From Eledone cirrhosa (Eukaryota): a stretch of DNA of 64,000 nt. How positions within the stretch are numbered: position 1 is the first letter of the stretch; every line of letters begins with the position of its first letter. The stretch is from positions 20,460,001 to 20,524,000 of the forward strand of contig OZ024765.1 in NCBI GenBank assembly GCA_964016885.1, given 5' to 3'. Under the pieces are notes generated by a model. It was not told the DNA's origin. It saw only the letters and a list, made by a program, of their open reading frames with translations, and did no database searches. Position numbers and translations under genes: made by a program. This document shows, piece after piece, positions 1 to 64,000 of the stretch.

Positions 1-31
1 GCGTCCGACCCTCTACCGATACTGCCAATTC
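1..31 (-). mobile_element. 5' head of tRNA-derived SINE, truncated by window edge
   Basis: Reverse complement contains attggcagtatcggtagagggtcggacgc, identical to the SINE head at ~7617-7645. Confidence 0.75.
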
Positions 32-555
32 ATTAATTCATATTAATAATAATAATGTCCGTTTACAATTGTTTCGCTACTCCATATAATATTTCTGGAT
101 CAGATGATTATGTATCATAATTGATCTGGTTCAGTTGAAAATAATTAACATATTTAAAAAACAGAGTGGCTTATCGGAACTTCAAAGGAATATAAATTAA
201 AATAATGGGATAATGTTACATAATATAGTGTTCCATATATTGGTTTTTACTATGGTGCCTTGGTTGCATCAGTTGTCAGCCATAATCAAGCAGTATTCAT
301 CTGTCGAGGCTGCATTATGTGAGATCTGCCTATGGGTAACAATATGGCTGCCAAAGGGCATATTTACCTTACTAATTAGAGGGTGGTTTCAGGGGAAGTA
401 ACTTCTAGAGTGATTAGAAATTGTGAGTGTTTATAGTTAAGTGCTAATTTTTAAATTTTTTAATTGAGAAACAATGTAGGGGAGGTAACTTATAATTATC
501 GAGTTGTTCATAGCAATTTAACTTATTAGCTACAAGTAAAAATGGGGCTACATGA

Positions 556-975
556 CTAAGTTGGGTCAAAAATTCTATTGGCGAAGGAATTAGCCCTTCG
601 ATGTTGACAGCTAATGGTTACCTCCGTTCTATCGTTAATCGGTAGAGGTCGTGATAGAGTTATGTAATGTGCTTCCGTAACACAGAGATCACAAGATTTT
701 CCTCATCCATTGAACGGTTGGGCCCTAGCCACGATATCCCACTTTAGTGAGTGTTGAACGTTGTTTAATTTAAGGTTTTTAATGAGCCTAGCTAGCGATG
801 TCGAACATCTGTTGCTAGGGTCTCGGAAGGAAAAAGAGTGCGCATTATAGCGTACCTTAAAAGGGTTAGAGGTAGACCCGATATAAGAGCTGGTATTCGA
901 AGCAGTCTCAACCGTGCACCTATAGACTATGTTGGGTGTCAGGCAGTGTCCATATTTAATGGGCATGCATCAAAC
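556..975 (-). mobile_element. Penelope-like element remnant, GIY-YIG endonuclease C-terminal domain (pseudogenised)
   Basis: ORF 703..966 reads CLTPNIVYRCTV...YIGSTSNPFKVRYNAH...TSLA..I..LK...LKWDIV. It continues past an in-frame TGA as GKSCDLCVTEA...NDRTEVTISCQHR to a TAG at 556-558, with a frameshift near the CPLNGHCL motif. Confidence 0.85.
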
Positions 976-1107
976 TCAATTCAAAAAGAATCAGGATATA
1001 GATTCATCCACAGAATTTGGTGAAATCCAGGGAAAAATCAATAGAGCCTTAACTCAGAATAAAATAAAGTTTAAAATACTCATCCTTCAATTTGGAAAAA
1101 CTACAAT

Positions 1108-1184
1108 GCTCTGTATAGTCTTAAAGACTATTTCACGAAACTTTCAGTGGGATGGTCACGGTTGGAGTCGATCATCAGCAGAGC
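1108..1184 (-). ncRNA. Type I hammerhead ribozyme motif, probably from a Penelope pseudo-LTR
   Basis: Minus strand: GCUCUG-CUGAUGA-UCGA...UUCGU-GAA-AUAGUC-UUUAA-GACUAU-A-CAGAGC. Stem I and stem III are 6 bp, the core is intact, the cleavage triplet is AUA, and stem II is imperfect with a U-U closing pair. Confidence 0.75.
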
Positions 1185-1304
1185 TGAAAGACACGATAAC
1201 CAAAGTACCACTGTTTATAATATGCCAAAAAGGGAATTTAAAAGCAGGCTAGTTCAACATCATGCGTAATTATGAAGAAAAACGCACATGTACAGACAGA
1301 GATA

Positions 1305-1519
1305 CAGGGTGTTCCCCAAAAATGTATACACACTTGAACATAAAAAAAATACCTTAAAGTAAATTCTGTTTATATGTATTTAAATTACATAAACATTTTT
1401 GTGTGTTTACATACAACTGAATGATCTGGAGATCATTTCATTTTGGGGAAAGACTGCATTCTTATAAATATTGCTTGTACAGGTAACCAAAGTGTGTATA
1501 CATTTTTGGGGACACCCTG
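1305..1519. mobile_element. Tc1/mariner-type MITE, ~215 bp
   Basis: TIRs CAGGGTGTTCCCCAAAAATGTATACACACT / AGTGTGTATACATTTTTGGGGACACCCTG, flanked by TA on both sides. Confidence 0.85.
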
Positions 1520-1585
1520 TATATATATATATATGTTATGGAATACTGTTAGCTTCTCGCTACAACAATTTCTATACCTTTCATT

Positions 1586-1626
<41 letters not shown>

Positions 1627-1636
1627 ACATACACAC
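1586..1636. repeat. (TA)n(TG)n microsatellite
   Basis: Direct observation. Confidence 0.9.
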
Positions 1637-2234
1637 AATTTCCTTTCCCCGACATCTGTCTTACAGTCAACTGAGGTTTTCATTACAATATTTCGTATAA
1701 CGGCGATTTCTCTCAGAACATCTGCCTGTTACCAGTCATCTATGGGCAATCTTATATTATTTTAGACTACATATCAACTTTACACAGATACATATATTTT
1801 CTATCGAATCTGTGGCTAAAGGCATAAAGTCAGCTTTACTACTTCATTCTCATCATGGCTTTAGAATATACAAGAACTTTAATGTTGTAGAATGAAGTCG
1901 ATAAATTAGATAAAATCGTACATTCATTGTTGGAATCTGAAGACGGTAAGTTGATAAATATTTGCGAAGCATTTTGAAAGTGAAATTTGTTTTTTTAAAA
2001 ATGTATTTGTTTTGACCGAATAATGGCCTCAAAATCCGTCGTAAATTACTCTTTTTCTGAGGGTACGCAGCAACACCCAAGAACTGCTGGTTCACTCAAA
2101 TATGTTCTTAAACTGGTCACTGAAAGGAGGGCTAACGATAAAAGGAATCATTTCTGAAGGGTTTGAAGGTTAACTTCGATGAAAAGACATCAAAGACAAT
2201 AGGAATAACAAACTTCACTTCCAAATGCGGATGT

Positions 2235-2512
2235 CGAGGGCTGGTTGAAAGGTTCATAGGCTGACTATGAAAGAGTGATGCTAGAGCTGTGAAATCTTGC
2301 TTGCATTAATCTCAACTCTTATTAATAACTGCATTGTTTCTTTCTAGGAGCTATGTTGAAAAATAAACCTCATTTGATCATTCCATGAGAGTATCTTCGT
2401 AAGCTTACTTTTCAACATAGTCGCAGGAAAGAAACATTGCATTTATTGATAAGAAGAGTTGAAATTAATGCATGCAAGATTTCACAGCCCTAGCATCACT
2501 TCTTCATAGTCA
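2235..2512. mobile_element. Palindromic mariner-like MITE, right terminus truncated
   Basis: Begins CGAGGG; ~100-bp imperfect inverted arms (gactatgaaagagtgatgctagagctgtgaaatcttgc... / ...gcaagatttcacagccctagcatcacttcttcatagtc). Confidence 0.7.
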
Positions 2513-2684
2513 CGTGAGTATATATATATACATATATATATAAAAATGTGAAATCATTTTGGTGGTTTGAGAGCTGATGAGAGTGTGTGTAAACTTGTCT
2601 TGTACATCATCTTTATTTCCATCTTCCAGTCACTTGTGTGCACCAGTGCATATCTCCTTGTCCTCCTCTTCTTTCAATCTTTTC

Positions 2685-5600
2685 TATATATCATCTGCCT
2701 GTCACCCACCTTGTGGTTTGTCTCTCTGTTGACCACTGGCTGTTGGTCTCTGTTCTCTGAGACATTATATATCATCTACCTGTCACCTACCTTGTGGTTT
2801 GTCTCTCTGTTGACCACTGGCTGCTGGTCTCTGTCCTCTGAGACATTATATATCATCTACCTGTCACCTACCTTGTGGTTTGTCTCTCTGTTGACCACTG
2901 GCCACTGGTCTCTGTCCTCTCAGACATTATATATCATCTGCCTGTCACCCACCTCATGGATTGTCTCTCTGTTGACAACTGGCCACTGGTCTCTGTCCTC
3001 TGAGACATTATATATCATCTACCTGTCACCCACCTCATGGATTGTCTCTCTGTTGACCACTGGCCACTGGTCTCTGTCCTCTGAGACATTATATATCATC
3101 TGCCTGTCACCCACCTCATGGATTGTCTCTGTTGACCACTGACTGTTGGTCTCTGTCCTCTGAGACATTATATATCATCTACCTGTCACCCACCTCATGG
3201 ATTGTCTCTCTGTTGACCACTGGCCACTGGTCTCTGTCCTCTGAGACATTATATATCATCTGCCTGTCACCCACCTTGTGGTTTGTCTCTGTTGACCACT
3301 GGTCACTGGTCTCTGTCCTCTGAGACATTATATATCATCTACCTGTCACCCACCTTGTGGTTTGTCTCTGTTGACCACTGGTCACTGGTCTCTGTCCTCT
3401 GAGACATTATATATCATCTACCTGTCACCCACCTTGTGGTTTGTCTCTCTGTTGACCACTGACCGCTGGTCTCTGTCCTCTGAGACATTATATATCATCT
3501 ACCTGTCACCCACCTTGTGGATTGTCTCTCTGTTGACCACTGGCCACTGGTCTCTGTCCTCTGAGACATTATATATCATCTACCTGTCACCCACCTTGTG
3601 TTTTGTCTCTGTTGACCACTGACCGCTGGTCTCTGTTGACCACTGACCGCTGGTCTCTGTCCTCTGAGACATTATATATCATCTACCTGTCACCCACCTT
3701 GTGGATTGTCTCTCTGTTGACCACTGGCCACTGGTCTCTGTCCTCTGAGACATTATATATCATCTACCTGTCACCCACCTTGTGTTTTGTCTCTGTTGAC
3801 CACTGACCGCTGGTCTCTGTTGACCACTGACCGCTGGTCTCTGTCCTCTGAGACATTATATATCATCTACCTGTCACCCACCTTGTGGTTTGTCTCTGTT
3901 GACCACTGACTGTTGGTCTCTGTCCTCTGAGACATTATATATCATCTACCTGTCACCCACCTTGTGGATTGTCTCTCTGTTGACCACTGGCCACTGGTCT
4001 CTGTCCTCTGAGACATTATATATCATCTACCTGTCACCCACCTTGTGTTTTGTCTCTGTTGACCACTGACCGCTGGTCTCTGTTGACCACTGACCGCTGG
4101 TCTCTGTCCTCTGAGACATTATATATCATCTACCTGTCACCCACCTTGTGTTTTGTCTCTGTTGACCACTGACCGCTGGTCTCTGTTGACCACTGACCGC
4201 TGGTCTCTGTCCTCTCAGACATTATATATCATCTACCTGTCACCCACCTTGTGGTTTGTCTCTGTTGACCACTGGTCACTGGTCTCTGTCCTCTGAGACA
4301 TTATATATCATCTACCTGTCACCCACCTCATGGATTGTCTCTCTGTTGACCACTGGCCACTGGTCTCTGTCCTCTGAGACATTATATATCATCTACCTGT
4401 CACCCACCTTGTGGTTTGTCTCTGTTGACCACTGGTCACTGGTCTCTGTCCTCTCAGACATTATATATCATCTGCCTGTCACCCACCTCATGGATTGTCT
4501 CTCTGCTGACCACTGGTCACTGGTCTCTGTCCTCTCAGACATTATATATCATCTACCTGTCACCCACCTTGTGGTTTGTCTCTGTTGACCACTGGTCACT
4601 GGTCTCTGTCCTCTCAGACATTATATATCATCTGCCTGTCACCCACCTCATGGATTGTCTCTCTGCTGACCACTGGTCACTGGTCTCTGTCCTCTCAGAC
4701 ATTATATATCATCTACCTGTCACCCACCTTGTGGTTTGTCTCTGTTGACCACTGGTCACTGGTCTCTGTCCTCTCAGACATTATATATCATCTGCCTGTC
4801 ACCCACCTCATGGATTGTCTCTCTGCTGACCACTGGTCACTGGTCTCTGTCCTCTCAGACATTATATATCATCTGCCTGTCACCCACCTCATGGATTGTC
4901 TCTCTGCTGACCACTGGCCACTGGTCTCTGTCCTCTGAGACATTATATATCATCTACCTGTCACCCACCTTGTGGTTTGTCTCTGTTGACCACTGGTCAC
5001 TGGTCTCTGTCCTCTCAGACATTATATATCATCTACCTGTCACCCACCTTGTGGTTTGTCTCTGTTGACCACTGGTCACTGGTCTCTGTCCTCTGAGACA
5101 TTATATATCATCTACCTGTCACCCACCTTGTGGTTTGTCTCTCTGTTGACCACTGGTCACTGGTCTCTGTCCTCTGAGACATTATATATCATCTACCTGT
5201 CACCCACCTTGTGGTTTGTCTCTGCTGACCACTGACTGCTGGTCTCTGTCCTCTGAGACATTATATATCATCTACCTGTCACCCACCTTGTGGTTTGTCT
5301 CTGTTGACCACTGGTCACTGGTCTCTGTCCTCTGAGACATTATATATCATCTGCCTGTCACCCACCTCATGGATTGTCTCTCTGCTGACCACTGGTCACT
5401 GGTCTCTGTCCTCTCAGACATTATATATCATCTACCTGTCACCCACCTTGTGGTTTGTCTCTGTTGACCACTGACTGTTAGTCTCTGTCCTCTGAGACAT
5501 TATATATCATCTACCTGTCACCCACCTTGTGAGTTGTCTCTCTGTTGACCACTGGTCACTGGTCTCTGTCCTCTGAGACATTATATATCATCTACCTGTC

Positions 5601-6214
5601 ACCCACCTTGTGGTTTGTCTCTCTGTTGACCACTGACCGCTGGTCTCTGTCCTCTGAGACATTATATATCATCTACCTGTCACCCACCTTGTGGTTTGTC
5701 TCTGTTGACCACTGACCGCTGGTCTCTGTCCTCTGAGACATTATATATCATCTACCTGTCACCCACCTTGTGGTTTGTCTCTGTTGACCACTGGTCACTG
5801 GTCTCTGTCCTCTGAGACATTATATATCATCTACCTGTCACCCACCTTGTGGTTTGTCTCTGTTGACCACTGACCGCTGGTCTCTGTCCTCTGAGACATT
5901 ATATATCATCTAACTGTCACCCACCTTGTGGGTTGTCTCTCTGTTGACCACTGACTGCTGGTCTCTGTCCTCTGAGACATTATATATCATCTACCTGTCA
6001 CCCACCTTGTGGGTTGTCTCTCTGTTGACCACTGGTTACTGGTCTCTGTCCTCTGAGACATTATATATCATCTACCTGTCACCCACCTTGTGGGTTGTCT
6101 CTCTGTTGACCACTGGCCACTGCTCTCTGTTCTCTGAGACATATATCATCTACCTGTCACCCACCTTGTGGTTTGTCTCTGTTGACCACTGACCGCTGGT
6201 CTCTGTTCTCTGAG
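2685..6214. repeat. Minisatellite with 81/79-bp unit (~43 copies), some with an extra ~23-bp internal duplication
   Basis: Unit tatatcatct(a/g)cctgtcacccacct(tg/ca)tgg(t/a)ttgtctc(tc)tgttgaccactg..c.ctggtctctgtcctct(g/c)agacatta repeated head-to-tail. Confidence 0.97.
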
Positions 6215-7486
6215 GCATTTTTGCCCATCACTGTCTTTGACAGCATTTGGCTATTTTAACGGCTGTTCCAGCGATGTGTTTTCACATTTTTATATATACA
6301 CTAGATCACGGGTGGTCTAGTTGTTACCTCTCTTAGAGATTCTTTCCATTTTATCTCGTCGGAATTAATATTGTCTCATATTTATGTTGTTACACTTTGT
6401 TCAAAAGAATATATATGTGGGTGTCTGTGACCTATATTCACTGGTCACAGACACACACATATATATACACACACACACTTAGAAGCCCTTCCTATTTAGC
6501 AGGAAATATTCACTACACACATCCTGTCCTAACACAAGTTATAAGATACATATGACTTAATATTCAGTCACCAAATTCGAGTTAGATACAGTAATGCTGT
6601 ATTGGATTCTTTGAAGTTACCTGTTATAATTTCATTCAACAACACCACCAGCTTTCTCTCTTCCATTTTTCTTCTCGTCTCTCTCTCTGTCTTTATTTCA
6701 ATCTGCTCTCTCACAACCACTATCTCTTTCTCTCTACCTTTCTGTCTCTCTATGAATTTTGCCAGTCTGTCACAGGGTCAATCTTTCTGTCTCCTTCTTC
6801 TCACGGAGCTGTTGGCTATTTATGAAGGTACCCGGAAAAACCCCGTATCTCAGGAACCCATGCTCCACTTTACACTTGTGATGTGATGTGGAATAGATTG
6901 TTGCATTTGGGAGTGAATTGATGGTAGTTTTTGTTTTTATTACTCCACCTTTTTTTTATTTTCATTTCTCTTTCTCCTGCTCTGATCGTGTATTTTGGTG
7001 CGTTGAGGTTCCTAGCAATGGTTAATTGTATTTGCTGTATCTGTTTATATTTTCATTCTGGTGGAATTGTGAACAGTTTGTAATAATTTTTTAATTCGAA
7101 TAAAATTTTAACATCACAGATAAAAGAAAAAAAATATTTTAAAAAGAGTTATTTCCCCTGAAATATTGTTACACGCAAAGTTTTTTAATGTCAGCCATTG
7201 TTTAGTACACGGGTCTATTAAATGGTCGATTATAATTTATAATTGGTCTTTATTGTGATATAATTAGAATTCATTACTGATTATCTGTGTAAAGATGCAG
7301 AAACAACATTATTATATTTAAGCTAGAAACATTAATCAACGTTTGTTTTAACATCTAGATGTCTTGAAGCTGTCATTCATTGTCCAGTTTGTCTTAAGTT
7401 CTGACAATTTCAACATATTGTAAACATATCTTTTTACTTTTATCACACCCTCCGTATTAAATATGTAAGTACCATGTACCTATGTA

Positions 7487-7593
7487 CTTATGGGGTCGAT
7501 AAAATAAAGTACCAGTAATGTACTGGAGTTGATTTAATCGACACCCCACCCCCAAATTTGCTGGCATTGTATCTAAATCAGAAACCATTATTA
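7487..7593 (+). mobile_element. 5'-truncated SINE (central domain and 3' tail)
   Basis: ggggtcgataaaataaagtaccagt...ctggcattgtatctaaatcagaaaccattatta, homologous to the adjacent full SINE. Confidence 0.7.
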
Positions 7594-7606
7594 GTACAGA
7601 ATTTGA

Positions 7607-7797
7607 AGGGTGGTGGATTGGCAGTATCGGTAGAGGGTCGGACGCCATGCTCTCCAGCATAGTTACGTCCCTTTACGATCTGAGTTCAAATCCCGCCGAG
7701 GTTGACTTTGCCTTTCATCCTTATGGGGTCGATAAAATAAAGTACCAGTAATGCACTGGGTAATTGCTGGCCTTGTGCCTAAAGTAGAAACAATTAT
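7607..7797 (+). mobile_element. tRNA-derived SINE with conserved central domain (Meta-domain-like)
   Basis: A box TGGCAGTATCGG (7619), B box GAGTTCAAATCC (7682), central gactttgcctttcatccttatggggtcgataaaataaagtaccag, ATT-type tail. Confidence 0.8.
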
Positions 7798-8589
7798 TGT
7801 AAATATATCTCTTTACCTTCATCTCTTCAATATATTGTTACATCTTCCGTATTAAATATGTAAAGTATTATATTTCTATTTTATTGCAAACATATCTCTT
7901 TACCTTCACCTTTTTATTTCGATATGTTCAGTGAGATAAAGAAAAAAAAAAAGAAACTTTACGAAAGTAATGATGCTGTTTTAATACTTCAAATTCTCCG
8001 TTTTCCACTCATCACTCCATTCCAGGTTTTGTTATTTCTTACGACTGAACATCGACAGAAAGAAAAGGTTTGTATTTTTAAACCCGTCTTATTTAGGCCG
8101 TATATTTCTACTATATCGAGCAAAGCCATTCCCGTAATGGTATCAGGTCCTTGTCTTCTTTCCTACTTATTAACACTTTGGTTTTAAGGAGATTTGTTGT
8201 TGCTGAAAACTACAGCTACGATTCTTGTATTTTGTATTTTATTTTAGTTTTATTATTTCTAATCATCCCACTCTCTCAATTAATGATTGTATTCCTATAA
8301 TAATATATATTAAAAATGAACTACATGATGCTTGGTGAGCTGACAGAATGGTGCCATATCCAACCTTCCTACCCCCTTTCTATCACATTCCTATCTGTCT
8401 GTCTACCTTTCTCATTCTAATGAACTGAATGGCTTCATTGGGTAGACGCCACCTTCCCATCTTTGCATGACCTGGATAGATGTGGGCTGTATAAGCCACT
8501 GGGATGTCGGCTTGTCAAGGAGAACAGTGACTCTGAATAAAAACTAATATAGGGTGGGGAGGGCCCTTGAGTTAGGTCTGACGACATCT

Positions 8590-8670
8590 CGAATGTTGGT
8601 GGCACCAAGAACACACCCAGTTCACACTGCAAAGTGTTTGTGATAGGAAGGGTATCCAGTCAGAAAGTCT
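8590..8670 (+). mobile_element. Decayed SINE/RTE-type tail fragment
   Basis: cacactgcaaagtgtttgtgataggaagggtatccagtcagaaa resembles the 'taggaagggcatccagc' segment of widespread invertebrate SINEs (recalled, not searched). Confidence 0.4.
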
Positions 8671-8873
8671 CTGCTAAATATGAAAGCAAATATCATACTG
8701 CATATATATCTTGGAAGATTGAATTGGATTAGTTCCATTGTTCAGGTAAAGTTTTATATTTACAATTTATTAATGTAGAAATATAGTAAAAATCTCAAGT
8801 TTGAATCACTATATTTTATATATCTTCTATATGTTAGATAAATATAAACATTTTAAGCAGGATTTTTTTTTAA

Positions 8874-9075
8874 CCATTTAGCATTTAAACCAGCCATATC
8901 TGGCCAAAATCTCACCTCTTTCTGTTCAAACTGACAGTAAGTGGCTGCTCATACTGATATTAAGGTATTGTTCTTAAAATAAATATCAAAATCTCATAGA
9001 TTTGATATTATGTGAGATAAATCCTTTACCATGAAAATATAATAGTATATATAGAGTAATGTAAATGCTAAAGGG
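8874..9075. mobile_element. piggyBac-like MITE
   Basis: TTAA-CCATTTAGCATT ... AATGCTAAAGGG-TTGA, i.e. short TIRs and a degenerate TTAA target. Confidence 0.55.
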
Positions 9076-9094
9076 TTGAACATCAAATTGCTAC

Positions 9095-9160
9095 GGGGGT
9101 CCACCATAGTAAAATAAGAATCAAAGAGCTCCATAGGTAAAATAAGGTTGATAACCACTG
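9095..9160. mobile_element. hAT-like MITE terminus
   Basis: Ends ...aaggttgataaccactg, the reverse complement of a CAGTGGTT-type hAT TIR. Confidence 0.4.
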
Positions 9161-9627
9161 TTTTGTGTTAGATAAATATAAACACTTTAAACCAGCTTTA
9201 AATATCCTGAATATCTTATACTGTTTCTCTATTATTTCAGAATATCGGATGACATCAACATTAAAGTATTTTCTATACCAGAAACATTAATATTTATTTC
9301 TCATGTTTTAAAGACTATACAGAATACATATGACCCTGTCTATTTATTAAATCTATAAATTACTGTGAACTATTTCATTTCAACTGAGATTATTTCCAAC
9401 ATTTCTCTACTTTACTGTCTGGAATGTGTTGAAGTTGACTTTGTATTGTGATTAAACTTGCATAAATTAGATAAATTTACAAAGGAGTTTGTAACATCTT
9501 TTGACATCAAGATCAAAGTTAATGGAAATATAGCAGAAAGAATATTTCTTAAGAATAAATTATAAAAAAGAGGTAATGTTGGTTCAAAAGAATTTAAGAC
9601 TTACCTGAATACATTTTTGGTGAGGAG

Positions 9628-12600
9628 ATGGCGAATGGACAAAAGAAATCACCATACCACTGCAATATCTGTAAAAAATCATTCTCTCAAAAACATAACT
9701 TAACTCTTCAAAGCGTGTTCATATGGAGAGAAACCATATCACTGGGATATCTGTGGTAAATCATTCTCTGGAAGAGCTAACCTGACTTCTCACACATGTA
9801 CACACACAGGAGAGAAACCATATGATTGTGCTATCTGTGGTAAATCATTCTCCGTAAGAGCTAACCTGATTTCTCACAAGCGTGTTCATACAGGAGAGAA
9901 ACCATATGATTGTGCTATCTGTGGTAAATCATTTTCTAAAAGAAATAGCTTAAATGTTCACAAGCGTCTTCATACAGGAGAGAAACCATATCACTGTGAC
10001 ATCTGTGGTAAATCATTCTCTGGAAATAAAGACTTGACTAGTCACACACGTATTCATACAGGAGAGAAACCATATCACTGTGAAATCTGTGGTAAATCAT
10101 TCTCTCAAAAGGGTACCTTCATTAGACACAAACGCATACATACAGGGCAAAAACCATATCACTGTGATATGTGTGGTAAATCATTCTCTGGAAGAAATAA
10201 CCTGACTTATCATATACGTACAGATACAGGAGAGAAACCTTATCACTGTGATATATGTGGTAAATCATTCTCTGTAAGTAACCAGCTAACTACTCACAAG
10301 CGTGTTCATACAGGAAGAGAGAAACCATATCACTGTGATATATGTGGTAAATCATTCTCTGTAAGCAAAGACTTGACTGTTCACAAACGTACACATACAG
10401 GAGAGAAACCATATCACTGTGATATATGTGGTAAATCATTCACTGCAAGTGACCAGCTAACTACTCACAAACGTAAACATACAGGAGAGAAACCATATCA
10501 CTGTGATATATATGGTAAATCATTCTCTGTAAGTAACCAGCTAACTACTCACAAACGTACACATACAGGAGAGAAACCATATCACTGTGATATATGTGGT
10601 AAATCATTCTCTGTAAGCAAAGACTTGACTGTTCACAAACGTACACATACAGGAGAGAAACCATATCACTGTGATATATGTGGTAAATCATTCTCTGTAA
10701 GTAACCAGCTAACTACTCACAAACGTACACATACAGGAGAGAAACCATATCACTGTGATATATGTGGTAAATCATTCTCTGTAAGCAAAGACTTGACTGT
10801 TCACAAACGTACACATACAGGAGAGAAACCATATCACTGTGATATATGTGGTAAATCATTCTCTGTAAGTAACCAGCTAACTACTCACAAACGTACACAT
10901 ACAGGAGAGAAACCATATCACTGTGATATATGTGGTAAATCATTCTCTGTAAGTAACCAGCTAACTACTCACAAACGTACACATACAGGAGAGAAACCAT
11001 ATCACTGTGATATATGTGGTAAATCATTCACTGCAAGTGACCAGCTAACTACTCACAAACGTAAACATACAGGAGAGAAACCATATCACTGTGATATATG
11101 TGGTAAATCATTCTCTGTAAGTAACCAGCTAACTACTCACAAACGTACACATACAGGAGAGAAACCATATCACTGTGATATATGTGGTAAATTATTCTCT
11201 GTAAGCAAAGACTTGACTGTTCACAAACGTACACATACAGGAGAGAAACCATATCACTGTGATATATGTGGTAAATCATTCTCTGTAAGCAAAGACTTGA
11301 CTGTTCACAAACGTACACATACAGGAGAGAAACCATATCACTGTGATATATGTGGTAAATCATTCACTGCAAGTGACCAGCTAACTACTCACAAACGTAA
11401 ACATACAGGAGAGAAACCATATCACTGTGATATATGTGGTAAATCATTCTCTGTAAGTAACCAGCTAACTACTCACAAACGTACACATACAGGAGAGAAA
11501 CCATATCACTGTGATATATGTGGTAAATCATTCTCTGTAAGCAAAGACTTGACTGTTCACAAACGTACACATACAGGAGAGAAACCATATCACTGTGATA
11601 TATGTGGTAAATCATTCTCTGTAAGCAAAGACTTGACTGTTCACACAAGTACACATACAGGAGAGAAACCATATCACTGTGATATATGTGGTAAATCATT
11701 CTCTGTAAGCAAAGACTTGACTGTTCACAAACGTACACATACAGGAGAGAAACCATATCACTGTGATATATGTAGTAAATCATTCTCTGTAAGCAAAGAC
11801 TTGACTGTTCACAAACGTACACATACAGGAGAGAAACCATATCACTGTGATATATGTGGTAAATCATTCTCTGTAAGTAACCAGCTAACTACTCACAAAC
11901 GTAAACATACAGGAGAGAAACCATATCACTGTGATATATGTGGTAAATCATTCTCTGTAAGTAACCAGCTAACTACTCACAAACGTACACATACAGGAGA
12001 GAAACCATATCACTGTGATATATGTGGTAAATCATTCTCTGTAAGCAAAGACTTGACTGTTCACAAACGTACACATACAGGAGAGAAACCATATCACTGT
12101 GATATATGTAGTAAATCCTCTGTAAGCAAAGACTTGACTGTTCACAAACGTACACATACAGGAGAGAAACCATATCACTGTGATATATGTGGTAAATCAT
12201 TCTCTGTAAGAAAAGACTTGACTGTTCACAAACGTACACATACAGGAGAGAAACCATATCACTGTGATATATGTGGTAAATCATTCTCTGTAAGTAACCA
12301 GCTAACTACTCACAAGCGTGTTCATACAGGAAGAGAGAAACCATATCACTGTGATATATGTGGTAAATCATTCTCTGTAAGCAAAGACTTGACTGTTCAC
12401 ACAAGTACACATACAGGAGAGAAACCATATCACTGTGATATATGTGGTAAATCATTCTCTGTAAGCAAAGACTTGACTGTTCACAAACGTACACATACAG
12501 GAGAGAAACCATATCACTGTGATATATGTGGTAAATCATTCTCTGTAAGCAAAGACTTGACTGTTCACAAACGTACACATACAGGAGAGAAACCATATCA

Positions 12601-13360
12601 CTGTGATATATGTGGTAAATCATTCTCTGTAAGCAAAGACTTGACTGTTCACAAACGTACACATACAGGAGAGAAACCATATCACTGTGATATATGTGGT
12701 AAATCATTCTCTGTAAGTAACCAGCTAACTACTCACAAACGTACACATACAGGAGAGAAACCATATCACTGTGATATATGTGGTAAATCATTCTCTGTAA
12801 GCAAAGACTTGACTGTTCACAAACGTACACATACAGGAGAGAAACCATATCACTGTGATATATGTGGTAAATCATTCTCTGTAAGTAACCAGCTAACTAC
12901 TCACAAAAGTACACATACAGGAGAGAAACTATATCGTTGTGATATCTGTGGTAAATCATTCTCTGTAAGCAAAGACTTGACTGTTCACAAACGTACACAT
13001 ACAGGAGAGAAACCATATCACTGTGATATATGTGGTAAATCATTCTCTGTAAGTAACCAGCTAACTACTCACAAACGTACACATACAGGAGAGAAACTAT
13101 ATCGTTGTGATATCTGTGGTAAATCATTCTCTGTAAGCAAAGACTTGACTGTTCACAAACGTACACATACAGGAGAGAAACCATATCACTGTGATGTATG
13201 TGGTAAATCATCCTCTGTAAGCAAAGACTTGACTGTTCACACAAGTACACATACAGGAGAGAAACCATATCACTGTGATATCTGTGGTAAATCATTCTCT
13301 GTAAGCAAAGACTTGACTGTTCACAAACGTACACATACAAGAGAGAAACCATATCACTGA
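9628..13360 (+). pseudogene. Poly-C2H2 zinc-finger gene frameshifted after finger 1 (pseudogene or sequence error)
   Basis: ATG at 9628 gives MANGQKKSPYHCNICKKSFSQKHNLT. Two 1-nt deletions (~9710, ~9724) separate it from the long frame. A candidate splice acceptor (tttctctattatttcag) ends at 9240. Confidence 0.7.
9704..13360 (+). CDS. Open frame of ~43 tandem C2H2 zinc fingers with TGEKPY linkers; no effector domain visible
   Basis: ORF-track 10034..13360 starts at a TTG, but the frame is open back to the TAA at 9701-9703. 84-bp repeat HTGEKPYHCDICGKSFSxxxxLTxHKR; a final degenerate finger is out of frame after a 2-nt deletion at ~13358. Confidence 0.9.
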   Translation, partial: LFKACSYGEKPYHWDICGKSFSGRANLTSHTCTHTGEKPYDCAICGKSFSVRANLISHKRVHTGEKPYDCAICGKSFSKRNSLNVHKRLHTGEKPYHCDICGKSFSGNKDLTSHTRIHTGEKPYHCEICGKSFSQKGTFIRHKRIHTGQKPYHCDMCGKSFSGRNNLTYHIRTDTGEKPYHCDICGKSFSVSNQLTTHKRVHTGREKPYHCDICGKSFSVSKDLTVHKRTHTGEKPYHCDICGKSFTASDQLTTHKRKHTGEKPYHCDIYGKSFSVSNQLTTHKRTHTGEKPYHCDICGKSFSVSKDLTVHKRTHTGEKPYHCDICGKSFSVSNQLTTHKRTHTGEKPYHCDICGKSFSVSKDLTVHKRTHTGEKPYHCDICGKSFSVSNQLTTHKRTHTGEKPYHCDICGKSFSVSNQLTTHKRTHTGEKPYHCDICGKSFTASDQLTTHKRKHTGEKPYHCDICGKSFSVSNQLTTHKRTHTGEKPYHCDICGKLFSVSKDLTVHKRTHTGEKPYHCDICGKSFSVSKDLTVHKRTHTGEKPYHCDICGKSFTASDQLTTHKRKHTGEKPYHCDICGKSFSVSNQLTTHKRTHTGEKPYHCDICGKSFSVSKDLTVHKRTHTGEKPYHCDICGKSFSVSKDLTVHTSTHTGEKPYHCDICGKSFSVSKDLTVHKRTHTGEKPYHCDICSKSFSVSKDLTVHKRTHTGEKPYHCDICGKSFSVSNQLTTHKRKHTGEKPYHCDICGKSFSVSNQLTTHKRTHTGEKPYHCDICGKSFSVSKDLTVHKRTHTGEKPYHCDICSKSSVSKDLTVHKRTHTGEKPYHCDICGKSFSVRKDLTVHKRTHTGEKPYHCDICGKSFSVSNQLTTHKRVHTGREKPYHCDICGKSFSVSKDLTVHTSTHTGEKPYHCDICGKSFSVSKDLTVHKRTHTGEKPYHCDICGKSFSVSKDLTVHKRTHTGEKPYHCDICGKSFSVSKDLTVHKRTHTGEKPYHCDICGKSFSVSNQLTTHKRTHTGEKPYHCDICGKSFSVSKDLTVHKRTHTGEKPYHCDICGKSFSVSNQLTTHKSTHTGEKLYRCDICGKSFSVSKDLTVHKRTHTGEKPYHCDICGKSFSVSNQLTTHKRTHTGEKLYRCDICGKSFSVSKDLTVHKRTHTGEKPYHCDVCGKSSSVSKDLTVHTSTHTGEKPYHCDICGKSFSVSKDLTVHKRTHTREKPYH

Positions 13361-13594
13361 TATCTGTTTTAAATCATTCTCGCAGAGTAGTGAATTTACT
13401 GTTCACAAATGTATTCATACAAGAGGGAATACTCCAGTTGAGTCTACAGCATGACAGCCTTTCTAATGTTTGTGATGTACTTGATACAAAGCTGGTCAAA
13501 CAAAGAGGACTCTTCAGTTATTTTGAGGAACAATCAACATGTTTCTTGGTCATTACGTATAAGAGTATATATATGGTCATAAAATATATCATCT

Positions 13595-13728
13595 TGATCA
13601 CCTTGACCGACCAGGCTGTCGGGCACCAATCGGTGCTGGTGTTTTAGCCATAAGATAATGCCATCCCACTGGGTGGGCAGGCAACCCGGTACTCACTTCT
13701 ACAGCTGAGTAAACTGGAGCAACGTGAA
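13595..13728 (-). mobile_element. SINE fragment (Deu/Nin-like central domain)
   Basis: Reverse complement atttcacgttgctccagtttactcagctgtagaagtgagtaccgg resembles a conserved SINE central domain (recalled, not searched). Confidence 0.5.
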
Positions 13729-21255
<7,527 letters not shown>

Positions 21256-21273
21256 ATTAAAATAACAGATTAA

Positions 21274-21324
21274 AGTTTAAGCAAAGAATCGCTGCTTTCA
21301 CCCTTAACGGTATCTTCTGAAACT
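21274..21324 (-). ncRNA. Degenerate type I hammerhead ribozyme motif in the Penelope 3' region
   Basis: AGUUU-CAGAAGA-UACCGUUAAGGGU-GAA-AGCA-loop-UGCU-U-AAACU; stems I and III pair, but the core has a U4-to-A mismatch. Confidence 0.5.
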
Positions 21325-21414
21325 AACAAAGTCAATCTGTAAACGCAGAACTGGATATTTCAAAAAACCTTGCAATCGGAGGAAGACAGGAAGACGATAC
21401 TTTGGTTCGTGGTA

Positions 21415-21680
21415 ACGTTCGCTGGCAAAGAATGGGAAAAAACGAATAATACGTCATTAATTAGGAGCGGTGAAAAACAATTACGCGCAAAGACAAAACC
21501 ACGTTTATGGTATAAAAAGAGTCGTAGACTAATGTTCTCTTAGGTGGTGCATAGAGACGTTCTCTGGCAATGAACGAAAAAACGAAGATAATAAGTCATA
21601 TGTGGAGCGTGGAGAACAATAGCACGCAAAGACAAAACCACGTAAATGGTATAGCAGAAATCGTAGACTAAAATTCTAAC
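21415..21680. repeat. Diverged ~142-bp tandem duplication in Penelope 3' region
   Basis: acgttc.ctggcaa...gcaaagacaaaaccacgt..atggtata...tcgtagactaa occurs at ~21415 and ~21557. Confidence 0.8.
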
Positions 21681-22923
21681 TAGGAGACCGAATGATTCTC
21701 CGCTACAGAGTTAAGAACAAAGTAAATAAATACAATACAGAAGTAATAGGAACAAATAAATACATACACGCAAACAGATACGTACATACACAAGCATACG
21801 CAAAACCTTACCATGGGTATACAAAACCACGCACATATAAATATGTGTGTGTATGCTTGTGTACAAATAAATAAATAATTATATAAACGTATATAAGTAA
21901 ATAAATACGTATATAACAAGCGCACACGCATACCTACATATAAATACACGAATGTTCGGAGACGTCAGTCAACTAAAACAAGAAGTACACATATACACAC
22001 ACCCACCATACGTACGAACCTGCACACTCACGCGGACGCCAAACTCCCGTATACACATAGCCAAACCCTAAATACCAGAATATGTAAAAATGATACGCTA
22101 TAACAGTCAAATATACGTACGAGAAGGTATACATACCTTCACAAAACATACGGGTAATATATACTTACCTATGCAAATACGTAAAGGAATAAACAAAACA
22201 TATACTTAGCTCCCACATCAAGACGTAAAATATCCACGTATAGATCGTGCTATCCGTTAGGGTATAACGGGGCTGTAATACAGGAAAGTTTTGTGCAATT
22301 TATGTTTACAAGCCGAAATTGCCTCAGATTTTTTGTTTAAGATGTAGTCTGTAGCGTAGAGTATTTCCAGGGCCTCAGCGGCGCAGAGGTCACATGGTCT
22401 TTTATTTCCGTTATACGATCTAGCCCTAGCTAGGATCTCCCAGTGTAACTTATATTGGGTGTGGTTGTCTTTTAGACTCCAGATATAAGCTGAAAGTGAC
22501 GTCATATTCCTTCTTAGAGGGTAACGAAAAGAATGGGTATGCATGTAAAGACGCTGCTTGAAACTATTGGCGGTTAACCCTATGTAGGCCCTACGGGACG
22601 TGGGTGTTACAACCTTACATTTGTAGACAATGTTACTAGAGAGGCATTTCCCGGATAGGGGGCAATCAGCCCGATTCCTACAATTACAGTTAGCACTACC
22701 TACAGGATTGCACGTGTTCCTACGGCTAGGTAGTTTAGCTAAATTTGAAGCTGTGATGTTATGTGCAAGGTTAGGAGTCGTAGAGTAAGAAATTTTAATA
22801 GTATTTCTATTAAAAATTTTACTATATTTATGTGTAGGGGGAAATGCTTCGTAATAAGGGAAAGAAAGATCTTAGCTAATTTAATATTTATAAAGTTACT
22901 TTTTTATTTTTGTTTTATACTAT

Positions 22924-23012
22924 AAAAAATATAATACGACACACTGCCAGTGATTGAACCCCGGACCTGGACTTCCACCGGCTCTTATACATACCACTAG
23001 GCTAAAGGAACG
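22924..23012 (-). ncRNA. Pol III-type tRNA-like module M1 (in every unit)
   Basis: A box TAGCCTAGTGG (23004-22994), B box GGTTCAATCAC (22960-22950), T6 terminator, upstream TTTATAAATA. Confidence 0.55.
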
Positions 23013-23060
23013 GTTACGGAAACTTACTGAAAATTGATATTTATAAACCTACTTTTTCAT

Positions 23061-23235
23061 TACTAGAAAAAACCGGAAGTGGAGAAAATTGAAAAACATC
23101 TTCTTTTTCTTCCTCTGATTTTTTTTTATCCAAAATTTGGATTTAAGTCAGAGACGAGTTATCGTTCGTGGCAAAAATCAGAGGAAGAAAAAGAAAAAGT
23201 TTTTCAATTTTCTCCACTTCCGGTTTTTTCTAGTA
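23061..23235. other. Long inverted repeat/hairpin (~63-bp arms) with branched loop (in every unit)
   Basis: tactagaaaaaaccggaagtggagaaaattgaaaaac..tctttttcttcctctgattttt / aaaaatcagaggaagaaaaaga..gtttttcaattttctccacttccggttttttctagta. Confidence 0.92.
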
Positions 23236-23275
23236 TAGGTAAGTAAATATTAATTTTCAATGCATTTTTGTAACC

Positions 23276-23348
23276 GTCCCTGTGGCCTAATGGTAAGCAC
23301 TAGAGACGGTGGAGATCCTGATTTAGGGTTCGATTTCCGTTAGGTTTT
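23276..23348 (+). ncRNA. Pol III-type tRNA-like module M2 (in every unit)
   Basis: A box TGGCCTAATGG (23283), B box GGTTCGATTTCC (23327), TTTT at 23345. Confidence 0.6.
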
Positions 23349-23631
23349 ATACTAATAATGCTGTACTTTGTAGTAATGTCCCATATTATATTCAACATAT
23401 TTTAATTAAAATTTTTTTTTTTATAAAAGAAAGAACAAAAAAACCTTATTGAAATTAAGAAATGAATTTTATTCAGTAAAGTTGTTTTTATTTTGTTTTC
23501 ACTTCATTAACTGCTGAATACGTCTTTTGTTTTTGTTTTTGATTCTTTCTAACCATTGTTTACTGTGAATGGTGACTGCAACGAACCTGGATTATTACCA
23601 AGTTTCACTGGATGATTGTATTATTTTGTTG

Positions 23632-23703
23632 TCAGTGGACATCTGGACATCTATCTAAATACCTGGAATAAACACAAGGTGTGTGTTTTACGTAACATTT
23701 CAT
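23632..23703 (-). CDS. Candidate micro-ORF or terminal exon A: MKCYVKHTPCVYSRYLDRCPDVH*
   Basis: Paralogous to 25511-25573; followed by AATAAA signals at ~23487 and ~23468; possible acceptor TTTATTCCAG|G at 23663. Confidence 0.35.
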   Translation of the reverse strand: MKCYVKHTPCVYSRYLDRCPDVH

Positions 23704-24037
23704 TTTAATGTCTGATGTTCCTGTATTTCACATTTAAAATGTCACCAAAAATAAACAAGACAGGGACGCTACATCAAAATAAACCACACAGACGAGGTAC
23801 GAATAATCTAAAATTAATTTTAACAAACTATAAACGATGTTTAAAGAGAGACGAACATTAAAATAGGATTTCAAACAAACACGTAAACACAAAGACAATT
23901 ACAGCCGCCATAATCTAATATCTGAAGATCAACATTTTTCACGATAGAAATAAAACTAAATATGTAAAGTTTAGTGGCCCCTGATTTACTTGCTTTTAAT
24001 TTCATTTTGATAATCTGTATTCTGTAGACATATATTT

Positions 24038-24700
24038 ATGATTTTAATGATGAAATTTCCTCTTGTCTTTAAAAGATTATTACTTATAAAAATTATAATA
24101 GTCACCTCCTCCTCTGGATTAATATGTAGCTTACCCACAGGGGTTCCTCAACTGGGCGGTTTCAACTGCTGGGTGGGCGATGAGCAGCTGAACAGAAAAT
24201 TGAGAGCCATTGGAAACTTTGGTGGCCGATATAGAATTTTGAGATTTAAGAAGGTATGCTACCCGAAAACCTATTCAAGGAATATATGCAAAGAACCTGA
24301 ATAAAAATCAGGAAGCTAATTGGGAAAATTAAACCAGGAACAAACATTTACGAAACATATTTGGTATACTTTGGAATATTTACTATACAGGTGGCTGGTG
24401 GAACATTCTTTCATGTGAATGTGGGAAATGACGCCAAAATATTTGGCAACCCTTGGCTTACACCTTACTAAATGTTCTGGAGACAAGCCTCTTAGCTATA
24501 TATCATAGTTCTTCAATCCTTCATCTTCCACAGTTGGTGAAGTATTTCGATTTGATATGACGATCGCAGAGTTAGATTTAGGACGTGGTGGCGTTCATCG
24601 GTTTCTTAGTGTTGTTACTAGAAAGGGTCGACTCTGTCTTTCACACTTCAGGTTTTTTCATGAATTAAATATCCATTTTCTTTCTGATCGGTCTAACAAT
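24038..24700 (+). pseudogene. Decayed non-LTR RT fragment, R1/Loa-like (in every unit)
   Basis: SSRLIYSIIRGSLPTGVPQLGG (long allele) resembles the RT motif 'LSSRxIxxx..IRxxVTRGxPQGG'; downstream similarity is weak and frameshifted. Confidence 0.5.
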
Positions 24701-24834
24701 GATTCGAACCTACAATGACTCCGTCTGTAATAATGTTCTCTTATTTGAAATATGCCATACCTAACTCCAGTGTCTGTGTGTGTGAAAAATATTCCAACTT
24801 AGAGCGACGTGCCCGTAAATTGTTTAGCCTGATT

Positions 24835-24845
24835 CCTATATATAG
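24835..24845 (-). promoter_or_regulatory. Candidate TATA box of cassette A
   Basis: TATATATAGG ~80 nt upstream of AG|GTATGG donor (24760), with TTGTAG acceptor at 24710. Confidence 0.35.
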
Positions 24846-25109
24846 ATAATGTGTAATATTTGAACCTTCATGGAGGGTCTTTGCCGTAATTTCCCGTAAC
24901 TCCGACTAGAAGTCATTATGTAGTTTTTTCGTCCGTTAAAAATAATGATTAAAACAATTCTATATCCACAGTTATATACACCTCTTCATCACATATTATA
25001 TTATTTCCACCAATAACTACATTATATCCTTAAATATGACACCAAGACATATAATTTGTAAATAAAAGATAAAATATTAAAACCTCAATTTTTAAATAAT
25101 TTTACCCAC

Positions 25110-25250
25110 CTTTGTGTTCTCAGTGTTTAGATTAACCATAATTTTATGATTTTGGAGCATATAACTTATAGTACCAGTCATGTACTGGGATCAATTTAAC
25201 GGATTGGTTCCTCCCCGCAAATTACTTGACTTTTGCCTAAGTAAGACATA
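25110..25250 (+). mobile_element. Decayed SINE of the 7607 family (in every unit)
   Basis: tagtaccagtcatgtactgggatcaatttaacggattggttcctccccgcaaattacttgacttttgcctaag aligns by eye with the SINE 3' part at 7487-7593. Confidence 0.65.
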
Positions 25251-25510
25251 CTCACAGAATGTATCGATGTATATGTATGAATCTATATATATATATATAT
25301 TAGTATATTTTATGTTTACAATAAAAATAGACAAACAATTTAATGATAATATGAAATGAAATTATTATTATTTATTAATAATATTTTTATTGTTTTCACT
25401 GCATTAACTTCTGAGTGTGACTTACTATTTTCTACTGTAAATGGCGGCTTAATTGGATTATTACTAAGGTTTACTGGATTGTGGTGTTTCTTTATTGTTT
25501 TATATTTCAA

Positions 25511-25573
25511 TCAGTGGACATCAGGATAGCTTTCTATATACCTGGGATAAATGTAAAGAGTACTGACTTTCAT
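25511..25573 (-). CDS. Candidate micro-ORF or terminal exon B: MKVSTLYIYPRYIESYPDVH*
   Basis: Paralogous to 23632-23703; acceptor-like TTTATCCCAG|G at 25542; AATAAA downstream at ~25386 and ~25371. Confidence 0.35.
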   Translation of the reverse strand: MKVSTLYIYPRYIESYPDVH

Positions 25574-25794
25574 CTGCAGTTCAATGGTGATGTCTTCTTA
25601 TATTTTCATTTACTTCTGCAATACTGTAGTCTTTCATTATTTTAAATATTTCTATCATGTCACTCGTTTAATATATCTCCCCGAAAGATATAGTTATTCA
25701 GAGCTTTACATTGGAATAGTGTACTACTATTTAAATATTAGTCCTTTAAATATATATTTCTATCATGTCCTACCCCCCCCCCCCCCCCCCCGTC

Positions 25795-26400
25795 TTAGAT
25801 TTATCTCCTCTAAATTTGCAATCCCTAAAGTTTAACATCTTTCTTCAGAAGACGATTTCTTAATAATTCTGGTGTTTTCTGTTTTGTTCTTTTCTGGATT
25901 CCTTCAATAGCTTCTCCGTATTTTCTGAAGTCGTCTGACCATGCCCAAAACAATATTCTAGGTCGTATCACACATATCATTCAACTAGTGTTTTAGACCT
26001 CTCGACATTTAGCTAGGCAAAGGAATGTTTTATTATTCCTATCATCTGAATTCCTTTTTTTTCTTCAACATGTTTAGCCATCTTTAAAATCATATTCATA
26101 CATATTCACAATTCCTCGTGGAGAGGTATAAGAGACATGTATAAATATAGCTGCATATTACTACAAATAACTTGAACCATATCGCGAAACATTTTGTAAA
26201 GTATCTCTGTAATTATTCTCATTTCGATTTTCTGTAGAATGTATTGACGTTTAAGATAGAGACAATTGCCCTTCTTCTAATAATCTCTTTGTCCATTGCA
26301 TGTTTAGTCTCACAAAATATTGTTAATGCAAGATTTTGCTCTAATGTAATAAATGTTACTTTTAAAAGACCGAAGTTCTCAATTTTCTTCTTTCTCTTGT
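25795..26400 (-). pseudogene. Decayed, internally deleted CR1/L2-type LINE ORF2 fragment (in every unit)
   Basis: Minus-strand pieces across frameshifts and copies: RAKSCINNIL / EWTKRLLEEG / KMAKHVEE / QMIGIIKHSFA / LEYCFGAWSDDFRKYGEAIEGIQKRTKQKTPELLRNLSSEERC*TLGIANLE. These parallel the CR1 'LEYCSSVWSP..KKDIDAIEKVQRRATK..LRNLSYEERL..LGL.SLE' region. Confidence 0.8.
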
Positions 26401-26526
26401 ATATTGATATCTAAAGGATGACAAATGTATGAATTATGTGATAGGGAGGAAAAAAGCCACGACCTTCTTCTCTCGTTACAGAAGGCTAACTGACAACGTC
26501 TTTCGCAGGAGTGACTAGTACTACTG

Positions 26527-26539
26527 CCTTTTATATACC
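26527..26539 (-). promoter_or_regulatory. Candidate TATA box of cassette B
   Basis: Canonical TATATAAAAGG ~70 nt upstream of AAG|GTCGTG donor (26463), with CCTTTAG acceptor at 26411. Confidence 0.45.
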
Positions 26540-27181
26540 GTGACAACTGGAAAGACGTGACAAATAAGGATACACTCTGCTCTCCTTATCAACATTGTCC
26601 GAGTCTGAGGACCTTTCCTCCCTGGTTAAGGAGTGAGATAAAATATTAGGGATCAATCTCTAGCAATAATTTCATTAAATCATATTTAACCAGAGACTTA
26701 TGTCGTGGTTGTTGCTATATTTCATAGTCGTGGTTTCAATGTTTAACAGGGGTTGTAGAATTAGCTTTATCTAATTATTATCAAACAAAACAGATTTATA
26801 TATTGTCGCCGTTGTACGTTAAAATCACATATATATTTATATACACACCAAGGATGGAGGGACGACGGAATTGAAAAGCATTATTGCTGAGTACATCACG
26901 GCAAGAATCTAATCTAATACACACAAACACTCTCCCGTATATATTTAATAATCAGCTATGACCATGAAGAAGGTCCCTGTAGATCATCTGGTTGTAGGAT
27001 CTAATGAACCCGAAAGAAAGTGAAAATATATTTTATGAAAGCCCCAGAAGAATAAATGTAAACATTGACCCGATTATAGTAGAAATAAGAATGAGAAAGC
27101 CATGAACGCCAGCACATCTATTTTGCTTGGAAATTGAAAGTAGGTTTATAAATATAAATGTTTTCTTATGTTCTTGTATCT

Positions 27182-27269
27182 GTTTCGTTGGCCTAATGGT
27201 AGGTGTTAGAGACTATGTAGACACTGATGTGGTGTTCAATCTCAGTCCGAATCTGTACTATATATTTTT
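27182..27269 (+). ncRNA. Pol III-type tRNA-like module M3 (in every unit)
   Basis: Upstream AGTAGGTTTATAAATAT, A box TGGCCTAATGG (27189), B-like GTGTTCAATCTC, T5 at 27265. Confidence 0.5.
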
Positions 27270-27295
27270 AAATTAAAATTTTTCTCTAGTAAAGT

Positions 27296-27390
27296 AAAAA
27301 ATGAAATTATTATCTCTAGACTTTGACTGAAATCGAAACCCAGAGCAGGTTCTCCACCGTCTCTAATACCTACCATTAGGCCACGGAGAC
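27296..27390 (-). ncRNA. Pol III-type tRNA-like module M4 (in complete units)
   Basis: A box TGGCCTAATGG (27383-27373), B-like GGTTTCGATTTC, T6 terminator, upstream AGTAACTTTATAAATAT. Confidence 0.5.
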
Positions 27391-30300
27391 AGATATAAAG
27401 ACAGTGTGAAAATTAATATTTATAAAGTTACTTTTTTAGTTTTGTTTTATACTATAAAAAATATAATACGACACACTGCCAGTGATTGAACCTTGGACCT
27501 GGACCTTCACCGGCTCTTATACTTACCACTAGGCTAAAGGGACAGTTACGGAAACTTACTGAAAATTGATATTTATAAACCTACTTTTTCATTACTAGAA
27601 AAAACCGGAAGTGGAGAAAATTGAAAAACATCTTCTTTTTCTTCCTCTGATTTTTTTTTATCCAAAATTTGGATTTAAGTCAGAGACGAGTTATCGTTCG
27701 TGGCAAAAATCAGAGGAAGAAAAAGAAAAAGTTTTTCAATTTTCTCCACTTCCGGTTTTTTCTAGTATAGGTAAGTAAATATTAATTTTCAATGCATTTT
27801 TCTAACCGTCCCTGTGGCCTAATGGTTAGCACTAGAGACGGTGGAGATCCTGATTTAGGGTTCGATGTCCGTTAGGTTTTATACTAATAACTGCGTATTT
27901 GTTGCTTTTATTAAGTAAGATTTGAACTAATAATGCTGTACTTTGTAGTAATGTCCCATATTATATTCAACATATTTTAATAAAAAATTTTTTTTTTTAT
28001 AAAAGAAAGAACAAAAAACCTTATTGAAATTAAGAAATGAATTTTATTCAGTAAAGTTGTTTTTATTTTGTTTTCACTTCATTAACTGCTGAATACGTCT
28101 TTTGTTTTTGTTTTTGATTCTTTCTAACCATTGTTTACTGTGAATGGTGACTGCAACGAACCTGGATTATTACCAAGTTTCACTGGATGATTGTATTATT
28201 TTGTTGTCAGTGGACATCTGGACATCTATCTAAATACCTGGAATAAACACAAGGTGTGTGTTTTACGTAACATTTCATTTTAATGTCTGATGTTACTGTA
28301 TTTCACATTTAAAATGTAACCAAAAATAAACAAGACATGGACGCTACATCAAAATAAACCACACAGACGAGGTACGAATAATCTAAAATTAATTTTAACA
28401 AACTATAAACGATGTTTAAAGAGAGACGAACATTAAAATAGGATTTCAAACAAACACGTAAACACAAAGACAATTACAGCCGCCATAATCTAATATCTGA
28501 AGATCAACATTTTTCACGATAGAAATAAAACTAAATATGTAAAGTTTAGTGGCCCCTAATTTACTTGCTTTTAATTTCATTTTGATAATCTGTATTCTGT
28601 TGACATATATTTATGATTTTAATGATAAAATTTCCTCATGTCTTTAAAAGATTATTACTTATAAAAATTATAATAGTCACCTCCTCCTCTGGATTAATAT
28701 GTAGCTTACCCACAGGGGTTCCTCAACTGGGCGGTTTCAACTGTTGGGTGGGCGATGAGCAGCTGAACAGAAAATTGAGGGCCATTGGAAACTTTGGTGG
28801 CCGATATAGAATTTTGAGATTTAAAAAGGTATGCTACCCGAAAACCTATTCAAGGAATATATGCAAAGAACCTGAATAAAAATCAGGAAGCTAATTGGGA
28901 AAATTAAACCAGGAACAAACATTTACGAAACATATTTGGTATACTTTGGAATATTTACTATACAAGTGGCTGGTGGAACATTCTTTCATGTGAATGTGGG
29001 AAATGACGCCAAAATATTTGGCAACCCTTGGCTTACACCTTACTAAATGTTCTGGAGACAAGCCTCTTAGCTATATATCATAGTTCTTCAATTCTTCATC
29101 TTCCACAGTTGGTGAAATATTTCGATTTGATATGACGATCGCAGAGTTAGATTTAGGACGTGGTGGCGTTCATCGGTTTCTTAGTGTTGTTACTAGAAAG
29201 GGTCGACTCTGTCTTTCACACTTCAGGTTTTTTCATGAATTAAATATCCATTTTCTTTCTGATCGGTCTAACAATGATTTGAACCTACAATGACTCCGTC
29301 TGTAATAATGTTCTCTTATTTGAAATATGCCATACCTAACTCCCGTGTCTGTGTGTGTGAAAAATATTCCAACTTAGAGCGACGTGCCCGTAAATTGTTT
29401 AGCCTGATTCCTATATATAGATAATGTGTAATATTTGAACCTTCATGGAGGGTCTTTGCCGTAATTTCCCGTAACTCCGACTAGAAGTCATTATGTAGTT
29501 TTTTCGTCCGTTAAAAATAATGATTAAAACAATTCTATATCCACAGTTATATACACCTCTTCATCACATATTATATTATTTCCACCAATAACTACATTAT
29601 ATCCTTAAATATGACACCAAGACATATAATTTGTAAATAAAAGATAAAATATTAAAACCTCAATTTTTAAATAATTTTACCCCACCTTTGTGTTCAGGTT
29701 AACCCATAATTTTATGATTTTGGAGCATATAACTTATCGTCCCAGTCATGTACTGGGATCAATTTAACGGATTGGTTCCTCCCCGCAAATTACTTGACTT
29801 TTGCCTAAGTAAGACATACTCACAGAATGTATCGATGTACATGTATGAATGTATATATATATATATATATTAGTATATTTTATGTTTACAATAAAAATAG
29901 ACAAACAATTTAATGATAATATGAAATGAAATTATTATTATTTATTAATAATATTTTTATTGTTTTCACTGCATTAACTTCTGAGTGCGACTTTGTTTTT
30001 CTTATTATCTTCTACTGTAAATGGCGGCTTAATTGGATTATTACTAAGGTTTACTGGATTGTGGTGTTTCTTTATTGTTTTATATTTCAATCAGTGGACA
30101 TCAGGATAGCTTTCTATATACCTGGGATAAATGTAAATAGTACTGACTTTCATCTGCAGTTCAATGGTGATGTCTTCTTATATTTTCATTTACTTCTGCA
30201 ATACTGTATATTGTAGTCTTTTCATTATTTTAAATATTTCTATCATGTCACTCGTTTGATATATCTCCCCGAAAGATATAGTTATTCAGAGCTTTACATT

Positions 30301-31497
30301 GGAATAGTGTACTACTATTTAAATATTAGTCCTTTAAATATATATTTCTATCATGTACACCCCCCCCCCCTCTTAGATTTATCTCCTCTAAATTTGCAAT
30401 CCCTAAAGTTTAACATCTTTCTTCAGAAGACAGATTTCTTAATGATTCTGGTGTTTTCTGTTTTGTTCTTTTCTGGATTCCTTTAATAGCTTCTCCGTAT
30501 TTTTTGAAGTCGTCTGACCATGCCCCAAAACAATATTCTAGGTCGTATCACACATATCATTCAACTAGTGTTTTAGACCTCTCGACATTTAGCTAGGCAA
30601 AGGAATGTTTTATTATTCCTATCATCTGAATTCCTTTTTTTTCTTCAACATGTTTAGCCATCTTTAAAATCATATTCATACATATTCACAATTCCTCGTG
30701 GAGGGGTATAAGAGACATGTATAAATATAGCTGCATATTACTACAAAATAACTTGAACCGTATCGCGAAACATTTTGTAAAGTATCTCTGTAATTATTCT
30801 CATTTCGATTTTCTGTAGAATGTATTGACGTTTAAGATAGAGACAATTGCCCTTCTGCTAATAATCTCTTTGTCCATTCCATGTTTAGTCTCACAAAATA
30901 TTGTTAATGTAAGATTTTGCTCTAATGTAATAAATGTTACTTTTAAAAGACCGAAGTTCTCAATTTTCTTCTTTCTCTTGTATATTGATATCTAAAGGAT
31001 GACAAATGTATGAATTATGTTATAGGGAGGGAAAAAAAGCCACGACCTTCTTCTCTCGTTACAGAAGGCTAACTGACAACGTCTTTCGCAGGAGTGACTA
31101 GTACTACTGCCTTTTATATACCGTGACAACTGGAAAGACGTGACAAATAAGGATACACTCTGCTCTCCTTATCAACATTGTCCGAGTCTGAGGACCTTTC
31201 CTCCCTGGTTAAGGAGTGAGATAAAATATTAGGGATCAATCTCTAGCAATAATTTCATTAAATCATATTTAACCAGAGACTGTTATGTCGTGGTTGTTGC
31301 TATATTTTATAGTCGTGGTTTCAATGTTTAACAGGGGTTGTAGAATTAGCTTTATCTAATTATTATCAAACAAAACAGATTTATATATTGTCGCCGTTGT
31401 ACGTTAAAATCACATATATATTTATATACACACCAAGGATGGAGGGACGACGGAATTGAAAACGATTATTGCTGAGTACATCACGGCAAGATCTAAT

Positions 31498-31528
<31 letters not shown>

Positions 31529-34500
31529 CCCGTATATATTTAATAATCAGCTATGACCATGAAGAAGGTCCCTGTAGATCATCTGGTTGTAGGATCTAAT
31601 GAACCCGAAAGAAAGTGAAAATATATTTTATGAAAGCCCCAGAAGAATAAATGTAAACATTGACCCGATTATAGTAGAAATAAGAATGAGAAAGCCATGA
31701 ACGCCAGCACATCTATTTTGCTTGGAAACTGAAAGTAGGTTTATAAATATAAATTTTTTCTTATGTTCTTGTATCTGTTTCGTTGGCCTAATGGTAGGTG
31801 TTAGAGACTATGTAGACACTGATGTGGTGTTCAATCTCAGTCCGAATCTGCACTATATATTTTTAAATTAAAATTTGTCTCTAGTAAATTAAAAAATGAA
31901 ATTATTATCTATAGACTTTGACTAAAATCGAAACCCAGAGCAGGTTCTCCACCGTCTCTAATACCTACCATTAGGCCACGGAGACAGATACAAAAACAGT
32001 GTGAAAATTAATATTTATAAAGTTACTTTTTTATTTTTGTTTTATACTATAAAAACTATAATACGACACACTGCCAGTGATCGAACCCTGGACCTGGACC
32101 TCCACCAGCTCTTATACTTACCACTAGGCTAAAGGGACGGTTACGGAAACTTACTGAAAATTGATATTTATAAACCTACTTTTTCATTACTAGAAAAAAC
32201 CGGAAGTGGAGAAAATTGAAAAACATCTTCTTTTTCTTCCTCTGATTTTTTTTTATCCAAAATTTGGATTTAAGTCAGAGACGAGTTATCGTTCGTGGCA
32301 AAAATCAGAGGAAGAAAAAGAAAAAGTTTTTTAATTTTCTCCACTTCCGGTATTTTCTAGTATAGGTAAGTAAATATTAATTTTCAATGCATTTTTCTAA
32401 CCGTCCCTGTGGCCTAATGGTAAGCACTAGAGACGGTGGAGATCCTGATTTAGGGTTCGATTTCCGTTAGGTTTTATACTAATAACTGCGTATTTGTTGC
32501 TTTTATTAAGTAAGATTTGAACTAATAATGCTGTACTTTGTAGTAATGTCCCATATTATATTCAACATATTTTAAATAAAACTTTTTTTTTTTATAAAAG
32601 AAAGAACAAAAAACCTTATTGAAATTAAGAAATGAATTTTATTCAGTAAAGTTGTTTTTATTTTGTTTTCACTTCATTAACTGCTGAATACGTCTTTTGT
32701 TTTTGTTTTTGATTCTTTCTAACCATTGTTTACTGTGAATGGTGACTGCAACGAACCTGGATTATTACCAAGTTTCACTGGATGATTGTATTATTTTGTT
32801 GTCAGTGGACATCTGGACATCTATCTAAATACCTGGAATAAACACAAGGTGTGTGTTTTACGTAACATTTCATTTTAATGTCTGATGTTCCTGTATTTCA
32901 CATTTAAAATGTAACCAAAAATAAACAAGACAGGGACGCTACATCAAAATAAACCACACAGACGAGGTACGAATAATCTAAAATTAATTTTAACAAACTA
33001 TAAACGATGTTTAAAGAGAGACGAACATTAAAATAGGATTTCAAACAAACACGTAAACACAAAGACAATTACAGCCGCCATAATCTAATATCTGAAGATC
33101 AACATTTTTCACGATAGAAATAAAACTAAATATGTAAAGTTTAGTGGCCCCTAATTTACTTGCTTTTAATTTCATTTTGATAATCTGTATTCTGTTGACA
33201 TATATTTATGATTTTAATGATAAAATTTCCTCATGTCTTTAAAAGATTATTACTTATAAAAATTATAATAGTCACCTCCTCCTCTGGATTAATATGTAGC
33301 TTACCCACAGGGGTTCCTCAACTGGGCGGTTTCAACTGTTGGGTGGGCGATGAGCAGCTGAACAGAAAATTGAGGGCCATTGGAAACTTTGGTGGCCGAT
33401 ATAGAATGTTGGGATTTAAGAAGGTATGCTACCCGAAAACCTATTCAAGGAATATATGCAAAGAACCTGAATAAAAATCAGGAAGCTAATTGGGAAAATT
33501 AAACCAGGAACAAACATTTACGAAACATATTTGGTATACTTTGGAATATTTACTATACAGGTGGCTGGTGGAACATTTTTTCATGTGAATGTGGGAAATG
33601 ACGCCAAAATATTTGGCAACCCTTGGCTTACACCTTACTAAATGTTCTGGAGACAAGCCTCTTAGCTATATATCATAGTTCTTCAATCCTTCATCTTCCA
33701 CAGTTGGTGAAGTATTTCGATTTGATATGACGATCGCAGAGTTAGATTTAGGACGTGGTGGCGTTCATGGGTTTCTTAGTGTTGTTACTAGAAAGGGTCG
33801 ACTCTGTCTTTCACACTTCAGGTTTTTTTCATGAATTAAATATCCATTTTCTTTCTGATCGGTCTAACAATGATTCGAACCTACAATGACTCCGTCTGTA
33901 ATAATGTTCTCGTATTTGAAATATGTCATACCTAACTCCCGTGTCTGTGTGTGTGAAAAATATTCCAACTTAGAGCGACGTGCCCGTAAATTGTTTAGCC
34001 TGATTCCTATATATAGATAATGTGTAATATTTGAACCTTCATGGAGGGTCTTTGCCGTAATTTCCCGTAACTCCGACTAGAAGTCATTATGTAGTTTTTT
34101 CATCCGTTAAAAATAATGATTAAAACAATTCTATATCCACAGTTATATACACCTCTTCATCACATATTATATTATTTCCACCAATAACTACATTATATCC
34201 TTAAATATGACACCAAGACATATAATTTGTAAATAAAAGATAAAATATTAAAACCTCAATTTTTAAATAATTTTACCCCACCTTTGTGTTCTCAGTGTTT
34301 AGATTAACCCATAATTTTATGATTTTGGAGCATATAACTTATAGTACCAGTCATGTACTGGGATCAATTTAACGGATTGGTTCCTCCCCGCAAATTACTT
34401 GACTTTTGCCTAAGTAAGACATACTCACAGAATGTATCGATGTACATGTATGAATGTATAGATATATATATATATTAGTAATTTTATGTTTACAATAAAA

Positions 34501-37500
34501 ATAGACAAACAATTTAATGATAATATGAAATGAAATTATTATTATTTATTAATAATATTTTTATTGTTTTCACTGCATTAACTTCTGAGTGCGACTTTGT
34601 TTTTCTTATTATCTTCTACTGTAAATGGCGGCTTAATTGGATTATTACTAAGGTTTACTGGATTGTGGTGTTTCTTTATTGTTTTATATTTCAATCAGTG
34701 GACATCAGGATAGCTTTCTATATACCTGGGATAAATGTAAATAGTACTGACTTTCATCTGCAGTTCAATGGTGATGTCTTCTTATATTTTCATTTACTTC
34801 TGCAATACTGTATATTGTAGTCTTTTCATTATTTTAAATATTTCTATCATGTCACTCGTTTGATATATCTCCCCGAAAGATATAGTTATTCAGAGCTTTA
34901 CATTGGAATAGTGTACTACTATTTAAATATTAGTCCTTTAAATATATATTTCTATCATGTCCCCCCCCCCCACCCTCTTAGATTTATCTCCTCTAAATTT
35001 GCAATCCCTAAAGTTTAACATCTTTCTTCAGAAGACGATTTCTTAATAATTCTGGTGTTTTCTGTTTTGTTCTTTTCTGGATTCCTTCAATAGCTTCTCC
35101 GTATTTTCTGAAGTCGTCTGACCATGCCCCAAAACAATATTCTAGGTCGTATCACATATCATTCAACTAGTGTTTTAGACCTCTCGACATTTAGCTAGGC
35201 AAAGGAATGTATTATTATTCCTATCATCTGAATTCCTTTTTTCTCTTCATGTTTAGCCATCTTTAAAATCATATTCATACATATTCACAATTCCTCGTGG
35301 AGGGGTATAAGAGACATGTATAAATATAGCTGCATATTACTACAAAATAACTTGAACCATATCGCGAAACATTTTGTAAATTATCTCTGTAATTATTCTC
35401 ATTTCGATTTTCTGTAGAATGTATTGACGTTTAAGATAGAGACAATTGCCCTTCTAATAATCTCTTTGTCCATTCCATGTTTAGTCTCACAAAATATTGT
35501 TAATGCAAGATTTTGTTCTAATGTAATAAATGTTACTTTTAAAAGACCGAAGTTCTCAATTTTCTTCTTTCTCTTGTATACTGATATCTAAAGGATGACA
35601 AATGTATGAATTATGTGATAGGGAGGAAAAAAGCCACGACCTTCTTCTCTCGTTACAGAAGGCTAACTGACAACGTCTTTCGCAGGAGTGACTCGTACTA
35701 CTGCCTTTTATATATCGTGACAACTGGAAAGACGTGACAAATAAGGATACACTCTGCTCTCCTTATTAACATTGTCCGAGTCTGAGGACCTTTCCTCCCT
35801 GGTTAAGGAGTGAGATAAAATATTAGGGATCAATCTCTAGCAATAATTTCATTAAATCATATTTAACCAGAGACTGTTATGTCGTGGTTGTTGCTATATT
35901 TTATAGTCGTGGTTTCAATGTTTAACAGGGGTTGTAGAATTAGCTTTATCTACTTATTATCAAACAAAACAGATTTATATATTGTCGCCGTTGTACGTTA
36001 AAATCACATATATATTTACATACACACCAAGGATGGAGGGACGACGGAATTGAAAAGCATTATTGCTGAGTACATCACGGCAAGATCTAATACACACACA
36101 CACACACACTCTCCCGTATATATTTAATAATCAGCTATGACCATGAAGAAGGTCCCTGTAGATCATCTGGTTGTAGGATCTAATGAACCCGAAAGAAAGT
36201 GAAAATATATTTTATGAAAGCCCCAGAAGAATAAATGTAAACATTGACCCGATTATAGTAGAAATAAGAATGAGAAAGCCATGAACGCCAGCACATCTAT
36301 TTTGCTTGGAAATTGAAAGTAGGTTTATAAATATAAATGTTTTCTTATGTTCTTGTATCTGTTTGGTAGGTGTTAGAGACTATGTAGACACTGATATGGT
36401 GTTCAATCTCAGTCGGAATCTGTACTATATATTTTTAAATTTAAATTTTTCTCTAGTAAAGTAAAAAATGAAATTATTATCTATAGACTTTGACTGAAAT
36501 CGAAACCCAGAGCAGGTTCTCCACCGTCTCTAATACCTACCATTAGGCCACGGAGACAGATATAAAAACAGTGTGAAAATTAATATTTATAAAGTTACTT
36601 TTTTATTTTATACCATAAAAGATATAATACGACACACTGCCAGTGATTGAACCCCGGACCTGGACCTCCACCGGCTCTTATACTTACCACTAGGCTAAAG
36701 GGACAGTTACGGAAACTTATTGAAAATTGATATTTATAAACCTACTTTTTCATTACTAGAAAAAACCGGAAGTGGAGAAAATTGAAAAACATCTTCTTTT
36801 TCTTCCTCTGATTTTTTTTTATCCAAAATTTGGATTTAAGTCAGAGACGAGTTATCGTTCGTGGCAAAAATCAGAGGAAGAAAAAGAAAAAGTTTTTCAA
36901 TTTTCTCCACTTCCGGTTTTTTCTAGTATAGGTAAGTAAATATTAATTTTCAATGCATTTTTCTAACCGTCCCTGTGGCCTAATGGTAAGCACTAGAGAC
37001 GGTGGAGATCCTGATTTAGGGTTCGATTTCCGTTAGGTTTTATACTAATAACTGCGTATTTGTTGCTTTTATTAAGTAAGATTTGAACTAATAATGCTGT
37101 ACTTTGTAGTAATGTCCCATATTATATTCAACATATTTTAATTAAAATTTTTTTTTTTTATAAAAGAAAGAACAAAAAACCTTATTGAAATTAAGAAATG
37201 AATTTTATTCAGTAAAGTTGTTTTTATTTTGTTTTCACTTCATTAACTCCTGAATACGTCTTTTGTTTTTGTTTTTGATTCTTTCTAACCATTGTTTACT
37301 GTGAATGGTGACTGCAACGAACCTGGATTATTACCAAGTTTCACTGGATGATTGTATTATTTTGTTGTCAGTGGACATCTGGACATCTATCTAAATACCT
37401 GGAATAAACACAAGGTGTGTGTTTTACGTAACATTTCATTTTAATGTCTGATGTTCCTGTATTTCACTTTTAAAATGTAACCAAAAATAAACAAGACAGG

Positions 37501-40500
37501 GACGCTACATCAAAATAAACCACACAGACGAGGTACGAATAATCTAAAATTAATTTTAACAAACTATAAACGATGTTTAAAAAGAGACGAACATTAAAAT
37601 AGGATTTCAAACAAACACGTAAACACAAAGACAATTACAGCCGCCATAATCTAATATCTGAAGATCAACATTTTTCACGATAGAAATAAAACTAAATATG
37701 TAAACTTTAGTGGCCCCTGATTTACTTGCTTTTAATTTCATTTTGATAATCTATATTCTGTAGACATATATTTATGATTTTAATGATGAAATTTCCTCTT
37801 GTCTTTAAAAGATTATTACTTATAAAAATTATAATAGTCACCTCCTCCTCTCGATTAATATATAGCATCATTCGAGGTAGCTTACCCACAGGGGTTCCTC
37901 AACTGGGCGGTTTCAACTGTTGGGTGGGCGATGAGCAGCTGAACAGAAAATTGAGGGCCATTGGAAACTTTGGTGGCCGATATAGAATTTTGAGATTTAA
38001 GAAGGTATGCTACTCGAAAACCTATTCAAGGAATATATGCAAAGAACCTGAATAAAAATCAGGAAGCTAATTGGGAAAATTAAACCAGGAACAAACATTT
38101 ACGAAACATATTTGGTATACTTTGGAATATTTACTATACAGGTGGCTGGTGGAACATTTTTTCATGTGAATGTGGGAAATGACGCCAAAATATTTGGCAA
38201 CCCTTGGCCTACACCTTACTAAATGTTCTGGAGACAAGCCTCTTAGCTATATATCATAGTTCTTCAATCCTTCATCTTCCACAGTTGGTGAAGTATTTCG
38301 ATTTGATATGACGATCGCAGAGTTAGATTTAGGACGTGGTGGCGTTCATGGGTTTCTTAGTGTTGTTACTAGAAAGGGTCAACTCTGTCTTTCACACTTC
38401 AGGTTTTTTCATGAATTAAATATCGATTTTCTTTCTGATCGGTCTAACAATGATTTGAACCTACAATGACTCCGTCTGTAATAATGTTCTCTTATTTGAA
38501 ATATGCCATACCTAACTCCCGTGTCTGTGTGTGTGAAAAATATTCCAACTTAGAGCGACGTGCCCGTAAATTGTTTAGCCTGATTCCTATATATATAGAT
38601 AATGTGTAATATTTGAACCTTCATGGAGGGTCTTTGCCGTAATTTCCCGTAACTCCGACTAGAAGTCATTATGTAGTTTTTTCGTCCGTTAAAAATAATG
38701 ATTAAAACAATTCTATATCCACAGTTATATACACCTCTTCATCACATATTATATTATTTCCACCAATAACTACATTATATCCTTAAATATGACACCAAGA
38801 CATATAATTTGTAAATAAAAGATAAAATATTAAAACCTCAATTTTTAAATAATTTTACCCCACCTTTGTGTTCAGGTTAACCCATAATTTTATGATTTTG
38901 GAGCATATAACTTATAGTACCAGTCATGTACTGGGATCAATTTAACGGATTGGTTCCTCCCCGCAAATTACTTGACTTTTGCCTAAGTAAGACATACTCA
39001 CAGAATGTATCGATGTATATGTATGAATCTATATATATATATATATTAGTATATTTTATGTTTACAATAAAAATCGACAAACAATTTAATGATAATATGG
39101 AATGAAATTATTATTTATTAATAATATTTTTATTGTTTTCACTGCATTAACTTCTGAGTGTGACTTTGTTTTTCTTACTATTTTCTACTGTAAATGGCGG
39201 CTTAATTGGATTATTACTAAGGTTTACTGGATTGTGGTGTTTCTTTATTGTTTTATATTTCAATCAGTGGACATCAGGATAGCTTTCTATATACCTGGGA
39301 TAAATGTAAAGGGTACTGACTTTCATCTGCAGTTCAATGGTGATGTCTTCTTATATTTTCATTTACTTCTGCAATACTGTATATTGTAGTCTTTTCATTA
39401 TTTTAAATATTTCTATCATGTCACTCGTTTGATATATCTCCCCGAAAGATATAGTTATTCAGAGCTTTACATTGGAATAGTGTACTACTATTTAAATATT
39501 AGTCCTTTAAATATATATTTCTATCATGTCCCCCACCCCCACCCCCACTTAGATCTATCTCCTCTAAATTTGCAATCCCTAAAGTTTAACATCTTTCTTC
39601 AGAAGACGATTTCTTAATAATTCTGGTGTTTTCTGTTTTGTTCTTTTCTGGATTCCTTCAATAGCTTCTCCGTATTTTCTGAAGTCGTCTGACCATGCCC
39701 CAAAACAATATTCTAGGTCGTATCACACATATCATTCAACTAGTGTTTTAGACCTCTCGACATTTAGCTAGGCAAAGGAATGTTTTATTATTCCTATCAT
39801 CTGAATTCCTTTTTTTTCTTCAACATGTTTAGCCATCTTTAAAATCATATTCATACATATTCACAATTCCTCGTGGAGGGGTATAAGAGACATGTATAAA
39901 TATAGCTGCATATTACTACAAAATAACTTAAACCATATCGCGAAACATTTTGTAAAGTATCTCTGTAATTATTCTCATTTCGATTTTCTGTAGAATGTAT
40001 TGACGTTTAAGATAGAGACAATTGCCCTTCTTCTAATAATCTCTTTGTTCATTCCATGTTTAGTCTCACAAAATATTGTTAATGCAAGATTTTGCTCTAA
40101 TGTAATAAATGTTACTTTTAAAAGACCGAAGTTCTCAATTTTCTTCTTTCTCTTGTATATTGATATCTAAAGGATGACAAATGTATGAATTATGTGATAG
40201 GGAGGAAAAAAGCCACGACCTTCTTCTCTCGTTACAGAAGGCTAACTGACAACGTCTTTCGCAGGAGTGACTAGTACTACTGCCTTTTATATACCGTGAC
40301 AACTGGAAAGACGTGACAAATAAGGATACACTCTGCTCTCCTTATCAACATTGTCCGAGTCTGAGGACCTTTCCTCCCTGGTTAAGGAGTGAGATAAAAT
40401 ATTAGGGATCAATCTCTAGCAATAATTTCATTAAATCATATTTAACCAGAGACTTATGTCGTGGTTGTTGCTATATTTCATAGTCGTGGTTTCAATGTTT

Positions 40501-43500
40501 AACAGGGGTTGTAGAATTAGCTTTATCTAATTATTATCAAACAAAACAGATTTATATATTGTCGCCGTTGTACGTTAAAATCACATATATATTTATATAC
40601 ACACCAAGGATGGAGGGACGACGGAATTGAAAACCATTATTGCTGAGTACATCACGGCAAGAATCTAATCTAATACACACACACACTCTCCCGTATATAT
40701 TTAATAATCAGCTATGACCATGAAGAAGGTCCCTGTAGATCATCTGGTTGTAGGATCTAATGAACCCGAAAGAAAGTGAAAATATATTTTATGAAAGCCC
40801 CAGAAGAATAAATGTAAACATTGACCCGATTATAGTAGAAATAAGAATGAGAAAGCCATGAACGCCAGCACATCTATTTTGCTTGGAAATTGAAAGTAGG
40901 TTTATAAATATAAATGTTTTCTTATGTTCATGTATCTGTTTCGTTGGCCTAATGGTAGGTGTTAGAGACTATGTAGACACTGATGTGGTGTTCAATCTCA
41001 GTCCGAATCTGTACTATATATTTTTAAATTTAAATTTTTCTCTAGTAAAGTAAAAAATGAAATTATTATCTATAGACTTTGACTGAAATCGAAACCCAGA
41101 GCAGGTTCTCCACCGTCTCTAATAGGCCACGGAGACAGATATAAAGACAGTGTGAAAATTAATATTTATAAAGTTACTTTTTTAGTTTTGTTTTATACTA
41201 TAAAAAATATAATACGACACACTGCCAGTGATTGAACCCCGGACCTGGACCTCCACCGGTTCTTATACTTACCACTAGGCTAAAGGGACGGTTACGGAAA
41301 CTTACTGAAAATTGATATTTATAAACTTACTTTTTCATTACTAGAAAAAACCGGAAGTGGAGAAAATTGAAAAACATCTTCTTTTTCTTCCTCTGATTTC
41401 TTTTTATCCAAAATTTGGATTTAAGTCAGAGACGAGTTATCGTTCGTGGCAAAAATCAGAGGAAGAAAAAGAAAAAGTTTTTCAATTTTCTCCACTTCCG
41501 GTTTTTTCTAGTATAGGTAAGTAAATATTAATTTTCAATGCATTTTTGTAACCGTCCCTGTGGCCTAATGGTTAGCGCTAGAGACGGTGGAGATCCTGAT
41601 TTAGGGTTCGATGTCCTTTAGGTTTTATACTAATAACTGCGTATTTGTTGCTTTTATTAAGCAAGATTTGAACTAATAATGCTGTACTTTGTAGTAATGT
41701 ACCATATTATATTCAACATATTTTAATTAAAATTTTTTTTTTTATAAAAGAAAGAACAAAAAACCTTATTGAAATTAAGAAATGAATTTTATTCAGTAAA
41801 GTTGTTTTTATTTTGTTTTCACTTCATTAACTGCTGAATACGTCTTTTGTTTTTGTTTTTGATTCTTTCTAACCATTGTTTACTGTGAATGGTGACTGCA
41901 ACGAACCTGGATTATTACCAAGTTTCACTGGATGATTGTATTATTTTGTTGTCAGTGGACATCTGGACATCTATCTAAATACCTGGAATAAACACAAGGT
42001 GTGTGTTTTACGTAACATTTCATTTTAATGTCTGATGTTCCTGTATTTCACATTTAAAATGTAACCAAAAATAAACAAGACAGGGACGCTACATCAAAAT
42101 AAACCACACAGACGAGGTACGAATAATCTAAAATTAATTTTAACAAACTATAAACGATGTTTAAAGAGAGACGAACATTAAAATAGGATTTCAAACAAAC
42201 ACGTAAACACAAAGACAATTACAGCCGCCATAATCTAATATCTGAAGATCAACATTTTTCACGATAGAAATAAAACTAAATATGTAAAGTTTAGTGGCCC
42301 CTGATTTACTTGCTTTTAATTTCATTTTGATAATCTGTATTCTGTAGACATATATTTATGATTTTAATGATGAAATTTCCTCTTGTCTTTAAAAGATTAT
42401 TGCTTATAAAAATTAAAATAGTCACCTCCTCCTCTCGATTAATATGTAGCTTACCCACAGGGGTTCCTCAACTGGGCGGTTTCAACTGTTGGGTGGGCGA
42501 TGAGCAGCTGAACAGAAAATTGAGGGCCATTGGAAACTTTGGTGGCCGATATAGAATGTTGAGATTTAAGAAGGTATGCTACCCGAAAACCTATTCAAGG
42601 AATATATGCAAAGAACCTGAATAAAAATCAGGAAGCTAATTGGGAAAATTAAACCAGGAACAAACATTTACGAAACATATTTGGTATACTTTGGAATATT
42701 TACTATACAGGTGGCTGGTGGAACATTTTTTCATGTGAATGTGGGAAATGACGCCAAAATATTTGGCAACCCTTGGCTTACACCTTACTAAATGTTCTGG
42801 AGACAAGCCTCTTAGCTATATATCATAGTTCTTCAATCCTTCATCTTCCACAGTTGGTGAAGTATTTCGATTTGATATGACGATCGCAGAGTTAGATTTA
42901 GGACGTGGTGGCGTTCATGGGTTTCTTAGTGTTGTTACTAGAAAGGGTCGACTCTGTCTTTCACACTTCAGGTTTTTTTCATGAATTAAATATCCATTTT
43001 CTTTCTGATCGGTCTAACAATGATTCGAACCTACAATGACTCCGTCTGTAATAATGTTCTCGTATTTGAAATATGTCATACCTAACTCCCGTGTCTGTGT
43101 GTGTGAAAAATATTCCAACTTAGAGCGACATGCCCGTAAATTGTTTAGCCTGATTCCTATATATAGATAATGTGTAATATTTGAACCTTCATGGAGGGTC
43201 TTTGCCCTAATTTCCCGTAACTCCGACTAGAAGTCATTATGTAGTTTTTTCGTCCGTTAAAAATAATGATTAAAACAATTCTATATCCACAGTTATATAC
43301 ACCTCTTCATCACATATTATATTATTTCCACCAATAACTACATTATATCCTTAAATATGACACCAAGACATATAATTTGTAAATAAAAGATAAAATATTA
43401 AAACCTCAATTTTTAAATAATTTTACCCCACCTTTGTGTTCTCAGTGTTTAGATTAACCCATAATTTTATGATTTTGGAGCATATAACTTATAGTACCAG

Positions 43501-46500
43501 TCATGTACTGAGATCAATTTAACGGATTGGTTCCTCCCCGCAAATTACTTGACTTTTGCCTAAGTAAGACATACTCACAGAATGTATCGATGTACATGTA
43601 TGAATGTATATATATATATATATATATTAGTATATTTTATGTTTACAATAAAAATAGACAAACAATTTAATGATAATATGAAATGAAATTATTATTATTT
43701 ATTAATAATATTTTTATTGTTTTCACTGCATTAACTTCTGAGTGCGACTTTGTTTTTCTTACTATTTTCTACTGTAAATGGCGGCTTAATTGGATTATTA
43801 CTAAGGTTTACTGGATTGTGGTGTTTCTTTATTGTTTTATATTTCAATCAGTGGACGTCAGCATAGCTTTCTATATACCTGGGATAAATGTAAAGAGTAC
43901 TGACTTTCATCTGCAGTTCAATGGTGATGTCTTCTTATATTTTCATTTACTTCTGCAATACTGTATATTGTAGTCTTTTCATTATTTTAAATATTTCTAT
44001 CATGTCACTCGTTTGATATATCTCCCCGAAAGATATAGTAACTTCGGAGCTTTACATTGGAATAGTGTACTACTATTTAAATATTAGTCCCTTAAATATA
44101 TATTTCTATCATGCCCCCCCCCCCCCCCCTAGATTTATCTCCTCTAAATTTGCAATCCCTAAAGTTTAACATCTTTCTTCAGAAGACAGATTTCTTAATA
44201 ATTCTGGTGTTTTCTGTTTTGTTCTTTTCTGGATTCCTTCAATAGCTTCTCCGTATTTTCTGAAGTCGTCTGACCATGCCCCAAAACAATATTCTAGGTC
44301 GTATCACACATATCATTCAACTAGTGTTTTAGACCTCTCGACATTTAGCTAGGCAAAGGAATGTTTTATTATTCTTATCATCTGAATTCCTTTTTTTTCT
44401 TCAACATGTTTAGCCGTCTTTAAAATCATATTCATACATATTCACAATTCCTCGTGGAGGGGTATAAGAGACATGTATAAATATAGCTGCATATTACTAC
44501 AAAATAACTTGAACCATATCGCGAAACATTTTGTAAAGTATCTCTGTAATTATTCTCATTTCGATTTTCTGTAGAATGTATTGACGTTTAAGATAGAGAC
44601 AATTGCCCTTCTTCTAATAATCTCTTTGTCCATTCCCTGTTTAGTCTCACAAAATATTGTTAATGCAAGATTTTGCTCTAATGTAATAAATGTTAGTTTT
44701 AAAAGACCGAATTTCTCAATTTTCTTCTTTCTCTTGTATATTGATATCTAAAGGATGACAAATGTATGAATTATGTGATAGGGAGGGAAAAAAAAGCCAC
44801 GACCATCTTCTCTCGTTACAGAAGGCTAACTGACAACGTCTTTCGCAGGAGTGACTAGTACTACTGCCTTTTATATACCGTGACAACTGGAAAGACGTGA
44901 CAAATAAGGATACTCTCTGCTCTCCTTGTCAACATTGTCCGAGTCTGTGGACCTTTCCTCCCTGGTTAAGGAGTGAGATAAAATATTAGGGATCAATCTC
45001 TAGCAATAATTTCATTAAATCATATTTAACCAGAGACTGTTATGTCGTGGTTGTTGCTATATTTTATAGTCGTGGTTTCAATGTTTAACAGGGGTTGTAG
45101 AATTAGCTTTATCTAATTATTATCAAACAAAACAGATTTATATATCGTCGCCGTTGTACGTTAAAATCACATATATATTTATATACACACCAAGGATGGA
45201 GGGACGACGGAATTGAAAACCATTATTGCTGAGTACATCACGGCAAGATCTAATACACACACACACACACACACACTCTCCCGTATATATTTAATAATCA
45301 GCTATGACCATGAAGAAGGTCCCTGTAGATCACCTGGTTGTAGGATCTAATGAACCCGAAAGAAAGTGAAAATATATTTTATGAAAGCCCCAGAAGAATA
45401 AATGTAAACATTGATCCGATTATAGTAGAAATAAGAATGAGAAAGCCATGAACGCCAGCACATCTATTTTGCTTGGAAATTGAAAGTAGGTTTATAAATA
45501 TAAATTTTTTCTTATGTTCTTGTATGTTTCGTTGGCCTAATGGTAGGTGTTAGAGACTATGTAGACACTGATGTGGTGTTCAATCTCAGTCCGAATCTGT
45601 ACTATATATTTTTAAATTTAAATTTTTCTCTAGTAAAGTAAAAAATGAAATTATTATCTATAGACTTTGACTGAAATCGAAACCCAGAGCAGGTTCTCCA
45701 CCGTCTCTAATACCTACCATTAGGCCACGGAGGCAAATATAAAAACAGTGTGAAAATTAATATTTATAAAGTTACTTTTTTATTTTTGTTTTATACTATA
45801 ATAAATATAATACGACACACTGCCAGTGATTGAACCCCGCACCTGGACCTCCACCGGTTCTTATACTTACCACTAGACTAAAGGGACGGTTACGGAAACT
45901 TACTGAAAATTGATATTTATAAACCTACTTTTTCATTACTAGAAAAAACCGGAAGTGGAGAAAATTGAAAAACATCTTCTTTTTCTTCCTCTGATTTTTT
46001 TTTATCCAAAATTTGGATTTAAGTCAGAGACGAGTTATCGTTCGTGGCAAAAATCAGAGGAAGAAAAAGAAAAAGTTTTTCAATTTTCTCCACTTCCGGT
46101 TTTTTCTAGTATAGGTAAGTAAATATTAATTTTCAATGCATTTTTGTAACCGTCCCTGTGGCCTAATGGTAAGCACTAGAGACGGTGGAGATCCTGATTT
46201 AGGGTTCGATTTCCGTTAGGTTTTATACTAATAACTGCGTATTTGTTGCTTTTATTAAGTAAGATTTGAACTAATAATGCTGTACTTTGTAGTAATGTCC
46301 CATATTATATTCAACATATTTTAATTAAAATTTTTTTTTTTTATAAAAGAAAGAACAAAAAACCTTATTGAAATTAAGAAATGAATTTTATTCAGTAAAG
46401 TTGTTTTTATTTTGTTTTCACTTCATTAACTGCTGAATACGTCTTCTGTTTTTGTTTTTTATTCTTTCTAACCATTGTTTACTGTGAATGGTGACTGCAA

Positions 46501-48213
46501 CGAACCTGGATTATTACCAAGTTTCACTGGATGATTGTATTATTTTGTTGTCAGTGGACATCTGGACATCTATCTAAATACCTGGAATAAACACAAGGTG
46601 TGTGTTTTACGTAACATTTCATTTTAATGTCTGATGTTCCTGTATTTCACATTTAAAATGTAACCAAAAATAAACAAGACAGGGACGCTACATCAAAATA
46701 AACCACACAGACGAGGTACGAATAATCTAAAATTAATTTTAACAAACTATAAACGATGTTTAAAGAGAGACGAACATTAAAATAGGATTTCAAACAAACA
46801 CGTAAACACAAAGACAATTACAGCCGCCATAATCTAATATCTGAAGATCAACATTTTTCACGATAGAAATAAAACTAAATATGTAAAGTTTAGTGGCCCC
46901 TAATTTACTTGCTTTTAATTTCATTTTGATAATCTGTATTCTGTAGACATATATTTATGATTTTAATGATGAAATTTCCTCTTGTCTTTAAAAGATTATT
47001 ACTTATAAAAATTATAATAGTCACCTCCTCCTCTCGATTAATATATAGCATCCTTCGAGGTAGCTTAGCCACAGGGGTTCCTCAACTGGGCGGTTTCAAC
47101 TGTTGGGTGGGCGATGAGCAGCTGAACAGAAAATTGAGGGCCATTGGAAACTTTGGTGGCCGATATAGAATTTTGAGATTTAAGAAGGTATGCTACCCGA
47201 AAACCTATTCAAGGAATATATGCAAAGAACCTGAATAAAAATCAGGAAGCTAATTGGGAAAATTAAACCAGGAACAAACATTTACGAAACATATTTGGTA
47301 TACTTTGGAATATTTACTATACAGGTGGCTGGTGGAACATTTCTTCATGTGAATGTGGGAAATGACGCCAAAATATTTGGCAACCCTTGGCTTACACCTT
47401 ACTAAATTTTCTGGAGACAAGCCTCTTCGCTATATATCATAGTTCTTCAATCCTTCATCTTCCACAGTTGGTGAAGTATTTCGATTTGATATGACGATCG
47501 CAGAGTTAGATTTAGGACGTGGTGGCGTTCATGGGTTTCTTAGTGTTGTTACTAGAAAGGGTCGACTCTGTCTTTCACACTTCAGGTTTTTTCATGAATT
47601 AAATATCGATTTTCTTTCTGATCGGTCTAACAATGATTTGAACCTACAATGACTCCGTCTGTAATAATGTTCTCTTATTTGAAATATGCCATACCTAACT
47701 CCCGTGTCTGTGTGTGTGAAAAATATTCCAACTTAGAGCGACGTGCCCGTAAATTGTTTAGCCTGATTCCTATATATAGATAATGTGTAATATTTCAACC
47801 TTCATGGAGGGTCTTTGCCGTAATTTCCCGTAACTCCGACTAGAAGTCATTATGTAGTTTTTTCGTCCGTTAAAAATGATTAAAACAATTCTATATCCAC
47901 AGTTATATACACCTCTTCATCACATATTATATTATTTCCACCAATAACTACATTATATCCTTAAATATAAAACCAAGACATATAATTTGTAAATAAAAGA
48001 TAAAATATTAAAACCTCAATTTTTAAATAATTTTACCCCACCTTTGTGTTCTCAGTGTTTAGATTAACCCATAATTTTATGATTTTGGAGCATATAACTT
48101 ATAGTACCAGTCATGTACTGGGATCAATTTAACGGATTGGTTCCTCCCCGCAAAATACTTGACTATTGCCTAAGTAAGACATACTCACAGAATGTATCGA
48201 TGTATATGTATGA

Positions 48214-48262
<49 letters not shown>

Positions 48263-51200
48263 TAAATTTTATGTTTACAATAAAAATAGACAAACAATTT
48301 AATGATAATATGAAATGAAATTATTATTATTTATTAATAATATTTTTATTGTTTTCACTGCATTAACTTCTGAGTGTGACTTTGTTTTTCTTACTATTTT
48401 CTACTGTAAATGGCGGCTTAATTGGATTATTACTAACGTTTACTGGATTGTGGTGTTTCTTTATTGTTTTATATTTCAATCAGTGGACATCAGGATAGCT
48501 TTCTATATACCTGGGATAAATGTAAAGAGTACTGACTTTCATCTGCAGTTCAATGGTGATGTCTTCTTATATTTTCATTTACTTCTGCAATACTGTATAT
48601 TGTAGTCTTTTCATTATTTTAAATATTTCTATCATGTTACTCGTTTGATATATCTCCCCGAAAGATATAGTTATTCAGAGCTTTACATTGGAATAGTGTA
48701 CTACTATTTAAATATTAGTCCTTTAAATATATATTTCTATCATGTCCCCCCACCCTCTTAGATTTATCTCCTCTAAATTTGCAATCCCTAAAGTTTAACA
48801 TCTTTCTTCAGAAGACATATTTCTTAATAATTCTGGTGTTTTCTGTTTTGTTCTTCTCTGGATTCCTTCAATAGCTTCTCCGTGCCCCAAAACAATATTC
48901 TAGGTCGTATCACACATATCATTCAACTAGTGTTTTAGAGCTCTCGACATTTTGCTAGGCAAAGGAATGTTTTATTATTCCTATCATCTGAATTCCTTTT
49001 TTTTCTTCAACATGTTTAGCCATCTTTAAAATCATATTCATACATATTCACAATTCCTCGTGGAGGCGGTATAAGAGACATGTATAAATATAGCTGCATA
49101 TTACTACAAAATAACTTGAACCATATCGCGAAACATTTTGTAAAGTACCTCTGTAATTATTCTCATTTCGATTTTCTGTAGAATGTATTGACGTTTAAGA
49201 TAGAGACAATTGCCCTTCTAATAATCTCTTTGTCCATTCCATGTTTAGTCTCACAAAATATTGTTAATGCAAGATTTTGCTCTAATGTAATAAATGTTAC
49301 TTTTAAAAGAGCGAAGTTCTCAATTTTCTTCTTTCTCTTGTATATTGATATCTAAAGGATGACAAATGTATGAATTATGTGATAGGGAGGAAAAAAGCCA
49401 CGACCTTCTTCTCTCGTTACAGACGGCTAACTGACAACGTCTTTCGCAGGAGTGACTAGTACTACTGCCTTTTATATACCGTGACAACTGGCAAGACGTG
49501 ACAAATAAGGATACACTCTGCTCTCCTTATCAACATTGTCCGAGTCTGAGGACCTTTCCTCCCTGGTTAAGGAGTGAGATAAAATATTAGGGATCAATCT
49601 CTAGCAATAATTTCATTAAATCATATTTAACCAGAGACTGTTATGTCGTGGTTGTTGCTATATTTTATAGTCGTGGTTTCAATGTTTAACAGGGGTTGTA
49701 GAATTAGCTTTATCTAATTATTATCAAACAAAACAGATTTATATATTGTCGCCGTTGTACGTTAAAATCACATATATATTTATATACACACCAAGGATGG
49801 AGGGACGACGGAATTGAAAACCATTATTGCTGAGTACATCACGGCAAGATCTAATACACACACACACACACTCTCCCGTATATATTTAATAATCAGCTAT
49901 GACCATGAAGAAGGTCCCTGTAGATCATCTGGTTGTAGGATCTAATGAACCCGAAAGAAAGTGAAAATATATTTTATGAAAGCCCCAGAAGAATAAATGT
50001 AAACATTGACCCGATTATAGTAGAAATAAGAATGAGAAAGCCATGAACGCCAGCACATCTATTTTGCTTGGAAATTGAAAGTAGGTTTATAAATATAAAT
50101 TTTTTCTTATGTTCTTGTATCTGTTTCGTTGGCCTAATGGTAGGTGTTAGAGACTATGTAGACACTGATGTGGTGTTCAATCTCAGTCCGAATCTGTACT
50201 ATATATTTTTAAATTAAAATTTTTCTCTAGTAAAGTAAAATATGAAATTATTATCTCTAGACTTTGACTGGAATCGAAACCCAGAGCAGGTTCTCCACCG
50301 TCTCTAATACCTACCGTTAGGCCACGGAGACAGATATAAAAACAGTGTGAAAATTAATATTTATAAAGTTACTTTTTTATTTTTGTTTTATACTATAAAA
50401 AATATAATACGACACACTGCCAGTGATTGAACCCCGGACCTGGACCGGATCTTATACTTACCACTAGGCTAAAGGGACGGTTACGGAAACTTACTGAAAA
50501 TTGATATTTATAAACCTACTTTTTCATTACTAGAAAAAAACCGGAAGTGGAGAAAATTGAAAAACATCTTTTTCTTCCTCTGATTTTTTTTTATCCAAAA
50601 TTTGGATTTAAGTCAGAGACGAGTTATCGTTCGTGGCAAAAATCAGAGGAAGAAAAAGAAAAAGTTTTTCAATTTTCTCCACTTCCGGTTTTTTCTAGTA
50701 TAGGTAAGTAAATATTAATTTTCAATGCATTTTTGTAACCGTCCCTGTGGCCTAATGGTAAGCACTAGAGACGGTGGAGATCCTGATTTAGGGTTCGATT
50801 TCCGTTAGGTTTTATACTAATAACTGCGTATTTGTTGCTTTTATTAAGTAAGATTTGAACTAATAATGCTGTACTTTGTAGTAATGTCCCATATTATATT
50901 CAACATATTTTAATTAAAATTTTTTTTTTTTATAAAAGAAAGAACAAAAAACCTTATTGAAATTAAGAAATGAATTTTATTCAGTAAAGTTGTTTTTATT
51001 TTGTTTTCACTTCATTAACTGCTGAATACGTCTTCTGTTTTTGTTTTTTATTCTTTCTAACCATTGTTTACTGTGAATGGTGACTGCAACGAACCTGGAT
51101 TATTACCAAGTTTCACTGGATGATTGTATTATTTTGTTGTCAGTGGACATCTGGACATCTATCTAAATACCTGGAATAAACACAAGGTGTGTGTTTTACG

Positions 51201-54200
51201 TAACATTTCATTTTAATGTCTGATGTTCCTGTATTTCACATTTAAAATGTAACCAAAAATAAACAAGACAGGGACGCTACATCAAAATAAACCACACAGA
51301 CGAGGTACGAATAATCTAAAATTAATTTTAACAAACTATAAACGATGTTTAAAGAGAGACGAACATTAAAATAGGATTTCAAACAAACACGTAAACACAA
51401 AGACAATTACAGCCGCCATAATCTAATATCTGAAGATCAACATTTTTCACGATAGAAATAAAACTAAATATGTAAAGTTTAGTGGCCCCTGATTTACTTG
51501 CTTTTAATTTCATTTTGATAATCTGTATTCTGTAGACATATATTTATGATTTTAATGATGAAATTTCCTCTTGTCTTTAAAAGATTATTACTTATAAAAA
51601 TTATAATAGTCACCTCCTCCTCTCGATTAATATGTAGCTTACCCACAGGGGTTCCTCAACTGGGCGGTTTCAACTGTTGGGTGGGCGATGAGCAGCTGAA
51701 CAGAAAATTGAGGGCCATTGGAAACTTTGGTGGCCGATATAGAATTTTGAGATTTAAGAAGGTATGCTACCCGAAAACCTATTCAAGGAATATATGCAAA
51801 GAACCTGAATAAAAATCAGGAAGCTAATTGGGAAAATTAAACCAGGAACAAACATTTACGAAACATATTTGGTATACTTTGGAATATTTACTATACAGGT
51901 GGCTGGTGGAACATTTTTTCATGTGAATGTGGGAAATGACGCCAAAATATTTAGCAACCCTTGGCTTACACCTTACTAAATGTTCTGGAGACAAGCCTCT
52001 TAGCTATATATCATAGTTCTTCAATCCTTCATCTTCCACAGTTGGTGAAGTATTTCGATTTGATATGACGATCGCAGAGTTAGATTTAGGACGTGGTGGC
52101 GTTCATGGGTTTCTTAGTGTTGTTACTAGAAAGGGTCGACTCTGTCTTTCACACTTCAGGTTTTTTCATGAATTAAATATCCATTTTCTTTCTGATCGGT
52201 CTAACAATGATTCGAACCTACAATGACTCCGTCTGTAATAATGTTCTCGTATTTGAAATATGTCATACCTAACTCCCGTGTCTGTGTGTGTGAAAAATAT
52301 TCCAACTTAGAGCGACATGCCCGTAAATTGTTTAGCCTGATTCCTATATATAGATAATGTGTAATATTTGAACCTTCATGGAGGGTCTTTGCCCTAATTT
52401 CCCGTAACTCCGACTAGAAGTCATTATGTAGTTTTTTCGTCCGTTAAAAATAATGATTAAAACAATTCTATATCCACAGTTATATACACCTCTTCATCAC
52501 ATATTATATTATTTCCACCAATAACTACATTATATCCTTAAATATGACACCAAGACATATAATTTGTAAATAAAAGATAAAATATTAAAACCTCAATTTT
52601 TAAATAATTTTACCCCACCTTTGTGTTCTCAGTGTTTAGATTAACCCATAATTTTATGATTTTGGAGCATATAACTTATAGTACCAGTCATGTACTGAGA
52701 TCAATTTAACGGATTGGTTCCTCCCCGCAAATTACTTGACTTTTGCCTAAGTAAGACATACTCACAGAATGTATCGATGTACATGTATGAATGTATATAT
52801 ATATATATATATTAGTATATTTTATGTTTACAATAAAAATAGACAAACAATTTAATGATAATATGAAATGAAATTATTATTATTTATTAATAATATTTTT
52901 ATTGTTTTCACTGCATTAACTTCTGAGTGCGACTTTGTTTTTCTTACTATTTTCTACTGTAAATGGCGGCTTAATTGGATTATTACTAAGGTTTACTGGA
53001 TTGTGGTGTTTCTTTATTGTTTTATATTTCAATCAGTGGACGTCAGCATAGCTTTCTATATACCTGGGATAAATGTAAAGAGTACTGACTTTCATCTGCA
53101 GTTCAATGGTGATGTCTTCTTATATTTTCATTTACTTCTGCAATACTGTATATTGTAGTCTTTTCATTATTTTAAATATTTCTATCATGTCACTCGTTTG
53201 ATATATCTCCCCGAAAGATATAGTAACTTCGGAGCTTTACATTGGAATAGTGTACTACTATTTAAATATTAGTCCTTTAAATATATATTTCTATTATGCC
53301 CCCCCCCCCCCCCCCCCCTTAGATTTATCTCCTCTAAATTTGCAATCCCTAAAGTTTAACATCTTTCTTCAGAAGACAGATTTCTTAATAATTCTGGTGT
53401 TTTCTGTTTTGTTCTTTTCTGGATTCCTTCAATAGCTTCTCCGTATTTTCTGAAGTCGTCTGACCATGCCCCAAAACAATATTCTAGGTCGTATCACACA
53501 TATCATTCAACTAGTGTTTTAGACCTCTCGACATTTAGCTAGGCAAAGGAATGTTTTATTATTCTTATCATCTCAATTCCTTTTTTTTCTTCAACATGTT
53601 TAGCCATCTTTAAAATCATATTCATACATATTCACAATTCCTCGTGGAGGGGTATAAGAGACATGTATAAATATAGCTGCATATTACTACAAAATAACTT
53701 GAACCATATCGCGAAACATTTTGTAAAGTATCTCTGTAATTATTCTCATTTCGATTTTCTGTAGAATGTATTGACGTTTAAGATAGAGACAATTGCCCTT
53801 CTTCTAATAATCTCTTTGTCCATTCCATGTTTAGTCTCACAAAATATTGTTAATGCAAGACTTTGCTCTAATGTAATAAATGTTACTTTTAAAAGACCGA
53901 AGTTCTCAATTTTCTTCTTTCTCTTGTATATTGATATCTAAAGGATGACAAATGTATGAATTATGTGATAGGGAGGGGAAAAAAGCCACGACCTTCTTCT
54001 CTCGTTACAGAAGGCTAACTGACAACGTCTTTCGCAGGAGTGACTAGTACTACTGCCTTTTATATACCGTGACAACTGGAAAGACGTGACAAATAAGGAT
54101 ACACTCTGCTCTCCTTGTCAACATTGTCCGAGTCTGTGGACCTTTCCTCCCTGGTTAAGGAGTGAGATAAAATATTAGGGATCAATCTCTAGCAATAATT

Positions 54201-57200
54201 TCATTAAATCATATTTAACCAGAGACTGTTATGTCGTGGTTGTTGCTATATTTTATAGTCGTGGTTTCAATGTTTAACAGGGGTTGTAGAATTAGCTTTA
54301 TCTAATTATTATCAAACAAAACAGATTTATATATTGTCGCCGTTGTACGTTAAAATCACATATATATTTATATACACACCAAGGATGGAGGGACGACGGA
54401 ATTGAAAACCATTATTGCTGAGTACATCACGGCAAGATCTAATACACACACACACACACACTCTCCCGTATATATTTAATAATCAGCTATGACCATGAAG
54501 AAGGTCCCTGTAGATCACCTGGTTGTAGGATCTAATGAACCCGAAAGAACGTGAAAATATATTTCATGAAAGCCCCAGAAGAATAAATGTAAACATTGAC
54601 CCGATTATAGTAGAAATAAGAATGAGAAAGCCATGAACGCCAGCACATCTATTTTGCTTGGAAATTGAAAGTAGGTTTATAAATATAAATTTTTTCTTAT
54701 GTTCTTGTATCTGTTTCGTTGGCCTAATGGTAGGTGTTAGAGACTATGTAGACACTGATGTGGTGTTCAATCTCAGTCGGAATCTGTACTATATATTTTT
54801 AAATTTAAATTTTTCTCTAGTAAAGTAAAAAATGAAATTATTATCTCTAGACTTTGACTGAAATCGAAACCCAGAGCAGGTTCTCCACCGTCTCTAATAC
54901 CTACCATTAGGCCACGGAGGCATATATAAAAACAGTGTGAAAATTAATATTTATAAAGTTACTTTTTTATTTTTGTTTTATACTATAAAAAATATAATAC
55001 GACACACTGCCAGTGATTGAACCCCGGACGTGGACCTCCACCGGCTCTTATACTTACCACTAGGCTAAAGGGACGGTTACAGAAACTTACTGAAAATTGA
55101 TATTTATAAACCTACTTTTTCATTACCAGAAAAAACCGGAAGTGGAGAAAATTGAAAAACATCTTCTTTTTCTTCCTCTGATTTTTTTTTATCCAAAATT
55201 TGGATTTAAGTCAGAGACGAGTTATCGTTCGTGGCAAAAATCAGAGGAAGAAAAAGAAAAAGTTTTTCAATTTTCTCCACTTCCGGTTTTTTCTAGTATA
55301 GGTAAGTAAATATTAATTTTCAATGTATTTTTGTAACCGTCCCTGTGGCCTAATGGTAAGCACTAGAGACGGTGGAGATCCTGATTTAGGGATCGATTTC
55401 CGTTAGGTTTTATACTAATAACTGCGTATTTTTTGCTTTTATTAAGTAAGATTTGAACTAATAATGCTGTACGTTGTAGTAATGTCCCATATTATATTCA
55501 ACATATTTTAATTAAAATGTTTTTTTTTTTATAAAAGAAAGAACAAAAAACCTTATTGAAATTAAGAAATGAATTTTATTCAGTAAAGTTGTTTTTATTT
55601 TGTTTTCACTTCATTAACTGCTGAATACGTCTTTTGTTTTTGTTTTTGATTCTTTCTAACCATTGTTTACTGTGAATGGTGACTGCAACGAACCTGGATG
55701 ATTGTATTATTTTGTTGTCAGTGGACATCTGGACATCTACCTAAATACCTGGAATAAACACAAGGTGTGTGTTTTACGTAACATTTCATTTTAATGTCTG
55801 ATGTTCCTGTATTTCACATTTAAAATGTAACCAAAAATAAACAAGACAGGGACGCTACATCAAAATAAACCACACAGACGAGGTACGAATAATCTAAAAT
55901 TAATTTTAACAAACTATAAACGATGTTTAAAGAGAGACGAACATTAAAATAGGATTTCAAACAAACACGTAAACACAAAGACAATTACAGCCGCCATAAT
56001 CTAATATCTGAAGATCAACATTTTTCACGATAGAAATAAAACTAAATATGTAAAGTTTAGTGGCCCCTGATTTACTTGCTTTTAATTTCATTTTGATAAT
56101 CTGTATTCTGTAGACATATATTTATGATTTTAATGATGAAATTTCCTCTTGTCTTTAAAAGATTATTACTTATAAAAATTATAATAGTCACCTCCTCCTC
56201 TCGATTAATATATAGCATCATTCGAGGTAGCTTACCCACAGGGGTTCCTCAACTGGGCGGTTTCAACTGTTGGGTGGGCGATGAGCAGCTGAACAGAAAA
56301 TTGAGGGCCATTGGAAACTTTGGTGGCCGATATAGAATTTTGAGATTTAAGAAGGTATGCTACCCGAAAACCCATTCAAGGAATATAGGCAAAGTACCTG
56401 AATAAAAATCAGGAAGGTAATTGGGAAAATTAAACCAGGAACAAACATTTACGAAACATATTTGGTATACTTTGGAATATTTACTATACAGGTGGCTGGT
56501 GGAACATTTTTTCATGTGAATGTGGGAAATGACGCCAAAATATTTGGCAACCCTTGGCTTACACCTTACTAAATGTTCTGGAGACAAGCCTCTTAGCTAT
56601 ATATCATAGTTCTTCAATCCTTCATCTTCCACAGTTGGTGAAGTATTTCGATTTGATATGACGATCGCAGAGTTAGATTTAGGACGTGGTGGCGTTCATG
56701 GGTTTCTTAGTGTTGTTACTAGAAAGGGTCGACTCTGTCTTTCACACTTCAGGTTTTTTCATGAATTAAATATCCATTTTCTTTCTGATCGGTCTAACAA
56801 TGATTTGAACCTACAATGACTCCGTCTGTAATAATGTTCTCTTATTTGAAATATGCCATACCTAACTCCCGTGTCTGTGTGTGTGAAAAATATTCCAACT
56901 TCGAGCGACGTGCCCGTAAATTGTTTAGCCCGATTCCTATATATAGATAATGTGTAATATTTGAACCTTCATGGAGGGTCTTTGCCGTAATTTCCCGTAA
57001 CTCCGACTAGAAGTCATTATGTAGTTTTTTTCGTCCGTTAAAAATAATGATTAAAACAATTCTATATCCACAGTTACATACACCTCTTCATCACCTATTA
57101 TATTATTTCCACCAATAACTACATTATATCCTTAAATATGACACCAAGACATATAATTTGTAAATAAAAGATAAAATATTAAAACCTCAATTTTTAAATA

Positions 57201-60200
57201 ATTTTACCCCACCTTTGTGTTCTCAGTGTTTAGATTAACCCATAATTTTATGATTTTGGAGCATATAACATAGTACCAGTCATGTACTGGTATCAATTTA
57301 ACGGATTGGTTCCTCCCCGCAAATTACTTGACTTTTGCCTAAGTAAGACATACTCACAGAATGTATCGATGTACATGTATGAATGTATAGATATATATAT
57401 ATATTAGTATATTTTATGTTTACAATAAAAATAGACAAACAATTTAATGATAATATGAAATGAAATTATTATTATTTATTAATAATATTTTTATTGTTTT
57501 CACTGCATTAACTTCTGAGTGCGACTTTGTTTTTCTTATTATTTTCTACTGTAAATGGCGGCTTAATTGGATTATTACTAAGGTTTACTGGATTGTGGTG
57601 TTTCTTTATTGTTTTATATTTCAATCAGTGGACGTCAGCATAGCTTTCTATATACCTGGGATAAATGTAAAGAGTACTGACTTTCATCTGCAGTTCAATG
57701 GTGATGTCTTCTTATATTTTCATTTACTTCTGCAATACTGTATATTGTAGTCTTTTCATTATTTTAAATATTTCTATCATGTCACTCGTTTGATATATCT
57801 CCCCGAAAGATATAGTAACTTCGGAGCTTTACATTGGAATAGTGTACTACTATTTAAATATTAGTCCTTTAAATATATATTTCTATTATGCCCCCCCTCC
57901 CTTAGATTTATCTCCTCTAAATTTGCAATCCCTAAAGTTTAACATCTTTCTTCAGAAGACAGATTTCTTTATAATTCTGGTGTTTTCTGTTTTGTTCTTT
58001 TCTGGATTCCTTCAATAGCTTCTCCGTATTTTCTGAAGTCGTCTGACCATGCCCCAAAACAATATTCTAGGTCGTATCACACATATCATTCAACTAGTGT
58101 TTTAGACCTCTCAACATTTAGCTAGGCAAAGGAATGTTTTATTATTCTTATCATCTGAATTCCTTTTTTTTCTTCAACATGTTTAGCCATCTTTAAAATC
58201 ATATTCATACATATTCACAATTCCTCGTGGAGGGGTATAAGAGACATGTATAAATATAGCTGCATATTACTACAAAATAACTTGAACCATATCGCGAAAC
58301 ATTTTGTAAAGTATCTCTGTAATTATTCTCATTTCGATTTTCTGTAGAATGTATTGACGTTTAAGATAGAGACAATTGCCCTTCTTCTAATAATCTCTTT
58401 GTCCATTCCATGTTTAGTCTCACAAAATATTGTTAATGCAAGACTTTGCTCTAATGTAATAAATGTTACTTTTAAAAGACCGAAGTTCTCAATTTTCTTC
58501 TTTCTCTTGTATATTGATATCTAAAGGATGACAAATGTATGAATTATGTGATAGGGAGGGGAAAAAAGCCACGACCTTCTTCTCTCGTTACAGAAGGCTA
58601 ACTGACAACGTCTTTCGCAGGAGTGACTAGTACTACTGCCTTTTATATACCGTGACAACTGGAAAGACGTGACAAATAAGGATACACTCTGCTCTCCTTG
58701 TCAACATTGTCCGAGTCTGTGGACCTTTCCTCCCTGGTTAAGGAGTGAGATAAAATATTAGGGATCAATCTCTAGCAATAATTTCATTAAATCATATTTA
58801 ACCAGAGACTGTTATGTCGTGGTTGTTGCTATATTTTATAGTCGTGGTTTCAATGTTTAACAGGGGTTGTAGAATTAGCTTTATCTAATTATTATCAAAC
58901 AAAACAGATTTATATATTGTCGCCGTTGTACGTTAAAATCACATATATATTTATATACACACCAAGGATGGAGGGACGACGGAATTGAAAACCATTATTG
59001 CTGAGTACATCACGGCAAGATCTAATACACACACACACACACACTCTCCCGTATATATTTAATAATCAGCTATGACCATGAAGAAGGTCCCTGTAGATCA
59101 CCTGGTTGTAGGATCTAATGAACCCGAAAGATCGTGAAAATATATTTTATGAAAGCCCCAGAAGAATAAATGTAAACATTGATCCGATTATAGTAGAAAT
59201 AAGAATGAGAAAGCCATGAACGCCAGCACATCTATTTTGCTTGGAAATTGAAAGTAGGTTTATAAATATAAATTTTTTCTTATGTTCTTGTATCTGTTTC
59301 GTTGGCCTAATGGTAGGTGTTAGAGACTATGTAGACACTGATGTGGTGTTCAATCTCAGTCCGAATCTGTACTATATATTTTTAAATTAAAATTTTTCTC
59401 TAGTAAAGTAAAAAATGAAATTATTATCTATAGACTTTGACTGAAATCGAAACCCAGAGCAGGTTCTCCACCGTCTCTAATACCTACCATTAGGCCACGG
59501 AGGCAAATATAAAAACAGTGTGAAAATTAATATTTATAAAGTTACTTTTTTATTTTTGTTTTATACTATAAAAAATATAATACGACACACTGCCAGTGAT
59601 TGAACCCCGGACCTGGACCTCCACCGGCTCTTATACTTACCACTAGGCTAAAGGGACGGTTACAGAAATTACTGAAAATTGATATTTATAAACCTACTTT
59701 TTCATTACCAGAAAAAACCGGAAGTGGAGAAAATTGAAAAACATCTTCTTTTTCTTCCTCTGATTTTTTTTTATCCAAAATTTGGATTTAAGTCAGAGAC
59801 GAGTTATCGTTCGTGGCAAAAATCAGAGGAAGAAAAAGAAAAAGTTTTTCAATTTTCTCCACTTCCGGTTTTTTCTAGTATAGGTAAGTAAATATTAATT
59901 TTCAATGTATTTTTGTAACCGTCCCTGTGGCCTAATGGTAAGCACTAGACACGGTGGAGATCCTGATTTAGGGATCGATTTCCGTTAGGTTTTATACTAA
60001 TAACTGCGTATTTTTTGCTTTTATTAAGTAAGATTTGAACTAATAATGCTGTACGTTGTAGTAATGTCCCATATTATATTCAACATATTTTAATTAAAAT
60101 GTTTTTTTTTTATAAAAGAAAGAACAAAAAACCTTATTGAAATTAAGAAATGAATTTTATTCAGTAAAGTTGTTTTTATTTTGTTTTCACTTCATTAACT

Positions 60201-63200
60201 GCTGAATACGTCTTTTGTTTTTTGTTGTTGATTCTTTCTAACCATTGTTTACTGTGAATGGTGACTGCAACGAACGTGGATTATTACCAAGTTTCACTGG
60301 ATGATTGTATTATTTTGTTGTCAGTGGACATCTGGACATCTATCTAAATACCTGGAATAAACACAAGGTGTGTGTTTTACGTAACATTTCATTTTAATGT
60401 CTGATGTTCCTGTATTTCACATTTAAAATGTAACCAAAAATAAACAAGACAGGGACGCTACATCAAAATAAACCACACAGACGAGGTACGAATAATCTAA
60501 AATTAATTTTAACAAACTATAAACGATGTTTAAAGAGAGACGAACATTAAAATAGGATTTCAAACAAACACGTAAACACAAAGACAATTACAGCCGCCAT
60601 AATCTAATATCTGAAGATCAACATTTTTCACGATAGAAATAAAACTAAATATGTAAAGTTTAGTGGCCCCTGATTTACTTGCTTTTAATTTCATTTTGTT
60701 AATCTGTATTCTGTAGACATATATTTATGATTTTAATGATGAAATCTCCTATTGTCTTTAAAAGATTATTACTTATAAACATTATAATAGTCACCTCCTC
60801 CTCTCGATTAATATGTAGCTTACCCACAGGGGTTCCTCAACTGGGCGGTTTCAACTGTTGGGTGGGCGATGAGCAGCTGAACAGAAAATTGAGGGCCATT
60901 GGAAACTTTGGTGGCCGATATAGAATTTTGAGATTTAAGAAGGTATGCTACCCGAAAACCCATTCAAGGAATATATGCAAAGTACCTGAATAAAAATCAG
61001 GAAGGTAATTGGGAAAATTAAACCAGGAACAAACATTTACGAAACATATTTGGTATACTTTGGAATATTTACTATACAGGTGGCTGGTGGAACATTTTTT
61101 CATGTGAATGTGGGAAATGACGCCAAAATATTTGGCAACCCTTGGCTTACACCTTACTAAATGTTCTGGAGACAAGCCTCTTAGCTATATATCATAGTTC
61201 TTCAATCCTTCATCTTCCACAGTTGGTGAAGTATTTCGATTTGATATGACGATCGCAGAGTTAGATTTAGGACGTGGTGGCGTTCATGGGTTTCTTAGTG
61301 TTGTTACTAGAAAGGGTCGACTCTGTCTTTCACACTTCAGGTTTTTTCATGAATTAAATATCCATTTTCTTTCTGATCGGTCTAACAATGATTTGAACCT
61401 ACAATGACTCCGTCTGTAATAATGTTCTCTTATTTGAAATATGCCATACCTAACTCCCGTGTCTGTGTGTGTGAAAAATATTCCAACTTAGAGCGACGTG
61501 CCCGTAAATTGTTTAGCCTGATTCCTATATATAGATAATGTGTAATATTTGAACCTTCATGGAGGGTCTTTGCCGTAATTTCCCGTAACTCCGACTAGAA
61601 GTCATTATGTAGTTTTTTTCGTCCGTTAAAAATAATGATTAAAACAATTCTATATCCACAGTTACATACACCTCTTCATCACCTATTATATTATTTCCAC
61701 CAATAACTACATTATATCCTTAAATATGACACCAAGACATATAATTTGTAAATAAAAGATAAAATATTAAAACCTCAATTTTTAAATAATTTTACCCCAC
61801 CTTTGTGTTCTCAGTGTTTAGATTAACCCATAATTTTATGATTTTGGAGCATATAACTTATAGTACCAGTCATGTACTGGTATCAATTTAACGGATTGGT
61901 TCCTCCCCGCAAATTACTTGACTTTTGCCTAAGTAAGACATACTCACAGAATGTATCGATGTACATGTATGAATGTATAGATATATATATATATTAGTAT
62001 ATTTTATGTTTACAATAAAAATAGACAAACAATTTAATGATAATATGAAATGAAATTATTATTATTTATTAATAATATTTTTATTGTTTTCACTGCATTA
62101 ACTTCTGAGTGCGACTTTGTTTTTCTTATTATTTTCTACTGTAAATGGCGGCTTAATTGGATTATTACTAAGGTTTACTGGATTGTGGTGTTTCTTTATT
62201 GTTTTATATTTCAATCAGTGGACGTCAGCTTGGCTTTCTATATACCTGGGATAAATGTAAAGAGTACTGACTTTCATCTGCAGTTCAATGGTGATGTCTT
62301 CTTATATTTTCATTTACTTCTGCAATACTGTATATTGTAGTCTTTTCATTATTTTAAATATTTCTATCATGTCACTCGTTTGATATATCTCCCCGAAAGA
62401 TATAGTAACTTCGGAGCTTTACATTGGAATAGTGTACTACTATTTAAATATTAGTCCTTTAAATATATATTTCTATTATGCCCCCCCCCCCCTCCCTTAG
62501 ATTTATCTTCTCTAAATTTGCAATCCCTAAAGTTTAACATCTTTCTTCAGAAGACAGATTTCTTAATAATTCTGGTGTTTTCTGTTTTGTTCTTTTCTGG
62601 ATTCCTTCAATAGCTTCTCCGTATTTTCTGAAGTCGTCTGACCATGCCCCAAAACAATATTCTAGGTCGTATCACACATATCATTCAACTAGTGTTTTAG
62701 ACCTCTCAACATTTAGCTAGGCAAAGGAATGTTTTATTATTCTTATCATCTGAATTCCTTTTTTTTCTTCAACATGTTTAGCCATCTTTAAAATCATATT
62801 CATACATATTCACAATTCCTCGTGGAGGGGTATAAGAGACATGTATAAATATAGCTGCATATTACTACAAAATAACTTGAACCATATCGCGAAACATTTT
62901 GTAAAGTATCTCTGTAATTATTCTCATTTCGATTTTCTGTAGAATGTATTGACGTTTAAGATAGAGACAATTGCCCTTCTTCTAATAATCTCTTTGTCCA
63001 TTCCATGTTTAGTCTCACAAAATATTGTTAATGCAAGACTTTGCTCTAATGTAATAAATGTTACTTTTAAAAGACCGAAGTTCTCAATTTTCTTCTTTCT
63101 CTTGTATATTGATATCTAAAGGATGACAAATGTATGAATTATGTGATAGGGAGGGGAAAAAAGCCACGACCTTCTTCTCTCGTTACAGAAGGCTAACTGA

Positions 63201-64000
63201 CAACGTCTTTCGCAGGAGTGACTAGTACTACTGCCTTTTATATACTGTGACAACTGGAAAGACGTGACAAATAAGGATACACTCTGCTCTCCTTGTCAAC
63301 ATTGTCCGAGTCTGTGGACCTTTCCTCCCTGGTTAAGGAGTGAGATAAAATATTAGGGATCAATCTCTAGCAATAATTTCATTAAATCATATTTAACCAG
63401 AGACTGTTATGTCGTGGTTGTTGCTATATTTTATAGTCGTGGTTTCAATGTTTAACAGGGGTTGTAGAATTAGCTTTATCTAATTATTATCAAACAAAAC
63501 AGATTTATATATTGTCGCCGTTGTACGTTAAAATCACATATATATTTATATACACACCAAGGATGGAGGGACGACGGAATTGAAAACCATTATTGCCGAG
63601 TACATCACGGCAAGATCTAATACACACACACACACACACTCTCCCGTATATATTTAATAATCAGCTATGACCATGAAGAAGGTCCCTGTAGATCACCTGG
63701 TTGTAGGATCTAATGAACCCGAAAGAACGTGAAAATATATTTTATGAAAGCCCCAGAAGAATAAATGTAAACATTGATCCGATTATAGTAGAAATAAGAA
63801 TGAGAAAGCCATGAACGCCAGCACATCTATTTTGCTTGGAAATTGAAAGTAGGTTTATAAATATAAATTTTTTCTTATGTTCTTGTATCTGTTTCGTTGG
63901 CCTAATGGTAGGTGTTAGAGACTATGTAGACACTGATGTGGTGTTCAATCTCAGTCCGAATCTGTACTATATATTTTTAAATTTAAATTTTTCTCTAGTA

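What the first reader, a model, noticed from the sequence alone, without database searches (positions are those of the whole stretch)
22881..64000. Tandem 4.6 kb unit organised like a compact episome or element rather than an ordinary satellite
Seen: nine head-to-tail units, each with a branched hairpin, four tRNA-like A/B-box modules clustered around it, and two parallel minus-strand cassettes carrying different LINE remnants. No intact protein gene was found. Inference: this could be an integrated concatemer of a non-autonomous circular or hairpin-ended DNA (virus satellite-like or rolling-circle element), or a host array producing anti-transposon RNAs. I recognise no named element with this layout.
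Basis: partly seen in the sequence, partly recalled or inferred. Interest (0 to 1): 0.9.

Follow-up and report, generated by a model that had tools for sequence, protein, structure and literature searches.

The report
Macrosatellite packed with tRNA-like promoter cassettes
This is a young 4.6-kb tandem repeat, present in about 210 copies at many sites, that likely spread by ordinary array and block duplication rather than as an episome, and each copy carries four tRNA-like promoter cassettes from a genome-wide family that are likely read by RNA polymerase III into short RNAs.

Summary
The array is real: 9 units in the window, 17 in all, about 210 units in at least 18 arrays, mostly on one small chromosome. 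The hairpin and four A/B-box modules are confirmed. Only one LINE remnant (CR1-like) is confirmed; the two 'parallel cassettes' share just a ~350-bp duplicate.

The episome reading fails. Divergence grows with distance along the array. 11 of 28 array ends share flanking DNA with other arrays. The hairpin tip shows no flip/flop. A colinear 6.7-kb sister array has no hairpin. No tested parvovirus-like or Helitron locus carries the backbone.

The hairpin is likely a collapsed inverted pair of an older repeat ('CORE') that recurs beside the same modules in several other tandem units.

The modules belong to a genome-wide family with a strongly conserved TATA element at a fixed distance (440 exact matches), tRNA A-to-B spacing and T-run ends. 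Pol III transcription is inferred from three start-to-terminator solo copies and a hypervariable module; no RNA data were available.

Closest analogue: primate snaR arrays. Ten literature searches found no description of it.

The parts
22878..64000 (.). Tandem array of 4.58-kb units (9 in window; 17 in all, ending at G000:C26:20560587)
27410..32004 (.). Reference unit (unit 2); the parts below are given in this copy and recur in every unit
27458..27587 (-). Module b: upstream TATA element, A box from 27536, B box 45 nt on, T-run; most variable part of the unit (34 of 88 columns)
27593..27767 (.). Branched hairpin; likely a collapsed inverted pair of the older CORE repeat
27764..27880 (+). Module c: degenerate upstream element, A box from 27815, B box, T-run; a five-copy start-to-terminator multimer of it lies on C3
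27939..28699 (-). Segment X1: non-coding; acceptor-like CCAG/GTAT and two AATAAA on the minus strand; partly duplicated as X2
28700..29146 (.). Insert found only in the young family; origin not identified, LINE identity not confirmed
29157..29809 (.). Right arm; its first ~200 bp are an inverted copy of the DNA upstream of module d
29829..30189 (-). Segment X2, duplicate of part of X1 (66% identity)
30368..30718 (-). Decayed CR1/L2-type LINE ORF2 C-terminal remnant with several stops
31111..31120 (-). TATA-like box, kept in some form in 12 of 12 aligned paralog rows; possible Pol II promoter, untested
31732..31865 (+). Module d: upstream TATA element, A box from 31784, B box, T-run; converges on module a
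31893..32029 (-). Module a: converges on d; the d/a pair is homologous (60-66%) to a dispersed ~900-bp element

Best explanation
The 4.6-kb unit is a young, non-coding macrosatellite patched together from older repeats of this genome, likely multiplied inside arrays by unequal crossing-over and likely carried to new sites as duplicated blocks with their flanks, and its four tRNA-like cassettes are likely RNA polymerase III genes for short (about 75-105 nt) RNAs. Shown: patchwork origin, many arrays, shared flanks, distance-dependent divergence, conserved promoter anatomy. Inferred: the hairpin arose when DNA between an inverted CORE pair was deleted; the cassettes are transcribed in the germ line. 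Proposed, untested: the palindrome plus dense Pol III complexes stall replication forks, which would make the block prone to breakage and duplication and so help it spread.
For: Divergence rises from 0.74% between neighbours to 1.6% at 15 units apart; the window array is not one clade, and within-array divergence (1.0%) is like that to most C26 arrays (0.7-1.35%). 11 of 28 array ends share junction-adjacent flank with another array; shared flanks run 4.5 to >11 kb and stop at different points. Flanks hold paralogs at 60-80% identity. A colinear 6.7-kb array on C15 has six modules and no hairpin. Hairpin series: unpaired CORE in a 7.1-kb array, then forms with a 44-bp, partial or no central segment; inverted CORE pairs 300-900 bp apart sit 1-1.7 kb from a module on C18, C20, C23 and C26. 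Modules: upstream 25-mer has 440 exact matches, control 0. The motif precedes 46 of 59 distinct modules found by their body (29 of 5000 random windows), 32 of 46 at exactly -51. TATA falls 30 nt before a purine start, as for U6 here. A-to-B spacing is 45 nt (tRNA value recalled). 3 of 20 dispersed hits run from the predicted start to the first T-run without upstream element or partner. Module b varies at 34 of 88 columns versus ~16% elsewhere, p 6e-7, as expected of transcription-associated mutagenesis (PMC6130373).
Against: No RNA evidence was obtained. 13 of the 59 modules lack the motif, and many were fetched because of the motif, which inflates 46 of 59. B boxes of the array modules lack the last consensus C. 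Module d is not hypervariable (9 of 90) and the C>T strand bias is not significant (p 0.21). The modules share no consensus RNA fold. 17 of 28 ends are not shown to share flanks (one reads N) and fall at scattered unit positions, which insertion of concatemers would also give. How the dispersed module pair moved is unresolved.
Confidence: 0.62

Rival explanations
1. Same macrosatellite history, but the modules are dead promoter relics of an old dispersed element that merely hitchhike; nothing is transcribed or selected.
For: No conserved RNA fold; degenerate B boxes; the module pair is part of a dispersed ~900-bp repeat at 72-89% identity; foldbacks are common here (9 in 190 kb of repeat-rich loci, though 0 in 63 kb of L1 loci).
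Against: The upstream element and its spacing are kept across modules whose bodies are 60-75% alike; start-to-terminator solo copies exist; module b is hypervariable.
Confidence: 0.17
2. The unit is a non-autonomous rolling-circle (Helitron-like) element laid down as concatemers by a Helitron enzyme supplied in trans.
For: The genome has many Helitrons (150 scored of 3704 candidates); CORE-module blocks on C18, C20, C23 and C26 include a decayed Helitron piece; many array ends have unique flanks; Helitron-linked satellites are known in oyster (PMC8268682, abstract).
Against: Array ends do not fall at one unit position; no fixed terminus in shared flanks; the Helitron piece is cut inside the helicase and followed by shared non-Helitron DNA; 0 of 10 stretches around 5 Helitron loci carry CORE or a module.
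Confidence: 0.12
3. A host array that makes anti-transposon RNAs (piRNA or siRNA) from captured LINE pieces and the hairpin.
For: TATA-like box, acceptor-like site and AATAAA are kept in paralogs; the hairpin could give double-stranded RNA and varies less than the rest (14 of 175 columns, p 0.002); contigs of one run of unknown kind cover most of the unit unspliced.
Against: Only one LINE remnant; it is sense to the putative transcript and at most 41% identical in protein to any hit, and decayed further in paralogs, so it could hardly guide silencing; donor site not conserved.
Confidence: 0.05
4. An integrated concatemer of a hairpin-ended or circular satellite DNA that depends on a parvovirus-like helper.
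For: Size and a Y-tipped hairpin between inverted arms resemble a parvovirus junction (recalled); the genome has 29 Parvo_NS1 matches; arrays are of 2-30 units.
Against: Tip has one orientation in 48 of 51 copies, and the 3 others are older variants (two loci) with a larger rearrangement; arm changes are one-sided and arm mismatches are fixed; the sister array lacks the hairpin; 0 of 10 stretches around NS1-like matches carry CORE, a module or unit sequence; 0 exact matches in viral contigs for two motifs; near-identical sequence in at least two other species labels.
Confidence: 0.04

Closest known systems
Primate snaR gene arrays (PMC3045588; passages and the section on duplication read)
   Same: Small Pol III-type genes with A/B boxes, derived from a dispersed repeat, held in a core sequence with variable captured flanks, tandemly arrayed and spread by segmental duplication.
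   Different: snaR derives from Alu/7SL, has ~30 genes, one per duplicon, and shown expression. Here the cassettes are tRNA-like, four per unit in convergent and divergent pairs, several hundred in all, with a fixed upstream TATA element; expression is not shown.
Macrosatellites such as RNU2, D4Z4, DXZ4 (PMC5687341, PMC4132748; search listing only)
   Same: Multi-kb units, tens of copies per array, turnover within arrays.
   Different: At least 18 separate arrays plus sister families of 6.7, 7.1 and 8.2 kb sharing parts; no protein gene or known RNA family.
SINE-derived satellites of squamates (PMC10702118; abstract and Discussion read)
   Same: A dispersed Pol III-promoter repeat gives rise to multi-locus tandem arrays, some subtelomeric.
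   Different: Those units are portions of a SINE; here the unit is a 4.6-kb composite and keeps an upstream element a SINE copy would lose.
Helenus/Ajax/Cassandra TRIMs with Pol III promoters (PMC10886601; passages read)
   Same: Non-autonomous repeats holding a tRNA-like promoter that does not fold as a tRNA; tandem arrays occur.
   Different: No LTR pair seen; the modules are inverted pairs with their own terminators.
Parvovirus/AAV hairpin termini and concatemers (recalled, no paper read)
   Same: Branched hairpin between inverted arms once per ~4.6-kb unit.
   Different: No flip/flop, no arm correction, no Rep or capsid remnant, hairpin absent from a sister array.

Membership tests
Macrosatellite spread by segmental duplication | Multi-kb head-to-tail units, >95% alike | tested here: met
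Macrosatellite spread by segmental duplication | Local turnover: neighbours more alike than distant units | tested here: met
   0.74% to 1.6% with distance
Macrosatellite spread by segmental duplication | Arrays share flanks with no fixed end | tested here: met
   11 of 28 ends; 4.5 to >11 kb
Type 2 Pol III gene with upstream TATA | A box, B box at tRNA spacing, TATA near -30, T-run | tested here: met
   B boxes of array modules lack the last C
Type 2 Pol III gene with upstream TATA | Transcription by Pol III | not testable with these tools
   only indirect signs
tRNA gene | Cloverleaf with anticodon arm | tested here: not met
   ARAGORN 0; Rfam none; no consensus fold
SINE | Dispersed copies begin at the transcript start, with body and tail, unrelated upstream DNA | tested here: not met
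   12 of 20 dispersed hits are inverted pairs, 9 of them with the upstream motif by the script; only 3 of 20 look like retrocopies
snaR family | Descent from Alu/7SL | tested here: not met
   no Rfam SRP or snaR-type match; works like snaR arrays, is not a member
Helitron tandem array | Fixed termini at array ends | tested here: not met
   ends at many unit positions
Helitron tandem array | Autonomous partner sharing the ends | tested here: inconclusive
   0 of 5 Helitron loci (10 stretches) of 150 scored
Parvovirus-like rolling-hairpin replicon | Flip and flop tip isomers, corrected arms | tested here: not met
Parvovirus-like rolling-hairpin replicon | Rep/NS1 in the unit or a helper with the same hairpin | tested here: not met
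   (10 stretches covering 11 of 29 matches)
Parvovirus-like rolling-hairpin replicon | Extrachromosomal monomer | not testable with these tools
   needs bench work or raw long reads
hAT non-autonomous element | Terminal inverted repeats and 8-bp target duplication around the unit | tested here: not met
   no such terminus in the window; one dispersed module pair (L133) does lie inside one
piRNA cluster / hairpin-siRNA locus | Small RNAs antisense to young transposons | not testable with these tools
   no small-RNA data; remnant is old and sense

The most novel reading that the evidence does not exclude
An undescribed self-amplifying backbone (inverted CORE pair plus TATA/A/B-box cassettes) acts as a core duplicon that has seeded several independent macrosatellite families of 4.6-34 kb, giving this animal well over a thousand lineage-specific Pol III genes whose short tRNA-like RNAs are made in the germ line and kept by selection on their promoter.
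Probability: 0.22. Interest if true: 0.8.

Novelty: new variant of a known kind. Interest (0 to 1): 0.5.

Why it matters
If the cassettes are transcribed, this genome holds one of the larger lineage-specific Pol III gene families, about 840 copies in this macrosatellite alone (211 units x 4). Standard annotation misses it, since neither ARAGORN nor Rfam calls the modules. It would be an invertebrate parallel to snaR and a natural test of whether palindromes plus Pol III cassettes drive duplication. The predicted RNA ends are precise, so one small-RNA or ChIP experiment settles it. If silent, it is still a well-resolved case of how a macrosatellite is assembled from dispersed repeats, and of modest interest.

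Tried and rejected
Expression: no RNA holder was listed for the unit; this says nothing either way. Four runs laid as contigs gave no joint at the predicted splice sites; contig holes over the hairpin prove nothing.

Spliced small-protein genes: the donor GT is lost in 4 of 12 rows and there is no shared start codon. The ~80-aa frames of the 7.1-kb unit were found in 2 of 16 collected copies, several of them spurious.

L1/Tx1 identity of the cassette-1 insert, suggested by eye: rejected, scores no better than reversed sequence. No hit against masked loci either. A language-model look-alike search for this insert was not obtained, so its origin stays open.

One search used the wrong frame for the CR1 piece; it served only as a map of arrays. 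Pairwise BLASTP to a local CR1-like frame was weak (E 0.005).

Larger autonomous relative: the 7.1-kb unit has no Pfam hit; the 15-21-kb units hold ordinary LINE pieces. An apparent fixed end in the CORE-Helitron block was only an insertion in the reference copy.

RNA structure: no consensus fold for 40 modules in an ungapped alignment; my alignment had four rows mis-oriented and was not used. Rfam matches below gathering score are generic hairpin hits. Earlier scan notes: nothing relevant. No supplementary files were opened; Repbase-type libraries were not available, so the dispersed parts may already have names there.
Full report
OBSERVATION. The window lies at G000:C26:20460001-20524000 of a 3.0-Gb genome. 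Self-comparison shows head-to-tail units from 22878 with a period near 4.58 kb. The nine window units differ by 0.45-1.9%. The array continues to 17 units, 77.7 kb. The hairpin has 63-nt arms at 97% complementarity and a two-branch tip, z = -17.3. Four A/B-box modules lie around it, in the order d+, a-, b-, hairpin, c+. No frame exceeds 101 aa and six frames gave no Pfam hit under E 0.05. One remnant is a CR1/L2-type ORF2 C-terminus: 159 phmmer hits, and 10 of 10 scanned hits carry RVT_1. The second remnant was not confirmed.

DISTRIBUTION. A 25-mer of the hairpin tip has 231 exact matches (100 listed). A 27-mer from the unit body has 211 matches at up to 3 mismatches (100 listed). Together these place at least 18 arrays of 2-30 units: 13 on C26, 2 on C20, and one each on C18, C22 and C1777, in both orientations. 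Listings were cut, so more may exist. Runs under two other species labels hold 57% and 30% of the sampled words; the second was laid and gave pieces with few differences.

HOW THE ARRAYS GREW. In a 1.06-kb segment, 16 window-array units differ by 0.74% when adjacent and 1.6% when 15 apart. The array is not one clade, and its mean internal divergence (1.0%) is like that to most other C26 arrays (0.7-1.35%; two are at 2.4-2.7%) (trees poorly resolved). Of 28 array ends compared, 8 share a downstream junction or flank and 3 an upstream flank; two more abut the same short satellite, one reads N, and the rest show no shared junction flank. Shared flanks run 4.5 to over 11 kb and end at different places. 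They differ by 0.3-2.9% on C26 and 4-5% against C20, mostly more than the units do, which suggests later homogenisation of units. The flanks hold older paralogs at 60-80% identity. This fits local turnover plus block duplication. It does not fit repeated insertion of a free replicon, although the unique ends alone would allow that.

THE HAIRPIN. Its core also occurs, unpaired, in a 7.1-kb array on C22 and in dispersed relatives; older 4.6-kb variants keep all or part of a 44-bp central segment that the young units lack. An older version, which I call CORE, has 321 exact matches of one degenerate 28-mer, clustered on C18, C20 and C23 among the 100 listed. It often forms inverted pairs 300-900 bp apart with a module 1-1.7 kb away, repeated in units of about 8 kb (C23), 10 kb (C18) and 12-34 kb (C20). 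The hairpin is therefore best read as a collapsed CORE pair (inferred). The tip has one orientation in 48 of 51 copies in hand; the 3 others are older variants from two loci with a larger rearrangement. Arm substitutions are one-sided. A 6.7-kb array on C15, colinear with the unit at 63-79%, has six modules and no hairpin. The hairpin does vary less than the rest, 14 of 175 columns, p 0.002; arm-to-arm conversion or selection could explain that.

THE MODULES. An upstream 25-mer has 440 exact matches, control 0, clustered on most chromosomes listed. In 20 stretches fetched for it, nearly every near-match is followed by an A/B-box body. Among 59 distinct modules found by their body, 46 have the motif, 32 at exactly 51 nt before the A box; random windows gave 29 of 5000 (the sample is biased toward motif-bearing loci). 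The TATA lies 30 nt before a purine start, as at two U6 genes here. The B box starts 45 nt after the A box. A body pattern has 499 matches, many dispersed singly. Of 20 fetched, 12 are a convergent pair inside a ~900-bp element, 5 are fragments, and 3 run from the predicted start to the first T-run (L112 scored as a pair by eye). One of the three is a five-copy multimer of module c on C3. One dispersed pair sits inside a hAT-like element with an 8-bp target duplication. In 85 alignments from other arrays, module b varies at 34 of 88 columns, a at 23 of 91, c at 19 of 84 and d at 9 of 90, against about 16% elsewhere; the window array shows the same excess (48 of 475 versus 230 of 4118, p 0.0002). 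Active tRNA genes mutate faster (PMC6130373, abstract and opening read), so this is indirect support for transcription; conversion between modules is an alternative. Forty modules gave no consensus fold: what is kept is the promoter, not an RNA shape.

RIVALS TESTED. Ten stretches around parvovirus-NS1-like matches and ten around five Helitron loci hold no CORE, module or unit sequence beyond simple repeats. Two motifs have no match in viral contigs. A decayed Helitron piece lies in the CORE-module blocks but is cut inside the helicase, with no Helitron end. A TATA-like box, an acceptor-like site and AATAAA are kept in paralogs, so a Pol II non-coding transcript is possible, but the donor and start codon are not conserved.

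COMPARISON. The closest working analogue is snaR: Pol III small-RNA genes from a dispersed repeat, amplified as duplicons in tandem arrays (PMC3045588, passages and one section). SINE-derived satellites (PMC10702118) and Pol III-promoter TRIMs (PMC10886601) are looser parallels. Octopus has tRNA-derived SINEs (PMC4824008, passages), which I could not compare by sequence. Ten full-text searches listed no description of this repeat or module family; the library lacks most subscription journals and repeat databases.

VERDICT. A real, apparently undescribed macrosatellite built on a recurring CORE plus Pol III-type backbone. Episome and anti-transposon readings are unlikely. The open and testable point is whether the cassettes are a large expressed small-RNA family. 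Interest 0.5; new variant of a known kind.

Noticed in passing
window 9651-13429: 84-bp tandem repeat, 44 copies, with 39 C2H2 motifs in one run; another run of 16 lies ~16 kb upstream of it, outside the window.
   Followed up: partly
window 13729-21257: A 7.5-kb (TA)n tract directly left of the array's flank.
   Followed up: no
window 2685-6219: 81-bp tandem repeat with 24-bp sub-duplications.
   Followed up: no
window 21259-22877: Dispersed repeat that begins at the (TA)n tract, with a 139-bp internal repeat; a 93-95% copy on C3 (L140) is folded back on itself.
   Followed up: partly
L123 (G000:C3:300676616-300677860): Five tandem 106-bp copies of module c running from the predicted start to the terminator, far from any array; candidate retrocopy.
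   Followed up: yes
L133 3951-5230 (G000:C5, near 14.108 Mb): Module pair inside a hAT-like composite with terminal repeats and an 8-bp target duplication.
   Followed up: partly
L016-L020 (G000:C22:27.03-27.16 Mb): 17-copy array of a 7.1-kb unit with an unpaired CORE and duplicated small TATA cassettes; no protein family.
   Followed up: partly
L089-L090 (G000:C15, near 18.25 Mb): 6.7-kb sister macrosatellite with six modules and no hairpin.
   Followed up: yes
L082-L097 (ends of C5, C6, C10, C13; C1, C3, C4 clusters): Module clusters in 15-21-kb repeats near chromosome ends, and head-to-head/tail-to-tail module arrays with ~600-bp spacing.
   Followed up: partly
G000:C19:31.78-31.84 Mb: Tandem array of about 30 U6 genes at ~1.8-kb period.
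   Followed up: no
G000:C20:3.5-5.2 Mb, C27:13-15.5 Mb: Near-equal-scoring Helitron domain copies spaced about 70-200 kb apart, suggesting very large tandem duplications.
   Followed up: no
L204-L213 (C12:9.07-9.09 Mb and others): 29 parvovirus NS1-like matches; the C12 cluster has several open frames of 320-560 codons. Unrelated to this repeat.
   Followed up: partly
L012 1334-1443: One unit of the window's array carries a 110-bp copy of unit positions 445-554 inserted at position 1105.
   Followed up: no

Follow-up and report, generated by a model that had tools for sequence, protein, structure and literature searches.

We tentatively trace the long hairpin at 23061-23235 to an old inverted duplication of a Pol III-type module: it would be the centre of that duplication, with arms that were later homogenised, and would have been amplified passively within a macrosatellite. 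We put the probability of this reading at about 0.45. The hairpin itself was confirmed as a real feature of the window, i.e., the whole 64,000-nt stretch of Eledone cirrhosa DNA that was analysed. If the preferred reading is right, four tRNA-like Pol III promoter modules form the core of this macrosatellite, and its homogenised palindrome is unusually long. The locus would then be of modest interest for the evolution of inverted repeats and a candidate for a small-RNA or boundary locus, one that can be compared with the human 1q23 tRNA array.

The hairpin and its fold

The hairpin consists of three parts:

23061..23123, plus strand: left hairpin arm, 63 bp, with ACCGGAAGTG at 23072-23081
23124..23172, no strand: hairpin loop, 49 nt, with two small stems; identical and in one orientation in 9/9 copies
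23173..23235, minus strand: right hairpin arm, 63 bp, with ACCGGAAGTG at 23215-23224 (-)

An earlier, sequence-only reading had described near-perfect arms of ~63 bp around ~49 nt, and this description held: 61 of 63 positions were paired between the arms, which were interrupted by a single small bubble near 23098-23100, and the loop was 49 nt long. When the hairpin was folded as ssDNA, the check proposed in that reading, the DNA minimum free energy was -69.6 kcal/mol (z -16.4), and none of 200 shuffles was equally stable. The motif said to be shared by the arms, ACCGGAAGTG, was present in both of them; we take it to be of the ETS type. The GC content was 29% in the arms and 37% in the loop.

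The two mini-palindromes described in the loop were found at 23128-23142 and 23154-23165. The first had been drawn as 7 bp closed by 1 nt, but it folded as a 6-bp stem with a 3-nt loop. The second lengthened to a bulged stem of ~10 pairs (23147-23172) that included one G-T pair. Both small stems, which are short and AT-rich, formed on either strand, resulting in a three-way T/Y fold. In a post hoc test, the loop was subjected to dinucleotide shuffling while the arm ends were kept fixed; 12 of 2000 shuffles on the plus strand and 31 of 2000 on the minus strand folded equally well, so the Y shape exceeds chance expectation to a modest degree.

Outside the arms, an imperfect symmetry extended over 22953-23334, or ~100-110 bp per side, which is less than the ~130 bp that had been claimed. 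Nor is the hairpin the symmetry centre of the whole repeat unit, as had been supposed: the unit is asymmetric overall, and its only symmetric parts are the ~380 bp around the hairpin and an older inverted pair at 27137-27434 (70%).

A young head-to-tail array

The hairpin belongs to a tandem array that takes up much of the window:

22878..64000, plus strand: head-to-tail array, ~4.58-kb unit, extending past the right edge of the window

Nine hairpins were found, starting at 23061, 27593, 32188, 36754, 41339, 45937, 50528, 55124 and 59706, all in the same orientation, with one per head-to-tail unit at a spacing of 4532-4598 bp. No hairpin copies were found beyond the array in the 64-kb window. 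Pairwise divergence of the array copies was 0.45-1.82%, and the copy tree was shallow; good support was obtained for 3 of its 6 inner branches, and the neighbouring copies 8 and 9 were closest to each other. The small distances and the shallow, partly supported tree indicate that the array is both real and young. An assembly artefact was ruled out by the divergence between copies, the supported branching pattern and the indels that copies have in common. The nine units are multi-kb, head-to-tail and of high identity, as in tRNA-gene macrosatellites, and the array is animal chromosomal DNA of the macrosatellite type. Its left edge, at 22878, abuts a truncated retroelement.

Among the nine hairpin copies, six changes were seen in the arms, all of them one-sided. 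Transitions in a CpG context were in excess among the copies (18 of 188 versus 3.9% of sites), which suggests methylation.

tRNA-like modules beside the hairpin

Four paralogous modules were identified per unit, M4 (+), M3 (-), M1 (-) and M2 (+), of which M1 and M2 flank the hairpin and are both directed away from it:

22910..23049, minus strand: M1; TATA-like box 23037-23047, A-box from 23004, B-box +45 nt, T6 run downstream
23238..23363, plus strand: M2; weaker TATA-like box near 23244-23253, A-box from 23283, B-box +45 nt, T4 run
27143..27286, plus strand: M4; A-box 27189; convergent with M3
27287..27427, minus strand: M3; A-box 27383; tandem behind M1 of the next copy

Each module had an A-box, a B-box and a T-run downstream of them; a TATA-like block preceded the inferred start by ~30 nt. 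The offset from A-box to B-box was 45 nt in 4/4 modules, so that all four have the type-2 Pol III architecture, with the two boxes at tRNA-like spacing followed by a T-run. Invariant columns across the four made up 11/13 of the A-box, 6/10 of the B-box and 13/32 of the stretch between the boxes. The box motifs (TRGCY, YGG and GGTTC, the last being degenerate in M3 and M4) agree with those of the tRNA-derived sequences of Helenus (PMC10886601, in part). Judged by these sequence signatures, the modules are putative promoters of the RNA polymerase III type, tRNA-like in character. ARAGORN identified no tRNA genes in them, no match to the Rfam tRNA model was obtained, and the consensus fold of the four modules was not a cloverleaf. 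The boxes were also found to accumulate changes among the array copies. The M1 core (27481-27536 and equivalents) was the most variable region tested, with 9 of 56 columns changed versus 4.4% overall. In Helenus/TRIMp3, non-functional tRNA-like A and B boxes lie inside mobile elements (PMC10886601, in part), whereas an LTR pair was not evident in this unit.

Module identities were 73.7% for M1-M2, 79.4% for M2-M3 and 76% for M1-M4. Since the M1-M2 value is not above those of other pairs, the outer symmetry around the hairpin reflects module paralogy. In the core, M1 and M2 agreed at 38/56 positions and M2 and M3 at 47/56, making M3 the nearest relative of the M2 core, while the block upstream of M1 and M2 (35/47) was the most alike of all 6 module pairs. 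Such upstream DNA, common to the modules, points to duplication at the DNA level rather than to SINE retrocopies. The convergent pair of M4 and M3 makes up the older inverted pair mentioned above, and its T-runs meet near 27285.

The hairpin was also compared with the modules. Only 1 of 20 shuffle tests reached p < 0.05, and the module profile had no match in the hairpin, leading us to reject the idea that it is a decayed fifth module. The one test concerned (p = 0.032) was that of loop positions 23135-23161, which resembled the B-box region of M3 at 15 of 18 core bases.

Another account of the palindrome is that it is a selected hairpin-RNA precursor of an endo-siRNA-like kind, or a cruciform element, which we regard as very improbable. 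Its long stem and the loop that is invariant in 9/9 copies are what would be expected of such an element. However, of the 176 hairpin columns 4 carried substitutions, while the average of the unit, taken over 8 full copies, predicts ~7.7; this deficit is not significant as a sign of purifying selection. In addition, the adjoining modules M1 and M2 point away from the palindrome, and the Rfam miRNA matches stayed below gathering scores, reflecting generic stems. Assignment of the hairpin to a known RNA family was rejected, since miRNA and leader matches were sub-threshold only. The hairpin arm gave 0 exact matches in prokaryotic genomes and no similarity to plasmids.

Coding remnants of the unit

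Three further segments of the unit were delimited:

25290..26130, minus strand: decayed APE-RT LINE ORF2, 3' part with its inferred 3' end; stops and frameshifts
23411..23735, minus strand: inferred second LINE 3' end; 70-72% DNA similarity to the first, terminal A-run
24050..24850, no strand: region B; one low-stop frame per strand; partial inverted paralogue at ~26810-27118

The similarity to LINE proteins runs from 26123 down to ~25550 and covers the post-RT part of ORF2. A phmmer search with the minus-strand frame of copy 9 gave 54 matches at 27-36% identity (best E 7.8e-8). Among 10 of these matches, picked by rank or length, RVT_1 was found in 9 (8 of them over the curated cut-off) and the APE endonuclease family in 3. 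Scores of the LINE profile on 25290..26130 are circular because the profile was built from that region's own matches; the evidence thus consists of the phmmer matches and their RVT_1 and APE domains. This LINE reverse-transcriptase ORF2 is the sole identifiable coding remnant of the unit. Together with the second LINE 3' segment, it makes ~25% of the unit LINE-derived, which indicates a long residence in the chromosome. Between the LINE fragment and a strong TATA-like box at 26520-26545 (-), which is located upstream, lies the stretch 26130-26500.

Six-frame read-throughs of the unit, with X at stops, matched no Pfam or PHROG family, and its sub-regions gave two sub-threshold matches only (E 0.55 and 0.055). 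The absence of families is weak evidence, as the LINE piece and a 204-aa Penelope-like ORF likewise escaped the Pfam scans. Rep/NS1, capsid and transposase were not detected in the unit, by searches that are weak on decayed DNA. Region B is the one place in the unit where a relic of a transposase or Rep could hide. Its low-stop frames showed no codon-position bias. A protein search gave nothing at E <= 1, comparing the many-stop frame with proteins of near lengths and the low-stop minus frame with longer ones; the low-stop plus frame was compared with Pfam and PDB only, and no meaningful PDB match was seen for the region. Membership of region B in the same LINE or in the Penelope-like element was rejected, profiles from 54 and 120 homologues having no match there. 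The inverted paralogous segments 24400-24870 (-) and 26810-27118 (+), which are ~60-68% alike, each start near a TATA-like box.

In its general make-up, the unit resembles the human 1q23.3 tRNA VNTR, in which a multi-kb tandem unit, ~98% identical between copies, contains a partial LINE as well as several tRNA genes, transcribed by Pol III, in both orientations (PMC4041453, in part). The human tRNA genes are intact and their unit is GC-rich (same source, in part), whereas the present unit is AT-rich, its modules fail ARAGORN and Rfam, and a long palindrome lies between two of them. Taken singly, the parts of the unit are of known kinds: a LINE fragment and Pol III-type modules also occur together in the human macrosatellite, and the palindrome is a long inverted repeat. 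A description of this unit, or of the same combination of parts, was not found in the open-access literature.

Comparison with parvoviral termini

One proposal for the palindrome is that it is the junction of a rolling-hairpin or rolling-circle replicon, a parvovirus-like 'double' terminus within an integrated concatemer, with Pol III small-RNA genes inside the ends. We consider it very unlikely; if true, it would be the one outcome to surprise specialists. The Y-shaped loop, modestly above chance, is in its favour, as is the size of the unit, which is near that of small densovirus genomes (4,945 nt, PMC3820778). Head-to-tail arrays of parvoviral EVEs are known (PMC12297876, in part), and one bocavirus encodes BocaSR, a Pol III RNA that has A and B boxes (PMC8242256, in part). 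However, NS1/Rep and capsid were undetected in the unit, about a quarter of which is decayed LINE, and the arms have 29% GC compared to 63% in the ITR of a Y-shaped densovirus (PMC3820778). Past 63 bp, the symmetry is only ~73%, whereas ITRs are described as perfect over ~200 nt (PMC12297876, in part). Of the features that mark a parvoviral terminus, the T/Y-shaped hairpin was found, but not a linked NS1/Rep (HUH plus SF3 helicase) or VP, nor a perfect GC-rich ITR that continues inboard.

The closest viral structure, the ITR of the densovirus AdMADV, shares with the hairpin a long stem with two side arms, inboard TATA boxes and a similar genome or unit size (PMC3820778). The AdMADV ITR differs in having 63% GC, side arms within 23 nt, flip/flop orientations, and NS and VP cassettes (PMC3820778), none of which was found here. 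The origin of parvovirus or densovirus type suggested by the sequence-only reading is poorly supported, given the lack of any Pfam or PHROG family, the LINE ORF2 as the only coding remnant, and the low GC of the arms.

That reading had also proposed looking for flip/flop orientations of the loop among copies. No inverted loops were seen among the nine copies in the window (0/9), which counts only weakly against a replicon, because descent of all copies from one junction would predict the same. Spacers can also be inverted by template switching (PMC8604942, in part), so that flip/flop would not have been diagnostic of a parvoviral terminus either. A related reading also seems highly unlikely. 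In it, the unit would be a non-autonomous, helper-dependent DNA element of an animal (cephalopod-like) host, with a Y-hairpin terminus and, next to each end, a cluster of VA/BocaSR-like Pol III small-RNA genes; it would form chromosomal concatemers as it amplifies through rolling-circle or rolling-hairpin replication.

Origin of the palindrome

According to the preferred reading, a tRNA-like module and its upstream DNA would have undergone an old fold-back duplication in the chromosome. Template switching or conversion within the strand would later have brought the innermost 63 bp to near-identity, whereas sequence farther from the centre of the duplication drifted to ~70%. As a result, both divergent modules would be preceded by the same segment, whose ETS-type site lies 60-70 nt ahead of the A-box. 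The 4.58-kb unit would then have expanded by unequal exchange or through a circular intermediate, carrying the hairpin passively, and breaks at the palindrome may have aided this expansion. The palindrome would have a promoter-flanking or structural role in the macrosatellite and would not be a viral origin.

The duplication and the amplification are evident in the sequence, whereas homogenisation and any promoter role are proposed. Several observations argue for this reading. The arms share the axis of the divergent paralogues M1 and M2 to within 9 nt. Identity declines outward, from 61/63 (97%) in the arms to 35/47 (74%) in the upstream block and 38/56 (68%) in the cores. A 12-mer from the outer end of the arms was found again, at one mismatch each, behind M1 and behind M4 (2 occurrences versus 0.1 expected per unit), suggesting that the arm ends arose within the module cluster. 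Template switching is known to homogenise and extend inverted-repeat arms, also at promoters, and the products resemble the hairpin in their near-perfect arms, spacers of <70 bp, diverged flanks and position by a promoter (PMC8604942, PMC13100816, both in part). In yeast, however, the homogenised arms described are 7-16 bp long, far under the 63 bp seen here (PMC8604942, in part).

Other observations run counter to the preferred reading. The one-sidedness of 6/6 arm changes means that no ongoing homogenisation was seen in the nine copies. Identity drops sharply from 97% to ~74%, and it does so where a TA and a 9-nt indel are located, a pattern that an insertion would explain as well. M3 and M4 have no arm upstream except for the 12-mer, and the core of M2 is nearest to that of M3 instead of M1. 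The above-chance folding of the loop is not required by a duplication model. Finally, transcription of the modules is putative, ARAGORN and Rfam identified no tRNA in them, and their boxes are mutating.

The sharp boundary would also be explained if the hairpin were a young, 171-bp MITE with 61-bp TIRs that inserted at a TA between the TATA boxes of M1 and M2, i.e., in the AT-rich gap between these back-to-back boxes, shortly before the array expanded. We judge this unlikely. TA flanks the hairpin on both sides, and TA target-site duplications are the product of Tc1/mariner elements (PMC3014272, in part). The arms, at 97%, are far more alike than any other paralogous sequence in the unit; the hairpin lacks similarity to the modules, as described above; and once it is excised, only an 11-nt spacer lies between the back-to-back M1 and M2. 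Against an insertion, TA is its own reverse complement, so that the flanking TA is indistinguishable from two extra paired bases. The element would, moreover, have had to land almost on the axis (within ~10 bp) of an inverted pair that already existed, the 12-mer at the arm ends is found elsewhere in the module cluster, and there are zero copies off the array in the 64 kb.

A TIR-TIR junction had also been inferred in the sequence-only reading. Here, the unit would be a ~4.5-kb non-autonomous cut-and-paste transposon (hAT/P-like) with captured host DNA, the arms being its right and left TIRs, M1 and M2 diverged subterminal repeats, and the loop trapped target DNA; two nearby insertions would have given rise to a head-to-tail dimer, which expanded via unequal exchange. 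We hold this to be rather unlikely, and if true it would add another TE-derived satellite. In the head-to-tail dimers and arrays of hobo, P and Bari1, which expand by unequal exchange, there is one inverted-repeat junction per head-to-tail unit with a common spacer, as observed here, and extra sequence is present in some P junctions (PMC5932611, in part). The inner arm ends read CAGAG, preceded by 6 A/T bases, and fit YARNG, the motif at hAT termini; fragments of other TEs can be taken up by non-autonomous hAT elements (PMC3014272, in part). The YARNG fit requires that 6 further symmetric A/T bases lie outside the element. The spacer of 49-61 nt is not TSD-sized and contrasts with the 8-nt TSD of most intact P junctions (PMC5932611, in part). 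In addition, the left end of the array at 22878 falls ~245 bp short of the inner arm end, no transposase remnant was found in searches of the unit, and the loop folds above chance.

Two other transposon types were compared with the palindrome. At a canonical Helitron junction, CTAG is expected to be followed by TC; the arms end in CTAG followed by TA, and such a junction was rejected. The LTDRs of KolobokP are 450-660 bp long. KolobokP forms tandem multimers in molluscs (PMC9587614, in part), but the present unit had no LTDR of that size and no TTAA flanks at the arm ends.

Sequences left of the array

Two retroelement fragments were found to the left of the array:

21256..22871, minus strand: 5'-truncated Penelope-like endonuclease fragment, abutting the left end of the array and outside the unit
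580-969, minus strand: second Penelope-like GIY-YIG fragment; weak GIY-YIG match, E 0.022 at 706-969

The first fragment, which we take to be Penelope-like, includes an open minus-strand stretch of 204 codons at 22260-22871 with 125 homologues at E <= 1e-10; this stretch and its paralogue at 706-969 match one profile. The fragment contains a 139-bp tandem duplication (21415-21671), its 3' end abuts (AT)n, and it is joined to the array via a short AT-rich microhomology at the TATA block of M3. A core near 21295-21325 (-), possibly hammerhead-like, had no Rfam match. Further to the left, the window contains a pure (AT)n tract of 7.5 kb (13729-21257), an ORF of 1218 aa encoding a C2H2 zinc-finger array (9704-13357) in 84-bp repeats, many of them 90-100% identical in DNA, and a minisatellite (2685-6219) with units of 79-81 bp, 24-bp sub-repeats and a strong strand skew.

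Follow-up and report, generated by a model that had tools for sequence, protein, structure and literature searches.

Are the four tRNA-like modules that lie side by side in this stretch of DNA (the whole 64,000 nucleotides analysed, hereafter the window) small-RNA genes, the heads of a SINE, or relics of some other element? The initial annotation described them as a cluster of four modules in the order +,-,-,+, and our analysis finds them in that place and order as four paralogues, M1 to M4, with a mean column identity of 74%. Sequence inspection and alignment confirm that each has an A box, a B-box-like motif, and an oligo-T stop. The common 5' flank proposed for them corresponds to an upstream element that all four share, with a TATA-type box that is clear upstream of M1-M3 and altered in M4. 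The modules are therefore real, but the cluster is not a lone one: the block is repeated at intervals of about 4.59 kb, starting at 22.9 kb and continuing through the end of the window. The features, in window coordinates, are the following.

22878..64000, no strand: tandem array in units of 4.53-4.60 kb each with a four-module block, extending a further 36.6 kb or so beyond the window to make about 17 units in all
27096..27118, +: distal motif, common to the first module of many clusters and to both transposon-borne modules; by eye, unlike the motif upstream of U6 genes
27137..27165, +: M1 upstream element (from the alignment); its TATA-type box precedes the inferred start by about 30 nt
27176..27268, +: predicted M1 RNA of about 93 nt, with an A box at 27189-27199, a B box at 27233-27243, and a T-run starting at 27265; its start is inferred from the solo copies described below
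27298..27396, -: predicted M2 RNA of about 99 nt, with an A box at 27373-27383, a B box at 27329-27339, and a T-run extending leftwards from 27301
27407..27434, -: M2 upstream element (from the alignment)
27458..27549, -: predicted M3 RNA of about 92 nt, with an A box at 27526-27536, a B box at 27482-27492, and a T-run extending leftwards from 27461
27560..27587, -: M3 upstream element (from the alignment)
27593..27767, no strand: inverted repeat of 63 bp, 97%, with arms at 27593-27655 and 27705-27767 and a 49-nt spacer, between the divergent M3 and M4
27765..27791, +: M4 upstream element (from the alignment), TATA-type box altered
27802..27909, +: predicted M4 RNA of 79 nt if it stops at the first T-run (27877) or 108 nt if it reaches the second (27906), with an A box at 27815-27825 and a B box at 27859-27869

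The module pattern is not a product of chance, because its degenerate form has 757 exact matches genome-wide and the reversed control has 0. M1 and M2 form a convergent pair, and M3 and M4 a divergent one. The initial annotation had instead placed M3 and M4 in convergence and suggested that read-through between them could form dsRNA, an idea left unsupported because these two modules are divergent. A miRNA hairpin was considered for the inverted repeat between them and rejected, every Rfam match to it lying below the gathering score.

The similarity of the modules points to a tRNA ancestor. M4 can be aligned with the tRNA-Arg(CCG) of this genome without a single gap, 44 of 71 positions being identical, including 17 of the first 18. 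When the comparison set consists of the genome's Ala, Arg-CCG, Asp, Glu, Ile, Thr, and Val tRNA calls, the top score of M1, M2, and M4 is with tRNA-Arg(CCG), and a Glu or Asp tRNA outscores it for M3 and the first transposon-borne module. On this comparison, the family is likely to derive from tRNA-Arg. The modules were rejected as functional tRNA genes: ARAGORN makes 0 tRNA calls within the 64-kb window, Rfam at its gathering score has no match there (the tRNA model RF00005 included), and 16 related loci likewise yield no tRNA calls. In addition, the cloverleaf has been lost, as had been suspected when no canonical one could be built; its pairs are formed in 50.7% of cells (24% in the anticodon stem), which is no better than in slid controls. 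A U6-type (type 3) organization was rejected as well. The proximal motif common to the region 50-70 nt upstream of three U6 genes is, by eye, not seen upstream of the modules, and therefore their promoter is probably type 2 with a TATA-type box.

The eight full units of the window array measure 4,532-4,598 bp and lie 0.8-1.8% apart, the module region being no less variable than the spacer. A 22-mer from the spacer has 186 exact copies in the 3.0-Gb assembly, a copy number taken solely from that assembly, and the patterns for M4 and M3 have 188 and 187 genome matches. The 100 of the 186 spacer matches that were listed make up 10 separate arrays on C20, C22, and C26, with up to about 20 units in an array. 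Eighteen array ends and the left array end of the window fall at scattered positions within the unit, and no terminal repeats were found at these junctions; an array inserted as one transposon or Penelope-type element was rejected on both grounds. Four arrays have one end and its flank in common, therefore indicating segmental duplication, and unequal exchange plus segmental duplication fits the array ends. Three sequencing runs (contigs of one sample) cover all 30 bins of the unit, including the spacer, so they look like DNA and are uninformative on expression or on other species. A protein-coding unit was rejected, since only three stop-free stretches, of 89-98 codons, were present in one unit, and the search for other RNA genes in the spacer returned only two weak matches (E 0.36 and 0.78). 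The unit also contains a relic of a module's far-upstream flank without its gene (window 29157-29259, -) and an internal duplication of 260 bp at 66% identity (27989-28247 and 29878-30131), both pointing to a putative earlier, shorter repeat unit.

We put at roughly 55% the reading in which the modules are a transcribed passenger of this macrosatellite, with no sequence-specific function of the RNA. The evidence for and against it comes from the older clusters, the transposon-borne copies, and the solo copies of the modules.

Several other repeats and frames lie outside the array. A 204-codon GIY-YIG-like frame (window 22257-22871, -) ends 7 bp from the left edge of the array; it has no Pfam match, its Atlas look-alikes are partly GIY-YIG and fall in mollusc-dominated clusters, and we take it to be probably a Penelope-type fragment. 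Further to the left are a 1218-codon open frame of tandem C2H2 zinc fingers (9704-13360, +; 84-bp period, 44 copies), an almost pure AT microsatellite of 7.5 kb (13729-21257), and an 80-bp tandem repeat (2685-6219). Elsewhere in the genome, a tRNA-Glu and tRNA-Asp pair forms a long tandem array with a 1.34-kb period (L134-L148; C3, 277.24-277.39 Mb), U6 genes are tandem too, with a 1.8-kb period (C19, L251-L268), and diverging tRNA-Thr copies, some with altered anticodons, form a dense local cluster at intervals of 150-470 bp (L084 and L086). Tandem arrays of Pol III genes seem common in this genome.

Older clusters, 70-84% identical and made up of two to five modules, were identified on C18, C21, C24, and C26. 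Their spacer is 66-84% identical to that of the unit, and the similarity of the module region does not exceed that of the spacer. At least 40 copies exist of a second cluster type. Altogether the family amounts to roughly a thousand tRNA-like genes. These clusters, together with the tRNA alignment, support the proposal of the initial annotation that the modules are tRNA-like Pol III genes duplicated at the DNA level, without a SINE body or tail. In an alignment of 37 paralogue rows (six transposon copies, three array variants, and one solo among them), conservation reaches 80-90% or more in most columns of the upstream element, a value inflated because the rows were chosen by a profile required to match that element, and it is mostly 30-60% in the stretch between the element and the start and mostly 60-90% in the body. 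The RNA seems less well preserved than the promoter, on which selection is likely.

The same pattern bears on a second reading, that the DNA itself matters, its densely packed TFIIIC/TFIIIB sites serving as chromatin boundaries or nuclear anchors and the RNA being a by-product. We consider it unlikely. The upstream element and boxes do look more conserved than the RNA body, and clusters and arrays (the latter among the matches listed) are concentrated on a few small chromosomes. However, arrays of up to about 20 units with random ends are unlike placed boundaries, and no link to a neighbouring gene family emerged: C2H2 zinc-finger runs occur in 2 of 47 array-edge, cluster, or flank loci and in 0 of 32 controls, so that a link between the arrays and zinc-finger clusters was not found.

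If the modules are instead passengers of repeated DNA, as we prefer, the macrosatellite is not their only vehicle. Among 40 dispersed matches fetched, 22 passed the filter as a convergent pair with its upstream flanks, and this pair is 69% identical to M1-M2, upstream flanks included. Its carrier is a non-autonomous element with 14-bp terminal inverted repeats (14 of 14 positions matching in L081) and 316 exact left ends genome-wide. Of 20 elements picked by their left end, six contain the module pair, and nine have both ends within 5 kb. In these nine, the 8-bp duplication matches at 8/8 positions in two, 7/8 in four, 5/8 in two, and 3/8 in one, where the four 7/8 cases fit 10 bp equally, since they lie in dinucleotide repeats; by eye, L073 and L081 have a target duplication of 8/8. 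No hAT transposase was recognised in the four of the 20 elements whose frames were listed. The carrier appears to be a hAT-like non-autonomous DNA element, a label based on its 14-bp repeats, its apparent 8-bp duplications, and established knowledge of hAT ends. In one such element (L081, 2394-5539), the module pair is present as three 825-bp copies in tandem, which echoes the large arrays on a small scale. A separate set of ten dispersed tRNA-like genes (L085, L087-L095, at 1500-1574) has near-identical flanks of 100 bp upstream and 30 bp downstream and different anticodons (called Ala, Val, Thr, and Asp), and probably represents another mobile element carrying a tRNA-like gene.

The identity of the transposon pair with M1-M2, flanks and all, and the abundance of its carrier would suit a third reading, which we regard as very improbable, in which the hAT-like transposon left the modules behind as inert relics that were swept into the satellite, and the solo copies are fragments of DNA. 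Against it, the array ends lack transposon termini, and the ends of the solos coincide with the predicted start and terminator, with upstream DNA never included. Moreover, most module diversity lies in the clusters, which suggests the opposite direction: in the order of events that we infer, the pair would have been captured from the clusters by the transposon.

The solo copies also speak to transcription. Examination of 84 dispersed loci, duplicates included, gave 55 distinct matches and at least 23 distinct long solos of M1-M4, a count that leaves out transposon copies, other paralogues, and short 3' pieces; 12 of them are of the M2 type. The upstream element is absent from all 23. In 13 of them the copy starts 4-8 nt ahead of tRNA position 1, around a purine that lies some 30 nt below the TATA-type box; two others start at -9 or -11, and eight are 5'-truncated. 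At the 3' side, 14 end at the T-run, six earlier, one between the two T-runs of M4, and two later. Clear target-site duplications are present in only 2-3 of the 23, and many solos lie in dinucleotide repeats that blur their ends. In addition, several solos are joined at the T-run to other repeats (L154, L159, L165, and L163), which we take to be SINE or LINE ends, in part from their recurrence at other loci, and one chimera is flanked by a 14-bp duplication. Reverse transcription of small RNAs with template switches is established for U6 chimeras, and the solos look like retrocopies of this kind. Because they look like retrocopies with ends at the predicted start and stop, the genes were probably transcribed by Pol III in the germline. 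At one further locus on C3 (L044 / L180, positions 590-1110 of L044), five 106-bp copies of the M4 transcript lie head to tail without the upstream element, for which we propose repeated template jumping or the copying of a circularised RNA. The dispersed copies examined are thus transposon-borne pairs with their upstream flanks or solos without a body, and do not look like the heads of a SINE family.

Under the passenger reading, the family would spread at the DNA level, by way of 4.6-kb tandem arrays, older clusters, and the hAT-like transposon, and the unit would be kept by unequal exchange and segmental duplication. TFIIIC would bind the A and B boxes and TFIIIB would sit on the upstream TATA-type element, and transcription would run from a purine some 6 nt ahead of tRNA position 1 to the T-run. 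The expected Pol III products are unprocessed RNAs of 80-110 nt, which without a cloverleaf would retain leader and trailer and whose sequence would drift while the promoter is kept. Germline transcripts would occasionally be reverse-transcribed by retroelement enzymes, giving the bodiless solos and the chimeras.

It is also conceivable, if not what we would expect, that these are functional small RNAs comparable to 4.5SH or snaR, supplied at high dose by the arrays and acting, for example, by pairing with antisense tRNA-derived SINE sequence in introns or by binding a dsRNA-binding protein. The family has persisted through 20-30% divergence with start, boxes, and T-run intact, and a two-hairpin fold forms its pairs in 74% of cells compared with 34-43% when slid. 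Nevertheless, this fold was drawn from the alignment consensus and has no covariation beyond shuffles (214 of 500 reach its score), and the four paralogues differ mutually by about a quarter. The covariation check suggested at the outset gave nothing further, RNAalifold finding no shared base pair among 22 paralogues, and single-sequence folds are not unusually stable (z-scores of -0.3 to -1.5). A conserved fold among the paralogues was therefore not found by single folds, RNAalifold, or the two-hairpin and cloverleaf tests.

The gene layout also argues for a functional RNA, as the rodent 4.5SH RNA genes, in the portions of PMC10137851 available to us, are short type-2 Pol III genes with a TATA-type box near -30 and hundreds of copies in 4-5-kb tandem units. 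The modules resemble them in their A and B boxes, upstream TATA-type box, hundreds of multi-kb tandem units (186 of 4.6 kb), and restriction to a lineage. Unlike 4.5SH, which is of 7SL/B1 origin, they are of apparent tRNA origin, with four diverged paralogues in mixed orientation per unit, many arrays, and a transposon branch. For 4.5SH, moreover, RNA and function have been demonstrated, including a role against B1 exonization (the review PMC11802352, in part), whereas the modules are known from their genes alone. The primate snaR genes are likewise Pol III small-RNA genes with segmental and tandem duplication, conserved flanks, and retrotransposed relatives, but according to the available text of PMC3045588 they are Alu-derived and structured, bind NF90, and have retrotransposed forms that are ancestral; in the present family it is the array genes that gave rise to the solos, and a conserved fold was not found. 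Membership in either family by descent was rejected, there being no Rfam match and the similarity being to tRNA and not to 7SL, Alu, or B1, and we claim no homology with 4.5SH or snaR. The analogy with viral Pol III RNAs drawn in the initial annotation is not needed, since these cellular precedents are closer.

Other comparisons concern tRNA-derived elements. BC1 RNA, related to the ID elements, is produced by a tRNA-derived Pol III gene that serves as the master gene for retrocopies. Rodent 4.5SI RNA also has a tRNA-derived Pol III gene and is not a tRNA (PMC10137851, same portions). In contrast to 4.5SI and BC1, which have one to three genes, about a thousand genes and few retrocopies are found here. 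The SINEBase definition, as given in the excerpt of PMC3531059, asks for at least 60% identity to tRNA over at least 60 nt, an interspersed rather than tandem arrangement, and at least 100 retrocopies, usually with body and tail. The modules fall outside it on two of these three counts: the tRNA identity is reached by M4, the only module for which it was counted (44/71 with tRNA-Arg(CCG)), but most copies lie in tandem arrays or clusters, and there are at least 23 distinct long solos with no shared body or tail. The family also appears distinct from a set of octopus repeats, by their description rather than by consensus sequence, as it lacks a body, a tail, and very many interspersed copies. 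These are the octopus SINEs OK, OR1, and OR2, reportedly described by Ohshima and Okada in 1994, of which OR1 and OR2 are said to be of tRNA-Arg origin; like the modules, they are tRNA-derived and probably come from the same animal group. Helenus, Ajax, and Cassandra are, like the carrier, non-autonomous mobile elements with small-RNA-derived Pol III sequences, but these are LTR retroelements in the available part of PMC10886601, and the carrier has 14-bp terminal inverted repeats and apparent 8-bp duplications. A description of the module family, or of a DNA transposon carrying such genes, was not found in searches of the openly accessible literature, and the consulted portions of PMC4233971, PMC10886601, and PMC4758252 do not describe the family.

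Lineage-specific Pol III RNAs encoded in arrays have been described mainly in rodents and apes, and an invertebrate counterpart apparently derived from tRNA, with exact predicted ends, is testable. It is important to note that 4.5SH was long without a known function before one was found. A bolder and quite tentative extension is that a cephalopod-type genome independently evolved a 4.5SH-like system from tRNA, with about a thousand Pol III genes, diverged paralogue types, macrosatellites, export by a transposon, retrocopies, and functional RNAs that might, for example, control tRNA-derived SINE sequences in transcripts. The family presents three routes of spreading side by side, namely tandem arrays, a DNA transposon, and apparent retrocopies with fused tails, and it may offer a rare look at the stage that is believed to give rise to simple SINEs.
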